This document shows, piece after piece, positions 1 through 64,000 of a stretch of 64,000 nt of DNA. Both the position numbers and the translations under genes were made by a program. Below the pieces are notes generated by a model. That model was not told the origin of the DNA and searched no databases. It worked only from the letters and a program-made list of their open reading frames with translations. Every line of letters begins with the position of its first letter. Positions within the stretch are counted from its first letter, which is position 1. Source of the DNA: an uncultured Holophagales bacterium (lineage in GTDB: Bacteria; Acidobacteriota; Thermoanaerobaculia; Multivoradales; UBA5704). The stretch is from positions 1,792,001 through 1,856,000 of the forward strand of contig CAWJGT010000003.1 in assembly GCA_963842525.1 (NCBI GenBank). Reading direction: 5' to 3'.

Positions 1-3000
1 CTCCTTCCGGCAACAGGACGATCCCGGGAGCCGCCGCCCCTGGCAGGCTCGCCCGCCCGGGCTCGATCCCCCCCTCGATCCAATACCGCTGCCGCTCGAA
101 CGGATACGCCGGCAGGGGCACCCTTCGGCGCTGCTCGTTGCCGTGGAACGCGGACCAGTCGATCTCCGCGCCAGCAAGCCAGAGGCGGCCCAGGGTCTGG
201 AGCAGGAATCTCTGGTCCGGCTGGCGGTCGAGCTCATGGCGCAGCGAGGAGAAGACGGCCCCTTCGGCGGAAATCTGCTGGAGAGCCAGGCTGCCCAGGG
301 TCTGGCCCGGCCCCATCTCCAGCAGCACCCGTCCCGGCTCACGCCACAGCTCGGCGACGCCGTCGGCGAAGCGGACGGGCGAGACGAGGTGGCGCACCCA
401 GTAGTCGGGATCCATGGCCTGGGCGGGAGAGATCCAGGTCCCCGTGACGTTCGAGAGATAGGGGATGCGCGGAGGTGCCAGGGGAATGGCACGCAGCAGC
501 TCTCGCAGCTCCTCGGCGATCGGCTGCATCATCCAGGAATGGAAGGCCTGGTCCGCCTGCAACCGGCGGCAGGGGACCCCTTCGTGCGCGAGCCGCCGCT
601 CCAGCGCCGTGACCACCTCGGGGGGGCCGGCGACCACCGACACCGCCGGGGCGTTGACCGCGGCGAGGGAGAAGCTCCGGGGTGAGCCGCGCCCGTGTCT
701 CCTCCTCCGACAGCGGCACGGCCAGCAGGGCTCCCGGCGCAAGCCCGCCGATCCGGCGGGCGCGCCGGGCCACCAGCGCCAGGGCGTCGGGCAGCTCCAT
801 CACGCCGGCCAGGCAGGCCGCCGTGTACTCCCCCAGGCTGTAGCCGAGGAGGGCCGCCGGCCGCACCCCCCAGCTCATCCACAGCCGGGCGAGGGCATAC
901 CCCACCGCGAACATCGCCGGCTGCGCAATGCGGGTCTCCTTGAGGAGCGCACGCGCGGCCGTTTCCTGCGGGCGGCCGCTGCGCCCGAGCAGAGCGCGCA
1001 GGTCGAGGCCTGCGGAAGCCGGCTCCTCCGCCGCGAACAGCACCTCGCGCAGGTCGAGCCCGAGGTGCGGCACGAGCAGCTCGGCGCAGCGGTCGATCTC
1101 CTGCCGGAACACCGGCTCATCGTGATAGAGGCCCCGGGCCAGGCCCGGATACTGGTCGCCGACCCCGGGCAGCAGGAAGGTCACGCTGCGACGGCCCGCC
1201 GCCGTTTCCCGGGCGGCGGTCCAGACCCGTTGCGGATCCCGTTCCCGCAGCGCCGCCGCAGCCTCCTCGCGCGTCGCTGCCAGCACCGCGCGGCGGTGCG
1301 CAAAAGGCCGCCGGCCTACTCGCAGGGTGTAGGCGGCGTCCGCCAGGTCGAGGTCCGGGTCCCCCTCCAGGCGATCGGCGAGGCCGTCCGTCATCCGGTC
1401 CAAGGCGGTGGACGTGCGCGCCGCGAGCAGCAGCACCTGCCAGGGGCGCGACGGACCGGACGGCGCGGCGGGAGGTGCCTCTTCGAGCACTGCGTGCACG
1501 TTGGTGCCGCCGATGCCGAACGCGCTCACCCCGGCGCGGCGGGGCTCCCCGTTCGCCTTCCAGTCGGTGAGCCGGTCGGCCACCCGGAACGGGCTCGCGG
1601 CAAAGTCGATGGCAGGGTTCGGCGTCTTGAAGTGCAGGCTGGGCGGGATCTGACGGTGCTCCAGGGCGAGCACCGTCTTGATCAGGCCGGTGACGCCGGC
1701 GGCCGCGTCCAGGTGGCCGACGTTGGTCTTGACCGAGCCGAGGAAGCAGAAACCGGTGCGGCCGGTCTCCCGGCGGAAGGCCCCTTTGAAGGCCAGATTG
1801 AGGGCGGCGACCTCGATGGGATCGCCGAGGGGCGTGCCGCTCCCGTGCGCCTCGACGTAGTCGATGCTCTCCGGAGAGACCCCGGCGTCGGCGAGCGCCG
1901 CGGAGATGACCTGCGCCTGCCCGGCGACGCTCGGCGCGGTGTAACCCGCCTTGCCGGAGCCGCCGTCGTTGTTGGTCGCCGAGCCGAGGAGGACGGCGTG
2001 GATGGTGTCCCCATGCGCCAGCGCGTCTTCGAGCCGTTTGAGCACGACGATGCCGGCTCCGCTCCCCCCCACCGTGCCGCGCGCCGCAGCGTCGAAGGCG
2101 CGGCAGCAGCCATCGGGAGAGGCGATGCCCCCCTCTTCGTAGAGATAGCCGGCGCGCTGCGGCAAGGCAATGGACACGCCGCCGGCCAGCGCCATGTCGC
2201 AGGTGCCGAGACGGAGGTTCTGGCACGCCAGGTGGACCGCCACCAGTGAGCTGGAGCAGGCCGTCTGGACCGTCATGCTGGGGCCCGCGAGGTCCAGCTT
2301 GTAGGAGACGCGGGTGGCCAGGAAGTCCTTGTCGTTGCCCAGCAGGAGCTGGAGCCCACCGGTCGCCGCGGCGGGGTCGGCGCTGGTGAGGATCTGGTGC
2401 AGGTAGCGGCTGAGCCCCAGGCTGGCGAACACGCCGACCGGCCCCGGCACGCGCAGGGAGTCGTAGCCGGCATCCTCCAGCGCCTCCCAGGCGCATTCGA
2501 GGAACAGGCGCTGCTGGGGATCCAGGAGCTCGGCCTCGCGCGGGTTGTAGCCGAAGAAGCCGGCGTCGAACAGCTCCACCCCGTCGAGCACCCCGGCGGC
2601 GGGCACGTAGCGGGGGTCGCGCCGCAGCTCGGGAGCGACGCCGGAGGCGGCGAGCTCTTCGTCGTTGAAGCGGGCGATCGAGGAGATGCCGACGCGCAGG
2701 TTGGCCCACAAGTGCTCGACGCCGGGCGCGCCGGGGAAACGGCCGGAGAGGCCGACGATGGCGACGGCTCCGACACTGCCGCTGCCGGGCGCCCTCGCTC
2801 CGGCGGCGCGGGGCGCGGGCTCTGCCACCGCCAAATCCATCGCAAAATTGGGCTCCAGGTGGCGCGCCAGGGCGCGGACGGTGGTGTGGGTCAGGAGGTC
2901 CAGCAGGCTGACCTCCCGTCCCAGCCCATCGCGCAGCCGCACCTGCACCTGCGTGAGCAGCAGCGAATGGCCGCCCAAGTCGAAGAAGTTCTCCTCGCTG

Positions 3001-3301
3001 CCGACCCGCGGCACGCCCAGGACCTCGCACCAGATGCCGGCCACGGCATCTTCGAGCGCGCTGCGGCCCTCCTCGGGCAGCAGGTTGGCGGAGACCGGGG
3101 CGGGCGCCGGCAGGGCCGTTCGATCCACCTTGCCGTTGGGCGTGACCGGCAGCTCCTGCAACGTCACGAATGCGGAGGGGATCATGTACTCGGGCAGCGT
3201 CTGGCGCAGGGCGTCGCGCAGGTCCGCGGGCGCCGGCGCCGGCTCTGTGGCCGGGACCACGTAGGCCACCAGGCGCCTGTTTCCCGGCTCGTCCTCCCGC
3301 A

Positions 3302-15175
<11,874 letters not shown>

Positions 15176-16487
15176 CCGTCTCCAGCGTTGGGGTAGTTCT
15201 CGAAGACGTAGAGCGTTTCAAACAGCGGCGAGCCGGCAGAGACCTCGCTCCAGCGCTGGATCTGGGTCAGCGGGCTGTGCTCGAATTCCTGCCGGGCGAG
15301 CTGGCGCTCCTGGAGACATTGCAGCCAGGGAGCCAGGGGCTCCGCGTCGTTCACCCGCACCCGCACCGGCAGGGTGTTGATGAACATGCCGATCATGGTT
15401 TCGATGCCGGGCAAGGCGGCCGGACGGCCGGAGACCGCGCTGCCGAAGACCACGTCCTCCTCGCTGCTGTAGCGGCTGACGAGCACGGCCCAGGCACCCA
15501 GGGTGACGGTCTGCAAGGTCAATCTGTGCCGCGCCGCCAGGGCCTGGAGCTCCGCCGTGACCTCGCGGGAGACCTGGAGCTTGTGCTCGGCGTAGCCGGA
15601 AGCCCCGTCAGCTCCCGCCGGGTGGTCCACCCTGAGGACACCCAGAGGATTGGGGGCGGTGAACCCAGCGAGCTCCTCGCGCCAGAACGGCTCCGCCTTC
15701 GCCGGCTCCTGCCTCTGCAACCAGGCGATGTAGTCGCTGAACGGCCGCGCCGGCGGCAGTGTTGGCTCGATGGGCTCCCGGCCCTCCCGCAGAGCCGCGT
15801 AGACAGACCCCAACTCCTGGACCAGGAGAGGAAGCGACCAGCCGTCCAGCAGCAGGTGGTGAGATGTCCAGATGAATCCCAGCTCGCAGTCGAGGCGGAT
15901 CAGGGAGAAACGCATCAGCGGTGCCCTGTCCAGGGGCAGAGGAGCATGCCGGTCGCTCTGTCGCAGCTCTTCGTAGCGGCGCTGCTGCTCCTCCGCTGGG
16001 AGGCCGCGCCAGTCCAGATCCTGCCAAGGCAGAGCGCAGCTCTTGCGGACGACCTGCCGGGGCTCGTCGAGCCCCTTCCAGAGGAAGGCGGTGCGCAGCA
16101 CCCCGTGACGTTCGACGAGCCTCTGCCAGGCTTGCCGGAACAGCCGGGAATCGAGATCCGCCGGCAGGGTGCAGGTGACCTGGTTGACATAGACCCCGGA
16201 CTCGGGCGCCATCAGGCTGTGGAACAGCATGCCGCCCTGGAGCGGTGTGAGTGGGTAGATGTCTTCGATGTCTTTTAGATCAGATAGAAGCGATGCCAGC
16301 TTGTTGAAGCTGTGCACGTCGAGCCCGGCTTTGGGAAAGTCGGAAGGCGTGAAGACCTCCTCGCTTTCGCAGCCATGCTGGATCAATCGCCGCAGCGCGC
16401 CGGCATAGGCTGCGGCCAGTCGCTCCGCGGTCTCCCGGCGATGCGTCCGCGAGCCGTAGCTCAAAGTGATCTGGAGCCGGCCATCGG

Positions 16488-19400
16488 TCACGATACCGCT
16501 GATCTCCAACGGGTGGGTGCGGTGGCCGCGCGGGCTCCGGCTGGAGCCGGCGGAGGCTGTGGAAGCCCGGAAAGAGAGCTCTCCTCGGAGGTGGAGCCGA
16601 CCTGGCCCAGATAGTTGAAGAGGATCTCGGCCCCCGGAGCCGCTTCCAGGAGGCGGACCGCCTCTGCGTTGCCGAGATGGCGCAACAGACCGTAGCCGAT
16701 CCCGCGCCCCGGCACGGCGCGCAAGCGCTCCTTGGCGCTCACCAGGGCCTCGCCGGGACCGGCGTCGCCCGCCTCCAGGACGACCGGGTACAGGGAGGTG
16801 AACCAACCGACGGTGCGTGAGACGTCGAGATCGTCAAAGAGCGGCTCGCGGCCGTGCCCTTCCAGGTCCACCCGCAGGCGTGGGGAGCCGGCCCAGTCCG
16901 CCAGAGCCCGTACAAGGGCGCTGAGCAGCGCATCGTCGATGCGGTTGTGGTACACCGACGGCAGGGTCTGGAGCAGGTCCGCGGTCTCTCCGGCGCTGAG
17001 CTCGAAGGAGACCGAGGCCTCGTCGCCGAAGAGATCGCCGGCTGTGCCGCCGGGGAAGTCCACCGGCAGGCGGGGCACGCGAGCCCGGGCGGTCTCGCAC
17101 CAGAACTCCAACTCGCGGGCCAACGCATCCGAGCCGGCATGCTCGGCCAGGCGGCGAGCCCACTCCTGAAACGAGGTGGTCTTGGGCGGGAAGGTCGGGC
17201 GCAGCCCGCGCGCGGCCTGGCGGTACGCTCCCTCCAGGTCTTCGAGCAGCACGCGCCAGGAGACCCCGTCCACCACCAAGTGGTGGGCGACCCAGAAGAG
17301 CCGTGCCGGCTGTCCGGCTCCGGCGTTGAAAAGAGCGAGGCGGATGAGAGGTCCGGCAGACAGGTCGAAGCCTGCCTGGAGAGCCGCGGCTGCCCGCTCG
17401 AAAGCCTCGCCCTGGCGAGGCACCGGCAAGCCCGAAAGGTCAACCTGGTAGCAGGGCGCCACCGGCTCGGCCGGCGCATTCTCCTGCCGCCAGGAATGGA
17501 CATCGAACCGCATACGCAAGGCGTCGTGGTGCTCCACGATGGCGGCCATGGCGCGTTCCAGGGCGGCGGGGGCGAGGGGCTCCCGGGGTTCCAGGAACAG
17601 GGCCTGGTTGAAGTGGTGGGGGTCGGCAAAGCCCTCCTCGAAGAACCAGCGCTGGATCGGGATGAGCGGCACCTCACCTACCACCGGCCCCTGCCCGGTG
17701 CTGCCGGAGGGATCCGTGGCCGTGGCATGGCGGGCGAGCCCGGCCACGGTCGGGTGCTCGAAAATCTGCCGCATGGTGACGAGCAGACCGGCCTGACGCG
17801 CCCGGGACACGATCTGGACGGAGAGGATCGAATCGCCGCCGAGCTCGAAAAAGTTGTCGTTGACGCCCACCCGCGGCAGGCGCAGGACCTGCGCCCAGAC
17901 CGCCGCCAGGATCTCCTCCTCGCGAGTGCGCGGCACCACGTACCCGGACTCTACGCTGGGCTGTTCCGGAGCCGGCAGGGCTTTCCTGTCCACCTTGCCG
18001 TTGGCCGTGAGGGGCAACGCATCGAGCGTCACGAAGGCAGCGGGCACCATGTAGTCCGGCAGCCGCTCGCGCAAGGCCTGGCGCAGCTCCTCGACCGCGA
18101 CGTCGCCGACCACATAAGCGATCAGCCTCTGGTCGCGCACCACCACAACCGCCTGGTGGGCTCCGGGCAGAGCGGCCAGCGCCGCCTCGATCTCCCCTGG
18201 CTCGATGCGGAAGCCCCGCACCTTGACCTGATGGTCCGTTCGGCCCAGGAACTCGATCCTCCCGTCCGGCAGGCGGCGCGCGAGATCACCCGTCCGGTAG
18301 AGCCGCTCGCCCCACGTTCCAAACGGATCGGGTACGAGCTTCTCGGCGGTCAGGGCGGGCCGGTGGAGATACCCGCGGCAGACACCCGCGCCGCCGATGC
18401 AGAGCTCACCCGGTACCCCGATCGGGACCGGATCCAGCCGCTGGTCCAGGAGCAGGACGCGGGTGTTGGCGATCGGCCGGCCAATGGGCACCGGCCCCGG
18501 CAGCGGCGATCCCGGAACCTCGTAGGTGCAGCACCCCACCACCGTCTCCGTCGGCCCATACTCGTTGATCAGGCGCAGGCCCGGGGCATGGGTACGCCAG
18601 AAGGCGAGCTGCTCGCCGGACAGCGGCTCGCCACCGATGACGAAGGCACCCGCGCATCCTGAGACCCGCTCGGGTGGCAGCAGCCGCTGCAGGACCTCCA
18701 GATGAGCGGGCGTGAGCTTGACGAGCCCGAAGCCGCCCTCGGCGAGCGCCATGGCCAGACCCTCGCCCCCCTGCTCTTCGGGCACCAGCTCGACACAGCG
18801 GCCGGCGAGCAGCGGCAGGAACAGGCTGGTCACCGTCAGGTCGAAGCTGAGCGGCGAGTGGACCGGAGCGCCTCGCCCCTCATCCGCTGGGTAGGCCTCC
18901 GCCGCCCAGAGCAGGTAATTCGCGAGCCCGCGGTGGGTCACCGCCACTCCCTTGGGGTGGCCGGTCGAGCCCGAGGTATAGAGCACGTAGGCAAGGTTGT
19001 CGCCAGCTGGTCGCACGGCAGGCACCCCGGCGCCTGCGATCTCCGGGAGATCGTCGAGGCAGACGATGCCGGAGTCGTGCTCCGGGAGGTCCGGCAGCAG
19101 CCGCGTCCGGGTGAGCAAGAGGGTCGGTCGGGCGTCGTCGAGCAGGAACGACAGCCGCGGGAGCGGGAGGGAGGTGTCGAGCGGCAGGTAAGCGCCACCT
19201 GCCTTCAGCACCGCGAGCAGGGCCACCACCAGATCGACCGATCGCTCGAGGAAGAGCGCCACGAGGACGTCGGGCCCGGCGCCCAGAGCACGGAGGTGAG
19301 CGGCCAGACGGTCGGAGCGTGCGGCCAACTCGCCATGAGAGAGCTGCTCACGCCCTTGGGCGACGGCCGGCAGCTCCGGAGCTTGCTCCGCCCGGGCCAC

Positions 19401-22400
19401 CAGGAGATCGAGGAGGAGCATCTCCCTCGCCGACGGCACCCCGGTGTCGTTCCACTCGGCGATCGCCTGGTGGTGTTCTGCCCGGGAGAGCAGGCCAAGC
19501 TCGCCGACGCGGCGCTCCGGCTCTTCGGCCATGCCGGCGAGCAGGGTGGCCAGGTGTTGGAGCAGGCGTGGCGCCGCATCCTCGTCCACGCGAGCGCGGT
19601 CGGACGTCAGGCGCAGAGAAACCTGATCTGTCGCCGTGTGGAGCTCCAGGGTGATGGGATAGTTGGTGCTCTCGAAGGTGCGCAGGTTACCGATCCCCAG
19701 GCTGCCGGAACCACCGTTTCCGGCGTTTCCCCCGTTTCCGATATTGGGGTAGTTTTCGAACACGTAGAGCGTTTCGAACAGCGGCGAGCCGGCAGGCACC
19801 TCGCTCCAGCGCTGGATCTGGGCCAGCGGGCTGTGCTCGAATTCCTGCCGGGCGAGCTGGCGCTCCTGGAGGCGTTGCAGCCAGGAGGTCAGCGGCTCGG
19901 CGTCGTTCACCCGCACCCGCACCGGCAGGGTATTGATGAACATGCCGATCATGGTCTCGACGTCGGGCAAGGCGGCCGGACGGCCGGAGACCGCGCTGCC
20001 GAAGACCACGTCCTCCTCGCTGCTGTAGCGGCTGACGAGCACGGCCCAGGCACCCAGGGTGACGGTCTGCAAGGTCAATCTGTGGCGCGCCGCCAGGGCC
20101 TGGAGCTTTGCCGTGACCTCGGGGGAGACCCGGAGCTTGTGCTCGGCGTAGCCGGAAACCCCGTCAGCTCCCGCCGGGTGGTCCACCCTGAGGACACCCA
20201 GAGGATTGGGGGCGGTGAACCCCGCGAGCTCCTCGCGCCAGAACGGCTCCGCCTTCGCCGGCTCCTGCCTCTGCAGCCAGGCGATGTAGTCGCTGAACGG
20301 CCGCGCCGGCGGCAGTGTTGGCTCGATGGGCTCCCGGCCCTCCCGCAGAGCCGCGTAGACAGACCCCAACTCCTGGACCAGGAGAGGAAGCGACCAGCCG
20401 TCCAGCAGCAGGTGGTGAGACGTCCAGATGAACCCAAGCTCGCGGTCGAGACGGACCAGGGAGAAGCGCATCAGTGGCGCGCTGGTCAGGGGCAGAGGAG
20501 CGTGCAGCTCGCCGTGCCGCAGCTCTTCGAAGCGGCGCTCCCGCTCCTCCGCGGAAAGGCCGCGCCAATCCAGATCCTGCCACGGGAAAGAAACCTTTTT
20601 ACGGACGACCTGCAGGGGCTCGTCGAGACCGTCCCAGAGAAAGGCCGTGCGCAGCACCTCGTGACGTTCGACGAGCCTCTCCCAGGCTTGCCGGAACAGC
20701 CGGGCATCGAGGTCCGCCGGCAGAGTGCAGGTTACCTGGGTGACATAGACCGCGGACTCGGGCGCCATCAGGCTGTGGAACAGCATGCCGTTCTGGGCCG
20801 GTGAGAGAGGGTAGATATCTTCGACGTTCTTCGGATCCGATAGAAGCGATGCCACCTTGTGGAAGGTGTGCACGTCGAGCCCGGCCCTGGGAAAGTCGGA
20901 GGGCATCTCCGTGGCCGTGGCGTGGCGGGCGAGCCCGGCCACGGTCTGGTGCTCGAAAATCTGCCGCACGGTGAAGAGCAGTCCGGCCTGGCGCGCCCGG
21001 GCCACGATCTGGACGGAGAGGATCGAATCGCCGCCGAGCTCGAAAAAGTTGTCGTTGACCCCCACCCGCGGCAGGCGCAGGACCTGCGCCCAGACCGCCG
21101 CCAGGATCTCCTCCTCGCGAGTGCGCGGCGCCACGTAGCCCTCTGGCGCACCGGGCTGCTCCGGGGCCGGCAGAGCCTTCCTGTCCATCTTTCCGTTCGC
21201 GGTGAGGGGCAGCGCCGCGAGCGTCACAAAGGCGGCCGGCACCATGTAATCCGGCAGCCGCTCGCGCAGCGACTGGCGCAGCTCCTCGACCGCGATGTCG
21301 CCGGCCACGTAGGCGACCAGCCTCCCCTCCCGCACCACCACGACCGCCTCGCGCACTCCGGGCAGAGCGACCAGCGCCACCTCGATCTCCCCGAGCTCGA
21401 TGCGGAAGCCGCGCACCTTGACTTGATGGTCCACGCGACCCAGGAAATCGAGAGAGCCGTCGGGCAGCCAGCAGACGAGATCGCCCGTGCGGTACAACCT
21501 GTCGCCGGGCCGGCCGCCGAACGGATCGGGAACGAAACGTTCGGCGGTCAGGCCGGGCCGGCGCAGGTAGCCGCGCGTTACACCCGCTCCTCCCACCAGC
21601 AGCTCGCCGGCCACCCCGACCGGCACCGGCCGCAGGTCCGGATCTACGACATAGAGCCGGCTGTTGGCGATCGGCCGGCCGATCGGCACGCGGTGCGGCT
21701 CCTGCCCTGGTGCGCAGACCCATCGCGCCGTATCGATCGTGATCTCGGTCGGCCCGTATGCGTTGTCCAGGGGAACGGGCAGGCGCGCCAGCACCCGGTC
21801 GCGCAGCTCAGGGGTGAGAGCCTCGCCACCCGTATAGATCTGCCGCAACGAGACGCATGTCTCCACGTCCTCCTCGGCGAGGAACGCAGCCAGCATCGAA
21901 GGGACGAAGTCGATGTGGGTGATTCGATGCTCGCGGATGGCGCGAGCCAGGTACGAAGCTTCGCCTTGCCTGCCCGGACTGGCCAGAACCAGCCGTGCCC
22001 CGGCGGACAGAGGAGTAAAGCACTCCCAGACCGAAACATCGAAACCGAGCGAGGCCTTCTGGAGGAACGCGTCCCGCTCATCGAGCCCGTAGGCCTGCTT
22101 CGCCCAGCGCAACCGGTTGCAGATCCCGCGGTGCGTAACCATCACACCTTTCGGCTGGCCGGTCGAGCCCGAGGTGTAGATGACGTAGGACAGGTTGCTA
22201 GGGCTCACGTCTGTCCTTAGAGGCTGCCCCATGTCTTCACCGGAATCCCAGCGCGCATCCAGGAGGACCACGCGGCGGCCCTCCGCCGGCACCCGCTCGA
22301 GGAGGGGCTCCTGGACCAGCAGGACCCGGGCCCCCGCGTCGTCGAGCAGGAAGGCCAGCCGCTCCGCGGGATAGCTGGGATCGAGCGGCAGCCAGGCACC

Positions 22401-25400
22401 GCCGGCCTCGAGGACGGCCAGCATGCCCACGACCATGGCTGGCGACCGCTCGGTGCAGAGGCCGACGATCGCATCCGGGCCAACGCCCAGCTCCCGGAGG
22501 TGGCGCGCCAAGCGCCGGGCACTGCCGATCAGGCGGCGATATGTCCAGCGCTCGGCCCCCAGCTCGACGGCTACGGCGGAGGGCGTCCGCGCCGCCTGCG
22601 CCGCGACTTCCTGATGAAGACAACCCTCCGCGATCCCCGCGATCCCCGTGTCGTTCCACTCGCACAGGATCTGGGCGCTCTCGGCCTCGCTCGTGATCGG
22701 CAGATCGAAGACCCGCAGGTCCGGCTCGGCGGCCGCCGAGGCGAGCAGCCGTTCGAAGTGTCCGGTGAGACGGTCGATGGTCGTGGCGTCGAACAGATCG
22801 GTGGCGTGCTCCATCGTGCCGCTGAGCCCGCCATCCCTTTCCTCGAGGGCGAGCGTGAGATCGAACTTCGCCATCGTCCCCCTATCCCCAAAATCGCCGA
22901 CTGGGCGCAGATGCAGATCCTGGATGTCCAGGCTCGCGGTGGGGACGTTCTGCAGCTCGAACATCACCTGGAACAAGGGTGTCTGGGCGAGGCTCCTCTC
23001 CGGGGCGAGCTCTTCGACCAGCTTTTCGAACGGCGCGTCCTGGTGCAGATAGGCGGCCAATGCGATCTCGCGCACCCGGCCGAGAAGCTCGCGGAACGTG
23101 GGTGTGCCCGCCAGGTCTCCTCGCAGGACCAGGGTGTTGACGAAAAATCCGATCAGTCCTTCGGTCTCGACCCGGTTGCGTCCGGCGACGGGTGAGCCCA
23201 CCGTGAGATCATCTTGTCCGCTGTAGCGCGCCAGAAGGGTCTGGAAACCGGCCAGGAGCACCATGAAGAGGGTCGCTCCCTCGCGCCGGCCCAGGGCCTC
23301 GGCTTGCCGGGTGAGCTCGGCCGGCAGCCGCACCGGCCGCGCCGCGCCCCGGTAGCTCTGAACCGCGGGCCGCGGTCGGTCGGTGGGCAGCTCCAGGAGC
23401 GGCGGCAACCCGGCGAGCTGCCGGCGCCAGAAGGCGATCTCCTGCTCCAGAACTTCGCCGTGCAGCCAGGAGGATTGCCACACCGCGAAATCCGCATATT
23501 GCACCGGCAACTCGGGCAAGGGCGACGGCGTTCCCTCGGCAAACGCCGGATAGAGAGCCGCGATCTCACGGACCAGAATGCCCAGGGACCAGCCGTCGCT
23601 GGCGATGTGGTGCACGGTCAGCACGACGACGTGGTCCCTCTCGGCGAGGCGCAACAGCAAGCCGCGCAGTAGTGGACTGCAAGCGGGGCCGCCGGTGAGG
23701 TCGAACGGGCGGGCTGCCTCTTCGCCGGTCAGGGTGACGACCAGCGCCTCGCGCTCTTTCTGTGGCAGCTCCGACAGGTCCACGATGGGCAGCAGGAAGG
23801 GCTCAGCCGGCCGGATCACCTGCACCGGCGAGCCCTCCGGCGCAGCGAAGACCGTGCGCAACGCTTCGTGCCGGCGCACGATCTCCCCGAGGCAGAGGGC
23901 CAACACCGCGCCGTCCAACGGCCCTTCGGCCCGTAGCGCCCCGGGCATGTTGTAAAGCGGGCTGCCCGGTTCGAGCTGATCGATGAACCAGAGCCGCTGC
24001 TGCGCGAACGACAGGGGCAGCGACCCCTCGCGCGGCACCGCAAGAAGAGGCGGGGCGGGTGGGACCGTGCCGGCCCGTCGCATCGCTTCGACCCGGGCGG
24101 CGAGGTCTGCCAGCCGGGGGGCCGCGAAGAGGTCGCGCAAGGGCACTTCGATGCCCAATGCGTTGCGCAGGCGCGAGATCACCTGGGTCGCCAGCAGCGA
24201 GTGGCCCCCCAGGTCGAAGAAGTGGTCGGCCACCCCGACCCGTTCGCGACCGAGCACCTCGGCCCAGATGCCGGCGAGGATCTCTTCGACCGGCGTGCGG
24301 GGTGCCAGCCACCTCTCCTCGGCGTTCTCCAACTCCGGCGCCGGCAGGGCCTTTCGGTCCACCTTGCCGTTGGGGGTGAGAGGGAGCGCCGGGAGCAGGA
24401 CGAAGAAGGCCGGGATCATGTGCTCCGGCAGTCGCCGGCGCAGGTGATCGCGCAGCCCGACCGCAGTCGGACGAGGTTCCTCGCCAGCCACGTAGGCCAC
24501 CAGGGCTTTGCTCCCTGCGATCTCGCGCACGTTCACCGCCGCCTGCCGGACCTCGGGGTGGGTGAGGAGGGCCGCTTCGATCTCTCCCAGCTCGATGCGG
24601 AAACCGCGCACCTTGACCTGATGGTCGAGCCGGCCCAGGTGCTCGAGCTCGCCCGAGGCGAGCCAGCGGGCCAGGTCGCCGGTCCGGTAGAGGCGGCCTC
24701 CGGGGACCGCTGCAAAAGGATCGGGAAGGAACCTCACCGCCGTCAGGTCCGGACGGCCGAGGTAGCCCCGGGCCCCGCCGGCCCCGGCCAGGAACAGCTC
24801 GCCGGGCACGCCGCCGGGGACCGGCTGGAGGCGGCCGTCCAGCACGTAGGCCCGGGTGCCGGGGAGGGGGCGGCCGATGCTCACCCGCGCGGCGCCCCGC
24901 TCGACCCGGGCCCAGGTCGAGTACGTGGCATCTTCCGTCGGTCCATAGAGGTTGAGGACCTGCTCGACCTGCGCGTGGCGGTAGATACGTTCCGCCAGCT
25001 GCGGCGGCAGCGCCTCGCCGGCCAGATTCACCGTTCGGAGCGCGGGAGGCAGCTCTCCCGCGGCCAGCTCGGTCATGGCGGAAGGGACCGTGTTGACCAG
25101 CGTCACCTCTCCCCGGGCAGGCAGCGCCGGCAGGGCCAGGGCGTTGTCGGCCAGGATTACCGTCCCGCCCCAGGAGAGGGGCGCGAAGATCTCGAAGACC
25201 GACAGGTCGAAGCAGATAGAGGTCGCGGCCAGGACTCCGGCGAGGTCTTCCGCAGGGAAGGCCGCACGCGCCCAGTGCATCCGTTCGACCGGAGCATGGT
25301 GCTCGAGGGCCACGCCTTTGGGCCGCCCTGTCGAGCCGGAGGTGTACATCACATAGGCGAGGTTGCCGGGGCCTGCCAGCGGTGCCGGGTTTTTCTCGGG

Positions 25401-28400
25401 CCCTCCGGAGACGGCGCACCCTTCCTCGGTCAGCAGGAGGGCGATCCCTGCGTCCTGCGCCACGAAGGACCGCCAGTCGTCCGGATAGGCCGGATCGAGT
25501 GGCACATAGGCGGCTCCCGCTTTGAGGATGCCCAGAAGCGCCGCGATCAGCTCGCCGGAACGGCCCATCAGGACGCCCACGCGCTGCTCCGGGCCGGCAC
25601 CGAGCCGCCGCAGGTGATGGGCCAAGCGGTTGGCCCGCCGGTTCAAGGTGTCATAGGTCCAGCGTTCCTGGCCGCGCTTGTCCCCAATAACCAGGGCCGT
25701 GGCTTCGGGGGTGCGCGCCGCCTGCGCCTCGAACAGCTCATGCAGGCAGCCGATCCCTGCGGTTGGCCCGCTCTCCGCGCCGCTCCAGGCGAGCAGAATC
25801 TGGTCGCGCTCCTCGGCTGCCAAGAGCGGCAGCTCCGCGATCCGGCAATGATCCGCCGCGGCCATCCCGGCGAGCAGGCGGTCGAGGTGGCCGAGCATCC
25901 GTTCGGTAGTCGTCGCGTCGAACAGATCGGCGTCCCACTGCAAGGAGACGGCGAGCCCGGCGGGGAGCTCGGCCGCGGTCAGGGAAAGGTCGAGCTGGGC
26001 GGCGGGCGGCGCGAGGGGAAGAGACTCCAGGACCAGGCTTCCGACATTGAGCCGGACGCCCGGCACGCCCACGGCAAAGGCCGCGAGCGCGGCCAGCTCC
26101 GGCGCCGGGGATTTCTCGAAGGTCAGCATCGCCGCGACCAGCGGCGGCCGGCCGGGGTCGCGCTCGGGTTGCAGGCGCTCGGTGAGCAGGGCGAAGGGGA
26201 GATCCTGGTGCGCCAGCGCGTCGAGCACGGTGCTGCGCGTCCGCGCCATCAGCTTGCGGACCGCCACGTCTCCGGAGAGATTGGCGCGCAAGGGCACCAG
26301 GTTGACGAAGTAGCCCACCACCTCCCTCCACTCGCGTGCGGAGCGGCCGGCCATGGGGGCACCGGTGAGGAATTCCTCCTGGCCGCTCCAACGGGAGAGC
26401 ACGGCCTGCCAGGCGGCCAGCAGGGCGACGAAGGGCGTGCAGCCATGGGCGGCGGCGAGCCGGTGGACCGCCTCCGCCCGCTCCGACGAGGCAGGGAGCG
26501 TCCGCGTGCCGCCGCGCAGGGTCTGCACCGGACGCCGCGGCCGGTCGGTGGGCAGATCGAGCTGCTGCGTGCCGGCCAGGCGTTCCCGCCAGTGCTCCCA
26601 CAGCCGCTCGCCCGCGGGGCCTTCCAGCATCTGCTCCTGCCAGCGGGCGAAGTCGGTGTACAGGGCCGCCGGAGGAGGCAGGGTCTCTCCTGCCACGAGC
26701 GCACCGAGCTCGCGGGCCAGCACGGCCATGGACCAGAAGTCGGCCGCGACGTGGTGTATGGCCAAGGCGAGGAAGGCCTCGTCGCCACGCCGCAGCAGGA
26801 CCGCCCGCAGGAGTGGGCCGGCCGTGAGGTCGAACGGGCGATACGCCTCCGCATGCAGCCGTGCATGCATCTCCGCGTCGCTCCAGCCGGTCGCATCCAG
26901 AACCTCAAAGGCTGCCTCGACCCGCTCCGCCACCTGCTGCACCGGACCGCCAGGCGTGTCGGCGAACGTGGCGCGCAGCATGGGGTGGCGGTCCACCAGA
27001 GCCTGGAGCGCGCGGCCCAGGGAACCCTCGCCCCCCAACCCCCTCTCCCATCCTCCCTCCCGTCCCCCGGGAGAGGGGGCGATCCCGAGCCGCGCCGCAC
27101 CGGCGATGTTGTAGGCGGAGCTCTCCGGCGCCAGACGGTGGAGGAACCAGAGCGAGCGCTGGTTCCAGGACAGCGGGTGCTCGCCCGTTTCCCCCTCTCC
27201 CGGGCGGGTGGGAGTGCGGATGGGAGAGGGGGCCAGGGGGGGAGGGCCCACCCGCCGCTCCAGCTCCCGCAGGGTCATCCCCTCCAGCAGGTCCGCCAGG
27301 GGAAGGGAGACGCCGGCCACCTCCTCCACCGTCTGCTTCAGCTCCACGGCCGCCAGCGAATCCAGTCCCGACGCGGAGAGCGGAAGGTCCGGATCGACCC
27401 GGGAGGGGTCGATCCGCGCCGCGGCGGCAAACGTCCGGAGCAGCCAGTCCGGCGATCCCACCTGGACCTCGTCCGCGACGATGTCCGCAGCGGCTGGGGA
27501 GAGGCGGCTCGCGCCAAGGACGCGCAGCCCGCCCTGGAGATACAGCTCGCGGCAGGCGCGCCGCCGCACCTTGCCGCTGGACGTCCGGGGCAGCGTTTCC
27601 GGCCGGATCAGCACCACCTCCGCGACGCTCACTTCGTGCTTTTCGGCCACCGCCTGGCGCACCGCTGCGGCGATCTCCTCAGTCCTGCCGGCAACAGCGT
27701 GGCGTCCTACCTCATGGACGATCACCAGCCGTTCTTCCCCGGCGAGATCGACCGCGAAGGCGGTACCGCCACCGGGGCGCAGATCGGCGTGGCTACGCTC
27801 GGCGGTCAGCTCCAGGTCCTGCGGATAGTGGTTCCTGCCGCGCAGGATGATCAGGTCCTTGAGGCGGCCGGTGAGGAACAACTCGCTCTCGGAGACGAAT
27901 CCGAGGTCCCCGGTGCGCAGGAAGGGGCCGGTGCCGTCGGCGAGACGGGCGCCGAACGTCGCAGCCGTCTCCTCGGGCCGCTCCCAGTACCCCTGGGCGA
28001 CGCTCGGGCCGGCCACCCAGATCTCGCCGATGCGGCCGGGCGGACAGGGCGCTCCCGACTCCGGATCGACGGCCAGGACGGTCTGCATCGCCGCGCCGCA
28101 GCCCACCAGCTCGCGGCTCCGTGCCGTGTCTCCGGCATCCCCTGCGTCCCCGGCGTCCGCGGCCTCATGCCGTTCCAGAGCCTCCGCATCGAGTGCGCGC
28201 ACCCGGGGATTCCCCTCCTGGCGCCGTCCCGAGACGAGCAGCGTCGCCTCGGCGAGGCCGTAGCAAGGGCGAAACGCCGCGGCGCGGAAGCCGCAGGGCG
28301 CGAAGGCCGCGGCGAAACGCCGCAGCGTGCCGGCCCGCACCGGCTCGGCACCGTTGAAGGCCACCTGCCATGAGGAGAGGTCGAGGCCCTCCCGCTCCGC

Positions 28401-29219
28401 CGCCCCCACCTTGCGCACGCACACCTCATAGGCGAAGTTGGGGCCGCCGCTGGTCGTCGCGCGGTAGCGCGAGATGGCTTCCAGCCAGCGCGCCGGCCGC
28501 TGCAGGAACGCACCGGGGGTCATCAGGTAGCAGACCGCGCCGGTGTAGAGCGGCTGCAGCACCGTGCCGATCAGGCCCATGTCGTGGTAGAGCGGCAGCC
28601 AGCCCAGCACCACCGAATCGGACGACTGCTCGAACGTGCGGCGGATCAGCTCCTCGTTGTGCAGGAGGTTGGCATGGCTGACCATGACCCCTTTGGGGGA
28701 CGAGGTCGAGCCCGAGGTGTACTGGAGAAAGGCGAGCGCCTCCGGGCGCAGGTCTGGCCTTTGCCAGTCCGCGGCACCCTCTGTGGCGGGAGCCATCCGG
28801 CAGGCGGCGGAGAGCTCCGGGATCTCAGCGGCGGCGCTCTCCAGGACCGGCAACTGGTCGGCGGCGGCCAGCGCCACCCGCGGCCGGGCGTCGCGGCAGA
28901 TCGCCCGCAGGCGTGGATCGTCGCCGCGCCGGCGCGGCGGCAGGGCGGGGACCGCGACGGCGCCGGCATAGAGGCAGCCGAAGAAGGAGGCGATGAAATC
29001 CGGCCCTGGAGGAAGCAGCAGAACGACGCGCTCGCCGCCCGCACCCGCCGCCTGCAACGAGGCGCCGATCGCCCGGGCGCGGCCGTCGAGATCCGCGTAG
29101 CTGAGCCGCTCCTCGGCCACGCCGGTCTCGCTATGGGACAAAAAAACGTAGGCCGGGTGTTCCCCCTGTTCCGCCGCTCGTTTTTCTAAAGTCTCGGAAA
29201 TCGTTTCGTTCTGCGACAT
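16488..29219 (-). CDS. NRPS segment 1: FAAL-ACP-C-A(Ala)-T-C-A(unknown)-T-C(DCL type)-A(Asn)-T-E
   Basis: FAAL motifs: [49 protein letters not shown]; C motifs [28 protein letters not shown]-domain codes read by eye: DLFNNALTYK (Ala), DVWDYGAIDK, DLTKVGEVGK (Asn-type). T motifs GGHSL, GGDSI, GGDSI. E motifs [23 protein letters not shown]. The real start is MSQNET at 29219, not 29762. Confidence 0.92.
27024..27080. repeat. CCCCTCTCCC...GGGAGAGGGG palindromic element inserted in frame in the NRPS C1 domain
   Basis: Inverted arms CCCCCTCTCCC / GGGAGAGGGGG; translates as [19 protein letters not shown]. Same family as 38162-38227, 38469-38537 and 38891-38954. Confidence 0.75.
27191..27246. repeat. 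Second copy (opposite orientation) of the CCCCTCTCCC palindromic element, in the ACP-C1 linker
   Basis: CCCCCTCTCCC-n-GGGAGAGGGGG; translates as [18 protein letters not shown]. Confidence 0.75.
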
Positions 29220-29655
29220 TTCGCCTCCGTGACTCACCTGCCAGGAGCTCGGCCGAGATGCCGGTGAAGGCTTCTTCCGCACGGTGTGCACGGTGTCACG
29301 CCGTTCCCGGCGCCCTGCAATTCCAACGATACTTCCATAGCAATAACCCTCGCGGCCCGTGGATCTGCAACCGCCTGCCTGCCGGCAAAAATTTCCGCGC
29401 GCTGTTGCAGGAAGACACCCGCCGGATCGCCTTCTCTGCGCACTCGATCCCCATCCCCATCCGGTTGCGTCCGGACGGGGTGAGCGCACCGCGAGGCCCG
29501 CTTCGCACGCGATGGCAGATGGCTCACGAGATTCTTTCTGACAGCACTTCCACGGAAGAGATAGAAGGGCGGTTTCAGATTGCAAAGGCGTACTGGGCAG
29601 GGCGTAGGAAGGAGTACTCATCGAAAATTCAACAATTAGTGGAGGCAAAGAAGTT

Positions 29656-29785
29656 CGCCTCGTCCAGGTCTTCGTCAACCTCCTTGCCAACGCAGCGCGC
29701 GCGCGGTCGAGGCCCGGCGTGAGGGCGAGGGGACGCGCGTCCGCGTCACCCTGCCGCGACATCGCGAGGCCGCGAGGGCCACGGC

Positions 29786-29789
<4 letters not shown>
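29656..29789 (+). pseudogene. Remnant of a sensor histidine kinase (HATPase_c C-terminal fragments)
   Basis: [13 protein letters not shown] (N-box) from 29656, then in another frame [11 protein letters not shown]...TA*. Its TGA (29787-29789) overlaps the response-regulator ATG (ATGA coupling). No start, and the G1/G2 region is missing. Confidence 0.7.
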
Positions 29790-30448
<659 letters not shown>

Positions 30449-30573
30449 TGGGGCGAGACGTTCTTAACCATCTGTCACTGCTTTTTGATGGACCGCGCCT
30501 GAGTTGGGCTGAGCAGAGGCTTTCAGGCAGGTGAGGAGATCGCGCCTCGCTTAACAATATCCAGACTCTTCTG

Positions 30574-31242
30574 ATGCCGGGGCTCGACGGAACCGGGGAG
30601 CTGTTCCACGAGCTTCTCCGCTCCTGCCCGCCCAACCTCACTCCTCGGGTCATCACCTACCCAAGGAACGAGGTGCAGGATTCCGGAGAGATCGTTCGAC
30701 AAAGTTTGAGCACCTTTGGCCAGGACAGTAGGTCTCTCCTCATTGCGGAGTCGTTCTCCGGACCCTATGCGGTCCGCGCTGCCCAGGAGATGGGCTCCCG
30801 TCTCCTCGGTATTGTTCTGTGCAACAGCTTCGTCACGTCTCCGATCCCGGCGATCCTTCGGCTGGCGCCTCTCTCGCTCTTCTTCCGTCTCCCGATCCCG
30901 CGCTGGGCCATTCGGCACTACCTCGTCGGAGCGCGTGCTTCAGAGGATCTTGTCTCTCGAGTCGGCAATACGGTCCGCACGGTTGATCCTGCCATCCTGG
31001 CAGGACGTGTGAGAACCGTCATGGCCGCTGATGTACGCGCGGAGCTGCGCGCGTGCGAGGTCCCCATCCTGTACATTCGGGGCACCGAGGATCGGCTCGT
31101 TCCGGAACGGAGTGTTGCCGAGATCCTGCGCCTTCAGCCGAAGGTGGTCGTCCGCCGGATCGAGGGGCCTCACTTCCTTCTGCAGGCGGCTGCGGCGCAA
31201 GCCTGGGCGGCGGTGCAGGAATTCATTCGACGGGTGGCCTGA
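30574..31242 (+). CDS. Alpha/beta-fold hydrolase
   Basis: PGLDGTG oxyanion region, AESFSG nucleophile elbow, GTEDRLV acid, GPHFLLQ histidine. Start may be slightly upstream. Confidence 0.8.
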   Translation: MPGLDGTGELFHELLRSCPPNLTPRVITYPRNEVQDSGEIVRQSLSTFGQDSRSLLIAESFSGPYAVRAAQEMGSRLLGIVLCNSFVTSPIPAILRLAPLSLFFRLPIPRWAIRHYLVGARASEDLVSRVGNTVRTVDPAILAGRVRTVMAADVRAELRACEVPILYIRGTEDRLVPERSVAEILRLQPKVVVRRIEGPHFLLQAAAAQAWAAVQEFIRRVA

Positions 31243-31257
31243 TAGGATACGTCCTCG

Positions 31258-31755
31258 ATGCGCATCGAACTGGAGCCCGCTACTGCCGAGGACGCTGCGG
31301 CCATCGCGGTACTGCAGACCTCGGTCGCCCAGGACCTGACTTCGAAGCACGGGAAGGGGCCGTGGTCCTCGGCGGTCTCGGAGAGGGGCGTGCTCTTCCA
31401 TATGAGAAATGGGAGGGTCTATGTGGCGAGGCAGGACAATGGTGCGATCGCGACCCTGACGCTTTGTACCAAGAAGCCCTGGGCGATTGACAAGAGCTAC
31501 TTCACCGCGTGCAAGAAGCCGATCTATCTGCTGAACATGGCGGTCGATCCCGCGTTGCAGCGCACGGGGATCGGCAGGCTCTGCCTCGAAGAAGCGAAGA
31601 GGATCGGCAAGGAGTGGCCAGGGGATGCCATTCGGCTCGATGCCTTCGACGCCGCAGCGGGTGCAGAGGACTTCTATCGGAAGTGTGGTTTCCGAGAGGT
31701 CGGACGAGTGACGTATAGAAAAGTCCCGCTGGTATATTTTGAGATGCTCTTGTGA
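31258..31755 (+). CDS. GNAT-family N-acetyltransferase
   Basis: MAVDPALQRTGIGRL (motif A), IRLDA, FYRKCGF. Confidence 0.88.
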   Translation: MRIELEPATAEDAAAIAVLQTSVAQDLTSKHGKGPWSSAVSERGVLFHMRNGRVYVARQDNGAIATLTLCTKKPWAIDKSYFTACKKPIYLLNMAVDPALQRTGIGRLCLEEAKRIGKEWPGDAIRLDAFDAAAGAEDFYRKCGFREVGRVTYRKVPLVYFEMLL

Positions 31756-32324
31756 TTCTTGCCTCGTAAGCCAAGAAGCCCGGCCCAGAGCCCGCAGGCG
31801 CCACCGACGAGGTGAGCGAGAGGGACGGGGACGAAGAGTCCCTCCGAGCCCGCGAAGAGCGCCGTTCCTGACACTGACTCGTAGCCCACCTTGAGCAGGA
31901 AAGCCACGAGCGCGGCCCCGGCCGCGAGCGCCGGCCCGGAACGCAGACTCCCGATCCTCTCGATCTCTTCACGGAGGAGGAGGATCGCAGCGAGCACGAA
32001 CAGCGCCGAGTCGATGCCGGAGAGCCCACGGTACGTCTCCATGTCCGGGAGCGCGATCCATAGGACCGGCGGGATCAGCAAGGCTGAGGCTGCGACGGTT
32101 GCAAGGAAGGCCCGTCGTCCACGGGCCTCGCAGAGGACCGCGAGCAGGACGAAGACGGCGAGGTCCCAGACCAGATGGCGCACGGACCAGTGCGTCCAGT
32201 GGCATGTCACCAGGCGCCAGATCTCGCCGCGGGCCATGGCCACGCGATCAAACTGGAGACGCTCCGCCCAGCCCGGGAGCTGGAAGAGCAGGGCCGGTAG
32301 AGCCAGAAACAGCCAGCGTTTCAT
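31674..32324 (-). CDS. Rhombosortase-like rhomboid intramembrane serine protease
   Basis: GEIWRLVTCHWTHWSVRHLVWD (WR motif), YRGLSG catalytic Ser, AHLVGG catalytic His, multiple TM helices; AAGGAGG RBS upstream of ATG 32324. Confidence 0.82.
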   Translation of the reverse strand: MKRWLFLALPALLFQLPGWAERLQFDRVAMARGEIWRLVTCHWTHWSVRHLVWDLAVFVLLAVLCEARGRRAFLATVAASALLIPPVLWIALPDMETYRGLSGIDSALFVLAAILLLREEIERIGSLRSGPALAAGAALVAFLLKVGYESVSGTALFAGSEGLFVPVPLAHLVGGACGLWAGLLGLRGKNHKSISKYTSGTFLYVTRPTSRKPHFR

Positions 32325-32350
32325 CTCCACCCTCCTTCGACGTCCAGGAG

Positions 32351-32366
32351 AGCGATCGCCATGCCA
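32351..32366 (-). promoter_or_regulatory. Sigma54 (-24/-12) promoter driving the rhombosortase
   Basis: Minus strand TGGCATGGCGATCGCT against consensus TGGCACG-N4-TTGCW, with GG and GC at canonical spacing. It lies just upstream of the RBS and faces a divergent bEBP gene. Confidence 0.75.
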
Positions 32367-32458
32367 TCCCTGGCCGCAACGGCTCATCCTGTTGTGCAGA
32401 AAAGGCTTGTCGGAAAAGGATGACTCGACCGTCTTCGGAGTGCATGGTAAAGGCCGGT

Positions 32459-32491
32459 CATCCGATGTAGAGTGCATGTGCATCCGATGTA
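32459..32491. promoter_or_regulatory. Candidate enhancer (UAS): CATCCGATGTA direct repeat, 22 bp apart
   Basis: Copies at 32459-32469 and 32481-32491, about 100-125 bp upstream of the sigma54 promoter. Confidence 0.5.
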
Positions 32492-32509
32492 CGAGGAGGG
32501 CCACTGATT

Positions 32510-34072
32510 TTGCCGAGCCGCTCGATCCTTTCCGATCGTGAGCGGGAGACGCTGGAGGCGATCTCCCGGCTCACCCACGGCAACCCGTTCGGGACCGACC
32601 GCCTGCAGTGGGAGCGGGAGGTGCTGGGCGAGGCGTTCACGCCGTTCGACGTGGTCTGGCACGCGCGGGCCGACCGGGTGGACGCCAACCCCAACGTGCC
32701 CCGCATCGCGGAGCGGGCGCAGGTGCTGGCGGAAGACCTGCGGGCGCGCCTCGCCCGCGGCGGTTCCGCGCTGCGCCACGAGCTCGAGCTCTACCGCGAC
32801 CTCGTCTTCTATCTCCTTTACTACAGCTTCGAAAAGCGGTTCTACGAGGTCATCACCGGTGAGGGCGGGCTGCGGGGGGTCCGGTTCTACAGGGATTTCC
32901 GGGCCGACCTGTCCTCCTGGCTCGAGCTTCCCGGGATTTCATGGAGCGAGCCGATCGATCCGGGCCACCTGTTCTCCTGCTTCTTCCAGATCCGGCGGGC
33001 CTTCCACTCCACATTCCATTCGATCGTGGGCGGATCGCTTCCGGCCGCCCGCCTGCGCGAACAGGTCTGGCAGTCGATCTTCACCTGCGACCTGCGGCGG
33101 TATCAGCGTTTCCTTTTCTTGCGTATGGGCGACATCACTACCCTGGTCACCGGACCGTCCGGAACCGGCAAGGAGCTGGTGGCGCGGTCCATTGCCGACT
33201 CGCGCTACATTCCTTTCGATGCGGAGGCCCTCGCCTTCCGCGACAGCGCGGAGGAGCCCTTCTTTCCTCTGAACCTCTCGGCCCTCTCGCCCACGCTCAT
33301 CGAGTCCGAGCTCTTCGGGCACTGCCGGGGCGCCTTTACCGGGGCCGTGGCCGACCGCGCCGGCTGGCTGGAGGTTTGCCCGCCTCTGGGCACCGTGTTC
33401 CTGGACGAGATCGGCGAGGTCGATCCGTCCATCCAGGTGAAGCTCCTGCGGGTGCTGGAGACGCGCAGCTTCCAGCGTCTGGGAGACACCAAGCCCCGCC
33501 GTTTCCAGGGCAAGATCGTGGCGGCCACCAACCGCGATCTCGCGGCCGAGATGCGCGCCGGCCGGTTCCGCGACGATCTCTACTACCGGCTCTGCTCGGA
33601 CATCCTGGTCACCCCTTCGTTGCGGGAGCGGCTCGCGGATTCGCCGCAGGAGCTTTCGGATCTGGTCCTGTTCCTGGCCCAGAGAGTGGTCGGAGAGGAG
33701 CTGGCCGAGGAGGTGGCGCGCGAGGTGGAATCCTGGATCGGCGAGCACCTGGGCCCCGGCTATCCCTGGCCCGGCAACGTCCGGGAGCTCGCCCAGTGCC
33801 TGAACAACGTCCTGATCCGCCGCGATTACCGTCCAGCCGGCGAGGGAGGGGACAGCGGAGCGCGGGAACGGCTCGCCGCGGACTTCCTCGCCGGGGGCCT
33901 GCCGGCCGAGGACATCCTGCGCCGCTACTGCACGCTGGCTTACCTCCACAGCGGCAGCTACGAAGAGACCGCCCGCCGGATCGGGCTCGACCGGCGGACG
34001 GTCAAGTCGCGGGTGGACCCGGATCTGCTAAGGGAGCTGCGCGATCCCGCCGTGAGGAGGGCCCATGGTTGA
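32510..34072 (+). CDS. Sigma54-dependent enhancer-binding transcriptional activator (AAA+, Fis-type HTH), unrecognised N-terminal domain
   Basis: GPSGTGKE, ESELFGH..GAFTGA, FLDEIGE, QVKLLRVLE, AATNRDL, FRDDLYYRL, YPWPGNVREL, TARRIGLDRRTV. Confidence 0.92.
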   Translation: MPSRSILSDRERETLEAISRLTHGNPFGTDRLQWEREVLGEAFTPFDVVWHARADRVDANPNVPRIAERAQVLAEDLRARLARGGSALRHELELYRDLVFYLLYYSFEKRFYEVITGEGGLRGVRFYRDFRADLSSWLELPGISWSEPIDPGHLFSCFFQIRRAFHSTFHSIVGGSLPAARLREQVWQSIFTCDLRRYQRFLFLRMGDITTLVTGPSGTGKELVARSIADSRYIPFDAEALAFRDSAEEPFFPLNLSALSPTLIESELFGHCRGAFTGAVADRAGWLEVCPPLGTVFLDEIGEVDPSIQVKLLRVLETRSFQRLGDTKPRRFQGKIVAATNRDLAAEMRAGRFRDDLYYRLCSDILVTPSLRERLADSPQELSDLVLFLAQRVVGEELAEEVAREVESWIGEHLGPGYPWPGNVRELAQCLNNVLIRRDYRPAGEGGDSGARERLAADFLAGGLPAEDILRRYCTLAYLHSGSYEETARRIGLDRRTVKSRVDPDLLRELRDPAVRRAHG

Positions 34073-34300
34073 CAAGGTCGTCTCTGCAGCCTCGAAGGTG
34101 CCGTTCTGGACGGTCAGCTCCTTCTCGTTCGAGGCAAAGGCGACGAGGTTCCCGGTCCTGAAGTCGAGCACGACCGTGAGGGTGTACCCGGACGAGGCCA
34201 GATAGGAGACGGCGTAGACGTCTTCGCCGACCTGGGCGACTTCGGACTTCTCCGCGCGGGCAGGCTTGCCCTTGGCCTCGCCGGTTTTTCCGTCGAGCTC
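34028..34300 (-). pseudogene. C-terminal remnant of a MoaF-like beta-barrel protein lacking its N-terminus
   Basis: EVAQVGEDVYAVSYLASSGYTLTVVLDFRTGNLVAFASNEKELTVQNGTFE resembles MoaF-N-like proteins. No start codon/RBS before the eCIS promoter region. Confidence 0.5.
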
Positions 34301-34314
34301 ACGCCCAGATGGGG

Positions 34315-34341
34315 TGAGGGGGTCTCTCCTTCTCCCTCGTT
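34315..34341 (+). promoter_or_regulatory. TGAGGG-N17-CGTT motif copy 1 (upstream of sheath)
   Basis: TGAGGG 34315-34320, CGTT 34338-34341; same spacing as four other copies. Confidence 0.6.
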
Positions 34342-34453
34342 GTGTGGACGAGTAGATGAAGCGGCTCCTGGGGCGACCCGGAGCGGCGAGGCACCAACGA
34401 GAACTGTGCGCCCTGTCGGCCGGAAGGCGAGGGTCGCCAAGGAGAGAGCTCTT

Positions 34454-36367
34454 ATGCCAACGTACCTTCGGCCCGGGGTGTACGTCGAGGAGATCCCGAG
34501 CGGCTCGAAGCCGATCGGGGGAGTCGGCACTTCCACCGCCGCCTTCCTCGGATTCACCACCCGGGGGACGACCGATGATCCCACCCTGATCTTCAAGTGG
34601 GACGACTACCAGCGCCTGTACGGCGGGATTCGCGACACCGGGACCTCCGCCCAGGGCGACCCGATGGGCCATAGCGTCTTCGCCTTTTTCCAGAACGGCG
34701 GCACCGCCGCCTATATCGTGCGCCTGGCCGAGGGCGGCATCCGCTCCCGCGGCGCGATCCTGCACCCCGCTGCGGACACCACACTCTCGCCGGATGACCA
34801 ACTCGTCACCTGGACGGCTGCCAACGAGGGTGCCTGGGGCAACGATGTGCGGGTGCTGTTCAACCCCAAAACCGTGGGTGGTAAAACCACCTACGTCGCG
34901 CAGATCGGCACCGGCTCGGGCGACGATTTCCAGACACTCGAGACCTTCGGCGGGATGTCCCTCACCCAGGGCGACCCCCACTACATCGAGGGCAGGATCA
35001 ACGGCGTCTCCTCGCTGGTCACGGCGAAGGTCGAGCCCGCCTCGACCCACATGCAGGGCGTCAGCATCGGCCGGGATATGGCCAGCGTCGTCCTCAACAC
35101 CCTCAACGGCCAGTCGATGTCGGTGACAGTGGACGGCACCGCTCGCAACATCAGCTTCACCGCCAGCGAAATCGGCGACGGTGCCAAGCTCGCCGATGTG
35201 GCGGCCAAGATCCAGGAGAAGGTGCGCGAAGGCGAGAACGCTCCTGCCGTCGAGAATTTCACGGCCACGGCAGCCAACAACCGGATCGTACTGACCTCGG
35301 GCTCGCGCACCGCCACCTCCTCGGTCGTGGTCGCTCCAGCCGGCACGGCGGCGGTGATCCTCGGCCTGGGCACCGGCAACCAGGGGACGGAGCGGACGGG
35401 CGACCAGAGCCTGCGCCGTGTGCTCCCCGGGTCCAACCCCCGTGTGGAGGCCGCGCTGGCCAACGGCGGCGACGGCAGCACGGCGGGCAGCAACGCCTAC
35501 CAGGCCGCCTTCGCCAAGCTGGAGAAGATCCGCGACATCAGCATCCTCTCCCTGCCCGGCCGCGCCTATGACAACGCGGGCAAGGCGCTCGTCGACTCGG
35601 CCATCGCCCACGCGCAGAAGATGCGCAACCGGGTGGTGATCGTCGATCCGCCGCAGGGTGCGCAGCTCGTCACCGAGAACGACGTCAACGGCCTCGGCCT
35701 GCCGACGTCGACCTACTCGGTCCTCTACTACCCCTGGCTCAAGGTCGCCAACCCGTTCTACAGCGCCGAGAAGAATCCGGGCGCGCCGGTGACCGTGCTC
35801 GTGCCGCCGTCCGGCTTCGCTGCCGGCATGTGGTCGCGCATCGACGGCCGCCGCGGCGTCTGGAAGGCGCCGGCCGGCGTCGAGACGGCGCTCCTGGGCG
35901 TCGCGGGCTCCGAGTTCCAGGTCGAGGACGGCGAGCAGGACCAGCTCAACCCGCTGGGCGTCAACTGCATCCGCAAGCTGCCCAACTTCGGGCCGGTCAT
36001 CTGGGGCACCCGCACGCTGTCGACCAACGCCGACCCGGAGTGGCGCTACGTGCCGGTCCGCCGCACGGCCATCTTCATCGAGCAGAGCGTCTACAACGGC
36101 ATCCAGTGGGCCGTGTTCGAGCCCAACAATCACCAGCTCTGGTCGTCGCTGCGGGTCAACATCGATTCGTTCATGAACGGCCTGTTCCGCGCCGGAGCGT
36201 TCCAGGGCGAGAAGGCGTCCGACGCCTACTTCGTCCGCTGCGGCCTCGGCGACACCATGACCCAGGGCGACATCGACCGTGGCCAGGTCATCGTGGTGGT
36301 GGGCTTCGCGCCGCTCAAGCCGGCCGAGTTCGTCATCGTCCGCATCCAGCAGAAGGTCGGACAGTAA
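34454..36367 (+). CDS. Contractile tail sheath protein (eCIS, Afp2/3/4-like)
   Basis: MPTYLRPGVYVEE, FFQNGG, YYPW, PPSG, RGVWKAPAG, LNPLGVNCIR, WGTRTL, YVPVRR, WAVFEPN, APLKPAEFV. RBS upstream of ATG 34454. Confidence 0.96.
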   Translation: MPTYLRPGVYVEEIPSGSKPIGGVGTSTAAFLGFTTRGTTDDPTLIFKWDDYQRLYGGIRDTGTSAQGDPMGHSVFAFFQNGGTAAYIVRLAEGGIRSRGAILHPAADTTLSPDDQLVTWTAANEGAWGNDVRVLFNPKTVGGKTTYVAQIGTGSGDDFQTLETFGGMSLTQGDPHYIEGRINGVSSLVTAKVEPASTHMQGVSIGRDMASVVLNTLNGQSMSVTVDGTARNISFTASEIGDGAKLADVAAKIQEKVREGENAPAVENFTATAANNRIVLTSGSRTATSSVVVAPAGTAAVILGLGTGNQGTERTGDQSLRRVLPGSNPRVEAALANGGDGSTAGSNAYQAAFAKLEKIRDISILSLPGRAYDNAGKALVDSAIAHAQKMRNRVVIVDPPQGAQLVTENDVNGLGLPTSTYSVLYYPWLKVANPFYSAEKNPGAPVTVLVPPSGFAAGMWSRIDGRRGVWKAPAGVETALLGVAGSEFQVEDGEQDQLNPLGVNCIRKLPNFGPVIWGTRTLSTNADPEWRYVPVRRTAIFIEQSVYNGIQWAVFEPNNHQLWSSLRVNIDSFMNGLFRAGAFQGEKASDAYFVRCGLGDTMTQGDIDRGQVIVVVGFAPLKPAEFVIVRIQQKVGQ

Positions 36368-36388
36368 AGGTATAGGGAGATACGAGAC

Positions 36389-36899
36389 ATGGCTGCTCCA
36401 CTGTTCACTGTCAATGCGCACCGTTCCGACCCATATCGGACGTTCAAGTTTCAGGTCATCATCGACGGCAAGGTCGTCGCCGGCCTGCGCAAGATGGGCG
36501 CCCTCAAGAAGAAGACCGAACCGGTCAAGTGGCGCTCTTCCAACGACCCGTCGCACGAGCGGATCATGCCCGGCGGCACCAGCTATGAGCCGGTGACGCT
36601 GGAGCAGGGTCTGACGCACGACCCGGTGTTCGAGGCCTGGGCAAACCTGGTCAACAACATCGAGGGCGACGGTGCGGTCTCGCTCAAGAACTACCGCAAG
36701 GACATCGTCATCAACGTCCTGAACCTCCAGGGCCAGGTGGCGATCTCGTACAAGCTGTTCCGGGCGTGGATCTCGGACTACCAGGCGCTGCCCGATCTGG
36801 ACGCCGGCAACATGAACACGGTCGGCATTCAGAGCGATCACCCTGCAGCACGAGGGCTGGCAGCGCGACGGCAGCGTGGCGGAGCCGACGGAGAGCTAG
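36389..36899 (+). CDS. Tail tube protein (T4 gp19-like, Afp1/5-like); frameshift near 36835
   Basis: RSDPYRTFKF, MPGGTSYEPVTLEQGLTHD..FEAWA, YQALPDLDA. The shifted frame ends ITLQHEGWQRDGSVAEPTES*. Confidence 0.92.
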
Positions 36900-36902
36900 T
36901 CG

Positions 36903-37696
36903 ATGCTGCCCGGCGGACTCTGGCATCAGGGGGAGCGGCTCCGCGACTGGTCCTTCGCGCCTCTCACAGGCGCGGTGGAGCTGGCGATCGCGGAGGCCGC
37001 TCGCGGGGTGGGGAGCCTCCCCCAGCGGGTCACGGCGGTGCTGTCCGCCGCGCTGGGGGAGCTTGGAGGGGAGGTGGTGAGCCCCGAGGCGGTGCGCTCC
37101 CTCTGCGTCGCCGACCGGCAGTTCCTCATGCGGCAGCTCGCCGTCGTGCTCGGGGTGGGGGACGACTGGATGGCTGCATCGTGCAAGCGGTGCGGGAGCG
37201 CGTTCGAACGTGCCGATCCGCCATGCGGAGCTGCCGGTCAAGCCGGCGGGGCAGGGCTATCCGTTCGCGGAGGCCGAGACGAGCCTCGGTCCCTTGCGGC
37301 TGCGGGTCGCCACCGGCGCCGATCAGGAAGCGGTCGTGCGGATCGAGGACCCGGCGGAGGCCCGGCGCAAGCTCGCCCGGCGCTGCCTGGTCGAGCCGTC
37401 CGCCGGCAACCTTTCGGACGAAGATTTGGACCGGATCGACGCGGCGCTCGAGGAGGTCTCGCCGGAGCTCGTCGACACAGGCGCAGGTGGCCTGCGTCGA
37501 CTGCGGCAGCCCGAGCGAGCTGTTCCTCGATCCCTACGTCTGCCTCTCGCGGGCCAGCACGGAGATCTACTCGGATATCCACGTGCTCGCCTCCGTCTAC
37601 CACTGGAGCGAGCGGGAGATCCTGGGCCTGCCACGCGAGAGGCGCCAACTGTACATGGCCCTGGTCGACAGGGCGCGAGGAATAACGGCGGACTGA
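36903..37696 (+). CDS. eCIS baseplate/tail assembly chaperone-like protein with two CxxC motifs; frameshifts ~37210 and ~37478
   Basis: LCVADRQFL, CKRCG, LRVATGADQEAV, CVDCG, and C-terminal IHVLASVYHWSEREILGLPRERRQLY typical of post-tube eCIS genes. Confidence 0.72.
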
Positions 37697-37723
37697 GGTC
37701 CGCTGCAACAAGGAGACGAAGCC

Positions 37724-39338
37724 GTGGGTTACCTGGCCGATGTAGTCGCCGACAGCCGCTCGCGGGGGACTCATGCCCCCATGCCGGAGGCTGCCGTGCC
37801 GGGGCTGGAGCCCGCGGAAGGAGAGGTCCTGGCGCCGGAGGAGATCACCGATCCCTTCCTGGACGCCGGGCCTCTCGTCAACGATCGGGCTGGGGCCGGG
37901 GTGGTGGGCTCATGGCCGCTGGAAGACCCGGCGGCCGCCGTCCGTAAGGAGGCAACCCCTTCTCCTCTGCGGGAAGACCGGAGAGTGGCTACGGGGGAGG
38001 CGAAATCCGAAAGGTGGAAGGGTCGTGAGGTCGGCGCTTCGGTGTCACCTCTTTTATCGGCTCCAACTGCTCGTAGGCAAGTACCCGAGCTCGCAAGTGA
38101 AGTCGCAGGACTCGTGGAGAGACCACAGGAGACCGCCACCCCGCCCCATCCGAATTTTGAACCTCACCCCCTGTCCCCCTCTCCCATCGCCCCCCCTGCC
38201 GCCGGGAGAGGGGGGACGCAGGCGGAGGCTTTGCGGGACAGGGAGCTCATTCGCTGATTCCAGGGACGTTGCCCCGACGCGCCCTCACCCCGGGTTGACA
38301 CCCGGGGCTACCCAGTTCCGCCCTCCGGGCTCCGGAATGCCCGGCTCTGGCGAGCCCGGAGGGCGCCATTCGGTAGCCCCGGGTGTCAACCCGGGGCGAG
38401 GGTCCCATGATCCCTTGGCCGCTGACCATGTGACCGATCTCGACGCAGGGGTGGGGCGCGGGCAGAGTCCTCACCCCCTGTCCCCCTCTCCCATCTCCCT
38501 TCCATCCCCCGCCGGGAGAGGGGGGACGCAGGCGGAGCGGCTGGGAGATACCACTCACTCTCTTGGAGCTGGGGCTGACAGAGGAGACGGAGGCCGGCGC
38601 GCTGAAGATCTACGAGGGGGTGGGCAGGGGGAAAAGCCCCAACGGGGCGCCGGCATAAAGCCTGGGGTTTCAACCCCAGGACAGCGGTCCGATTCCATCC
38701 CAAGCCCCGAAGGGGCGACGGCAGGGCAGCGGGGTTCTAACCCCGCGGGCGCGGCCCCGCCCGGGCATGAAGTGCCCGGGCTAGGAACGGCGCCGGGTGA
38801 ACCCGGCTTGAAGCCCCATTCATGGGGCGCTGTTGCTAGCCCGGCGACTTCATCGCCGGGCGGGATTGGCTCCCGAGAGCTCCCGGAGGACCCTCTCCCC
38901 CTGGCCCCCTCTCCCGTGCGTCCCCCGGCCCTCCACCCCGAACGGGAGAGGGGGAACGCTGTGGTGGCTGGTGGGGATGAGCCGACCGCAAGCGGCAAGG
39001 CCGTTTTCGCAGAGCCCGTCCCGCCGCGGCAGGACGGGGGGGTGGGAGCCTGGGACCGCGGGCGTCTCGCCCGCCCAGAGCCGAGCCGACAGCTTCAGCA
39101 CCGATCAGCGCCACCGCTGCCGCCCACCCAGGCCCTGTCCCTTCCTTCCTTGCCTCCTCTCGCCCGCCGGGCGGAGCGAGGCCAGGGAAGGGAGTCCCAG
39201 GCACCGCGCGTCAGCATCGGGACCCTCGAAGTCGTCATCACCGTGCCCGAGCCCACCGTTCCCCAGGAGGCTCCGGCCGCGCCACCTCCGAGCGCCGGCG
39301 AGTCGTTCGCCAGCCGTTTCTATCTGAGATCTCTGTAA
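37724..39338 (+). CDS. Low-complexity eCIS-associated protein, riddled with palindromic repeats and split by a stop/frameshift at ~38257
   Basis: N-terminus MGYLADVVADSR with RBS; C-terminus PRVSIGTLEVVI...FASRFYLRSL directly before the DUF4255 gene. The middle is largely translated REP sequence. Confidence 0.55.
38162..38227. repeat. CCTCACCCCCTGTCCCCCTCTCCC...GGGAGAGGGGGGACGCAGGCGGAG palindromic element
   Basis: Near-identical second copy at 38469-38537 and a related copy at 38891-38954. Confidence 0.8.
38288..38396. repeat. GTAG-type REP doublet (REPIN-like hairpin)
   Basis: Perfect 25-bp inverted repeat (38288-38312 / 38372-38396, GGTAGCCCCGGGTGTCAACCCGGGG) plus an inner 14-bp IR (38319-38332 / 38352-38365). 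Confidence 0.8.
38634..38820. repeat. REP cluster (AGCCCC.AAGGGGC / ATAAAGCCTGGGGTTTCAACCCCAGG family)
   Basis: Several short palindromes; the same family appears in reverse complement at 53706-53750. Confidence 0.7.
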
Positions 39339-39359
39339 GCGCCCCGGGAGTTTTCGCTC

Positions 39360-39920
39360 ATGCCGCTTCCTCTCTCGTCCCTGTCGCGCGTGTGCCGGTA
39401 CGTGGCCGACTTCGTCGGCTCCGAGCTGGAGGCGAGCACGCACTCGGTCCGCGTGCTGATCGGCTCTCCGGCCGAGGCGGCCAAGGATGCCGAGACCGAG
39501 CACCGTATCAATCTGTTTTTCTATCTGATCGAACCGTCCGGCTTCGGCTTTGGCATGGCCCCGGGCGAGACCTGGCTGCTGCGCCTGCACTGCCTGATCA
39601 CGGCCTTTGGCGCCGCAGAAAGCCCGGTCAGCTCGGGGGAGAACGACCTGCGGCTGCTCGGCGAGGTCCTGCGCGCCTTCCACGAAAATCCGGTCCTTCC
39701 GCCGCTCGACATCGATGGCTCTACCGTGCGGATGCAGGCGGTTTTCGAGCCCCTCACCCTCGACCAAATCAATCACATCTGGTCGACCCAGGGGGACGTC
39801 ACCTACCGTCCGTCGGTCGGCTATGAGATGACCCTGCTGCCGGTCATACCGAAGACGCCGGCGGTGGCGAGCCCGCTCGTCGCCGCGATCGACGTCAGCG
39901 TCCATGCGGAGGAGCCATGA
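39360..39920 (+). CDS. DUF4255 / Afp16-Pvc16-like tail cap (terminator) protein
   Basis: INLFFYLIEP, LHCLITAFG, LLGEVLRAFHENPVL, IWST....YRPSVGYE; position directly before the AAA+ ATPase. Confidence 0.85.
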   Translation: MPLPLSSLSRVCRYVADFVGSELEASTHSVRVLIGSPAEAAKDAETEHRINLFFYLIEPSGFGFGMAPGETWLLRLHCLITAFGAAESPVSSGENDLRLLGEVLRAFHENPVLPPLDIDGSTVRMQAVFEPLTLDQINHIWSTQGDVTYRPSVGYEMTLLPVIPKTPAVASPLVAAIDVSVHAEEP

Positions 39921-41260
39921 GCGCCTGGGCACTGGGCGTCGAGCCGGAGAACGCCATCCTCGCGCGGCCGGAGCTGCTGCGCGCCGAGTGGGAGCGCATC
40001 GAGCTGCTCGGCCACTGCCTCGACCAGTCGCGGCGCGGTCAGGAGGTCGGGAAAGAGGTCATCTCGCGCCTCCAGGGCCTCCAGTCGGAGGTGCAGCAGT
40101 CGCGGCCGGATGCCTGGCGGATCGTCGATGCGCCCGACCTCGCGCCGCATGAGTACGACCTGCTGGCCTGCGCGGTGGCTCCCGAGGCCGAGCCCCGGCT
40201 CGGATGGCTCTTCCAGAGCCTCCAGCCCGGCGCACCGCAGCCCTATCCGACCCCTGCCTTCGTCCACGACCTGCTGGCCATGGACTCCCTGGAGGCGAAT
40301 ACGCTCTATGAAGCGCTCGCCGACGGCGGCAGGCTGCGCCAGCGCAACCTGATCCGCGTGGACGGGGAGGACCCCTACCAGCCGATCCGGCCCGGTCCGG
40401 GGATTGCCGCCCGCCTGCTTGGCCGTCAGGGAGGCGATGCGGCCCCGCCCGGCGCCGTCAAGGTCACCGCGCGGCCGGCCTGGGACGACCTCGTGCTGCC
40501 GCAGTCCCACCTCGCCATGCTGCGCGAGCTGCTGCTCTGGGTGCAGCACCGGCGCATCGTTGTCGAAGAGTGGGGTGGCGGCGAGGTCGGCGGACCGATC
40601 GCGCTCTTCGCCGGCCCGTCGGGCACCGGCAAGACCTTCGCTTCGGCGGTGCTCGCCGCCGAGCTCGGCTGGCCGCTCTATCGGGTCGACCTCGGCCAGC
40701 TCGTCAGCAAGTACATCGGCGAGACCGAAAAGAACCTGAACCGCCTCTTCGACGCCGCACACGGCCGGCCCATGGTCCTGCAGTTCGACGAGGCGGACAG
40801 CCTCTTCGGCAAGCGCGGCGAGATCAAGGAGGCGCGCGACCGCTACGCCAACCTGGAGGTCAACCACCTGCTGGCGCGCATCGAATCGCACCGCGGCCCC
40901 TGCATCCTGACCTCCAACCTGCGTCGCAACATGGACCAGGCCTTCGCGCGGCGCTTCCAGGTCGTGGTCGACTTCCCGCGCCCGGACGCCGAGTCGCGCT
41001 CACGCCTCTGGGCCCGCCTGCTGCCTCCGCGCGCCCCCCGCGCGGCGGACGTCGATCCCGAGTTTCTTGGCCTGGCGGCCAACCTGACCGGCGGCGGCAT
41101 CCGCAACGCCGCCCTCCACGCCGCCTACCTGGCAGCCGGGGCGGGCACGCCGATCACCCTGGCGCACGTGACCCTGGCGGTCTGGCGCGAGCTGGGCAAG
41201 GACGGCCGCGAGCTGTCGCGTACCGACCTCGGGCCGCTGGCGCCGTACCTGGCGGAATAG
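39917..41260 (+). CDS. eCIS AAA+ ATPase (Afp15/Pvc15-like)
   Basis: WDDLVLP, GPSGTGKT, VDLGQLVSKYIGETEKNL, FDEADSLFGKR, DRYANLEVNHLL, DQAFARRF. Confidence 0.93.
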   Translation: MSAWALGVEPENAILARPELLRAEWERIELLGHCLDQSRRGQEVGKEVISRLQGLQSEVQQSRPDAWRIVDAPDLAPHEYDLLACAVAPEAEPRLGWLFQSLQPGAPQPYPTPAFVHDLLAMDSLEANTLYEALADGGRLRQRNLIRVDGEDPYQPIRPGPGIAARLLGRQGGDAAPPGAVKVTARPAWDDLVLPQSHLAMLRELLLWVQHRRIVVEEWGGGEVGGPIALFAGPSGTGKTFASAVLAAELGWPLYRVDLGQLVSKYIGETEKNLNRLFDAAHGRPMVLQFDEADSLFGKRGEIKEARDRYANLEVNHLLARIESHRGPCILTSNLRRNMDQAFARRFQVVVDFPRPDAESRSRLWARLLPPRAPRAADVDPEFLGLAANLTGGGIRNAALHAAYLAAGAGTPITLAHVTLAVWRELGKDGRELSRTDLGPLAPYLAE

Positions 41261-41263
41261 GCC

Positions 41264-41500
41264 ATGTGGTCCATCGAGCGGCTGCGCCTGGAGCTGCCGG
41301 CCGGCTTCGAGCACCGGGCTGGGAGGATCGCGCAGCTCCTGGCGCGGGAGCTGGAGGCGATCGCCGTGCCGGGAGACCTGCGTCTCCAGGAGCTGAAGCT
41401 GCCGCCGCTCGAAATCGACCCTGCCGCGGGCGATGGCGAGATCGCCTGGCAGATCGCCCGCGGCATGGCCCAAAGCATCAGTGACAGAGGCCGCCGGTAG
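41264..41500 (+). CDS. Small hypothetical protein following the eCIS ATPase
   Basis: 78 aa, starts 4 bp after the ATPase stop; IERLRL..P...QIARGM pattern. Confidence 0.65.
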   Translation: MWSIERLRLELPAGFEHRAGRIAQLLARELEAIAVPGDLRLQELKLPPLEIDPAAGDGEIAWQIARGMAQSISDRGRR

Positions 41501-41546
41501 CAAGAGTAGAATGGGAGGAAACCATGACCGCGTGAGGAGGTTTGCG

Positions 41547-42377
41547 ATGAAAGGAACCGCAGTCTTTCCCGCCGTGCTCCTTCTGGCCCTGACGGCCCAC
41601 CCTTCCCAGGCGTCCGTTGTCGCCAAGCTGACGTTCAACGGTGCCGGAACCGCGGCGCCCGTCGTCGTCCCCCTCAATATAGGCAACGTGCCGCTCGGCA
41701 CGATCGTGGACATCAACCTGGAGCTCTGCTTCAAGCAGCCGGCTTCGCCGCAGGGTTCCTGCGACCAGAGCGGAACGGTGAGCCTGGAAGAGCAACTCGC
41801 CCCACCGTTTTTCTTCGTCGCAGCGTTCCGCGAAGCCCTGGCAACGGGGGCGACGACACCGGTCAGCTTCCCCGTCACCCTCGCGGCAGGGCAGCGCCTG
41901 ATCGTGCTCAGCCACTGGGTTCCCGACCGGATCGGTTCAGTCACCGACTCCCTGGTGCTGCAAGGCTCCTCGGGCGCCGACACCGATATCTTCCGTGTCG
42001 ACCTCACAGGGTCGGGCGTGCCCTCCGGGGCATGTGTGCCGAGCTCTCAGGCGCTTTGTCTCGGCAACGGCCGCTTCAAGGTGCAGTCGGATTTTCTGAG
42101 CTCGACGGACTCGGAGGCGGCGCGGGGGGGCGAACTGACCGACGACACCGGGTATCTCTATTTCTTCAGCCCATCGAACGTCGAGGCAGTGGTCAAGGTG
42201 CTCAACGCCTGCTCGTTCAACAACCGGTTCTGGGTCTTCGCCGGCGGTTTGACCGATGTGCGCACCGTGATCAGCGTCACCGACACGCAACGAAATGTCG
42301 TCAAGACCTATATCAACCCCCAAGGGACGCCATTCCGGCCAATCCAGGACACCGGCGCCTTCGCTACCTGTCCGTGA
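41547..42377 (+). CDS. Secreted protein: signal peptide, Ig-like region and C-terminal 'LCLGNGRFKV' Cys-containing domain (passenger in the eCIS locus)
   Basis: GAGGAGG RBS; MKGTAVFPAVLLLALTAHPSQA signal; CVPSSQALCLGNGRFKV...DDTGYLYFFSPSNVEAVVKVLNAC..NNRFWVFAGGLTDV...IQDTGAFATCP. Confidence 0.8.
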   Translation: MKGTAVFPAVLLLALTAHPSQASVVAKLTFNGAGTAAPVVVPLNIGNVPLGTIVDINLELCFKQPASPQGSCDQSGTVSLEEQLAPPFFFVAAFREALATGATTPVSFPVTLAAGQRLIVLSHWVPDRIGSVTDSLVLQGSSGADTDIFRVDLTGSGVPSGACVPSSQALCLGNGRFKVQSDFLSSTDSEAARGGELTDDTGYLYFFSPSNVEAVVKVLNACSFNNRFWVFAGGLTDVRTVISVTDTQRNVVKTYINPQGTPFRPIQDTGAFATCP

Positions 42378-42407
42378 GGCCGGCTTCCAAAACGAGCGCC
42401 GGGGGGG

Positions 42408-42434
42408 TGAGGGTCCCCGGCGGCCGTGAGCGTT
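42408..42434 (+). promoter_or_regulatory. TGAGGG-N17-CGTT motif copy 2
   Basis: TGAGGG 42408-42413, CGTT 42431-42434; followed by CCTGTCGGCGGAGAGG shared with copy 3. Confidence 0.7.
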
Positions 42435-42464
42435 CCTGTCGGCGGAGAGGAGAACGAAGCCGAC

Positions 42465-43115
42465 ATGATGCTCAACCTGACCAAGGCCGCCTTGATCGAA
42501 TATGCGCTCTCCGTTCCGCCGCTCGCGCTGGTCTTCGACCTCAACCCGGAGAGCCTGACGCGCACGCGCACGGTCACCCTGCGCAACGGCGGGACGAACG
42601 CCACCCGTGGCGGCTATGACTTCAAGCTGCCCACCGAGACCCCCCGCGCTGCGCTGGGGATCGCCGTGCAGCCCGAGATTTTCAGCATCGAGGTCCTGTT
42701 CAACGCCACCGACCGCATGAACGACGGTGATCCGCAGGCTTCGGTCCTGGGCATCCAGCCCGAGCTCGACACCCTGCGCACCATGGTCGAGCCGAAGTCG
42801 CAGGGACCGGGCGGGTTCCAGATGCTCGCCAGCCTGGGCCTGGGCGGTCAGCGCGCGTTCCAGCGCCAACAGTCGGCCTCGGTGCTGCTGTTCGTCTGGG
42901 GCACCCACCTGCTGCCCGTCTTCCTGACCAGCGTGCGGGTGACCGAGAAGGCCCACCTGCCGTCGCTCGTCCCCTACCGCGCCAACGTCGCCCTGCAGAT
43001 GCAGGTCATCGAGGGGAACAACCCCTTCTACACCGTGGAGAAGGTCCGCCAGGTGGCGAGCGCGGCGGTCAACACCGGGCGCGCCGCCGGCGTCATCGTG
43101 GGAGGGCTCTTCTGA
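42465..43115 (+). CDS. CIS tube-initiator-like protein (Afp7 N-terminal part)
   Basis: FDLNPESLTRTR, LGIQPELDTLRTMV, VLLFVWG..LLPVFLTSVRVTE....LVPYRA pattern; precedes the LysM and hub genes. Confidence 0.78.
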   Translation: MMLNLTKAALIEYALSVPPLALVFDLNPESLTRTRTVTLRNGGTNATRGGYDFKLPTETPRAALGIAVQPEIFSIEVLFNATDRMNDGDPQASVLGIQPELDTLRTMVEPKSQGPGGFQMLASLGLGGQRAFQRQQSASVLLFVWGTHLLPVFLTSVRVTEKAHLPSLVPYRANVALQMQVIEGNNPFYTVEKVRQVASAAVNTGRAAGVIVGGLF

Positions 43116-43405
43116 TGTTCCTCAAGGGATCGCGCTACGAAGGGAGCCGCCCGTTCGCGCCGGCGCCGGCCGGCCGCGCCACCTTCCCCGGCGTGCGTCC
43201 GCGCGAGGTCGAGACGCTGGCCGGCGTGGTCGAGCACATCGTGCGCAGCGGCGACCGGCTCGACCTGCTGGCCCGCCACTACTACAACGACGACCGCCTC
43301 TGGTGGCGGATCGTGGACGCCAACCCGGACATCCTCTTCGCCGGCGATCTGCTCGACCGGGAGATGGAAGGGCAGGTCATCCTGATCCCGCGGGGGAGGA
43401 GCTGA
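43115..43405 (+). CDS. LysM-type baseplate/tail X protein
   Basis: SRY, HIVRSGDRLDLLARHYYNDDRLWWRIVDANP, ILIP. Confidence 0.88.
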   Translation: MFLKGSRYEGSRPFAPAPAGRATFPGVRPREVETLAGVVEHIVRSGDRLDLLARHYYNDDRLWWRIVDANPDILFAGDLLDREMEGQVILIPRGRS

Positions 43406-43408
43406 GCC

Positions 43409-44564
43409 GTGTCCTTCGGCCTCCTCTCCGAGCAGCACCGGGAGCCGGCGAGCTGCGTCATCAAGGTCGGCGTCGCCGGGCTGGAGATCGGCGACCTCTA
43501 CCCCCATCTCACTGAAGTCCTGGTCGAGCACAGCCGGCACGGCGCCTGGACGGCGGCGCTCACCTTCCAGTCACGGCGCGACGAGCAGGGGCATTGGCTG
43601 GTGCAGGATGCGGGCGTCTTCGCTCCCTGGGAGCCGATCGTCCTTGCCGCCGCCTTCGCCAGCAGCACGGAGGAGATCCTGCGCGGCTATGTGCGCGAGG
43701 TGCAGGCGAGCTATCCGCGGGACCCCGGCGCCGCGGCGGTCGTCGTCCACTGCCAGGACGAGTCGCTCGCCCTCGACCGCGAGCATGTGCGGAAGACCTG
43801 GGGTACCGCCGAGGTACCGACGAGCGACTCCCTGATCCTCCTGGAGATCCTGGGCAAGCACAACCTGGCCCCGCACCCGCTCTCCGGCCAGGGGCTCTCG
43901 GGGCTCGTCCTCTACCAGGACGGCACGGACGCCGCCTTTCTGCGCGCGCGCGCCGAGGCCAACGGCTATGAGCTCGTCTTCAGCGAAGGGATGGTCTATT
44001 TCGGCCCCATGCGCCTGCAGGGGGAGCCGCAGCCGGCCATCCTGGTCTATGCCGGCCCCGGCACCCACTGCCTCGACCTCAAGGTGACCGTCGACGGCCA
44101 CCAGCCGGAGAAGATCTCCTATCAGGTGGCCGCCGCCGAAGGGACGTCGACCGAGGAAGCAGACGGTCGAGCCCGACCTGCCGCTGCTCGGCCTCGAGCC
44201 GGCCGCGGGCGGCGGCCCGGGCCTCAAGGACTTCGTCTGGCGGCTGCGCCGGACCGGCACGGCGAGCGACGAGGAGCTGCAGGCGCGCGCCCTCGGCAAG
44301 GCCAACGAGCTGGCCCTGCGCGTCCACGCCGACGGCGAGCTCGACGGCACCCTCTACGGCCAGGTGCTGCGCGTCGGCGAGACCGTCGCCCTCGACGGCG
44401 TGGGGGAGAGGCTCAACGGCCTCTACTACGTCGACCGCGTCACCCATCGCTTCACGTCCAGCGGCTATCACCAGGCCTTCCGGCTGCTGCGCAACGCCTA
44501 TGGAGACAACGTGCCGGGAGGGGGCGCGCTCGGCGCGATTTCGTCGGCGGTCGCTCTGCTCTGA
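43409..44564 (+). CDS. Baseplate hub / phage late-control D (gp27-like, VgrG N-part); frameshift ~44160
   Basis: QDGTDAAFLRARAEANGY; shifted frame ADGELDGTLYGQVLRVGETV..DGVG..LNGLYYVDRVTH....YHQAFRLLRNA. Confidence 0.85.
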
Positions 44565-44713
44565 GTCTCGCAGAGCACGAAGACGCCGTGCGTGTAGGGC
44601 GGGTCGAAGTCGTTGGTCGCCTGGGCGAGGTCGAACCAGAGGTCCCAGGCGCGGTCCAGCTCCTCCCGGGTCATGTCCTTGAGATTGAGGTCATCCTCAC
44701 TGAGCAGCTCCAT
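44498..44713 (-). CDS. Small acidic protein, translationally coupled to the upstream nucleotidyltransferase-like gene
   Basis: MELLSEDDLNLKDMTREELDRAWDLWFDLAQATND...YTHGVF; GGAGG RBS inside the end of the previous gene. Confidence 0.6.
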   Translation of the reverse strand: MELLSEDDLNLKDMTREELDRAWDLWFDLAQATNDFDPPYTHGVFVLCETQSRATADEIAPSAPPPGTLSP

Positions 44714-45511
44714 GCTCGTCCTCCATGCCGAGAGGCCTGAGGGGATTATTGGGCAGCAAGCGCTGCGCGAGATCGCAGAGACGCCGATGCGCCTCCTGCA
44801 GGTCGAGGTCGCCGATCCGGGCGGCCTGGAATTCCCGGAGATATGCCTCGGACGCCGCCTTGTATCGATCGAGCCTTGCCCGATCCACCTGCTGAAGGCG
44901 GTCGGCCTCCCGGGCGAGCTCGACCACGACCGCCTCACGCGATCCTCCGGCCAGGACAGCCTGGACCGCAGGACGCCGCGAGCGCTGGCCGTGCAGGGGG
45001 GCCAAGGTGAGGATGCGGTCCGGGTCGGTCGTGAGCTCCATCTCCCGCTCGGGAGGAAGGAGACGGGCCAGCTCGCCGATCACCGGATAATCCTTCGCCC
45101 GCTGAGTCTGTTTCATGTGGATGAGCGGCTCGACATCCAGGACGAGCAGGTCTCGCGGGGATTCCCCGGCATCGAACAGACGAGCGACCTCTTCGGGCGA
45201 CACCCGGGGCGGACGAGAGAGAAGTCGCAGCGGATCCTCCGGCGCTGGGAGTCCGTGAGCTCGAAGTGGCTCGACCAGCCGCCGGCCAGCCAGCGGACAT
45301 CGAGAGGCGCTCCGGGACGGTACCGGGCCCCATACCGTTGAAGAACGGCGAGCACCCGGCTACAGGCCTCCGGGGTTTCCCGCACGATCCAATCGCCATC
45401 CTTGCTCATCATGGCGATCTGGTAGTACACGACCGCCTGCCCGGAGGTGAGCGCCACGACAGTCCCTTCAGCATTGAGCTCTTCCGTCAGGTCGAAGTAG
45501 ATATTGCTCAT
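44697..45511 (-). CDS. Nucleotidyltransferase-like protein (Pol-beta superfamily, TA-type); frameshift ~45222
   Basis: LTSGQAVVYY..MSKDGDWIV (GS/DxD-like), RCDF, LIHMKQTQRAKDY (K..R.KD motif); GGAGG RBS. Confidence 0.65.
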
Positions 45512-45624
45512 CCCGAGCCTCCCTGAAGAGCATAACGCGGTCGCCTCGGCCCATCAGTGTGTGCCGGTGAGGTACGTCCGGGCGGATGTGGTGGTCGCGG
45601 ACCAGACGTGTTACGGGGATGCTG

Positions 45625-45865
45625 CGCGCGACTGGGACCATGGTGCGCGTGGCCGGCACCACCAGGCGCGTCACGCGGACCGCGTTGCCTGTGACTTGCC
45701 CCGGCAGTGGGCGTCGGGCTTCGCCGTGCGCGCGACAGGCACCATGGTGCGCGTGACCGGCACCACCAGGCGCGTCACACGGACCTCGGTGCCTGTGGCT
45801 GGCCCCGGCAGTGGAGGCCGGGCTTCGCGGTCCGCGCGACTGGCACCACGGTGCGCATGACCGGG
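45625..45865. repeat. ~104-bp tandem repeat (2.3 units) built from ~21-nt subunits
   Basis: Units begin at 45631, 45735 and 45839 (GCGCGAC.GG.ACCA.GGTGCGC.TG.CCGG). Confidence 0.75.
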
Positions 45866-45953
45866 AGCCCGGTCCCTCGGACTTGTCTCCTCCTATGGCC
45901 GGCAGGGGGTGAGGGCTCTGCGCGCCGCTGCACGACTTGCGAGACACCCTTGG

Positions 45954-45980
45954 TGAGGGTCTCCACCCTGCCCGAGCGTT
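45954..45980 (+). promoter_or_regulatory. TGAGGG-N17-CGTT motif copy 3
   Basis: TGAGGG 45954-45959, CGTT 45977-45980; a 23-bp block is identical to copy 2. Confidence 0.7.
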
Positions 45981-46032
45981 CCTGTCGGCGGAGAGGCGAA
46001 CGACGCCGGTATGACCCCGAGAGGGAGGTCCT

Positions 46033-46848
46033 GTGGAAGAGCTTTTAGCGCAGTTGGCCCGCGAGGTCCAGCGGAAGTACTACGGTAAATACCGCGGCTT
46101 CGTGGTGGAAAACAAGGACCCCGAGAAGCGGGGCCGGCTGCGGCTGCTGGTGCCCTCGGTGCTGGGCACGGAGGAGACCGCCTGGGCCCTTCCCTGCCTG
46201 CCGTTCGGCGGCGCTGCCGGGCACGGCCTGTTCACCGTGCCGGAGAACGACGCCCAGGTCTGGGTCGAGTTCGAGGAGGGCGAGCTGGCGCAGCCGATCT
46301 GGACCGGCACCTTCTGGCAGAAGCAGGGCGATCCGCCGGACGAGGCCACTGCCGGCGAGGGCCCGACCGCGCGGGTCTTGAAGACCCCCGGCGGCCACAT
46401 CCTCCTGTTCGACGACGAGAAGGACAAGGAGAAGCTCCGCCTCGTCCACCCGAGCGGCTCCGAGATCGCCATCGACGAGAAGGGCATCCTCTCGCTGACC
46501 GACTCCGGCGGCTCCAAGGTGACCCTGGACGCCGACGCCGGCACGCTGACCGTCGAAGACTCGAACGGCAACACCCTGACGATGAGCTCCAGCGGCACCA
46601 CCGTCGAGGACTCCAACGGCAACAAGATCGAAATGGCAGCGGCCGGCGTCACCGTCGAGGGGAAGAAGGTGGTGGTCAAGGGCCAGACGGTCATGCTGGC
46701 CGGCGACGGCGGCGAGCCGATCATCAAGGGCCAGAGCTTCCTGGCGCTCTTCGCCACCCATGTCCATCCGACCGCCATGGGGCCCTCGGGCCCGCCGATT
46801 CCGCAGGGCGAGATGTCGACCCTGTCCACGAAAGTCCTGACCTCCTAG
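46033..46848 (+). CDS. Spike protein (gp5/gpV OB-fold plus beta-helix) with C-terminal HxH apex motif
   Basis: YYGKYRGFV..NKDPEKRGRL..VP.V, WALPC.P, VWVEFEEG...PIWTG, beta-repeats EDSNGN, terminal THVHPT. Confidence 0.92.
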   Translation: MEELLAQLAREVQRKYYGKYRGFVVENKDPEKRGRLRLLVPSVLGTEETAWALPCLPFGGAAGHGLFTVPENDAQVWVEFEEGELAQPIWTGTFWQKQGDPPDEATAGEGPTARVLKTPGGHILLFDDEKDKEKLRLVHPSGSEIAIDEKGILSLTDSGGSKVTLDADAGTLTVEDSNGNTLTMSSSGTTVEDSNGNKIEMAAAGVTVEGKKVVVKGQTVMLAGDGGEPIIKGQSFLALFATHVHPTAMGPSGPPIPQGEMSTLSTKVLTS

Positions 46849-46859
46849 AAAAGGCAACG

Positions 46860-47258
46860 ATGAAACGTCTCGCCGATCCACCCTATATGTCCTTCCCGTT
46901 CCGCATCGGGGCCGGGGGAGCGCAGCGGTCCGATCGCCGCCGCCACGTGCGTGAGCAGATCGAGCAGGTGCTCTTCACCGACCCCGGCGACCGGGTCTTC
47001 CGTCCGGAATTCGGTGCGGGCGTCCGCACCCTGATCTTCGAGCCCAACACGTCCCCGCTATGGACCCTGGCGCGCAAGCGGCTGATGGCCGCGCTGGCCG
47101 AGGTCCTCCAGGGGGAGGTCGATCCACGCAGCCTGCAGGTCGACGTCACCGGCGAAGGGGAGACGCTGTCCCTGGTGATCTCCTACCGCTTGGCGACCCT
47201 CGGCCACTCCGAAGAGCACCGCTTCGCCATCGGAGCGGGGGGAGGCCGCCTTGGCTGA
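46860..47258 (+). CDS. gp25/GPW-like baseplate protein (Afp9-like)
   Basis: FPFRIG, HVREQIEQVLFTDPGDRVFRPEFGAGV..LIFEPN. Confidence 0.92.
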   Translation: MKRLADPPYMSFPFRIGAGGAQRSDRRRHVREQIEQVLFTDPGDRVFRPEFGAGVRTLIFEPNTSPLWTLARKRLMAALAEVLQGEVDPRSLQVDVTGEGETLSLVISYRLATLGHSEEHRFAIGAGGGRLG

Positions 47259-48450
47259 TCTCCCTCTGCCGCGGCTGGAGTTCCGCGACCAGGGCACCGA
47301 CGGCGGCGTCCGCCGGGTGGATCTGCCCGGCGAGCTGCCGGCCCTCGGCGACGATTTCGACTGGCGTGTGCGCGACTACGACGGCTTCCGCGTCTTCCTG
47401 CTGGAGGAGCTGATCGCCCGCTTCCCCGAGCGGTCGCGCTGGACCGCCGCCGACGTCGAGGTCGCCCTGGTCGAGGTGCTGGCGGCGGTGCTCGACCAGC
47501 TCTCCGACATGCTCGACCGGGTCTCGTCCGAGGCCACCCTGGAGACGGCGCGGCGGCCGGAGTCGGTGCGCCGCCTGCTGCGCATGATCGGCTTCGACCC
47601 GGTCGGCTCCCCCTTCGACCGCCCCGACCCGGTGGCGGTGCCCGAGGGGACCGATCCGGTCGAGGAGAGGCGCCTGCGCGAGGAGGCCCTGGAGCTGTTC
47701 TGGCTGAGCCATCCCGAGGCCATGGAAGCGGCGCGCCGGGCCGGCCCGCGCGCCATCCGCACCCAGAGGCGCATGGTCACGGTGGAGGACTACGGCCTCC
47801 GCCTGCAGGACCACCCGCTGGTCCACCGCGCCCACTCGTGGCTGGAGTGGACCGGCTCGTGGGCCGCGGTGCGCGTGGCGGTCATGGGCTGGAACGACCG
47901 CGGCCTCGACGACGCCCTCTCCGCCGCCCGGCTGCCGGCCGATATGCGCCCCGTGGTGGACGCCTTCCACCGCCAGAGCGGTGTTCCGCTGCCCACGTGG
48001 GACGCCGCGCCGACGCTACGCCAGGTGCTGCGGCTCTACCTCGACGCCTACCGCATGGCCGGCCAGGAGGTGGTCCTCCAGGACGCGGTCGCCGTCGGCG
48101 TTGCTCTCGAGCTGGTGATCACGGTGGACGACCGCTTCTTCCGCTCGGAGGTGCAGCGCGCGGTCGAGCAGGTGCTGGGGCGCGGCCCGGGCGGCTTCTT
48201 CGCGGCCGGGCGGCTGCGCTTCGGCGAAGACCTGCACGCCAGCGACGTCTTCGAGGCTGTCATGTCGGTCGAAGGGGTGGAGGACGTCTATCTGGAGCTC
48301 TTCAAGCGGGTGGGCGGGCGCCATCCCGACCGCACGGTCGAAGGCAACATTCCGCTCCAGGGGGTCGAGGTGGCGGTCTGTGACAACGATCCCGCGCGCC
48401 CCGAGCGCGGCTATTTCCGGCTCGCGATGACCGGAGGGAGGAGAGGATGA
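47251..48450 (+). CDS. Baseplate J/gp6-like wedge protein (short)
   Basis: FDWRVRDYDGFR, DQLSDMLDRV..EATLETARRPESVRRL, QRRMVTVEDY, EWTGSW, YRMAGQEV, LRFGEDL. Confidence 0.85.
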   Translation: MADLPLPRLEFRDQGTDGGVRRVDLPGELPALGDDFDWRVRDYDGFRVFLLEELIARFPERSRWTAADVEVALVEVLAAVLDQLSDMLDRVSSEATLETARRPESVRRLLRMIGFDPVGSPFDRPDPVAVPEGTDPVEERRLREEALELFWLSHPEAMEAARRAGPRAIRTQRRMVTVEDYGLRLQDHPLVHRAHSWLEWTGSWAAVRVAVMGWNDRGLDDALSAARLPADMRPVVDAFHRQSGVPLPTWDAAPTLRQVLRLYLDAYRMAGQEVVLQDAVAVGVALELVITVDDRFFRSEVQRAVEQVLGRGPGGFFAAGRLRFGEDLHASDVFEAVMSVEGVEDVYLELFKRVGGRHPDRTVEGNIPLQGVEVAVCDNDPARPERGYFRLAMTGGRRG

Positions 48451-51400
48451 GCGCCGCCGACCGCGATCTCACCCGCTGGAACCGCTCGGGCCTCAAGCGC
48501 TTCCGCTACGTGGACGGCAATGCCGCCACGCACCTGGAGGAGCTGCGCCTCGCACTGCTCTCCCGCTTCCTGCACGAGAAGGCCGGAGGCGGTCAAGGGA
48601 TCCGGACGCGGCCGCAGCCTCGACTGGTGGCGCGAGGTCTGGGCCGATCCTCCCGATGCCGCCTCCGACCCCGACGGCCGCGAGGCGCTCGACGGCCTGC
48701 TCACCGACCTCCGCGGCCGTCTCGCCTGGACCGGCGAGGGCTCCGACCCCGGGCCGCTCTGGACGCCCGTGCCGCCGCGCCCCGAGGCCGAGGGCGAGCG
48801 CGCCGGCCGCCTGCTCGGGCAGTATGAGGGGGCGCGCCGCGACCTCGCCTGGGAGGTCGTGCGCTCCTTCTCCCGCGCCGCGCACGTCCTGACCGAGCAC
48901 CTGGACGCCTACGCCAACGAGGGGTTCCTGGGCACCGCCACGCAGTGGGAGAGCGTCCGCCGGCTGGCCGCCATGCTCGACGCCCGCCCGGCGCCGCCGG
49001 CCTCCGCCTCGACGGTGCTGCTGCTCCAGGCCAAGGAGGGGCGCCAGGGGGTGGTGGAGAAGGGCTTCCAGGTCAAGCACACGCCCGCGGACGGCGGCGC
49101 GCCCGTGATCTTCGAGACCCTGGAAAACATCCAGGTGGATGCCGCCCTCGACGAGCTGCGCCCGCTCGGGTTCGACCGCAACCCCGAGCTCCTGCAGGGC
49201 TCGCGGCTCGACCTCGCCGGCCGGATCAAGGGGTTGCGCACCGGCGAGCCGCTGATCCTGGAGGACGACCGCAACGGCCAGCTCCACGCCCATGTGATCC
49301 GCGGCGTGCTGGAGGAGGACGCGGCGACAATAGTTGACGTGGCGCCGCCGGTCGCCGGCGGCCCCGGCGGACTACCGCGCGGACACGTGATCGTCCACTC
49401 CGTGCCCCGCGATCGCCTGGCGCCGCTCGCCCCCGCCGCCACTTCCGTTCAGATCGGGCGCGCCCTCCACCTCGCCGAGGAGCCGTCCGGCCTGGCGGTG
49501 GGCGAGACCGTCTGGATCGGCGACGGCCGGCGGTCGCTCTTCCGGCGGGTGGACGCGGTCCAGGGCCGCCGCCTCACGGTCTACGAGGACATCGGCGAGC
49601 TGCGGGTCGACCTCACGGAGGTCGGGCGCCCGGTGCTCGTGCCGGTGACCAGCATCACGGGCCGCACGGTCGAGCAGACGCAGGACGGCCAGAACGTGGA
49701 CGTCCTCGCGGTCAAGGTGGCCGGCGACTGGACGCGCCTGCTCGGCGGCTGGGTGGCTGGCCGGCGCGGCGGCAGCCTGGCCCCCTGCCGGGTGTTCGGG
49801 GTGGACTACCGCCCCGTGGGCTCGGGCGTCGGACGACGCCGGCTACTCCTTCCTCCGCCTGGAGTGGCAGCACGGCGGCACGGGGAACCTGAACCCGCAG
49901 ACGCTCCTCGCGCCGCCGCCGGGCGGCGGCGTCTGGAGGGCCGACCGCTTCCTGGTCGAGGAAAGCTCCCGGGTGCCGCGCGACCTGGTCACCACCGTGC
50001 CCAAGAAGACGGCGGCCGGCGACCTGGCGGCCGTGGTAAGCGGCGGGCGGGTGGCCTGGGCCCGGCTGGGAGCGGTCGAGGTCGACACCGCCAGGGAGCA
50101 GGCAACCCTTCGCGCCGAGGCCGATTGGCGCGACCGCGGCGGGGCGCCGTACTTCTTCGCCGGGACCACTGTATACGGCCACTTCGAGCACCGCGTGCGC
50201 CTCGCCGGCTGGGACCGCAACGACCAGCCGCTCGCCGGCAGCGAGGTGCCGCTGGCGCAGGTGCCCGCGGCTCTGCGCTCCGGCCGCATCGTCTTCCTGG
50301 GGCGGCTGGACCAGCCCGGCGCCGGCCGGGTCGCCAAGGTGGGCGAGGTCAGGGACCGGTCGATCGTGCTCGACGCCGTGCTGCCGGAGGGCTCGACCTA
50401 CGGCAACCTGGTGCTGCGCGGCAACACGGTCGCGGCCGGGCACGGCGAGGCCAAGGAGGAAAGGGTCCTGGGCAGCGGCGACGCCTCGCAGTCGGGGCAG
50501 GTCTTCGTCCTGCGCGACAAGGGGGTCTCCTTCGTGGCCGACTCGAACCACCCGGCCGGCGTGCGGGCGGACATCGAGGTCCGCGTCGGCGACCGCGCCT
50601 GGCAGCAGGTGCCGACCCTCGCCGACTCCGGGCCGGCCGACCCGCACTTCGTGCTGCGCATGACCGAGGACGGCGGGCTCGAGCTGACCTTCGGCGACGG
50701 CCGCAACGGGCGCCGCCTGCCGACCGGCACCAACAACGTGCGCATCGCCTACCGGGTGGGTACGGGCCTCGCCGGCAACCTGCCGCCGGGGCGGCTGGAA
50801 AAGCCGGCCCGCCCGCATCCGCTGATCGAAGCCGTGCGGCAGCCGCTGCCGGCGACCGGGGGCAACGACATGGAGGCGATCGAGTCGTTGCGCGCCACGG
50901 CGCCGGCGAGCGTCTCAACCCTTGGCCGCGCCGTTTCGCTGGCCGATTTCGGACGGCTGGCGGCGAGCCAGAGCAGCCTCTGGCAGGCGCGCGCCTTCCC
51001 GTTGCCGGCGGGCATCGGCCGGCAGGAGAGCGTGCGGGTGGTCGTGGTGCCAGCCGGCGGCGGCCCCTTGGACGGCCTCGCCGTCTCGCTGCAGGCCTTC
51101 CTGGAGGCCCATGCCCTGCCCGGCGTGGCGGTGCGGGTGGAGCGCTACACCTCGGTGGCGATCTCGCTCCACGTCACGCTGCAGATCAAGACCGCCGAGT
51201 TCGATCCCGACCGCGTCCTCGCGGCCGTCCGCGAGCGCCTGCTCGAGGCCTTCGGCCTGCGCGGCCGGCGCATGGGGCAGGCGCTGCGCCTCGGCGAGAT
51301 CTACCACGTCGTCGAAGGGGTGAGCGGCGTCTCCAACTCGCTCTGCGTCCTCGACGGCGACCCCGCCCGCAACCATGTCGTGGCGCCGCCGGACGGCGTG

Positions 51401-51460
51401 GTCCACCTGGATGCGGAGCAGTCCTCCCTGATCGTTGTCTACAAGGAGTTCGAGCTGTGA
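48447..51460 (+). CDS. Large baseplate J-like assembly protein (Afp11/12-like); frameshifts ~48590 and ~49825
   Basis: RWNRSGL.RFRYVDGNA, ANEGFLGTATQWESVRRL, FETLE, GNTVAAGHGE, LGSGDA, FGDGRNGRRLPTG.NNV..YRVG.G..GN, RAVSLADF. Confidence 0.85.
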
Positions 51461-53187
51461 ACGATCTCGAGACCCGCACCGGAAACCAGCTCTACGACCT
51501 CCTCCCGGAGGTCTATCGTAGCCGCGACGACGGCAGCCTCGCCGCCTGGATGAATGGCATGGGGCACCTCCTGGACCTTGTCCGCAACACGCTGGAGCAG
51601 CGGCTGGCCGACTGCTTCCCGGACGCACCGCTGCGCGGCCGGGCCAGCCAGGACTGGCTGCTGCCGTACTTCGCCGACCTGCTGGAGCCGCACATGATCT
51701 CCTCCGACCCCCGCGCCCAGCGCGCCGAGGTGGCGAACGCCATTGCCTGGCGGCAGCGCAAGGGGACGGTCGCCGTGGCTGAGCAGGTCGCCCAGGGGGT
51801 CGGGCAGATCGAGGTCGAGGTCCAGGAGGGGTGGAAGCGCGTCGCCGTCACCCCGCGGATCGGTGGCACCCCGCCGCCTCCGCCTCCCATGGAAGGAGAT
51901 CCCTGGGCCGACGGGCCGGCCGGCACGGTGGCCTTCGGCTTCCCGTCGCGCGCCGTCCGCGTCGATCCCGAGGATCCGGCCGCGCGCGTCACCCGCTTCG
52001 GCGACCAGTGGATCCCCTGGCGCCAGGCCCATGCCTCGGGCACACCCGCCTTCCCCGGCAGCTACGAGGACGTCTCGGCCCGTACCGTGGACATGCGCTC
52101 GCCCGACTGGCGCTGCGGGCACGCCCATCCGCGGCGGCTGCTGCTCTACTATCCGCCGCAGGGCGGCTTCTTTCCGCCCGGGGCGCCGGTGGTGGACTGG
52201 TACGCCTGGGCCTCCCGGCGCTCGATCTTCGAGCAGGGGCTCGCGCAGCTCGATGCCGGAGAGGAGAGCCGGATCTCGTTCAGCGATGTCTCGGCCGAAC
52301 GGCTCCCCGAGTCCCAGGGCATCGCGCGCGTCCTGATCAAGAAAGGCGGCGCTCTCGTAGGCGAGCGCATCAGCGAGCCCCACGGCCGGGTCACCCTGCG
52401 GATGCTCCTCTCCGGGCGGTGGATGGAGAGGAGCACCAAGCCCGGGGAGCCCGTCCTCTACCGTGGCGACGGCCGGCCGGTGATCGTCCGCGCCAGCAGC
52501 TCCGGCAATACCATCCACCTCGGTTCGGAGCTCCGCGTGGACTTCGAAGGGCTCTCCTTCGACGCGAGGCTCATCGGCAGCAACGGAACCCGCCTCAGGT
52601 TCCGCAATTCGGCCGCCCGGGAGGTCAACGTGCCGACGGCGGACCTGCATGAGCCTGTCATCGAGGCCGTCGATTCCCTCTTCGACTGGTTCGCCGCAAT
52701 CAACGGCCTTGTGCGCCTCGAATACGTGACCGTTCTGTCCGAGATCGCGGCGTCAGCGGCGTCGCGCGTCCAGGTGAGCGATTCGCTGCTGGTGGGGCAG
52801 CTCCAGATCTTCTCCTCCCAGCTCCCGAGCGTGATCCGCTATTCGCGCCTGCCCTGGCTCCCTGAGGGGGCGCCGGTCCTGGCGGCGTTCAATACCACGG
52901 AGCGCCCCCTGTTCGTGGAGCTGGACTTCCAGGAGGACGCCGGGACCGTCCGGCGCGCGGCCCGCTTCGGCGAGCCCGGCGCCGGCGTGCTCCACCCCGA
53001 AGCGCCGCGGGCGATCCGCCTCGGCGCCGAGGACGGCGGAGAGATGGGGGCCTATCACGGACGCCGCTACAGCCTGACGGCCGAGGCGGTCCGCAACAAG
53101 CTCGAAGACTACCTGCCGGTCGGCGTCGAGGCAGTGCTGATCCCCGATCCGCAACTCCTCAACCCGCCGCCCGAGCTCGAAGGGTGA
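51457..53187 (+). CDS. Baseplate gp7/P2 gpI-like tail protein
   Basis: GTG overlaps the previous stop; LYDLLPEVYRSRD, WLLPYFADLL, RAEVANAIAWRQRKGT, GAEDGGEMGAYH, LEDYLPVG. Confidence 0.82.
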   Translation: MNDLETRTGNQLYDLLPEVYRSRDDGSLAAWMNGMGHLLDLVRNTLEQRLADCFPDAPLRGRASQDWLLPYFADLLEPHMISSDPRAQRAEVANAIAWRQRKGTVAVAEQVAQGVGQIEVEVQEGWKRVAVTPRIGGTPPPPPPMEGDPWADGPAGTVAFGFPSRAVRVDPEDPAARVTRFGDQWIPWRQAHASGTPAFPGSYEDVSARTVDMRSPDWRCGHAHPRRLLLYYPPQGGFFPPGAPVVDWYAWASRRSIFEQGLAQLDAGEESRISFSDVSAERLPESQGIARVLIKKGGALVGERISEPHGRVTLRMLLSGRWMERSTKPGEPVLYRGDGRPVIVRASSSGNTIHLGSELRVDFEGLSFDARLIGSNGTRLRFRNSAAREVNVPTADLHEPVIEAVDSLFDWFAAINGLVRLEYVTVLSEIAASAASRVQVSDSLLVGQLQIFSSQLPSVIRYSRLPWLPEGAPVLAAFNTTERPLFVELDFQEDAGTVRRAARFGEPGAGVLHPEAPRAIRLGAEDGGEMGAYHGRRYSLTAEAVRNKLEDYLPVGVEAVLIPDPQLLNPPPELEG

Positions 53188-53233
53188 GAGGCATTTACTC
53201 GGCATTTACTCCTGCCGGATGCTGGGAATTCCC

Positions 53234-53467
53234 TCAGGGGGTGCAGCAGGCGATCCCACACTGCACTCCCGCCCGTCTGCAATCGCGCATGCACGCACTG
53301 AAGCCGGGATCCCCCTGCGGCGGACAGGTCGCCAGGCAGCTGTTGGTTACTACACTGCAGCCGCAATCGTCACCTGAGCATGCAGCGACGACCTTGGAAG
53401 GAACCGCCACGATCGTCAGGAGGACGAGACAGAGCGTTGCAAGCAGGTAAACAAGTTTGGTCCTCAT
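53234..53467 (-). CDS. Small secreted cysteine-rich peptide (77 aa; 10 Cys in the mature part)
   Basis: [10 protein letters not shown]; signal MRTKLVYLLATLCLVLLTIVAVPSKVVA; mature ACSGDDCGCSVVTNSCLATCPPQGDPGFSACMRDCRRAGVQCGIACCTP. Confidence 0.72.
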   Translation of the reverse strand: MRTKLVYLLATLCLVLLTIVAVPSKVVAACSGDDCGCSVVTNSCLATCPPQGDPGFSACMRDCRRAGVQCGIACCTP

Positions 53468-53530
53468 AGGCTCTCCCTTAGTAAGCAGCTTTCCTATTAT
53501 CTCTTTGTCAGATTCGCTTCGGATGGAGAG

Positions 53531-53750
53531 GCCCCGAAGGGGCTTGGGCATAAAGCCTGGCGCTTCAGCGCCAGTTGGCGCCCCCCAATGACCTGGAGCC
53601 CTGAAGGGGCGCAGGCATTCTCTACCATCCACCCGCGGCGGGGCTCGCGCCCCTCGCCCGTGCCGTCGCCCTTTCAGGGCTTTGGGTCAATATTGGGCCT
53701 CGGTCCTGGGGTTGAAACCCCAGGCTTTACGCCTTTGCCCCTGCGGGGCT
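53531..53750. repeat. REP cluster (inverted doublet), same family as 38634-38720
   Basis: GCCCCGAAGGGGC, ATAAAGCCTGGCGCTTCAGCGCCAG, CCTGGGGTTGAAACCCCAGGCTTTA, GCCCCTGCGGGGC. Confidence 0.75.
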
Positions 53751-53847
53751 GCCGCCAGCCAGGGCCAATCTGACAAATAGAATTATGGCATCACAGGTCG
53801 TTGAGCACGCAAGCCCCGAGCGTGGAGCGTAGGGTCTCCAAGCATCC

Positions 53848-53874
53848 TGAGGGGGTCCGGGCTCGGGCAGCGTT
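53848..53874 (+). promoter_or_regulatory. TGAGGG-N17-CGTT motif copy 4
   Basis: TGAGGG 53848-53853, CGTT 53871-53874. Confidence 0.68.
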
Positions 53875-53937
53875 CCATACCGCGGAGTGGACGGCCGCCG
53901 CCGTCGCAGCCGATCGATTGACAAGGGACAGGCCGAC

Positions 53938-56805
53938 ATGAAGACTCAGATCTCCAGGAACGGATATGCCGCCGAGAAGCGCTACTCCGGGGTCTACCAG
54001 CAGCAGGGCAGCATCCTCACGGACCGCGACTGGAACGAGATGGTCGATGTCCTCAAGGGGCGCATCGACGAAGGATTGGCCCACGCGGTGGGGGCCGGCC
54101 TGGCGCGCAGCGGCGCCGTCGAGATCCTGCCGGGCTCCAGCTCGCAGGGGCTCGCGATCCGACCCGGGACGGTCTACGCCGGGGGGGTGACAGCCCAGGT
54201 CGCGCCCGCCGCCGGGGCCGCGGTCCCCTTCCGCTACGACCAGCAGGCCGACTTCCCGTCGCCCCCTGCGCTGCCTGCGGGCCAGGACTACGTCCTCTAC
54301 GCGGACATCTGGGAGCGGCCGGTGCTGGCCATGGAGGACGAAGGCCTGCGCGACCGCGCCCTGACCGGGGCGGCCGATCCCAGCACCCGCAGCCAGACCC
54401 TGGCGCAGATCAAGTGGGCCCCGGCTTCCTCGGACCCGGAAGACCCGGGCCAGAATCCACCGCGCGGCAACGCAATCCTCAGGGTGTCCGTGCCGTCGCA
54501 GGACCACCTCCCCGGACCCGATACCGACACCCTTCCGGAAGCCGTCGATCCGCTGGGCAGAGACGTCCTCCTCCGTCTGGAGGTCCACAACGTGACCTGG
54601 CCGGAAGAAGCCCCGCCGGAGTGGTGGTCCCGCATCGTCCTCAAGTGGTCGCGGGAGAACGGCGCGCGGCAGTACCGCTACCTGGAGGTGCCCCCCTGGT
54701 TCAAGACCGGGACGTGGATCTACGAGCTCTACGACCCGGAGGCCGAAAAGCACCTGGGCTACACCTTCGGGAGCTGGACCCCGGTGCGCGGAACGCTTTC
54801 GTCGACGTTCCCCGAGGTGAGCGGGGAGATCGCCGCACGCTCCTTCGTCCGGCGCTGGGACGGCTACTGCATCGTCTCGAGAACGGACTCCAGCAATCCC
54901 CACCTCCCTGCTTTCCAATTTGACGAGGACCCCGCGACGACCGCTCCCGGGTCCGTGGTCACCCTGTCCTCCTGGGAGGAGCCCTCCCCCGATGGGGACC
55001 TGGCCGTGAATCTCGGCCATCTCAGGCTCGACCTCACCCTCCAGAGCTCCGTCCTCCTGGCCGGAGACTCCTGGCAGGTCCCGGTCCGCCGGGCCGGCTA
55101 TCTACCCGGATCACAGATCCTGGCGGATCTGCCGTCGGGAGTTGCGCACCGCTACGCGACCCTGGCCACGGTCAGTGCCGCGGGGGCCGTGACGCCGCGG
55201 CTAGCCACCTTCTCGCCCCTGACCGCGCTCCAGGCGGGCGATGTCGCCTACGACGGCAGCGGTGCCACGAACGGCCTCTTCAACGCCTCCCACAATACGG
55301 TGAAGAAGGCGCTGGACCGACTCTGGAGCCTCGGCGCCGAGCACGCCGGGTACACCAGGTCCGCGAACAAAGGGGTCTACAAGGACAGATCCGCCGCCAA
55401 CGTCAAGCAGGCATTGGACCTGCTGAGCGACGTCCGTGCGCGGCAGATCGTCTACGACGGGCGGACGGGCGTGCCCGATCCTCAGGCCGCTCTGGACGCG
55501 TTGTTCAACCGCTCCACCAAGCTCAACGCCTGGACCACGGTCGGCGGGGCCGGGCAATATACGTCAGTCAATGCGGCGGTCACCGCGCTCCTCGCGCAAC
55601 AGAAGCGCGACATCCGCCTGTGGCTGCTGCCGGGCGATCATCGAGCTCGATCCGACGCAGCCGCTGATCACCGCGCAGGACGCGGTCCATCTGACCCTCG
55701 CGGGTGCCGGCTGGGTCTCCCGCCTGCTCGTCCGGGGAGCGGTCTCGTTCCAGGGCTTCGCCTCGGTGACGTTCCAGGGGCTGGCCGTCGAAGTCGACCG
55801 CCTGGCCGGCGTGTTTGTGAGCGGCGGCGAGTCTCTCTCCTGGACAACCGCATCTCGGGCATTTGCACCGAGGACGGCAAGGGTTTGATCCATTCGACCG
55901 GCAGCTCCCGCATCCTGCTGCGGGACAACATCGTCGAAGCCTCCCGGAACGATCCCACGGTGGAGCCGGTGTCGATCCTCGCGCCGCTCGATACCGAGGC
56001 CGCGCTGCGCGAGCTGTTCTCGACGCGCTCGCCCAGGCTGTTCGCGCTGCGTGCCAACGCGATGGACCTGCGGGTGCAGGCGCTCACGAAAGCCGAGCGC
56101 CAGCAGAGGGCGGACGCCATCCAGGCGCTGCTGGACCTGCGCCCGGACCTCCCGAAGGGGGCCTACAACACCTTCGTGACCAATCTGCGCGGCACATCTG
56201 TCGGTTTTCTCAACGGCACCTTGTCCCCGATCCGCGTCGAAGCCGTGCGGCGGGCGCTCCCCGGCACCTTTCTCACGATCGACGACATCGCCGGCAGCGT
56301 GCGCCTGGAGGGCAACCAGATCTTCGGCACCGTGAGCCTCTACGGGGCGCCCGGCGGCGAGCTCACCTCTGCCGATCTCCAGCGCATCGCCGGGCAGATC
56401 ACGACGATTTCCTTCGACGCGGCAGGCGGGTATGACCTCGTGGCCCGCAACAACAGGATGACCGGCTTCCGCATCGGCAAAGCGAGAGTCGAGCGACTCC
56501 AGGCCCAGAACGGCGCCGGGCTCGTCTATCGCCGCATCTGCCTGCGCGACAACACGATCGACAGCACCGGCAATCAGCTCCTGGCCGGCGCCGTCTCGCT
56601 GCAATCGAACCTCGTCCTCGCCGCGCCCACGTGGGGATGGATGATCACGGACGAGGCCTTGCTCCAGCTCAACCTGACGCGCTTCGCCGTGACGCAGAGC
56701 GCCACGGCCATCGATGTCCTGGCGCGGAGCGGGGTGACGGCGCTCAACGGGGCCTCCTTCAACGTACGTCAGCCGGCGTCGGAGTTGGCTCCCACGGTCC
56801 CCTGA
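53938..56805 (+). CDS. DUF6519-like eCIS protein (putative tail fibre) with C-terminal beta-helix, paralog 1; compensating frameshifts ~55640 and ~55835
   Basis: MKTQISR...KRYSGVYQQQG.ILTDRDWNE, LYADIWERPV..ED..LRD.AL, LRLEVH, KWSRENG, RRWDG, GDSWQVPVR, and NxI beta-helix rungs. Confidence 0.8.
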   Translation: MKTQISRNGYAAEKRYSGVYQQQGSILTDRDWNEMVDVLKGRIDEGLAHAVGAGLARSGAVEILPGSSSQGLAIRPGTVYAGGVTAQVAPAAGAAVPFRYDQQADFPSPPALPAGQDYVLYADIWERPVLAMEDEGLRDRALTGAADPSTRSQTLAQIKWAPASSDPEDPGQNPPRGNAILRVSVPSQDHLPGPDTDTLPEAVDPLGRDVLLRLEVHNVTWPEEAPPEWWSRIVLKWSRENGARQYRYLEVPPWFKTGTWIYELYDPEAEKHLGYTFGSWTPVRGTLSSTFPEVSGEIAARSFVRRWDGYCIVSRTDSSNPHLPAFQFDEDPATTAPGSVVTLSSWEEPSPDGDLAVNLGHLRLDLTLQSSVLLAGDSWQVPVRRAGYLPGSQILADLPSGVAHRYATLATVSAAGAVTPRLATFSPLTALQAGDVAYDGSGATNGLFNASHNTVKKALDRLWSLGAEHAGYTRSANKGVYKDRSAANVKQALDLLSDVRARQIVYDGRTGVPDPQAALDALFNRSTKLNAWTTVGGAGQYTSVNAAVTALLAQQKRDIRLWLLPGDHRARSDAAADHRAGRGPSDPRGCRLGLPPARPGSGLVPGLRLGDVPGAGRRSRPPGRRVCERRRVSLLDNRISGICTEDGKGLIHSTGSSRILLRDNIVEASRNDPTVEPVSILAPLDTEAALRELFSTRSPRLFALRANAMDLRVQALTKAERQQRADAIQALLDLRPDLPKGAYNTFVTNLRGTSVGFLNGTLSPIRVEAVRRALPGTFLTIDDIAGSVRLEGNQIFGTVSLYGAPGGELTSADLQRIAGQITTISFDAAGGYDLVARNNRMTGFRIGKARVERLQAQNGAGLVYRRICLRDNTIDSTGNQLLAGAVSLQSNLVLAAPTWGWMITDEALLQLNLTRFAVTQSATAIDVLARSGVTALNGASFNVRQPASELAPTVP

Positions 56806-56829
56806 GGGGACTCGGGACCGACTGGCGTT
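56803..56829 (+). promoter_or_regulatory. TGAGGG-N17-CGTT motif copy 5 (its TGA is the stop codon of paralog 1)
   Basis: TGAGGG 56803-56808, CGTT 56826-56829. Confidence 0.68.
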
Positions 56830-56894
56830 CCTACCACGAGCCCGCCGCCGTGGCGGAGCCGCAGCAGACAACCGAGATCAGGATCGAAAACGAG

Positions 56895-59681
56895 ATGAAG
56901 ACACAGATCTCCAGAGATGGATACCGCGCCGACAAGCGCTACTCCGGCGTCTATCAGCAACAGGGCCGGATGATCACCGACCGCGATTGGAACGAGCTGG
57001 TCGATATCCTGAAAGCCCGCCTCGACACGGGGCTGGCCGACGTCGTGGGCAGCGGCGTGCCGCGCGAGCATGCCGTCGCGCTGCGCAAGGGCGCGCAGGG
57101 GCTGGAGATCCGGCCAGGTGTGGTCTACGCCGGCGGCGTGGCCGCGCAGATCGGATCCTCCTACGGACCTTCGACGTTCTTCGGCTACGACCAGCAGGTC
57201 GACTTTCCGTCGCCCCCCCTGCCGCAGGCCAACCAGCCGTACGTCGTCTATGCGGACGTCTGGGAGCGTCCGGTCTCCGCGCTGGAAGACGAAGGGCTGC
57301 GCGATCCGGCCCTGAACGGAGCCGACACGACGACGCGTACCCAGACGATGGCCCAGATCAAGTGGGCCCCCACCGGAAAGAAACCCGAGGACGCGGGCCA
57401 GAACCCGCCGCGCGGCAACGGGACGCTCTCGGTGAGCGTACCGGCGGCGAGCTCGGGCGATCCGCTGGGCGGCACCGACGCGGCCGGCGGGGACTACCTG
57501 TTCCGCCTGGAGGTCCACGACGTGACCTGGCCGTCGAACGCGGCTCCGGACGCGCCGGGCCGCGTGGTCCTCAAGTGGTCCCGCGAGAATGGAGCCGAGC
57601 AGCACAAGGCCCTGGAGGCCCCCAGCTCCTTCCGGTCCGGGCCCTGGATCTACGAGCTGTACCAGCTCGCGAACGAGAAGACCCTCGGATTCCATTACGC
57701 CACCTCCTGGCAACCGGGCCGCGGCGAGCTGTACACCGTGTTCCCTTCCCTGTCCTCCCAGGCGCACCAGAGCCATTTCCTGCGCCGCTGGGACGGCTAC
57801 TGCGTCCTCCAGCTCCAGAGCAACAAGTCCTGGGGTTTCTCCTCCAATCAGGTCGAGGAGCCGAGGCGGACGGCTCCGGGGGCGACGGTCCAGCTCGAGA
57901 GTGGACGACTCATCGTGCGGCTCCTCGACCTCGAGCTCGACCTCGACATCCAAGGCCGGACCTTCCTGGCCGGAGACTACTGGCAGGTGCCGGTCCGCCG
58001 CGCCCTCCACCAGCCCGGAACCCAGATCGTCCAGTCGGCTCCGCCGGCGGGCATTACGCACCGCTATGTGACCCTGGGCTCGGTGAGCGCCACGGGCGAC
58101 GTGACGCCGCGCGCCACCTTTCCGCCCCTGACCGCCCTCCAGGCAGGCGATGTGGGCTACGACGGCAGCGGCTGCACGACCGGTCTCTTCAATGGCTCCC
58201 ACGATACGGTGGAGAAGGCCCTCAACCGTCTCTGGCAGCTCGCCGCCGAGCACGTCGCGTACACCAAGCCCGCGGACAGCTCGCTCTACAAGGGCAAGAC
58301 CATCGCCAATGCCAAGAATGCCCTGGACCTGCTGAGCGACGTCCGCGCGCGGCAGATCCTCTATGACGGAAGGACGGGCGTGCCGGACGTCCAGGCCGCT
58401 CTCGACACGCTGTACACCCGTCCCAGCGGCGACTCCTGCGGCTATACGGTCGGCACGGGCGGAGAATTCGCCAACATCGACACGGCAATCCAGACGTTGA
58501 TGACCCAGCAGAGGCAGGATATCCGCCTGATGCTGCTGCCGGGCGACCACGTGCTGAGCGCGAAGCTCCGTCTTCCTCAGCGACCGCAACGTCCACCTGA
58601 CCTTCACCGGCACCGGCTGGGCATCCCGCCTGATCATCAACAAGGCATTCTCGATTCAGACGCCCGCCTCCGTGACCTTCCAGGGCCTGCACATCGAATT
58701 CCAGGGAACGGGCTCTCTCGTGAGCCAGGGCGGCGAGGTCAGCTTCCTGGACAACCGCATCACCGGCGTCTCCACGGCTGCCCTGATCCGGCCCCAGATC
58801 TGCTCGCGCATCCTGTTGCGCGACAACCTGGTCGAGGTCTCGGAGATCGACCCGACGCTCGAGCCGGTCTCGATCCTCGCGCCGCTCGACACCGAGGCCG
58901 CGATCCAGCAGTTGTTCTCGACGCGCTCGCCGCGGCTTTTCGCGCTGCGCGCCAATGCGATCGACGACAGGATCGCTGCGCTCACCGAGGCCGAGCGCCT
59001 GCAGCGGTCGGACGCCATCCAGATGCAGTTGAACAAGTTTCCCGACCTGCCGAAGGCCGCGTACAACACCTTCCTGATGAACCTCCGGGCCGGAGCCCGG
59101 GGCTTCCTCAACAACACCCTCTCCGCGGTCCGCGTCGAGGCCTTGCAGCGGGCGCGCCCCGGCCTCTTTCTCCAGCTCGACTCTCCCCTGTCGCCGCTGC
59201 GGCTGGAGAGCAATCAGATTTTCGGCTACGTGAGCCTCTACGGCGCTCCGGGAGGAGACCTCACCTACACCGAGCTGCGCAACTTCAGCAGTCAGGTGGG
59301 GAACACACTCTTCGATTCACAGGCTCGACACGACCTGATCGCCACCGGCAACCGGATGAGCGGATTCCGCGTCACTGCACACACCTTCAGCTCGATCCGC
59401 ACGGGCACCCACATCACCCCGCTTTTCCAGCGCATCACGCTGACGGACAACACCTTCGAGGCCGGAGGCAACCAGCTCGTCGCGTGCAACGTCGAGCTCA
59501 GCTCGAACCTGTACACAGCGCCGACCTTCGGCTGGGCCATCGGGGAGGAGGTCCTGCTGATGAGCAACGTGGCGCGCATCGATGTCGGCCTCGACGTGGT
59601 CACCCGGAACATGGTGTCGACCGGCAACTCGACGCGCATGAAGATCCGGCGGATCACGCCGAGCTCCCCGCCACGCCATGA
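56895..59681 (+). CDS. DUF6519-like eCIS protein (putative tail fibre), paralog 2; frameshifts ~58575 and ~59655
   Basis: Collinear with paralog 1 (MKTQISR, YSGVYQQQGRMITDRDWNE, EPVSILAPLDTEAA, STRSPRLFALRANA). The ELPATP* end overlaps the next ATG, like paralog 1's ELAPTVP*. Confidence 0.78.
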   Translation: MKTQISRDGYRADKRYSGVYQQQGRMITDRDWNELVDILKARLDTGLADVVGSGVPREHAVALRKGAQGLEIRPGVVYAGGVAAQIGSSYGPSTFFGYDQQVDFPSPPLPQANQPYVVYADVWERPVSALEDEGLRDPALNGADTTTRTQTMAQIKWAPTGKKPEDAGQNPPRGNGTLSVSVPAASSGDPLGGTDAAGGDYLFRLEVHDVTWPSNAAPDAPGRVVLKWSRENGAEQHKALEAPSSFRSGPWIYELYQLANEKTLGFHYATSWQPGRGELYTVFPSLSSQAHQSHFLRRWDGYCVLQLQSNKSWGFSSNQVEEPRRTAPGATVQLESGRLIVRLLDLELDLDIQGRTFLAGDYWQVPVRRALHQPGTQIVQSAPPAGITHRYVTLGSVSATGDVTPRATFPPLTALQAGDVGYDGSGCTTGLFNGSHDTVEKALNRLWQLAAEHVAYTKPADSSLYKGKTIANAKNALDLLSDVRARQILYDGRTGVPDVQAALDTLYTRPSGDSCGYTVGTGGEFANIDTAIQTLMTQQRQDIRLMLLPGDHVLSAKLRLPQRPQRPPDLHRHRLGIPPDHQQGILDSDARLRDLPGPAHRIPGNGLSREPGRRGQLPGQPHHRRLHGCPDPAPDLLAHPVARQPGRGLGDRPDARAGLDPRAARHRGRDPAVVLDALAAAFRAARQCDRRQDRCAHRGRAPAAVGRHPDAVEQVSRPAEGRVQHLPDEPPGRSPGLPQQHPLRGPRRGLAAGAPRPLSPARLSPVAAAAGEQSDFRLREPLRRSGRRPHLHRAAQLQQSGGEHTLRFTGSTRPDRHRQPDERIPRHCTHLQLDPHGHPHHPAFPAHHADGQHLRGRRQPARRVQRRAQLEPVHSADLRLGHRGGGPADEQRGAHRCRPRRGHPEHGVDRQLDAHEDPADHAELPATP

Positions 59682-62600
59682 GCAGCGGACCGGCCGTCGC
59701 CCACAAGGCCGCGGAGGCCGGGAGGCAGCGCACGCCGTCTCCCGTCCCGGCCGGCCCCTCGCCGCAGCGGGAGGAGATCCGCAGTGCCCTCTCGCGTGAC
59801 GAGGAGTACCGCCTCGCGCGCACCGAGGACGGCGGCATCGTCCTGTACTTCCATCCGCGGGACTACTTCACCTGGTCCGATCCCCTCGGCGAGACCTTCG
59901 GCCGCTACGTGCTCCACGTCTTCCCGGGAGCCACCCGGGAGGACGCCGAGGAGTGCGCGCGCGACAACGGGGTCTTCTGGGTGCAACGGGTCCCCGAGGA
60001 TGCCGCGGGCCGCGGCCTGGTCCCCATCACGATCCAGGGGCCTCTTCACTCCCAGGTCAAGGCCTGGTTCAAGACGCACCGCCCCGGCCTCCTGCCGGTG
60101 GAGCCCGCGCCCGGATTCTTCCGCCTGGCGGACACGCGTCCCGACCGCAGATCGCTGGACGTGATCCGTACCTTCGTGCCGAAGGGGGCGCTCGTCCTCC
60201 AACCCGACGTAGGGACCTTCGTCCAGGGGAGCACCATCAAGGCGGCCGTCGAGTTCGCCGGCGACTCCGCCAACGAGCGCCTCAACCTCTATCCCAGCAT
60301 GGCCGCCTTCGACTGGACGGTCGTCGATGCGAACGGCCAGGAAGTCCTGACCGGCCCCCTCTTCGAGGGGCGCGGCACCCGCATCTACGAATTCGAGCTG
60401 AGCGAAAAGGGCCGCTACGAGGTCCGGGTCACGGTCTCCAGCCGGTGGTTCAGCACCGGCGACTTCACCCCGCCGCCGGTCTCGATCCTGGTGGTCAGCG
60501 AAGCGCAGCGCGAGAAGGAGGTCTTCGACCTGCTCCTCACCGGCCCCGGCGAGGAGGCCCCGTTCGAGCGCGTCGGCAGCGAGCTGCGTCTCAAGCCCGG
60601 CGCCGAGCCTCTCTCGGTGGACCGGGAGGTCGAGAAGGCCGACTTCTGGGTCCGGCTCGTCGACCGGATGCAGGCGAGAGGGCAGATCACGGAAGAGCAG
60701 GCCGAGGAGTTCCGCGAAGTCTGGACGGACCGCAAGGAGATGCTCGAGGAGAAGAGGGAGCTGCTGACCGGCACTACGCCATACATCGCCTACGGGAGCT
60801 TCCTCGATGCCACCACCTCCGCCTATCTGCCTCTCCAGGTCGCCCTGCGCGGCGAGAGGCGGAACGAAGGATCCTCCCTCGGCTTCAGCTTCCGACTGCT
60901 CGACTTCACCCTGGCGCCGTACGACCCGCCGCTCCACTCGGGCGAAGCCGAGGTGGAGGTCGCGTTCGGCGACGAGCAGACGGCGACCCGCCGGGCCGAG
61001 ATCGCGGCCCTCGACGAGCTGGCCGGGCACTGGCAGTCCAACAACAGCTATCCGGACGGCACCGTGCGTCTCGTCGTCCGGCTCTCCGACGGGACCCTCT
61101 ACGAGAGGCCGCCCATCGACACCCGCAGCGCCAAGAAGGACGTGCAGCAGGCCGCGGGCAAGGTGGCCCTGGTCCTCGGCGCCGTGGCGCTCGGCATCTC
61201 CCTGATCAATCCCGTCGGCATCCTTTTCGTCGTCGGCACGGGCGCGGGCGTCCTCGCGGCCGGCGCCGGGCTGACCGATGTCGGCCTGCGGCTGGAGCAG
61301 CGCATCCAGACCCACACGCTGCACGCCGACCGCCAGGTGGCGCTCGACTGTCTGCAGGTGGCCGCCACGATCGCCGGCATCGGCGGCATGGCCCGGGCGG
61401 TGCGCTCCGGCAGGGTGCTGAGCGACGGCCGCCTCCTGGTCGGCATGGCCGGCCTGGACGTGGCGCAGGGGATGGTCCTGACCGCCGACGTGCAGGCGCG
61501 CATCCTGGAGGTCGAGGCCGACTACCACAGCCGCGCCGCGGCGCTCCAGGAGCAGGGGAATGCCGTCGAGGGGGACCTGAAGGCGCTCGCCGTCGAGAGG
61601 GACACCGCCGTCGCGAACATCCTCGGCGAGGCCGCCATCGGCGGCGGCTTCCTCCTGGTCTCGCTGGGCAGGGGAGTCAAGGACATCAGAAACCACGTGC
61701 GGAGGGTGGCGGCGAGCGGCGACCCGCGGCTCATCCGCAACACCCTGGGGACCGACCGCGTCCTCACTCCGGACGAGGTGCGCCAGCTCAACACCGCGCT
61801 CGAAGCGGCCGAGCCGCCGGCGAGGATTGAAGAGCCGCCCACGGCCACCGCGAAAGTGGAAGAGCCGCTGCCCGCGCCGCCGAGGGTCGAAGAGCCGGTG
61901 AAGCCCGAAGCCAGGGTGGAAGAGCCGCCCCCCGCAACGGCGAAGATCGAGGAGCCTGCCAAGCCCGGGCCGAAGGTGGAAGAGCCCGGCACGCCGGAGA
62001 AGCCCAGGCCTCCCAGGCCCGCAAGTCCAGAGCCCGCCGCAACGGTCCGTCCGGTCCCCGAGGTCCGGGGACTGGTGACCCTCCCCGCCAAGCCGGTCCG
62101 GCCCGGCGAGCTGCGCTACGACTACCAGACCTGGCTGCGCTCCGAGGTCGAGCATCCGGTCTCGGAGGCGCGGCGCGCGCGGGCCGCCGAGCTGGCGGAG
62201 CGTCTGGCCGGCTTGGACAAGAGGCAGCGCAACGTCGACAAGGTCACGCGACAGCTCGACGAAGCCGAGATCGAGGCCCGGGAGGCAGCCCTCGAGGAGC
62301 CCAAGACGGGAGAGGCGCCGCCGCCACCTTTCGACGAAAAGGCCCATCAGGCCGCCCGCGAGCGCAACGCGGCGGAGCAGCAGCAGATCCTGGCGGACAC
62401 CGTCCCCCTGATGCACGCCCTGCAGGAGCACGCCAACTCGTCCCTGTCCACGGACATGGGCGGCACCCCGGCCCAGATGCTCGACCTCCAGGGACGCCTC
62501 AATCCACCCGAGATCCGGGGCCTCCACATCGAGCTCGGCCGCGAGCGGTTCGTCAAGCTGCTCGGCGCCGGCCCCGACGTCGTCGGCCGGTTCCTGGACG

Positions 62601-63601
62601 TGCGCCGCCAGACCAACCTCACCCGGACCGGCCGCCTCCGCCTGCTCGAGATCCTCGACCTGCACCGCAGCGGCGCCCTCGACGACGCCCGCCTCTCCCA
62701 GGCGCTCGACGAGTGCCGGGACTTCCTGACCCTTTATCCGAACGGGATCAAGGGGGACTTCCGGCGCATGGCCGCGGCGTTCGATCCGGCCGCCCGCGTC
62801 TCCACGGTCGAGGCGCTCCCCACCTCCGAGCTGTACCTGCGGGCCCAGTCGGGGGACGCGGATGCCGCCCACGAGCTCGAGCTGCGGCGCCAGAGCCTCT
62901 CCACCGAAGAGCTCCAGACCGCCGCCCAGCAGGCCGAACAGGCCGCGCGGCGGGCCCGCAAGGCCAAGCGCAAGGACGAGGCGCGGAGCGCCAAGGGCGA
63001 GCAGGACCGGCTCAGAACCCTGCTGGCCGAGCGCAACGTCCTCTTCACAGGGGTCCGCACCACCGACGGCCCCTTCACCACCCACCCCGAGCTGCGCAGA
63101 GTCTTGGAGAACGACCTCCGCAAAAGCCGGGTCGTGGGCCGGATCGACATCCCGCAGTCCGATGCCGCCGTCGAGGGAGGCACCCTCGGAGCCGCGCGCA
63201 CCGACATCCCGGGCGTCGGCCCCCGCAAGCTCTTCCTCGGCCGCTCGCCCAAGGCGCACGCCGAGGGAGAGGCCTCGACGATCAATCCCAGGTACAAGGC
63301 CCCGGCCGAGACCGCGGCCGCCCACGGGCACGCCGAGCAGACCCTGGTCGGCAACCTCGCGGACGACATCGACCAGCTCATCAAAGCCGGCAAGCTGACC
63401 CAGGCGGACCTCCAGGGGAAGACCGTCTGGATGCTCATCGATCAGGAAGTCTGCAGCTACTGCGGCTCCGGCCTGGACAGCCCCGTCGCTCCCGGCGTGC
63501 TGGCGCAGTTCAGCCAGGACTTCCCGCTGCTCACCATCCAGATCAAGAACCTGCGGACCAGCGACCTCATCATCCTGAGGGGCGGCCGCCGGATCAATTA
63601 G
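59678..63601 (+). CDS. Putative eCIS effector: large polymorphic-toxin-like protein with hydrophobic segment, Pro/Glu repeats and a C-terminal Zn-dependent deaminase domain
   Basis: GHAEQTL ... DQEVCSYC (HxE..CxxC) near the C-terminus; hydrophobic VALVLGAVALGISLINPVGILFVVGTGAGVLAAGAG; lies directly after the structural genes. Confidence 0.78.
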   Translation: MSSGPAVAHKAAEAGRQRTPSPVPAGPSPQREEIRSALSRDEEYRLARTEDGGIVLYFHPRDYFTWSDPLGETFGRYVLHVFPGATREDAEECARDNGVFWVQRVPEDAAGRGLVPITIQGPLHSQVKAWFKTHRPGLLPVEPAPGFFRLADTRPDRRSLDVIRTFVPKGALVLQPDVGTFVQGSTIKAAVEFAGDSANERLNLYPSMAAFDWTVVDANGQEVLTGPLFEGRGTRIYEFELSEKGRYEVRVTVSSRWFSTGDFTPPPVSILVVSEAQREKEVFDLLLTGPGEEAPFERVGSELRLKPGAEPLSVDREVEKADFWVRLVDRMQARGQITEEQAEEFREVWTDRKEMLEEKRELLTGTTPYIAYGSFLDATTSAYLPLQVALRGERRNEGSSLGFSFRLLDFTLAPYDPPLHSGEAEVEVAFGDEQTATRRAEIAALDELAGHWQSNNSYPDGTVRLVVRLSDGTLYERPPIDTRSAKKDVQQAAGKVALVLGAVALGISLINPVGILFVVGTGAGVLAAGAGLTDVGLRLEQRIQTHTLHADRQVALDCLQVAATIAGIGGMARAVRSGRVLSDGRLLVGMAGLDVAQGMVLTADVQARILEVEADYHSRAAALQEQGNAVEGDLKALAVERDTAVANILGEAAIGGGFLLVSLGRGVKDIRNHVRRVAASGDPRLIRNTLGTDRVLTPDEVRQLNTALEAAEPPARIEEPPTATAKVEEPLPAPPRVEEPVKPEARVEEPPPATAKIEEPAKPGPKVEEPGTPEKPRPPRPASPEPAATVRPVPEVRGLVTLPAKPVRPGELRYDYQTWLRSEVEHPVSEARRARAAELAERLAGLDKRQRNVDKVTRQLDEAEIEAREAALEEPKTGEAPPPPFDEKAHQAARERNAAEQQQILADTVPLMHALQEHANSSLSTDMGGTPAQMLDLQGRLNPPEIRGLHIELGRERFVKLLGAGPDVVGRFLDVRRQTNLTRTGRLRLLEILDLHRSGALDDARLSQALDECRDFLTLYPNGIKGDFRRMAAAFDPAARVSTVEALPTSELYLRAQSGDADAAHELELRRQSLSTEELQTAAQQAEQAARRARKAKRKDEARSAKGEQDRLRTLLAERNVLFTGVRTTDGPFTTHPELRRVLENDLRKSRVVGRIDIPQSDAAVEGGTLGAARTDIPGVGPRKLFLGRSPKAHAEGEASTINPRYKAPAETAAAHGHAEQTLVGNLADDIDQLIKAGKLTQADLQGKTVWMLIDQEVCSYCGSGLDSPVAPGVLAQFSQDFPLLTIQIKNLRTSDLIILRGGRRIN
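61810..62000 (+). repeat. 30-nt (10-aa) coding tandem repeat, [KR][VI]EEP x6
   Basis: RIEEPPTATAKVEEPLPAPPRVEEPVKPEARVEEPPPATAKIEEPAKPGPKVEEPG. Confidence 0.8.
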
Positions 63602-63613
63602 CAGGAGACGTAC

Positions 63614-64000
63614 ATGCCGTTCATCCAAGACAAGGAACCCGCCGCCGCGGTCTGGCGCCGGTTCCTGGAGAAGTCCGCCACGCCCCTTGGACCCGTCCCC
63701 GACCGGCAGGAGGTCCGCCGCATCCTCGCGCAATCGCCCACGGCCGCGCTGCCGGCTCTCGCCATGGGCGGCCTGCCCGCTGTCGGTGGGCTCGTGCAGG
63801 GTGCCACGAATGAGGATGCCCAGACCGTCTGGAGCAAGATCGCCGACGTCAAGACGAAGGCCGAGCCGGGACAGCCGGAGACGCCGCAGCAGACGCGCGC
63901 CCATCAGGCCATCCAACAGATGCTCTCCATCCCCGAAGGGATCACGCTCGTCCGGCAGCTCGGCCGGCTCTTCGGCAAGCGCGACAAGCCGACCTTGGAA
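63614..64000 (+). CDS. Hypothetical protein (partial), candidate second eCIS cargo
   Basis: AGGAG RBS; ATG 63614 is open to the window end (MPFIQDKEPAAAVWRRFLEKSATPLGPVPDRQEVRRILAQ...). Missing from the ORF track because it has no stop. Confidence 0.7.
   Translation, partial: MPFIQDKEPAAAVWRRFLEKSATPLGPVPDRQEVRRILAQSPTAALPALAMGGLPAVGGLVQGATNEDAQTVWSKIADVKTKAEPGQPETPQQTRAHQAIQQMLSIPEGITLVRQLGRLFGKRDKPTLE

Follow-up and report, generated by a model that had tools for sequence, protein, structure and literature searches.

A contractile injection locus, probably acidobacterial, with two DUF6519 fibres, a deaminase-like cargo and a six-copy promoter-like motif

The genes in a 64,000-nt stretch of DNA (the window) were annotated using Pfam and NCBIfam, and genes of an extracellular-type contractile injection system (eCIS) were found to span positions 34,454-63,601 (Table 1). 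The locus is unexceptional within a known family of toxin-injection machines that resemble phage tails, and its source is probably an acidobacterium. The sheath and the inner tube were matched by PF04984, PF17482 and PF06841, the tube being broken by an extra base, and an Afp15-type AAA+ ATPase (PF00004) and an Afp16-type DUF4255 cap (PF14065) were also present. Pfam, NCBIfam and comparison with the PDB recognised the baseplate (gp25, gp6/J) and a VgrG-like spike. The eCIS assignment and gene list of a first-pass annotation were thus borne out, including a single sheath and a single tube (with one tube initiator besides) and three baseplate genes, two Baseplate_J-like and one P2-I-like, the last below the Pfam cut-off. 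However, the gene at 36903-37696, which had been called a chaperone, encodes instead a T4_baseplate-like zinc-ribbon protein, and this match was seen only via intact relatives (L001, E 1.1e-6). As previously suggested, no PAAR gene was found in the scanned window ORFs, nor was one present in 49 ORFs near the spike of five relatives. The reported lack of head, terminase, portal and T6SS membrane-complex genes also held, as the scanned ORFs of window 1-64000 gave no match to capsid, terminase, portal, TssJLM or ClpV families. Lysis or release genes were absent from the window, and no afp6 equivalent was identified in the locus. The upstream neighbours of the eCIS genes are NRPS/PKS and regulatory genes.

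Table 1. Positions of genes, repeats and motif copies in the window
Feature	Position	Strand	Details and evidence
Motif copy 1	34315..34341	+	Motif end 113 nt 5' of sheath ATG
Sheath, 637 aa	34454..36367	+	PF04984, PF17482; starts MPTYLRPGV after RBS AAGGAGAGAG
gp19-type inner tube	36389..36899	+	Pfam, E 9e-32
T4_baseplate (PF12322)-like protein	36903..37696	+	Two CxxC pairs, zinc-ribbon; intact relatives
Tape-measure-like gene	37724..39338	+	Position and conserved termini; N-terminus VGYLADVVADSR, C-terminus IGTLEVVI...SRFYLRSL
Acido-Lenti-1 (RF01687) copies in tape-measure-like gene	38288-38331, 38353-38396, 38635-38680	+, -, -	
DUF4255/Pvc16_N cap protein, 186 aa	39360..39920	+	Pfam, E 2.8e-26
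AAA+ ATPase	39917..41260	+	CDC48/p97-type rather than ClpV-type; Pfam, NCBIfam
Small conserved ORF, ~73 aa	41261..41484	+	31-35% identity to L001-L003 ORFs
Insertion 1, secreted protein	41547..42377	+	Signal-peptide-like N-terminus; not in five relatives
Motif copy 2	42408..42436	+	In 63-nt leader 42406-42468, ending with tube-initiator ATG
Tube initiator (CIS_tube-like)	42465..43115	+	Weak match, E 0.0048; relative L004 2.4e-4
LysM / tail-X-like protein	43115..43405	+	Pfam, NCBIfam
gp27-like hub	43409..44564	+	Via L001 orthologue
Insertion 2, antisense gene	44501..45553	-	Three frame segments; starts MSNIYFDLTEELNAEG at 45511
104-nt tandem repeat	45623..45864	.	Repeat scan; 2.3 copies, 88% matches
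Motif copy 3	45954..45982	+	Leader 81% identical to 42406-42468
gp5/gpV-type OB spike, 271 aa	46033..46848	+	E 1.6e-22; GTG start after GAGGGAGG
gp25 baseplate wedge	46860..47258	+	Pfam
Baseplate-J-like protein 1	47251..48450	+	Partial TIGR02243 match, E 4.5e-20
Baseplate-J-like protein 2	48447..51460	+	Pfam; ~1,000 aa in relatives
P2-I / gp7-like baseplate protein	51451..53187	+	Tail_P2_I-like, E 0.0023, below Pfam cut-off; start approximate
Motif copy 4	52863-52889	+	Inside P2-I / gp7-like gene
Intergenic Acido-Lenti-1 copies	53530-53575 (below cut-off), 53705-53750	-, +	
Motif copy 5	53848..53876	+	Motif scan
Fibre 1, DUF6519 (eBAP5 anchor)	53938..56805	+	Pfam
Motif copy 6	56803..56831	+	Overlaps fibre 1 stop codon
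Fibre 2, DUF6519	56895..59799	+	52-55% identical to fibre 1
Cargo, 1,307 aa	59678..63601	+	Deaminase-like C-terminal domain
Next ORF	63614..64000	+	No family match (Pfam, NCBIfam); runs past window end

Among the matches listed, the five closest loci were gene-for-gene syntenic with the window; four of them (L001-L004) belong to Desulfobulbaceae, Syntrophobacteraceae and an unclassified deltaproteobacterium, and the fifth (L005) to Chromatiaceae. A search of genome contigs with the ATPase recovered at least 575 relatives. The small ORF 3' of the ATPase was found at the same place in relatives, and the L001 orthologue of the hub matched VgrG-like CIS spikes over their N-terminal ~340 residues (9rce_F, E 7e-8). 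The cap protein lacks a C-terminal domain of ~160 aa that was present in 5/5 relatives, whose cap ORFs measure 350-394 codons stop-to-stop in comparison with 186 aa in the window and align over the first ~190 residues.

The sheath was compared with those of solved structures, phages and metagenome-assembled genomes (MAGs). The best solved matches were the Streptomyces CIS sheaths 8bky/8bl4 (E 6e-86), followed by Pvc2 (4.5e-49), Afp3 (2e-47), tCIS 7b5h (6e-43) and AlgoCIS 7adz (6e-41), whereas pyocin (5e-8) and phage (5e-5) sheaths were far more distant and no T6SS TssC matched among solved structures. In 50,697 phage records, none of the 197 with a match covered 80% or more of the sheath, and the best were 33-41% identical at a coverage of at most 68%. 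The possibility that the sheath is of prophage or T6SS type was therefore not supported by these comparisons. In the sheath tree, the window grouped with Thermoanaerobaculia and Desulfobacterota-type sequences in a clade (SH-aLRT 100) separate from every Streptomyces row. The nearest sheaths came from Thermoanaerobaculia MAGs (77%), and the best named relatives of sheath and cargo were both of this origin; together with three matches to the Acido-Lenti-1 RNA motif, this makes the proposed acidobacterial host plausible.

The first-pass annotation had reported no recognisable tape measure. The data showed that a tape-measure-like counterpart, recognised by position and terminal motifs, is present at 37724-39338 and is kept in 5/5 syntenic relatives, although no Pfam or NCBIfam match supporting Afp14/gp29 homology was obtained for 37724-38254, 37746-39335 or L004:5596-6516. 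The middle of this gene consists of hairpin repeats, and the gene is swollen by palindromic Acido-Lenti-1 repeats. The copies at 38288-38331 and 38353-38396 together form a 121-nt palindrome (-109.9 kcal/mol). Three Acido-Lenti-1 copies scored 39.5, 37.2 and 37.2 bits (Rfam gathering cut-off 37 bits) and two more scored 33.1 and 24.3. Two foreign insertions divide the operon, one carrying the secreted-protein gene and the other the antisense gene. Neither of these two inserted genes gave a match to Pfam, NCBIfam or PADLOC families, nor did the small ORF or the next ORF, and the two inserted ORFs showed no likeness to each other.

A bipartite motif, TGAGGG-N17-CGTT, occurred in six copies in comparison with 0.17 expected, and 0/100 shuffles gave six; a stricter form occurred in four copies against 0.05 expected. 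All copies lie on the + strand within the eCIS locus, and five of the six sit 57-140 nt upstream of gene starts. The regulon-like motif of the first-pass annotation, with a site at 34313, was borne out. The six copies represent only three duplication groups. The motif was found in 0/5 close loci and, in a set of 80 loci, in two with one match each. Its geometry is like that of an ECF-sigma -35/-10 pair, and no regulator for it was found within the window. A sigma-54 promoter, suggested by the upstream sigma-54 activator (32510-34072), was considered and rejected: 40 matches with two or fewer mismatches were counted in comparison with 52 expected, and no sigma-54 site lay on the + strand between 34073 and 34454. 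A small antisense ORF lies between this activator and the sheath. A sigma-70 scan of 34-54 kb gave 0 sites against 0.7 expected, the RNA structure of two leaders was unremarkable (z = -1.2 and 0.0), and Rfam returned no match at 34040-34470 or 45400-46060. The leader that carries motif copy 3 contains, at 46011, a relic ATG that is out of frame. RfaH, GerE and BTAD, the eCIS regulators named in the available portions of the literature, leave the motif unexplained; with its six copies, it provides a testable handle on the switching-on of such loci.

Ten single-base frame changes disrupt seven eCIS genes, and nine of the ten are a single extra base. In the tube, an extra G at ~36836 moves the last 20 codons to the next frame; the T4_baseplate-like gene has extra bases at ~37207-37209 and ~37479, the tape-measure-like gene a frame change between 38236 and 38254, and the hub gene an extra G at ~44162. 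Baseplate-J-like gene 2 has frame changes at 48570-48610 and ~49829, fibre 1 an extra C at ~55639 and a missing G at ~55830 with 63 codons out of frame between them, and fibre 2 an extra C at ~58566. Two long ORFs, 36389-37696 and 48520-53187, arise from chance read-through from one gene into another. The upstream NRPS/PKS genes were broken alike (~15150-15175, ~3650-3700 and ~3506), and truncated domains suggest further breaks at ~4700 and ~30380. When 19 genes were read as 29 segments, no in-frame stop was found in 8,857 codons. Since the NRPS/PKS genes are broken too and in-frame stops are absent, the ten frame changes are, as judged from the sequence, most likely assembly or consensus errors of the record. 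Frame changes peculiar to eCIS were rejected on account of the NRPS/PKS breaks, and so was programmed +1 frameshifting or quadruplet decoding, for which no common site was found; no sequence context (TCGA, GATC or others) was enriched at the indel sites. The record contains ~1 indel per 3-4 kb, and its automatic gene calls are therefore unreliable; faults included ORFs that were fused or truncated and a start of the cargo placed 77 codons late. If the frame changes were real, the machine could not be built.

The fibres were found to be duplicated, in agreement with the earlier annotation, as two paralogous DUF6519 genes. DUF6519 corresponds to the eBAP5 fibre anchor in the available part of PMC12923769, and a search of the PDB with the fibre gave no match. 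The N-terminus of the cargo is disordered and hydrophobic segments lie in its middle; it also has 10-aa VEEP repeats (61815-61994) and, at ~63140-63598, a C-terminal deaminase-like toxin domain that retains an HAE...CxxC signature with a spacing of 38 residues. The C-terminal 208 aa retrieved 265 cluster representatives at E<=1e-3. In an alignment of 17 homologues and the window's own domain, H-A-E-Q and C-x-x-C were invariant in 18/18 sequences, which bears out the deaminase-like designation; in a set of 38 sequences, E66 and C108 were invariant and H64, A65 and C105 were kept in at least 90%. All Pfam matches were below threshold. The only recurring family was PF14424 Toxin-deaminase, which matched six of the 18 rows (best E 0.0027) and six of 63 homologues (20.1-21.6 bits in comparison with the 29.6-bit cut-off), one match spanning profile positions 15-143 of 146; PF00383 and PF14437 matches in homologues were likewise sub-threshold. 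The signature is like that of the PF14424 BURPS668_1122 deaminases, although the match stays below the Pfam cut-off. The domain had no sequence or profile match in the PDB. eCIS_core (DUF4157) was detected in 12 of the 18 rows and in 11 of the 63 homologues, but the window's cargo itself had no eCIS_core match; the C-terminal toxin domain is common to this cargo and many eCIS_core proteins. eCIS-associated toxins that combine DUF4157/eCIS_core with a deaminase end, such as EAT11, are, as far as the available text of PMC8213781 describes them, likewise 3'-terminal in the operon, with a long linker and the HAE...CxxC signature.

The locus was then set against known systems. In the available part of PMC6899500, an Afp14 homologue is absent from all of lineage II, VgrG is split into gp27 and gp5 ORFs in the subtypes IIa and IIb as well as IIc, PAAR is absent from subtype IIb only, and divergent afp12/afp13 equivalents occur in IIa and IIb; the IIb profile is given as no afp10 (PAAR), a split afp8, afp12/13, a single afp11, and afp6. 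The absence of PAAR, the split gp27/gp5 and the absence of Afp14 have thus already been published there, and the description of the locus as a divergent variant is not supported as a novelty. By comparison with the same partial source, the window shares with IIa/IIb the core set of Afp1/5, Afp2-4, Afp7, Afp8, Afp9, Afp11, Afp15 and Afp16 equivalents, and also has the split VgrG, afp12/13-like genes, no PAAR and no Afp14 homologue. By gene content alone its traits are mixed, with two J-like genes as in IIa/IIc and PAAR absent as in IIb. Beyond IIa/IIb, the window has the two insertions, the six motif copies, the short cap and the repeat-swollen tape-measure-like gene. The Streptomyces CIS (CIS-Sc, subtype IId) has the closest solved sheath and, in the available text of PMC10066040, resembles the window in its single sheath gene and the absence of an Afp14-type tape measure. 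However, in that description its VgrG is contiguous, it has two genes for the tube and it lacks a conventional fibre, whereas the window has hub and spike in separate ORFs, a single tube, two DUF6519 fibres and a sheath of a different clade. Afp/PVC (lineage I) share the overall machine and gene families with the window, but their sheath comes in three paralogues, PAAR and an Afp14 tape measure are present, and their Afp13 fibres are adenovirus-like; the Afp/PVC sheaths match that of the window only at E 1e-38 to 1e-49.

We consider it probable that the locus encodes a lineage II (IIa/IIb-like) extracellular-type CIS of a high-GC genome, probably that of a Thermoanaerobaculia-like acidobacterium. 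By homology, the predicted baseplate comprises gp25, a pair of gp6/J-like proteins and one gp7/P2-I-like protein, and the other predicted parts are a LysM protein, a tube initiator, a single tube and a single sheath, together with a DUF4255 cap and an assembly ATPase of the CDC48 type; VgrG is split between a gp27-like hub and a gp5/gpV spike, and this spike would form its own tip without PAAR. The two DUF6519/eBAP5 fibres would bind targets, perhaps with two specificities given the two paralogues. On contraction of the sheath, the tube together with the spike would be pushed into the target and so deliver the 1,307-aa cargo, whose C-terminal HAE/CxxC domain may deaminate a nucleic-acid or nucleotide substrate. 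The TGAGGG-N17-CGTT copies may be promoters for one factor and could re-start transcription after each foreign-DNA split of an ancestral compact operon, and the frame changes would be consensus errors of the record and not biology. With this locus, lineage II eCIS, on which little experimental work exists, gain an acidobacterial (Thermoanaerobaculia-like) example, one whose fibre pair is clear and whose toxin domain is common to hundreds of eCIS_core proteins.

A further reading, to which we give little credence, is that the operon was rewired in cis by copying a promoter-like element for a dedicated factor to each foreign-DNA split, namely the secreted-protein gene, the antisense gene with its tandem repeats and the Acido-Lenti-1 cluster, and that the Acido-Lenti-1 'sRNA' motif is a palindromic mobile element. 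Acido-Lenti-1 could then sit in-frame in coding sequence, like Rickettsia palindromic elements, and would stretch the tape-measure-like protein from ~340 to 538 codons; the particle would therefore perhaps be longer.

Recent pseudogenisation, in which the frame changes, truncated cap, repeats and insertions reflect true decay of a locus that makes no particle, appears unlikely. Seven genes are broken, the cap has 186 aa in comparison with ORFs of 350-394 codons in relatives, palindromic repeats lie within 37724-39338, and ~10-12 breaks were counted in 25 kb of the eCIS against ~5-7 detected in 34 kb upstream. However, break detection is easier within the eCIS because orthologues are at hand there, and NRPS/PKS and response-regulator genes outside the locus are broken too. 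Ten indels with no nonsense codon in 8,857 are unlike neutral decay, codon bias and identity to relatives are unreduced 3' of each break, and the single extra base seen in nine of ten cases is commoner in technical bias.

A lineage II eCIS is also preferred to a cytoplasmic, Streptomyces-like contractile system, not released but acting to kill or remodel the cell that makes it, which we regard as improbable. Such a system would be consistent with the best solved sheath matches (8bky/8bl4; PMC10066040, available text), with the absence of lysis genes from the window and with the hydrophobic segments of the cargo, a likeness to the membrane-associated Sle1-type effectors in the accessible part of PMC13277306. 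The two DUF6519/eBAP5 fibres and the gp7/P2-I-like protein argue against it, Streptomyces clusters being without a conventional fibre in the source text at hand, as do the split VgrG, which is not split in subtype IId in the available part of PMC6899500, and the separation of the sheath clade (SH-aLRT 100) from all Streptomyces rows. A prophage tail module, an R-type tailocin or a T6SS is very improbable. Phage tails and T6SS draw on the same families for sheath, tube, baseplate and spike, but head, terminase, portal, lysis, TssJLM, TssB/C and ClpV matches were absent from the scanned window ORFs, phage sheaths reached at most 41% identity and 68% coverage, and the DUF4255 cap, the CDC48-type ATPase and the DUF6519 fibre were present. 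In addition, close homologues of the cargo toxin domain carry eCIS_core, and the genes upstream of the locus are NRPS/PKS and regulatory genes.

Raw ORF lists were full of chance frames because the G+C content of the window is about 70%. Genes were called using GC3 frame plots, an HMM of codon usage for which the long genes of the window itself were the training set, Pfam and NCBIfam scans, and comparison with five syntenic relatives. The genes of the eCIS locus lie on the + strand between 34,454 and 63,601, except for one antisense gene. Their order is sheath, gp19-type tube, PF12322 T4_baseplate-like zinc-ribbon protein, tape-measure-like gene, DUF4255/Pvc16_N cap, AAA+ ATPase, a small conserved ORF, a secreted protein, CIS_tube-like tube initiator, LysM/tail-X protein, gp27-like hub, the antisense gene (- strand), gp5/gpV spike, gp25, two Baseplate_J/TIGR02243-like proteins, a P2-I-like protein, two DUF6519 proteins (fibres 1 and 2), a 1,307-aa protein (the cargo), and a further ORF 3' of the cargo that is cut by the window end. 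No match to capsid, terminase, portal, lysis, PAAR, TssJLM, TssB/C or ClpV was found among the ORFs scanned within the 64-kb window (37 + 31 + 12 ORFs, plus another 88 stop-to-stop ORFs, 55 aa or longer, on the + strand). The family scans, the five relatives and the absence of head and T6SS genes from the ORFs scanned bore out the gene list proposed in the first-pass annotation.

Upstream of the locus are NRPS/PKS megasynthase genes and genes for an OmpR-type response regulator, a hydrolase, a GNAT protein, a rhomboid and a sigma-54 activator. The first 30 kb (1-29828, - strand) are taken up by the NRPS/PKS assembly line, whose domains are of the C, A, T, MT, KS and AT types. The response regulator (29786-30448) is preceded by an apparent short histidine-kinase ATPase-domain remnant across frames (region 29105-30448). 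The sigma-54 enhancer-binding protein (32510-34072) lies just 5' of the locus, with a small antisense ORF (34053-34298, - strand) between it and the sheath gene, and no match to the sigma-54 consensus was found between the activator and sheath genes. A 38%-identical enhancer-binding protein is encoded in one Syntrophobacteraceae relative (L003:85-1527), 2.5 kb upstream of its sheath gene.

The ATPase, which is CDC48/p97-like and not Clp-like, had at least 575 relatives when used as a query, and the best 80 loci were kept. Among these, five loci (L001-L005) matched the whole ATPase at 50-66% identity and were gene-for-gene syntenic with the window; they come from Desulfobulbaceae, Syntrophobacteraceae (two loci), an unclassified deltaproteobacterium and Chromatiaceae. 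The top database homologues of the sheath showed 87% and 78% identity, the next 77% and 66% (both Thermoanaerobaculia MAG), and further ones from Geobacter, Syntrophus and Desulfosarcina about 61%. A quick IQ-TREE tree of 64 sheaths (the window's, 50 from the 80 loci and 13 database proteins, with one locus dropped for a short match) grouped the window and those database proteins with L001-L005 (SH-aLRT 100), and all Streptomyces rows fell outside this clade; its rows exclude lineage I, phage and T6SS sheaths, and the tree hence has no bearing on those alternatives. In the PDB, the best sheath matches were the Streptomyces CIS sheaths 8bky and 8bl4 (6e-86; 8bky is a structure entry linked to a Streptomyces CIS paper), followed by PVC, Afp, tCIS and AlgoCIS (1e-38 to 1e-49), pyocin (5e-8) and phage sheath (5e-5), and no TssC match was returned. 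In a phage collection 197 records matched, the best at 33-41% identity, and none of the 197 covered at least 80% of the sheath. An acidobacterial host is plausible, since the cargo aligns at 47% identity with a Thermoanaerobaculia MAG protein over 1,296 positions and the window holds three Acido-Lenti-1 motifs at or above the Rfam gathering score, an RNA motif listed for Acidobacteria and Lentisphaerae in Table 1 of Weinberg et al. (PMC2864571); it is not proven, since each of the markers is open to horizontal transfer.

Passages of Chen et al. 2019 (PMC6899500) describe afp10 (PAAR) as missing from subtype IIb only, lineage II as generally without afp14 homologues, gp27 and gp5 ORFs as a split afp8 in IIa, IIb and IIc, divergent afp12/afp13 as present in IIa and IIb, and afp11 as present in two copies in IIa and IIc. 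No PAAR was found in the window or in the 49 ORFs of the spike neighbourhoods of the five relatives. VgrG is split: the hub orthologue of L001 aligns with VgrG-like CIS spikes over their N-terminal ~340 residues, and the window spike with their C-terminal part. By these two traits, together with the presence of fibre genes, a gp7/P2-I-like gene and a pair of J-like genes, the locus is assigned on gene content to lineage II, with a mixture of IIa and IIb traits. Since the traits match lineage II as those passages describe it, the features treated at first as unusual are lineage-typical. The DUF6519 domain is described as the eBAP5 baseplate-anchor domain of eCIS fibres (PMC12923769). Identity between the two DUF6519 copies is 55% for residues 17-642 and 52% for 640-962, so the earlier description of duplicated fibres stands.

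Features of the window by position; distances run from motif start to start codon
Feature	Position	Strand	Remark
NRPS/PKS megasynthase genes	~340-29,760	-	upstream of locus
Motif copy	34315	+	140 nt to sheath ATG
Motif copy	42408	+	57 nt to tube initiator
Motif copy	45954	+	79 nt to spike GTG
Motif copy	52863	+	inside P2-I-like gene
Motif copy	53848	+	90 nt to fibre 1
Motif copy	56803	+	92 nt to fibre 2
Hairpin repeat	38162-38235		middle of tape-measure-like gene
Hairpin repeat	38469-38545		middle of tape-measure-like gene
Hairpin repeat	38892-38975		middle of tape-measure-like gene
Insertion 1	41485-42464		codes for secreted protein, no known family
Insertion 2	44565-46032		antisense gene, 104-nt tandem repeat (2.3 copies), duplicated leader
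Frame change, tube	~36836		...GIQS[G]ITLQHEGW...; bracketed G at frame switch
Frame changes, T4_baseplate-like gene	~37207 and ~37479
Frame change, tape-measure-like gene	between 38236 and 38254		one change needed
Frame change, hub	~44162
Frame changes, large J-like gene	48570-48610 and ~49829
Frame changes, fibre 1	~55639 and ~55830		extra C, then lost G; 63 codons out of frame between
Frame change, fibre 2	~58566		extra C

For several genes, the orthologues of the relatives aligned to the window in two or three frames, and at the junctions conserved residues were perfectly continuous around one surplus base. Ten frame changes were located in the locus, nine of them with a surplus base, and the antisense gene also shifts frame. 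That they are specific to the locus was rejected, since changes of the same kind occur in the upstream NRPS/PKS and regulator genes. The NRPS/PKS region has at least three: a condensation domain is split at ~15150-15175, and an adenylation domain at ~3650-3700 and again at ~3506. A methyltransferase domain ends at profile position 59/164 and resumes weakly in another frame. The Trans_reg_C domain of the response regulator ends at position 54/77. No sequence context common to the indel sites was found. One main rival explanation is real decay, by which the locus would be dead. Read as 29 segments, the 19 eCIS-region genes comprise 8,857 codons with no stops, and codon bias and identity to the relatives are unchanged downstream of each break. 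Because the indels are many, nonsense codons are lacking and the spread is window-wide, the ten frame changes point to consensus errors in the sequence record, which derives from a contig of 2.0 Mb. Fibre 2 continues for ~48 codons beyond the position corresponding to the end of fibre 1 and overlaps the cargo ATG (59678) by ~120 nt (59650-59800), an overrun that may conceal one more frame change.

The mechanism of the locus is most likely the standard eCIS one. By homology, the baseplate and split VgrG would nucleate tube and sheath polymerisation with the ATPase assisting, the DUF4255 protein would cap the particle, the two eBAP5 fibres would choose targets, and contraction would deliver the cargo. 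The other main rival is a cytoplasmic system of the Streptomyces kind, against which the fibres and the split VgrG argue. The locus is of modest interest, for its six-copy motif, its repeat-swollen tape-measure-like gene and its error-laden record.

The motif TGAGGG-N17-CGTT, taken for regulon-like on first inspection, proved to be enriched: six copies occur in 64 kb, all on the + strand and within the locus, against 0.17 expected from dinucleotide-preserving shuffles (0/100 shuffles reached six). The stricter form TGAGGG-N16-GCGTTCC was observed four times against 0.05 expected. Five copies precede gene starts. The copies are not independent: the leaders 42406-42468 and 45952-46014 are 81% identical, including an ATG now out of frame in the second, and 52861-52902, 53846-53887 and the fibre-2 copy are mutually related, which leaves three groups, still above expectation. 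Four copies lie directly 3' of breaks in the ancestral operon: one each after insertion 1 and insertion 2, neither of which any of the five relatives has, one after the gap in front of fibre 1, which is filled with repeats, and one at the duplication of the fibre gene. The exceptions are the first copy and the one within the P2-I-like gene. We infer that the copies are promoters for one factor, and their -35/-10-like spacing and CGTT box may resemble those of ECF sigma promoters. No ECF-type factor was found in the 64-kb window, none of the five relatives has the motif, and the leaders had no significant RNA structure. In the two Syntrophobacteraceae loci, TGAGGG(T/A) occurs 5' of the sheath gene (L002:~780-800, L003:~3935), without CGTT at N17, and these loci share another upstream block, AATsGTGAGCGCTTCAGC. 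The tandem repeat of insertion 2 (45623-45864, 88% matches) lies between the antisense gene start and the spike leader and had no Rfam match.

The DUF4255 cap protein has 186 aa and adjoins the ATPase via an ATGA overlap; the cap ORFs of the relatives are longer, at 350-394 codons, and align with it over no more than their first ~190 residues. Between the T4_baseplate-like and cap genes, all five relatives have a stop-to-stop ORF of 337-353 codons whose N-terminus (e.g. MGFLMDVIRD) and C-terminus (RIGQVNVIV...FLRSL) are conserved and whose middle is disordered. The tape-measure-like gene of the window has both conserved termini (37724..., ...39338) and is 538 codons long. Besides the hairpin repeats, it contains a 121-nt palindrome of two Acido-Lenti-1 units (-109.9 kcal/mol, z = -12.2) and one more Acido-Lenti-1 unit. 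One frame has no stops over 923 nt and the other five have 4-9; a given frame was open in 0.48% of shuffles of this tract. A protein search with the open frame returned nothing beyond the gene call of the window itself and two short palindrome matches, and since conserved homologues were lacking there, the repeats are regarded as dispersed elements and not conserved tape-measure sequence. The palindrome (38276-38408) is read in one and the same frame in the predicted proteins P0142, P0143 and P0144 (...PGLTPGATQFRPPGSG...EPGGRHSVA.GVNPG.G), and in P0143, on another contig, it is flanked precisely by a D-Ala-D-Ala-ligase-like domain (residues 83-327) on one side and a GNAT domain (365-516) on the other. 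The RPEs of Rickettsia are palindromic elements inserted in frame, and the palindrome in these proteins could be an insertion of this kind. It could also be gene-caller read-through, since three of the six frames of the element are open.

The 1,307-aa cargo had no match in Pfam, NCBIfam or PADLOC. Its homology with the Thermoanaerobaculia protein begins as early as residue 30, in keeping with a start at the ATG at 59678; the database gene call starts 77 codons downstream. The C-terminal ~145 residues of the cargo make up a domain that recurs in 265 cluster representatives (E<=1e-3), at the ends of 700-1,900-aa proteins or alone. The eCIS_core domain (DUF4157) was present in 12 of the 18 rows of a domain alignment (17 homologues and the window's own) and in 11 of 63 scanned homologues (the 51 shortest and 12 long ones from the best 150), and PT-HINT in 2 of the 63. 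Because of this association, the domain is predicted to be an eCIS-linked polymorphic toxin module. H-A-E-Q and C-x-x-C occur without exception in 18/18 sequences and are near-invariant in 38. PF14424 Toxin-deaminase was the sole recurring family on the domain, always below cut-off, in 6 of the 18 rows (best E 0.0027) and 6 of the 63 homologues (20.1-21.6 bits against 29.6), one match spanning profile positions 15-143 of 146. Sequence and profile searches of the PDB with the domain gave no match. The cargo is probably a deaminase-like toxin. Published eCIS toxins already include deaminases with DUF4157 (EAT11; PMC8213781). The cargo linker contains six tandem 30-nt units (61815-61994) encoding a 10-residue repeat, xxxVEEPxxx, and in the Thermoanaerobaculia homologue a different stretch, rich in proline as well, lies at this position.

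Follow-up and report, generated by a model that had tools for sequence, protein, structure and literature searches.

A repeated TGAGGG-N17-CGTT element in an acidobacterial contractile injection system operon: probable promoters for a dedicated alternative sigma factor

What switches on extracellular contractile injection systems (eCIS) is largely unknown, and the text consulted of a survey of these systems gives only neighbouring regulator genes (Geller et al. 2021, PMC8213781). An eCIS operon of an uncultured Holophagales bacterium raises the question in a concrete form, namely whether a two-box element that recurs along the operon, TGAGGG-N17-CGTT, marks a set of promoters and, if so, which kind of sigma factor reads them. 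The operon lies in a window of 64,000 nt, i.e., the whole stretch of DNA that was analysed. Pfam and NCBIfam matches between 34.4 and 53.2 kb identify sheath, tube, spike, gp25-like, Baseplate_J-like, AAA ATPase, and Pvc16_N cap genes; together they form one cluster, as expected of an Afp/PVC-like extracellular contractile injection system operon, and the operon is syntenic with 39 related loci. Its CIS tube-family protein is 60-81% identical to the counterparts in L001-L024 and L036, and 46-50% identical to those in L026-L035 and L037-L039. The genes and inserted segments of the operon that bear on the element are listed below.

34454..36367, plus strand: sheath gene (Phage_sheath_1 and Phage_sheath_1C domains)
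41547..42377, plus strand: inserted gene with a signal-peptide-like N-terminus
42465..43115, plus strand: CIS tube-family gene (the "tube initiator" of the initial annotation)
44565..46032, no strand assigned: insert, absent from L002, L004, and L017 (gap there 18-75 nt)
46033..46848, plus strand: spike gene (Phage_base_V OB domain; VgrG-related)
51500..53187, plus strand: last baseplate gene (weak Tail_P2_I match; start approximate), containing copy 4 of the element
53188..53847, no strand assigned: insert, absent from L002 (gap there about 20 nt)
53938..56805, plus strand: DUF6519 fibre-like gene 1
56895..59799, plus strand: DUF6519 fibre-like gene 2, with a reading-frame change near 58.5 kb

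The gene at 41547..42377 has no counterpart at the equivalent place in L001, L003, L004, L005, and L017. The insert at 44565..46032 contains protein-like ORFs on the minus strand, and the one at 53188..53847 contains a minus-strand Cys-rich small ORF together with copies of the Acido-Lenti-1 RNA motif. An ORF of 1307 residues occupies positions 59678-63601. Compared with intact relatives, at least five eCIS genes of the window have apparent changes of reading frame, at 36.9-37.7, 44.1, 49.8, 55.5-55.8, and 58.5 kb. The locus may be decaying; its promoters could then be relics.

An exact pattern search over both strands of the 64,000 bases finds six copies of TGAGGG-N17-CGTT, all of them on the plus strand and inside the eCIS operon:

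34315..34341, plus strand: copy 1, 112 nt before the sheath ATG (34454), following a minus-strand MoaF-like gene remnant
42408..42434, plus strand: copy 2, 30 nt before the ATG (42465) of the CIS tube-family gene
45954..45980, plus strand: copy 3, 52 nt before the spike GTG (46033), at the right end of the 1.47 kb insert
52863..52889, plus strand: copy 4, within the 3' part of the last baseplate gene (codons P-E-G ... A-F)
53848..53874, plus strand: copy 5, 63 nt before the ATG (53938) of DUF6519 fibre-like gene 1, at the right end of the 0.66 kb insert
56803..56829, plus strand: copy 6, 65 nt before the ATG (56895) of DUF6519 fibre-like gene 2

The initial annotation had reported five copies, and all five of its coordinates are correct; the true number is six, the copy at 52863 having been overlooked, and this one lies within coding sequence. 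Its further description of the five also stands: they were placed 30-115 nt upstream of genes, and the distances from CGTT to the start codon, measured for these five of the six copies, are 30-112 nt; GCGTTCC is found in four of the five, the exception being 34315; and the spacer between the fixed boxes is variable, with an ungapped identity of 0.12-0.59 between non-orthologous copies. The claim that three copies follow inserted passenger genes agrees with the locus comparison as well, since copies 2, 3, and 5 are found at the right-hand ends of segments that are missing from relatives, copy 2 being situated directly 3' of the inserted secreted-protein gene.

In 100 dinucleotide-preserving shuffles of the window, the exact pattern occurs on average 0.17 times and at most twice, and none of the shuffles reaches six; the 34 kb outside the operon contain no exact copy. 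With one mismatch permitted, three extra matches appear, none of them convincing, for a total of nine versus 4.49 expected. A degenerate tandem copy, TGAGGG-N17-CGAC, was spotted by eye at 45910. As the motif had been defined after the fact, a de novo word control was run, in which TGAGGG/CGTT ranks second among all words of the form 6-mer + 17 + 4-mer in the window (-log10 Poisson p of 10.7), while the largest value in 40 Markov-simulated windows is 8.25 (mean 5.41). A matrix built from eight sites (six in the window and two in the closest relative, L002) scores these sites at 26.6-35 bits, which is not independent evidence because they are the training sites; besides them, nothing in the window and the 39 related loci exceeds 14 bits.

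The six copies did not all arise independently. The leader of copy 3 is a duplicate of the copy 2 leader, the ATG of the latter included (z 15.5); sites 5 and 6 have downstream sequence in common (z 5.6), and sites 4 and 5 a slight upstream similarity (z 4.0). Site 1 resembles no other site. What site 1, the 2/3 pair, site 4, and the 5/6 pair have in common is the boxes only. The copies in relatives sit at orthologous positions in related genomes, and the counts are for that reason higher than the true number of separate origins.

In the locus L002 (81% protein identity), the exact motif recurs at the tube gene and at the baseplate gene, in orthologous position each time: L002:300 corresponds to copy 2 and L002:9313, about 315 nt before the L002 fibre-like gene, to copy 4. 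Of the 17 spacer positions, 12 and 10, respectively, differ from the window; the spacer length is nevertheless 17 nt in all eight copies. Around copy 4, the baseplate protein is variable both in sequence and in length when 27 rows from relatives are aligned, and the boxes are retained in the window and L002 only, so that protein constraint does not explain them.

Five acidobacterial relatives (L001, L003, L004, L005, and L017) contain a second form of the element, TGGCG[GT]-N16/17-CGTA. In the 85,535 bases searched it has 12 plus-strand copies and no minus-strand copy, against a null mean of 0.27. This sister motif precedes the sheath gene in the three loci that reach that gene, the tube-family gene in all five, and the fibre-like gene in all except L017; its spacer measures 17 nt in 11 copies and 16 nt in one. 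At the tube gene it ends 11 nt before the ATG in the five relatives, a distance that would make the transcript almost leaderless. The tube-gene and fibre-gene copies overlap the preceding gene in its final codons and its stop codon, CGTA coinciding with part of the stop codon TAA at two of three positions. At these positions, neither form is present in the other 33 of the 39 loci, which are more distant relatives. The conservation in homologous loci that had been proposed as a check of the element is thus seen in L002 and, as the sister form, in the five relatives, and does not extend to the remaining 33.

The recurrence at the same positions, the two boxes, the rigid spacing, and the single orientation favour promoters of a dedicated, fast-evolving factor of the sigma-70 family. 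The six copies are, on balance, probably promoters for one such alternative factor, dedicated to the contractile injection system, and the initial proposal of promoter-like copies ahead of sub-operons is supported by their single orientation, rigid spacing, and variable spacers, by the L002 copies, and by the sister motif at three boundaries. TGAGGG would serve as a -35-like box and CGTT(C) as a -10-like box, with exactly 17 nt between them; we infer promoter function, sigma class, and the order of events. Transcription is predicted to start some 6-9 nt past CGTT, near 34348, 42441, 45987, 52896, 53881, and 56836. The specificity of the sigma factor appears to differ among close lineages, with TGAGGG/CGTT in the window and L002 and TGGCG[GT]/CGTA in the five relatives. 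The ancestral layout may have comprised three promoters, one each for the sheath block, the block of tube-family and baseplate genes, and the fibre-like gene, placed ahead of them; the window lineage would have kept these promoters as copies 1, 2, and 4. Copy 3 was probably gained by duplication of copy 2 with its leader, and copies 5 and 6 may have been gained too. With the gained copies, the spike and fibre-like genes would keep a promoter behind inserted segments, two of which carry opposite-strand genes.

A wider reading is possible, if tentative: acidobacterial eCIS operons might have a fast-evolving sigma/promoter pair of their own, existing in two or more forms, that marks the sheath, tube/baseplate, and fibre boundaries, with promoters duplicated behind foreign DNA and an ECF-like or phage-derived sigma factor that recognizes a G-rich -35 box. 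Some of these promoters would be contained in the final codons of the gene before them. If this holds, the particle genes would stay expressed while the operon tolerates insertions of extra genes, and the G-rich -35 specificity of the recognizing sigma factor would be one not previously described. Since the motif is operon-specific and conserved in position across lineages, it offers a handle for finding the regulator. So sharply defined a motif would permit regulon prediction in uncultured Acidobacteriota and could serve as an orthogonal promoter/sigma pair, and the locus would illustrate how insertions, including ones on the opposite strand, can be accommodated in a long structural operon whose downstream genes remain expressed.

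The class of the sigma factor is a separate matter. The boxes of ECF promoters are spaced by about 16-17 nt, and the spacing of 17 nt in 8/8 copies is equally rigid. AAC in the -35 box is described as a hallmark of these promoters, with CGT as the -10 box and CGTT for EcfG-type factors (PMC8103513). The ECF label given initially is not supported: the -10 box fits, CGTT being found in 6/6 window and 2/2 L002 copies, but AAC is missing from TGAGGG (8/8) and from TGGCG[GT] (12/12 sister copies), and the ORFs scanned include no sigma gene. In the window (39 + 14 ORFs; Pfam/NCBIfam), neither a Sigma70_r2 match nor a sigma-70-family gene was found; the same holds for 24 related loci over the 0.8-3.6 kb that precede their sheath gene (19 + 74 ORFs, Pfam), where ORFs were filtered by size (>=110 aa in one set) and third-position GC, a procedure that small or atypical genes could escape. 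Only two Sigma70_r4_2 matches were obtained, a weak one in the helix-turn-helix of a sigma-54 activator and one in a GerE-domain ORF of L023. The factor may still be of the ECF type, with an unusual -35 specificity. EcfG-type promoters resemble the window motif in their two short boxes, rigid spacing of ~16-17 nt, CGT-based -10 box, and small dedicated target set; they differ from it in the -35 box and, as ECF systems, in that neither an ECF or anti-sigma gene nor a sigma promoter under autoregulation is seen in the window or the loci scanned. As for housekeeping signals, the plus strand between 33.9 and 64 kb yielded no match to a sigma-70 consensus promoter, and sigma-70-like sites number zero in 33.9-46.2 kb and one, on the minus strand, in 46.2-64 kb. 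Terminator-like sites are at chance level (5 vs 4.5 and 6 vs 5.4) and give no evidence of terminators ahead of the copies.

Related arrangements are known from other contractile systems. The type VI secretion system of Xanthomonas citri is under the control of the ECF sigma factor EcfK and the kinase PknS (PMC13147305), and is thus a contractile injection machine depending on a dedicated alternative sigma factor, as is proposed here; that system is cell-anchored and its sigma factor and kinase are known, though the text consulted shows no promoter motif for it, whereas the window encodes an extracellular system with six putative promoter copies. The eCIS cluster of Streptomyces coelicolor has four promoters in two divergent regions with the same temporal pattern (PMC10020575). 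Several promoters per cluster would be common to both, those of the window being putative; the S. coelicolor promoters, for which the text consulted gives no shared motif, lie in two divergent intergenic regions, in contrast to the window, where one motif recurs six times in the same direction within a single operon, once inside a gene. Among the titles and abstract openings listed for contractile injection systems and sigma factors, no eCIS under a dedicated sigma factor appears; those touching on ECF sigma factors concern T6SS, Streptomyces, or cyanobacteria. Among the matches listed for TGAGGG in the ECF sigma literature, nothing looks relevant by title or abstract opening.

The motif could instead be the site of a non-sigma activator that replaces or overlaps the -35 box in a class II-like manner, the housekeeping polymerase using a weak -10 box close to CGTT. 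This is rather unlikely, but several observations agree with it. AAC, an ECF hallmark, is missing from the -35 box, a gene for an OmpR-type response regulator is present in the window, and a GerE-domain gene stands directly upstream of the L023 operon; candidate activators would be the OmpR-family response regulator encoded at 29786-30448 or an unseen regulator. GerE/LuxR, BTAD, and RfaH are named as regulatory elements genetically linked to eCIS operons in the survey of Geller et al. (PMC8213781), which in the text consulted describes no cis motif or sigma factor and in its main text uses the word "sigma" zero times; these, however, are regulator genes beside the operon, whereas the window has a cis element and no such regulator gene adjacent. 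The architecture of the motif itself argues for a sigma factor, as a 6-mer, 17 nt, and a CGT box correspond to sigma-70-family geometry, and the two boxes are unlike each other and form neither direct nor inverted repeats. The usual dimer sites of OmpR- or LuxR-type regulators do not look like two dissimilar, non-repeated boxes. Nor do the relatives that keep the motif positions have conserved regulators upstream of the operon.

An action at the RNA level (processing, antitermination, or translation), or an origin as a scar or recombination site at the ends of inserts, is improbable. Copies 1, 2, 3, and 5 are indeed found at the right-hand boundary of segments foreign to the operon, copy 3 is a duplication product, and an overlap with stop codons is seen not only in the sister motif but also in copy 6, the TGA of which is the stop codon of fibre-like gene 1. 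Copy 4, the L002 counterparts, and all 12 sister copies, however, occur without insertion, in coding or uninterrupted DNA, which implies that the motif predates the inserts. The six leaders have no common RNA structure (fold z-scores from -2.46 to +2.28), and no Rfam family overlaps any copy. All copies are in direct orientation and non-palindromic, unlike invertase or attC-type sites.

Still less probable is a pattern without function, produced as a by-product of duplications in a decaying locus and by chance. It would be in keeping with the post hoc definition of the motif, the common flanks of copies 2/3 and 5/6, and the frame changes in the eCIS genes. Against it stand the four groups of sites that are alike in the boxes alone, the preservation of the boxes between the window and L002 despite diverged spacers, the different but equivalent motif at the same three boundaries in five relatives, and a de novo signal above all 40 null maxima.

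Finally, the gene directly upstream of copy 1, overlooked in the initial annotation, encodes a sigma-54 activator, and a rival explanation that required exclusion follows from it.

32510..34072, plus strand: sigma-54 enhancer-binding protein gene (Sigma54_activat, E 5.1e-47; intact GAFTGA loop)

That the copies are sigma-54 promoters driven by this adjoining activator is highly improbable and, on sequence grounds, close to refuted, as GG-N10-GC occurs in none of the six and the conserved boxes start 23 nt apart rather than the 11 of sigma-54 promoters. The consensus is not enriched in the window, where TGGCAC-N5-TTGC has no match with fewer than two mismatches and 40 with two, versus 52.45 expected; the candidate was rejected, and the gene is regarded as context only, with no demonstrated action on the motif. 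An activator of this type was found beside the operon only in the window and, by Pfam, in L015, a locus of the same eCIS family, and the two proteins have only the AAA+ domain in common (33% over 254 residues). Control by an enhancer-binding protein of the sigma-54 type is familiar from VasH and the T6SS of Vibrio cholerae. L015 resembles the window in having a gene of the sigma-54 activator class that immediately precedes the operon and is co-oriented with it, and differs from it in what follows: the window lacks a sigma-54 promoter and has a repeated motif of another architecture, whereas in L015 the activator gene is followed, at 1983-1997, by a perfect sigma-54 promoter sequence, TGGCACCGCGCTTGC, which lies roughly 35 nt ahead of a candidate first start codon of the operon, as read from the sequence alone.

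Six exact matches to TGAGGG-N17-CGTT are present in the 64 kb window (G+C 69.8%), all of them on the plus strand, at 34315, 42408, 45954, 52863, 53848, and 56803 (copies 1 to 6). The five copies listed in the initial annotation were all recovered at their exact positions, but the one at 52863 had been overlooked. The observation of a repeated, fixed-spacing motif was confirmed by the exact-pattern scan and by 100 dinucleotide-preserving shuffles, which gave a mean of 0.17 matches and in no case (0/100) reached six. Because the motif had been chosen post hoc, every 6-mer + 17 + 4-mer word of the window was scored as a control; TGAGGG/CGTT ranked second (-log10 p = 10.7), against a highest word score of 8.25 across 40 Markov-simulated windows. 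No convincing extra site was found among one-mismatch variants in the window, and a position matrix, whose eight sites score 26.6-35 bits (being the sites used for its training), revealed no further site above 14 bits in the window and 39 related loci. A degenerate tandem copy, TGAGGG-N17-CGAC, lies at 45910-45936, 44 nt 5' of copy 3.

The spacers vary among copies (identity 0.12-0.59 for non-orthologous pairs), and the six copies are not fully independent of one another. Copy 3 carries a duplicate of the copy 2 leader, ATG included (z 15.5). Shared sequence also links copies 5 and 6 on the downstream side (z 5.6) and, to some extent, copies 4 and 5 on the upstream side (z 4.0). Copy 1 resembles no other. 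A start codon follows 30-112 nt downstream of five of the six copies; copy 4 lies within the last baseplate gene of the operon encoding an extracellular contractile injection system (eCIS), an operon recognized by family matches. The features of the region are as follows.

0.3-29.8 kb, minus strand: giant ORFs
5' of the eCIS operon: OmpR-type response regulator
5' of the eCIS operon: hydrolase and acetyltransferase
5' of the eCIS operon, minus strand: rhomboid gene
32510-34072, same orientation as the operon, which it directly precedes: sigma-54 enhancer-binding protein (GAFTGA loop intact; no family match for the N-terminal domain)
34031-34330, minus strand: MoaF-like remnant without start codon (Pfam MoaF_like, E 1.2e-4), between the activator gene and copy 1
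34.4 kb onward, plus strand: eCIS operon, comprising the next eight entries
ATG 34454 (true start), plus strand: sheath gene
after the sheath gene, plus strand: tube genes
between the tube genes and the CIS tube-family gene, plus strand: Pvc16_N cap gene and AAA ATPase
ATG 42465, plus strand: CIS tube-family gene
GTG 46033, plus strand: spike
between the spike and the last baseplate gene, plus strand: gp25-like and Baseplate_J-like genes
end at 53187, plus strand: last baseplate gene
ATG 53938 and ATG 56895, plus strand: two DUF6519 fibre-like genes

The position of the MoaF-like remnant suggests that the left edge of the operon has been rearranged.

Judged from the sequence, the copies probably serve as promoters that a dedicated alternative factor of the sigma-70 family would recognize, given the unlike boxes, the rigid 17 nt spacer, the single orientation, and the placement before gene blocks. 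The same reading draws on the lack of a sigma-70 consensus promoter in the operon's orientation and of an RNA fold common to the copies, as well as on a second form of the motif that relatives carry at equivalent positions. The initial proposal of a dedicated ECF-sigma regulon is supported in part: CGTT fits the established ECF -10 box (CGT, specifically CGTT), but AAC, the -35 hallmark in the accessible part of PMC8103513, is missing from the -35-like box, and an ECF factor in the strict sense is only tentatively suggested. Scans of window ORFs and of the 0.8-3.6 kb 5' of the sheath gene in 24 relatives turned up no sigma gene.

The related loci (39 in all) were collected as matches to the tube-family protein in one scan of genome contigs; the nearest relatives of this protein belong to Thermoanaerobaculia and Holophagales MAGs (77-81% identity). 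Taken with the G+C content and the Acido-Lenti-1 RNA motifs of the window, these matches make an acidobacterial source most likely. Among the 39, only the closest relative, L002, carries the exact motif, at position 300 (39 nt 5' of its tube-gene match, orthologous to copy 2) and at 9313 (about 315 nt 5' of its fibre-like gene, orthologous to copy 4). The boxes are identical to those of the window, whereas the spacers differ at 12/17 and 10/17 positions, respectively. Around copy 4, the encoded protein stretch varies in sequence and length over 27 aligned rows from relatives, and the boxes are kept only in the window and L002; hence they are not accounted for by coding constraint.

Five other acidobacterial loci (L001, L003, L004, L005, and L017) lack the exact motif and carry a sister form, TGGCG[GT]-N16/17-CGTA, 12 times on the plus strand and never on the minus strand (85.5 kb; null mean 0.27). 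The 34 other loci together with the window (652 kb in all) contain one plus-strand and four minus-strand matches. The sister motif is located 97-104 nt before the sheath ATG in all three loci that reach the sheath, directly 5' of the tube-family gene in 5/5, and 35-40 nt 5' of the fibre-like gene in 4/5 (missing in L017), i.e., at the boundaries marked by copies 1, 2, and 4. Since genomes with 77-81% identity in their tube-family proteins have different box sequences, a housekeeping sigma factor is disfavored and a fast-evolving sigma/promoter pair would be the better candidate. At the tube-family and fibre-like positions, the sister motif overlaps the last codons and stop codon of the preceding gene. 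In L001, L003, L004, and L005 it is translated into similar C-terminal peptides (...GGSSALNP-stop and ...HGVPPALKT-stop), which close the products of the small gene 5' of the tube-family gene and of the last baseplate gene; promoter-like DNA seems to dictate protein tails in these four loci.

The sigma-54 enhancer-binding protein encoded directly 5' of the operon raises the alternative that the copies are sigma-54 promoters served by this adjoining activator. L015, a locus from a Piscinibacter MAG that belongs to the same eCIS family, has an arrangement of this kind: a sigma-54 activator gene (316-1716) is followed by a perfect TGGCACCGCGCTTGC at 1983-1997, with inverted repeats upstream and, as read from the sequence, roughly 35 nt before a candidate first start codon of the operon, which suggests that this eCIS depends on sigma-54. 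None of the window's motif copies, however, has the GG-N10-GC architecture, and nothing in the 64 kb matches the sigma-54 consensus with fewer than two mismatches; hence the activator's target has no visible site there. A cascade from the activator through a sigma gene to the six promoters is conceivable, though speculative.

Comparison with L002, L004, and L017 defined three segments of extra DNA in the window, and copies 2, 3, and 5 lie at their right-hand ends, as the initial annotation had claimed.

41.5-42.4 kb: gene whose product has a signal-peptide-like start
44.57-46.03 kb: protein-like ORFs on the minus strand
53.19-53.85 kb: minus-strand Cys-rich small ORF and Acido-Lenti-1 copies

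The motif is older than these inserts and not a scar of them, since insertion-free sites harbor copy 4, the two L002 copies, and every one of the 12 sister copies. It is likelier that inserts were tolerated just 5' of a promoter, or that a promoter was duplicated afterwards; copy 3 is a clear case of such duplication. The small ORF in the insert of 0.66 kb that separates the baseplate gene from the fibre-like genes (53234-53632, minus strand; about 77 residues from MRTKLVY) has a hydrophobic N-terminal stretch, a Cys-rich tail, and no family match. The Acido-Lenti-1 RNA motif (Rfam) has three copies at or above the gathering score and two below, partly in inverted pairs, at the following positions.

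38288-38331, plus strand: Acido-Lenti-1 copy
38353-38396, minus strand: Acido-Lenti-1 copy
38635-38680, minus strand: Acido-Lenti-1 copy
53530-53575, minus strand: Acido-Lenti-1 copy
53705-53750, plus strand: Acido-Lenti-1 copy

All sit in operon segments not conserved in relatives, one pair in the insert directly 5' of copy 5, and they look like a dispersed repeat element.

With regard to known systems, the arrangement would belong to an established type in which sub-operons are headed by alternative-sigma-type promoters. The accessible text of Geller et al. 2021 names GerE, BTAD, and RfaH as eCIS-linked regulators and does not contain the word 'sigma'. Partial texts report that the S. coelicolor eCIS cluster has four co-regulated promoters (PMC10020575) and describe dependence of the X. 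citri T6SS on the ECF sigma EcfK (PMC13147305). Neither an eCIS under a dedicated sigma factor nor a repeated eCIS promoter motif is described in the titles and abstract openings covered by a literature search.

Reading-frame changes interrupt several operon genes whose counterparts in L002, L004, and L017 are single intact ORFs: the second tube gene (two changes; 36900-37690), the 385-residue gene that follows the tube-family gene (43406-44561), and the large baseplate gene (48520-51460, with the change at 49.8 kb). Both fibre-like paralogues shift frame within about 25 nt after a common LLPGDH motif (55500-55800 and 58500), the first regaining it about 200 nt later. None of the five positions examined (37.2, 37.47, 44.14, 49.82, and 58.5 kb) falls at a long homopolymer, and outside the operon the giant ORFs are unbroken. 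The changes may reflect decay or pseudogenisation of the locus, poor local assembly, or something programmed. 3' of the fibre-like genes, a 1307-residue ORF (59678-63601) and the next ORF (63614-64000), both without Pfam or NCBIfam match, may encode cargo or effectors for the injection system.

Follow-up and report, generated by a model that had tools for sequence, protein, structure and literature searches.

Two unrelated proteins encoded at the end of an operon for a phage-tail-like extracellular contractile injection system (eCIS), in the 64,000-nucleotide stretch of DNA analysed here (the window), share a short motif near their N-termini. We propose that both carry a cargo leader particular to this lineage, of which the motif is the conserved core and which would be read by the AAA+ ATPase of the same locus for loading, and we give this reading a probability of roughly 60%. 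The choice of cargo by eCIS is still poorly understood, and the locus is a minimal example provided by nature, in which unrelated cargo proteins have in common only a core of about 15 residues and lack DUF4157. The first protein (cargo 1, hereafter the toxin) appears to be a large toxin that ends in a nucleic-acid-deaminase-like domain, of the DNA/RNA-deaminase type, and the second (cargo 2, hereafter ORF2) a small, zincin-like putative metallopeptidase. Toxin residues P24-AGPSPQREEIRSA-L38 and ORF2 residues P24-LGPVPDRQEVRRI-L38 align without a gap and at equal distance from Met1, with 8 identities in 15 positions and an I/V pair. An earlier note on this DNA had described the motif as P-x-G-P-x-P-x-R-x-E-[IV]-R-x-x-L, in identical register in two otherwise dissimilar proteins, and had taken it for a packaging tag. 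The register holds, as does the dissimilarity of the remainder, the leader being the best BLASTP segment between the two proteins (E 0.025, 23 bits). The packaging interpretation is favoured by the recurrence of the motif core on related cargo and by the two start codons, both of which stand; loading itself would follow by analogy with PVC and AlgoCIS.

Judged by its Pfam matches, the operon in the window is complete, with spike, gp25 and baseplate J genes in addition to those given in Table 1. The toxin gene and ORF2 are its final two genes, 3' of the fibre genes, and the operon includes an AAA+ ATPase, presumed by analogy to be the leader reader and the counterpart of Pvc15 and Alg15. The second fibre gene carries a frameshift between 58559 and 58579 (tblastn follows frame 3 to 58559 and frame 1 from 58579), and its second frame overlaps the start of the toxin gene. 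About 400 nt 3' of ORF2 there is a terminator-like hairpin, and a search for ORFs in the interval between the two gave none that was convincing. No eCIS_core gene was found by Pfam at the window locus. ORF2 extends 378 nt beyond the end of the window, and its remainder was read from the longer sequence (L001).

Table 1. Features of the eCIS operon and of its two cargo genes (window positions)
Feature	Position	Strand	Basis
eCIS operon upstream of the cargo genes	32510..59799	+	Pfam matches
Sigma-54 activator	32510-34072	+	Pfam
Sheath	34340-36367	+	Pfam
Tube	from 36389	+	Pfam
Pvc16_N	39360-39920	+	Pfam
AAA+ ATPase, 447 aa, winged-helix domain and one AAA domain	39917..41260	+	Pfam AAA E 3.3e-22, WHD
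First DUF6519-type fibre gene	53887..56805	+	Pfam PF20129
Second DUF6519-type fibre gene, one frameshift	56895..59799	+	tblastn with 925-aa L005 orthologue
Cargo 1, 1307-aa polymorphic-toxin-like protein	59678..63601	+	ORF with GC3 0.93; orthologues P0009, P0010, L005
Cargo 1 leader, residues 1-39	59678..59794	+	hydropathy and charge; L005 alignment begins at residue 30
Cargo 1 motif, residues 24-38, PAGPSPQREEIRSAL	59747..59791	+	translation, pattern search, alignment
Cargo 1 deaminase-like toxin domain, about residues 1166-1307	63173..63598	+	orthologue alignment, AF2 model, structural neighbours
Cargo 2 (ORF2), 254 aa	63614..64000 in window, ends 64378	+	ORF, homologues, structure model
Cargo 2 motif, residues 24-38, PLGPVPDRQEVRRIL	63683..63727	+	translation, pattern search, alignment

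By the earlier note, mis-assigned start codons would have refuted the packaging tag, but both starts are supported. In the toxin frame, the stretch from the preceding stop (59642) to residue 40 has a single ATG, GTG or TTG, namely ATG 59678. Residues 40-77 are conserved in P0009, P0010, P0011 and L005, so that the automatic gene call, which begins at V78 (P0008), is too short, and the start of the toxin gene is hereby corrected. ORF2 has an AGGAG 7 nt upstream of ATG 63614, and the aligned methionine is the start in 6 of 6 homologues. Signal peptides of eCIS cargo are described as hydrophilic and net positive over residues 6-21 (PMC11297309), and both leaders share this character, with a Kyte-Doolittle value of -0.91 (over 35 aa) and a charge of +2 over residues 6-21 in the toxin, and values of -0.62 and +1 in ORF2. 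As for disorder, the structure model of ORF2 places residues 1-62 below a pLDDT of 50, with a short helix at 31-39, and the domain that follows at about 80-90.

Taken alone, the pair is only marginally above chance, because many windows and gene pairs are open to scanning: of the 19.9 million positions in the six-frame translation of the genome, 201 match toxin residues 24-38 in 8 or more of 15 residues (about 1e-5 per position), and in a genome-wide tblastn the score of the pair lies within the noise. The full pattern of the earlier note occurs at two places in the genome, both in the window proteins from which it had been derived. In the six-frame ORFs of the genome, 16.2 million residues in all, E[IV]R..L is present 857 times and a tighter pattern, modelled on L005 and L010 and relaxed once the window sequences were known, 42 times, both window sites included; each window protein departs at one residue from the strict form, [RQ].E[IV]R[RH]AL. 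The codons for P24, G26 and P29 differ synonymously between the two genes, so that a recent duplication of the DNA is not the source of the motif. The case for the motif therefore rests on the relatives.

A search with the second fibre gene gave 12 loci from GTDB genomes, 9 of which show post-fibre genes (n = 13); among the loci that contributed none, two contigs end within 1 kb and one locus (L009) has no candidate. Twelve of the 13 genes encode eCIS_core together with diverse toxin domains (among them DNase, WHH, Aspzincin_M35, YkuD, Peptidase_C15, Endonuclea_NS_2). The core [IVL]R.[AIVT]L, which starts at residue 34 in both window proteins, starts at residues 26-37 in 11 of the 13 (nine loci) and is missing from two (L011, L016). 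MAFFT aligns the 15 N-termini in one block in which R35 and L38 are invariant. As a control, the loose motif at residues 20-45 was sought among the ORFs of these loci, and is present in 9 of 12 that encode cargo versus 7 of 140 that are coding-like but not cargo. The genome of the window has 6 other eCIS_core proteins, all from other CIS loci, and in none of them does the motif lie upstream of the domain. The deposited lineages of the related loci are Thermoanaerobaculia, Nitrosomonadales, Gammaproteobacteria, Phycisphaeraceae, Nitrospina and Alphaproteobacteria. Four sister loci (L006, L007, L010, L015) carry two cargo genes each, whose N-termini are alike and whose remainders differ, and the window pair conforms to this same within-system pattern.

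Absence of the motif from all other eCIS-linked proteins would, by the earlier note, also have refuted the tag, but the motif core is present in them. What recurs at the same place in sister loci is R-x-E-[IV]-R-x-x-L or, over a broader set, [IV]R..L, while the P-x-G-P-x-P half of the pattern is confined to close relatives, and an HMM of DUF4157-cargo leaders (alignment columns 1-72 or 1-46) does not retrieve the window proteins among its best 500 or 496 genome matches. Together with the weak BLASTP score and the 201 equally similar 15-mers, this negative result is what a fortuitous resemblance between two N-termini rich in proline, arginine and alanine, in a genome of 70% G+C, would predict. 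That explanation was already disfavoured and strikes us as scarcely credible, given the same core at the same place in the sister cargo, its rarity in the other ORFs and its two invariant residues. Moreover P0014, a metagenomic protein of the ORF2 family (E 3e-60) and thus of another protein family than the toxin, has a toxin-type leader, in which 15 of 18 residues agree with residues 21-38 of the window toxin. Within the ORF2 family, all 7 sequences compared have R31, R35 and R36.

The toxin consists of the leader, a conserved body of about 1100 residues with a hydrophobic stretch, and the deaminase-like domain. L005 encodes a full orthologue, 47% identical over residues 30-1307, in which QQTEVRRAL occupies the position of the motif, and a homologue of the body (P0011/L004) has eCIS_core at its N-terminus. 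Both of the zinc and catalytic motifs that mark nucleic-acid deaminase toxins, H-[AC]-E and [PC]-C-x-x-C, are present in the C-terminal domain, as HAE and CSYC, which are invariant in 4 of 4 orthologues. Its AF2 model (pLDDT 60.6) has deaminases in 9 of the top 10 rows of structural neighbours, headed by the dsDNA deaminase DddB (Z 7.1, rmsd 3.4, 98 aligned) and including PPR-DYW (Z 6.6), all with Z below 8; the best Foldseek E is 0.043, and searches of Pfam and of PDB sequences gave no match for the domain. The module resembles DddA, DddB, SsdA and the DYW-like toxins in its HAE and CxxC, and its predicted order of secondary structures would fit the deaminase fold. It differs from such polymorphic-toxin deaminases in that delivery would be by eCIS rather than T6SS, and in that no adjacent immunity gene is visible.

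In ORF2 the leader takes up residues 1-62, for which disorder is predicted, and is followed by a zincin-like domain (residues 66-252) with HExxH and a conserved, likely third ligand, H200, E201, H204, G219 and H220 each being at least 90% conserved in 123 sequences. The best 20 structural rows are all of zincin fold with Z below 8: YbeY (Z 7.4-7.7, rmsd 4.1-4.2, 124-131 aligned), BoNT-type light chains (6.2-7.3), Wss1 (7.1) and GtgA (6.1); the best Foldseek E is 0.027, and the ESM Atlas leads (M85/PipA) are all below 0.9. Peptidase_M91 gives 13.4 bits (E 0.097), under its gathering cut-off of 25, and no Pfam cut-off is reached, although 7 of the 123 homologues match Peptidase_M91 at E <= 0.001. 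In hhalign, the ORF2 family and DUF4157 cargo align over just 12 columns around HExxH (probability 24%). ORF2 shares HExxH, and would by prediction share a zincin-like fold, with effector proteases such as Peptidase_M91/NleD, GtgA/PipA and M85/NleC; it differs from them in its likely third ligand, in a G-H pair 16 residues past the motif, and its family is without a Pfam model. A previously unannotated family of at least 124 sequence clusters thereby gains a probable role as an eCIS effector module.

The earlier note had considered ORF2 a second effector rather than an immunity protein, and ORF2 does look like an effector. It begins 13 nt past the toxin gene, the usual place of an immunity gene, and no other immunity candidate is visible at the window locus; an antitoxin of the deaminase might have acquired the common N-terminus through co-evolution or co-regulation. 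We nevertheless rejected this identity as extremely improbable. ORF2 has an enzymatic signature of its own (HExxH..GH, nearly invariant in the 123 homologues), and its domain stands behind the eCIS_core (DUF4157) cargo domain, as a C-terminal module, in 35 of 123 homologue clusters. The pairing with toxin orthologues is not conserved, as L005, the one orthologous toxin locus visible, has the same toxin and no ORF2 after it, and homologues of ORF2 were not found among 60 related genomes. A true immunity gene in sister locus L010 (SMI1_KNR4, SUKH) is without the leader, and Geller 2021 (PMC8213781) describes immunity genes as lacking for many eCIS toxins.

It is very unlikely that the motif of ORF2 is part of a Tat-like export signal (R35-R36, uncharged to about residue 64), so that ORF2 would be a secreted protease and its likeness to the toxin incidental. 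After its VRRIL there is indeed an uncharged run of about 28 residues in which A, G, L and P abound, and other proteins with the ORF2 domain (among them P0024, P0032, P0040 and P0045) have N-termini that, by eye, resemble Sec signal peptides. A Tat signal wherever the motif occurs was nonetheless rejected: the second arginine is absent from the toxin and P0014 (both R-S) and from most sister cargo, many of which have R-H, R-Q, R-G or R-N, and what comes after the motif in the toxin and the DUF4157 cargo is charged and not a hydrophobic core. An n-region of 34 residues would also be unusually long for a Tat signal. The long, uncharged Gly/Ala/Pro-rich stretch that follows the motif in the ORF2 family could have another purpose.

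How a loading signal might operate can be sketched from Pvc15 and Alg15. Both cargo proteins begin with about 30 residues that are hydrophilic, mildly basic and probably disordered, followed by R-x-E-[IV]-R-x-x-L, possibly as a short helix. The AAA+ ATPase would recognise this leader, unfold the cargo and feed it into the tube lumen during assembly, in the way that experiments have established for PVC and AlgoCIS, and the leader here would work without DUF4157. In a predicted complex, the ATPase with toxin residues 1-60 scored 0.52, against 0.00 for the best of three controls, with runs agreeing in at least 55% of contacts and a partner pLDDT of at least 48. The pass mark had been attained for 51 of 78 solved complexes and for 2 of 108 mismatched pairs, but the pass at 0.52 is a weak one, because scores up to 0.60 account for 5 of the 78 solved complexes and for all 4 passing mismatches (of 180).

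One might also suppose that the element is a cargo tag with a role other than loading. A processing zincin (DUF4157 in sister loci, and here perhaps ORF2) might dock or cleave at it, or a chaperone might bind it and so hold the toxin inactive in the producing cell. Sister loci always have the element ahead of the HExxH-bearing eCIS_core domain, roles in maturation, release or immunity have been proposed for DUF4157 (Geller 2021, PMC8213781), and no immunity gene is visible beside the deaminase toxin in the window or in L005. We consider this rather unlikely: the window locus has no eCIS_core gene, ORF2 itself bears the tag, the tagged toxin occurs in L005 without any ORF2, and AlgoCIS loading is reported to need the NTD and not DUF4157 (bioRxiv 10.64898/2026.05.27.728243). 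A loading leader remains the reading that we prefer. Its stronger form, in which R-x-E-[IV]-R-x-x-L about 30 residues in is a minimal, DUF4157-independent signal, read by an AAA+ ATPase with a single AAA domain in an eCIS lineage that spans phyla, we put forward only tentatively, at less than even odds. If it were true, cargo of the lineage would be predictable from sequence and the label transplantable. The presence of the same core on sister-system cargo in several phyla already provides a pattern for finding such cargo, and four residues as targets for mutation.

Loading by an N-terminal tag, the most likely role of the motif, is a known principle, here in a new form. Signal peptides of PVC and Afp (Jiang 2022 and Kreitz 2023, as cited in PMC11297309), which act with Pvc15 in PVC cargo loading (Evans & Waterfield 2024, PMC11495950), group by sequence alignment within lineages, as the window leaders do. 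The window eCIS is unlike PVC in its lineage and its DUF6519-type fibres, and we saw no likeness in sequence between its leaders and MPRYANYQ, a PVC signal peptide given in PMC11297309. The analogy with Pvc15 is also inexact, because the window ATPase (447 aa) has one AAA domain and Pvc15 has tandem D1/D2 domains (PMC11495950). With the eCIS_core/DUF4157 (PF13699) cargo, the EATs of Geller 2021 (PMC8213781) and Danov 2024 (PMC11297309), the likeness lies in the leader core. In sister-locus EATs this core precedes LQxKLxVGxPxDxxExEADxVA and eCIS_core (DUF4157), long linkers and variable C-terminal toxins. The window proteins have neither that block nor the domain, with no PF13699 match at E <= 0.01 in the toxin or E <= 1 in ORF2, and the short element is therefore the sole feature common to both.

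The AlgoCIS of Algoriphagus machipongonensis likewise has two cargo proteins of very unequal size, Cgo1 and Cgo2, with mutually similar, disordered NTDs, and a locus-encoded AAA+ protein; the window system is known from its genes. Experiments on AlgoCIS found the NTD to be required for loading into the tube lumen, Alg15 to be required as well and DUF4157 to be dispensable (bioRxiv 10.64898/2026.05.27.728243), and the leader and ATPase of the window would be the counterparts. Unlike the window proteins, Cgo1 and Cgo2 retain DUF4157 after the NTD. The same report, in its available text, describes NTDs as similar within a system and loading sequences as system-specific and not conserved between systems, and the available part of PMC11297309 likewise records no specific conserved sequence in eCIS cargo. 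Our proposal, if true, contrasts with this current view of eCIS loading sequences, as the core in the window is short, defined by its sequence and recurrent in loci of several phyla.

A short N-terminal element is common to two unrelated proteins at the cargo position of the eCIS (extracellular contractile injection system) operon, the toxin and ORF2, and it occupies the same place on the cargo of sister systems. By Pfam, the operon is complete in the window (G+C ~70%) and runs from ~32.5 kb onward; no convincing ORF was found downstream of ORF2 before the ECF sigma-factor gene. The second DUF6519-type fibre gene carries one frameshift between 58559 and 58579, seen from its 925-aa orthologue in the related locus L005, which aligns in frame 3 as far as 58559 and resumes in frame 1 at 58579. 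Its second frame lacks the orthologue's stop and runs 122 nt into the toxin gene; the frameshift is either a real mutation or an assembly error. Two long ORFs of the baseplate J region overlap in different frames, which may reflect another frameshift or an assembly indel. Three very long ORFs (1058, 3971 and 4446 aa) on the opposite strand have coding-like GC3. Outside the window, 21.6 kb past ORF2, a remnant ORF (L003) joins 'LNPPEIRGLH' (compare toxin residues ~941-950) straight to the C-terminal 55 residues of a protein resembling ORF2 (85% identity); it looks as if a deletion had left this relic of a second toxin-ORF2 cassette.

Positions of the genes and other features discussed; window coordinates unless genome (G000) or locus coordinates are indicated
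Feature	Position	Strand	Basis or remark
eCIS operon genes: sigma-54 activator, sheath, gp19-type tube, Pvc16_N, AAA+ ATPase, spike OB domain, gp25, baseplate J, two DUF6519-type fibre genes		+	Pfam
AAA+ ATPase	39917-41260	+	Pfam
Long ORFs, baseplate J region	48520-53187 and 49973-51460
Second DUF6519-type fibre gene	56895-59799
Toxin, 1307 aa	59678-63601	+	One of the last two eCIS operon genes
ORF2, 254 aa	63614-64378	+	Final eCIS operon gene; 3' part beyond the window, taken from the genome, where the window spans G000:C3:1792001-1856000
Terminator-like hairpin	64780-64812		Downstream of ORF2, upstream of the ECF sigma-factor gene
Three very long ORFs	339-29828	-
Pvc16_N gene past the window	G000:C3:1871934-1872470	-
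Remnant ORF L003	G000:C3:1877043-1877435	+
Toxin orthologue in L005	12792-16547 (L005)
Two consecutive cargo genes, then SMI1_KNR4 immunity gene, in L010	12942-20490 (L010)

The earlier note had described a motif in identical register near the N-termini of two otherwise dissimilar proteins, and both parts of this description hold. Residues 24-38 translate as PAGPSPQREEIRSAL (toxin) and PLGPVPDRQEVRRIL (ORF2), with 8 of 15 identities plus I/V and no gap. This leader is what BLASTP scores best between the two proteins (E = 0.025), and their remainder is unrelated. Nor is the register a product of mis-assigned start codons, a danger the note had named, both starts being supported. The ORF2 ATG has AGGAG 7 nt upstream and is the start in all six homologues (6/6), and the toxin ATG is the sole start codon from the upstream in-frame stop to residue 40. 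The automatic gene call for the toxin (P0008) begins at V78, 77 codons late, which removes the leader; as toxin residues 40-77 are kept in four homologues, this call is too short. The automatic calls for the orthologues P0009 and P0010 begin within the motif, with the V of 'VRRIV' as first residue, and such mis-starts would conceal the leader from protein-database surveys. The two genes encode P24, G26 and P29 with different synonymous codons; the likeness is therefore one of proteins and not a recent DNA copy. Among 19.9 million six-frame genome positions, 201 other 15-mers match the toxin segment equally well or better, and genome-wide tblastn with both leaders gave scores within noise. The pair by itself is thus weak evidence for more than chance, and it is the relatives, not the pair, that decide the matter.

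E[IV]R..L occurs 857 times in the 16.2 million ORF residues of this genome. A tighter pattern modelled on the cargo of the related loci L005 and L010, and relaxed after the window proteins had been seen, occurs 42 times, two of these being the window sites; each window protein is off the strict L005/L010 consensus by one residue. The genome has five Pvc16_N genes, one of them ~16 kb past the window end, and therefore about five CIS loci; further CIS or eCIS_core genes are also carried on contigs C30, C9 and C19. None of the six genes elsewhere in the genome with eCIS_core, the DUF4157 domain (PF13699) of known eCIS cargo, has the motif upstream of the domain, and their N-termini differ from the leader: the motif is system-specific.

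Scanning GTDB genomes with the second fibre gene yielded 12 loci, whose deposited taxa include Thermoanaerobaculia, Gammaproteobacteria, Nitrosomonadales/Sulfuricella, Acidobacteriota, Phycisphaeraceae, Nitrospina, Alphaproteobacteria and Mesorhizobium. Post-fibre genes, 13 in number, are seen in 9 of the 12; two contigs end at once there, and L009 has no candidate cargo gene after the fibre gene. Twelve of the 13 encode eCIS_core and, behind it, toxin domains of several kinds (colicin-type DNase/WHH, HNH, Aspzincin_M35 + PG_binding_1, YkuD + Peptidase_C15, Endonuclea_NS_2). The thirteenth, in L005, is a full-length toxin orthologue (47% identity, same deaminase-like end), the alignment beginning at toxin residue 30 and L005 residue 28. 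Other eCIS-linked proteins do carry the motif core: [IVL]R.[AIVT]L starts at residues 26-37 in 11 of the 13 genes, for instance as QQTEVRRAL (L005), RRAEIRHAL and QRAEVRRAL (two consecutive cargo genes of L010), or QRPRVRGAL and RRSLVRQAL (L007). MAFFT placed 15 N-termini (the window pair, 11 of the sister cargo genes and two metagenomic proteins) in a single block in which toxin R35 and L38 do not vary, with the consensus QRxxVRxALxGxQxKLxVxxPxDxxExEAxxVA. As a control, a loose motif at residues 20-45 was present in 9 of the 12 cargo ORFs passing the coding filter, compared with 7 of the 140 remaining coding-like ORFs in these loci. The full pattern of the earlier note thus survives in part, its core recurring in sister loci and its P-x-G-P-x-P half being confined to close relatives. 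A 256-aa metagenomic member of the ORF2 family (P0014, E 3e-60) has an N-terminus that equals the window toxin leader at 15 of 18 residues; the same leader is therefore found on two unrelated protein families, and this is the strongest single item for it. The ORF2 family for its part keeps R31, R35 and R36 in 7/7 sequences.

That the leaders resemble each other by chance is the last of four rival explanations by odds and, given the recurrence in relatives, a very improbable one. Several results nevertheless speak against homology of the leaders. Of the 13 sister cargo genes, two (in L011 and L016) lack the core, and its register across loci is looser than in the window pair, where it starts at residue 34 in both proteins. 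Leader HMMs built from DUF4157-cargo N-termini place neither window protein among the 500 and 496 matches listed from 101,991 six-frame genome ORFs (a further two proteins with DUF4157, encoded on contigs C30 and C9, were matched by the full leader HMM). When the ORF2 family was compared with DUF4157 cargo by hhalign, the HExxH helix alone aligned. A search with toxin residues 1-60 for shorter proteins in a library of 5.8 billion sequences gave 146 candidates and none at E <= 10, the region being too short. One might also think of a Tat-like export signal, in ORF2 only. This reading, second by odds, is improbable, as the second arginine is not conserved across motif carriers and the toxin has no hydrophobic core after the motif.

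The nature of ORF2 bears on whether the pair is one of effectors. When 1.84 billion representatives were searched by profile, 124 clusters came up at E <= 1e-3, the match covering ORF2 residues ~66-252 (window 63809 onward; proteins P0013-P0135). In an alignment of 123 sequences, H200, E201, H204, G219, H220 and F232 are at least 90% conserved, and HExxH plus a G-H pair 16 residues further on is nearly invariant in this family, which has no Pfam model. Thirty-five of the 123 also contain eCIS_core, and many of these have two HExxH motifs: a DUF4157-type leader comes first, and the ORF2-like domain takes the "toxin" position at the C-terminus, as in P0021 with QRPRIRSALRGIQAKLSIS. Peptidase_M91 is matched in 7/123, and some N-termini look by eye like Sec signal peptides; the domain thus occurs behind eCIS_core, behind Sec-like signal peptides, or alone. 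In the AF2 model (mean pLDDT 70.2), residues 1-62 are below 50 and residues 63-254 are folded confidently. The best 20 structural neighbours are all of zincin fold (YbeY, Z 7.4-7.7; botulinum-type light chains, 6.2-7.3; Wss1, 7.1; GtgA, 6.1), and since all Z are below 8, this model-based assignment is suggestive only. Leads from the ESM Atlas also point to zincins, all scoring below 0.9, and a PDB sequence search with the ORF2 C-terminal domain gave nothing meaningful. Family architecture and zincin signature together make ORF2 an effector-type module, as the earlier note had proposed, and not an immunity protein. The immunity reading, third by odds, is very unlikely: L005 has the toxin without ORF2, and ORF2 was not found in 60 related genomes. 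In L010, two consecutive genes with leader and eCIS_core (YkuD/Peptidase_C15; colicin-DNase/WHH) are followed by an SMI1_KNR4 immunity gene (E 8e-21) that overlaps the toxin end and has no leader, a single example consistent with the effector reading.

The last ~140 residues of the toxin are a deaminase-like domain, in which HAE and CSYC are invariant in four orthologues. In its model (pLDDT 60.6) the secondary-structure elements follow one another as in the deaminase fold, and 9 of the 10 best structural neighbours are nucleic-acid deaminases, with DddB first (Z 7.1, rmsd 3.4, 98/108 aligned), then PPR-DYW (6.6) and TOD6, APOBEC3G, DddA, a Pseudomonas syringae T6S toxin and AID at Z 4.8-5.4; Foldseek matches were weak and also deaminases, and Pfam and PDB sequence searches of the domain gave no match. 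The toxin body is common to the metagenomic homologue P0011/L004, which begins with eCIS_core and differs at its C-terminal end. This is the polymorphic-toxin pattern with long linkers described for eCIS toxins (PMC8213781). A search of 400 genomes from the same class did not find the body. A locus scan with the toxin alignment returned one locus from metagenomes, L004, with the P0011-type homologue, and none from genome contigs despite the L005 orthologue; the peptide patterns of that scan were therefore too strict.

By analogy with AlgoCIS and the PVCs, the element would probably be a loading signal for eCIS cargo. According to the AlgoCIS study (bioRxiv 10.64898/2026.05.27.728243), loading requires the disordered NTD of Cgo1 and Cgo2, with DUF4157 dispensable, as well as the AAA+ protein Alg15 and its ATPase activity, and the NTDs are alike within one system. 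In PVCs, as described in PMC11495950, N-terminal signal peptides and Pvc15 have the same roles, and the signal peptides group by alignment within lineages. The window N-termini fit the properties that PMC11297309 gives for eCIS signal peptides, as they are hydrophilic and disordered and carry a slight positive charge. When the ATPase was modelled together with toxin residues 1-60, the predicted complex scored 0.52 against 0.00 for the best of three controls, with runs agreeing in at least 55% of contacts and partner pLDDT of at least 48. The mark for this score is reached by 51/78 solved complexes and 2/108 mismatches, and values of 0.60 or less include only 5/78 solved complexes and all 4 passing mismatches (of 180), so that the prediction lends weak support to an ATPase-leader contact. 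A processing or chaperone tag in place of a loading tag is the foremost of the four rivals, and still an unlikely one.

It is a known principle that the cargo proteins of an eCIS have in common an N-terminal loading sequence specific to their system. In the passages considered, the cargo-loading literature reports that no conserved sequence was detected, and we did not find the motif described in main-text passages of the eCIS literature; supplements and extended-data alignments, for example of the AlgoCIS NTDs, lie outside that scope and may bear on novelty. What the present locus adds to AlgoCIS and the PVCs is another eCIS lineage with a probable leader of this kind, a version of it that lacks both DUF4157 and the LQxKL..ExEAD half, and a core which is defined by its sequence and is found again in loci whose deposited taxa span several phyla.
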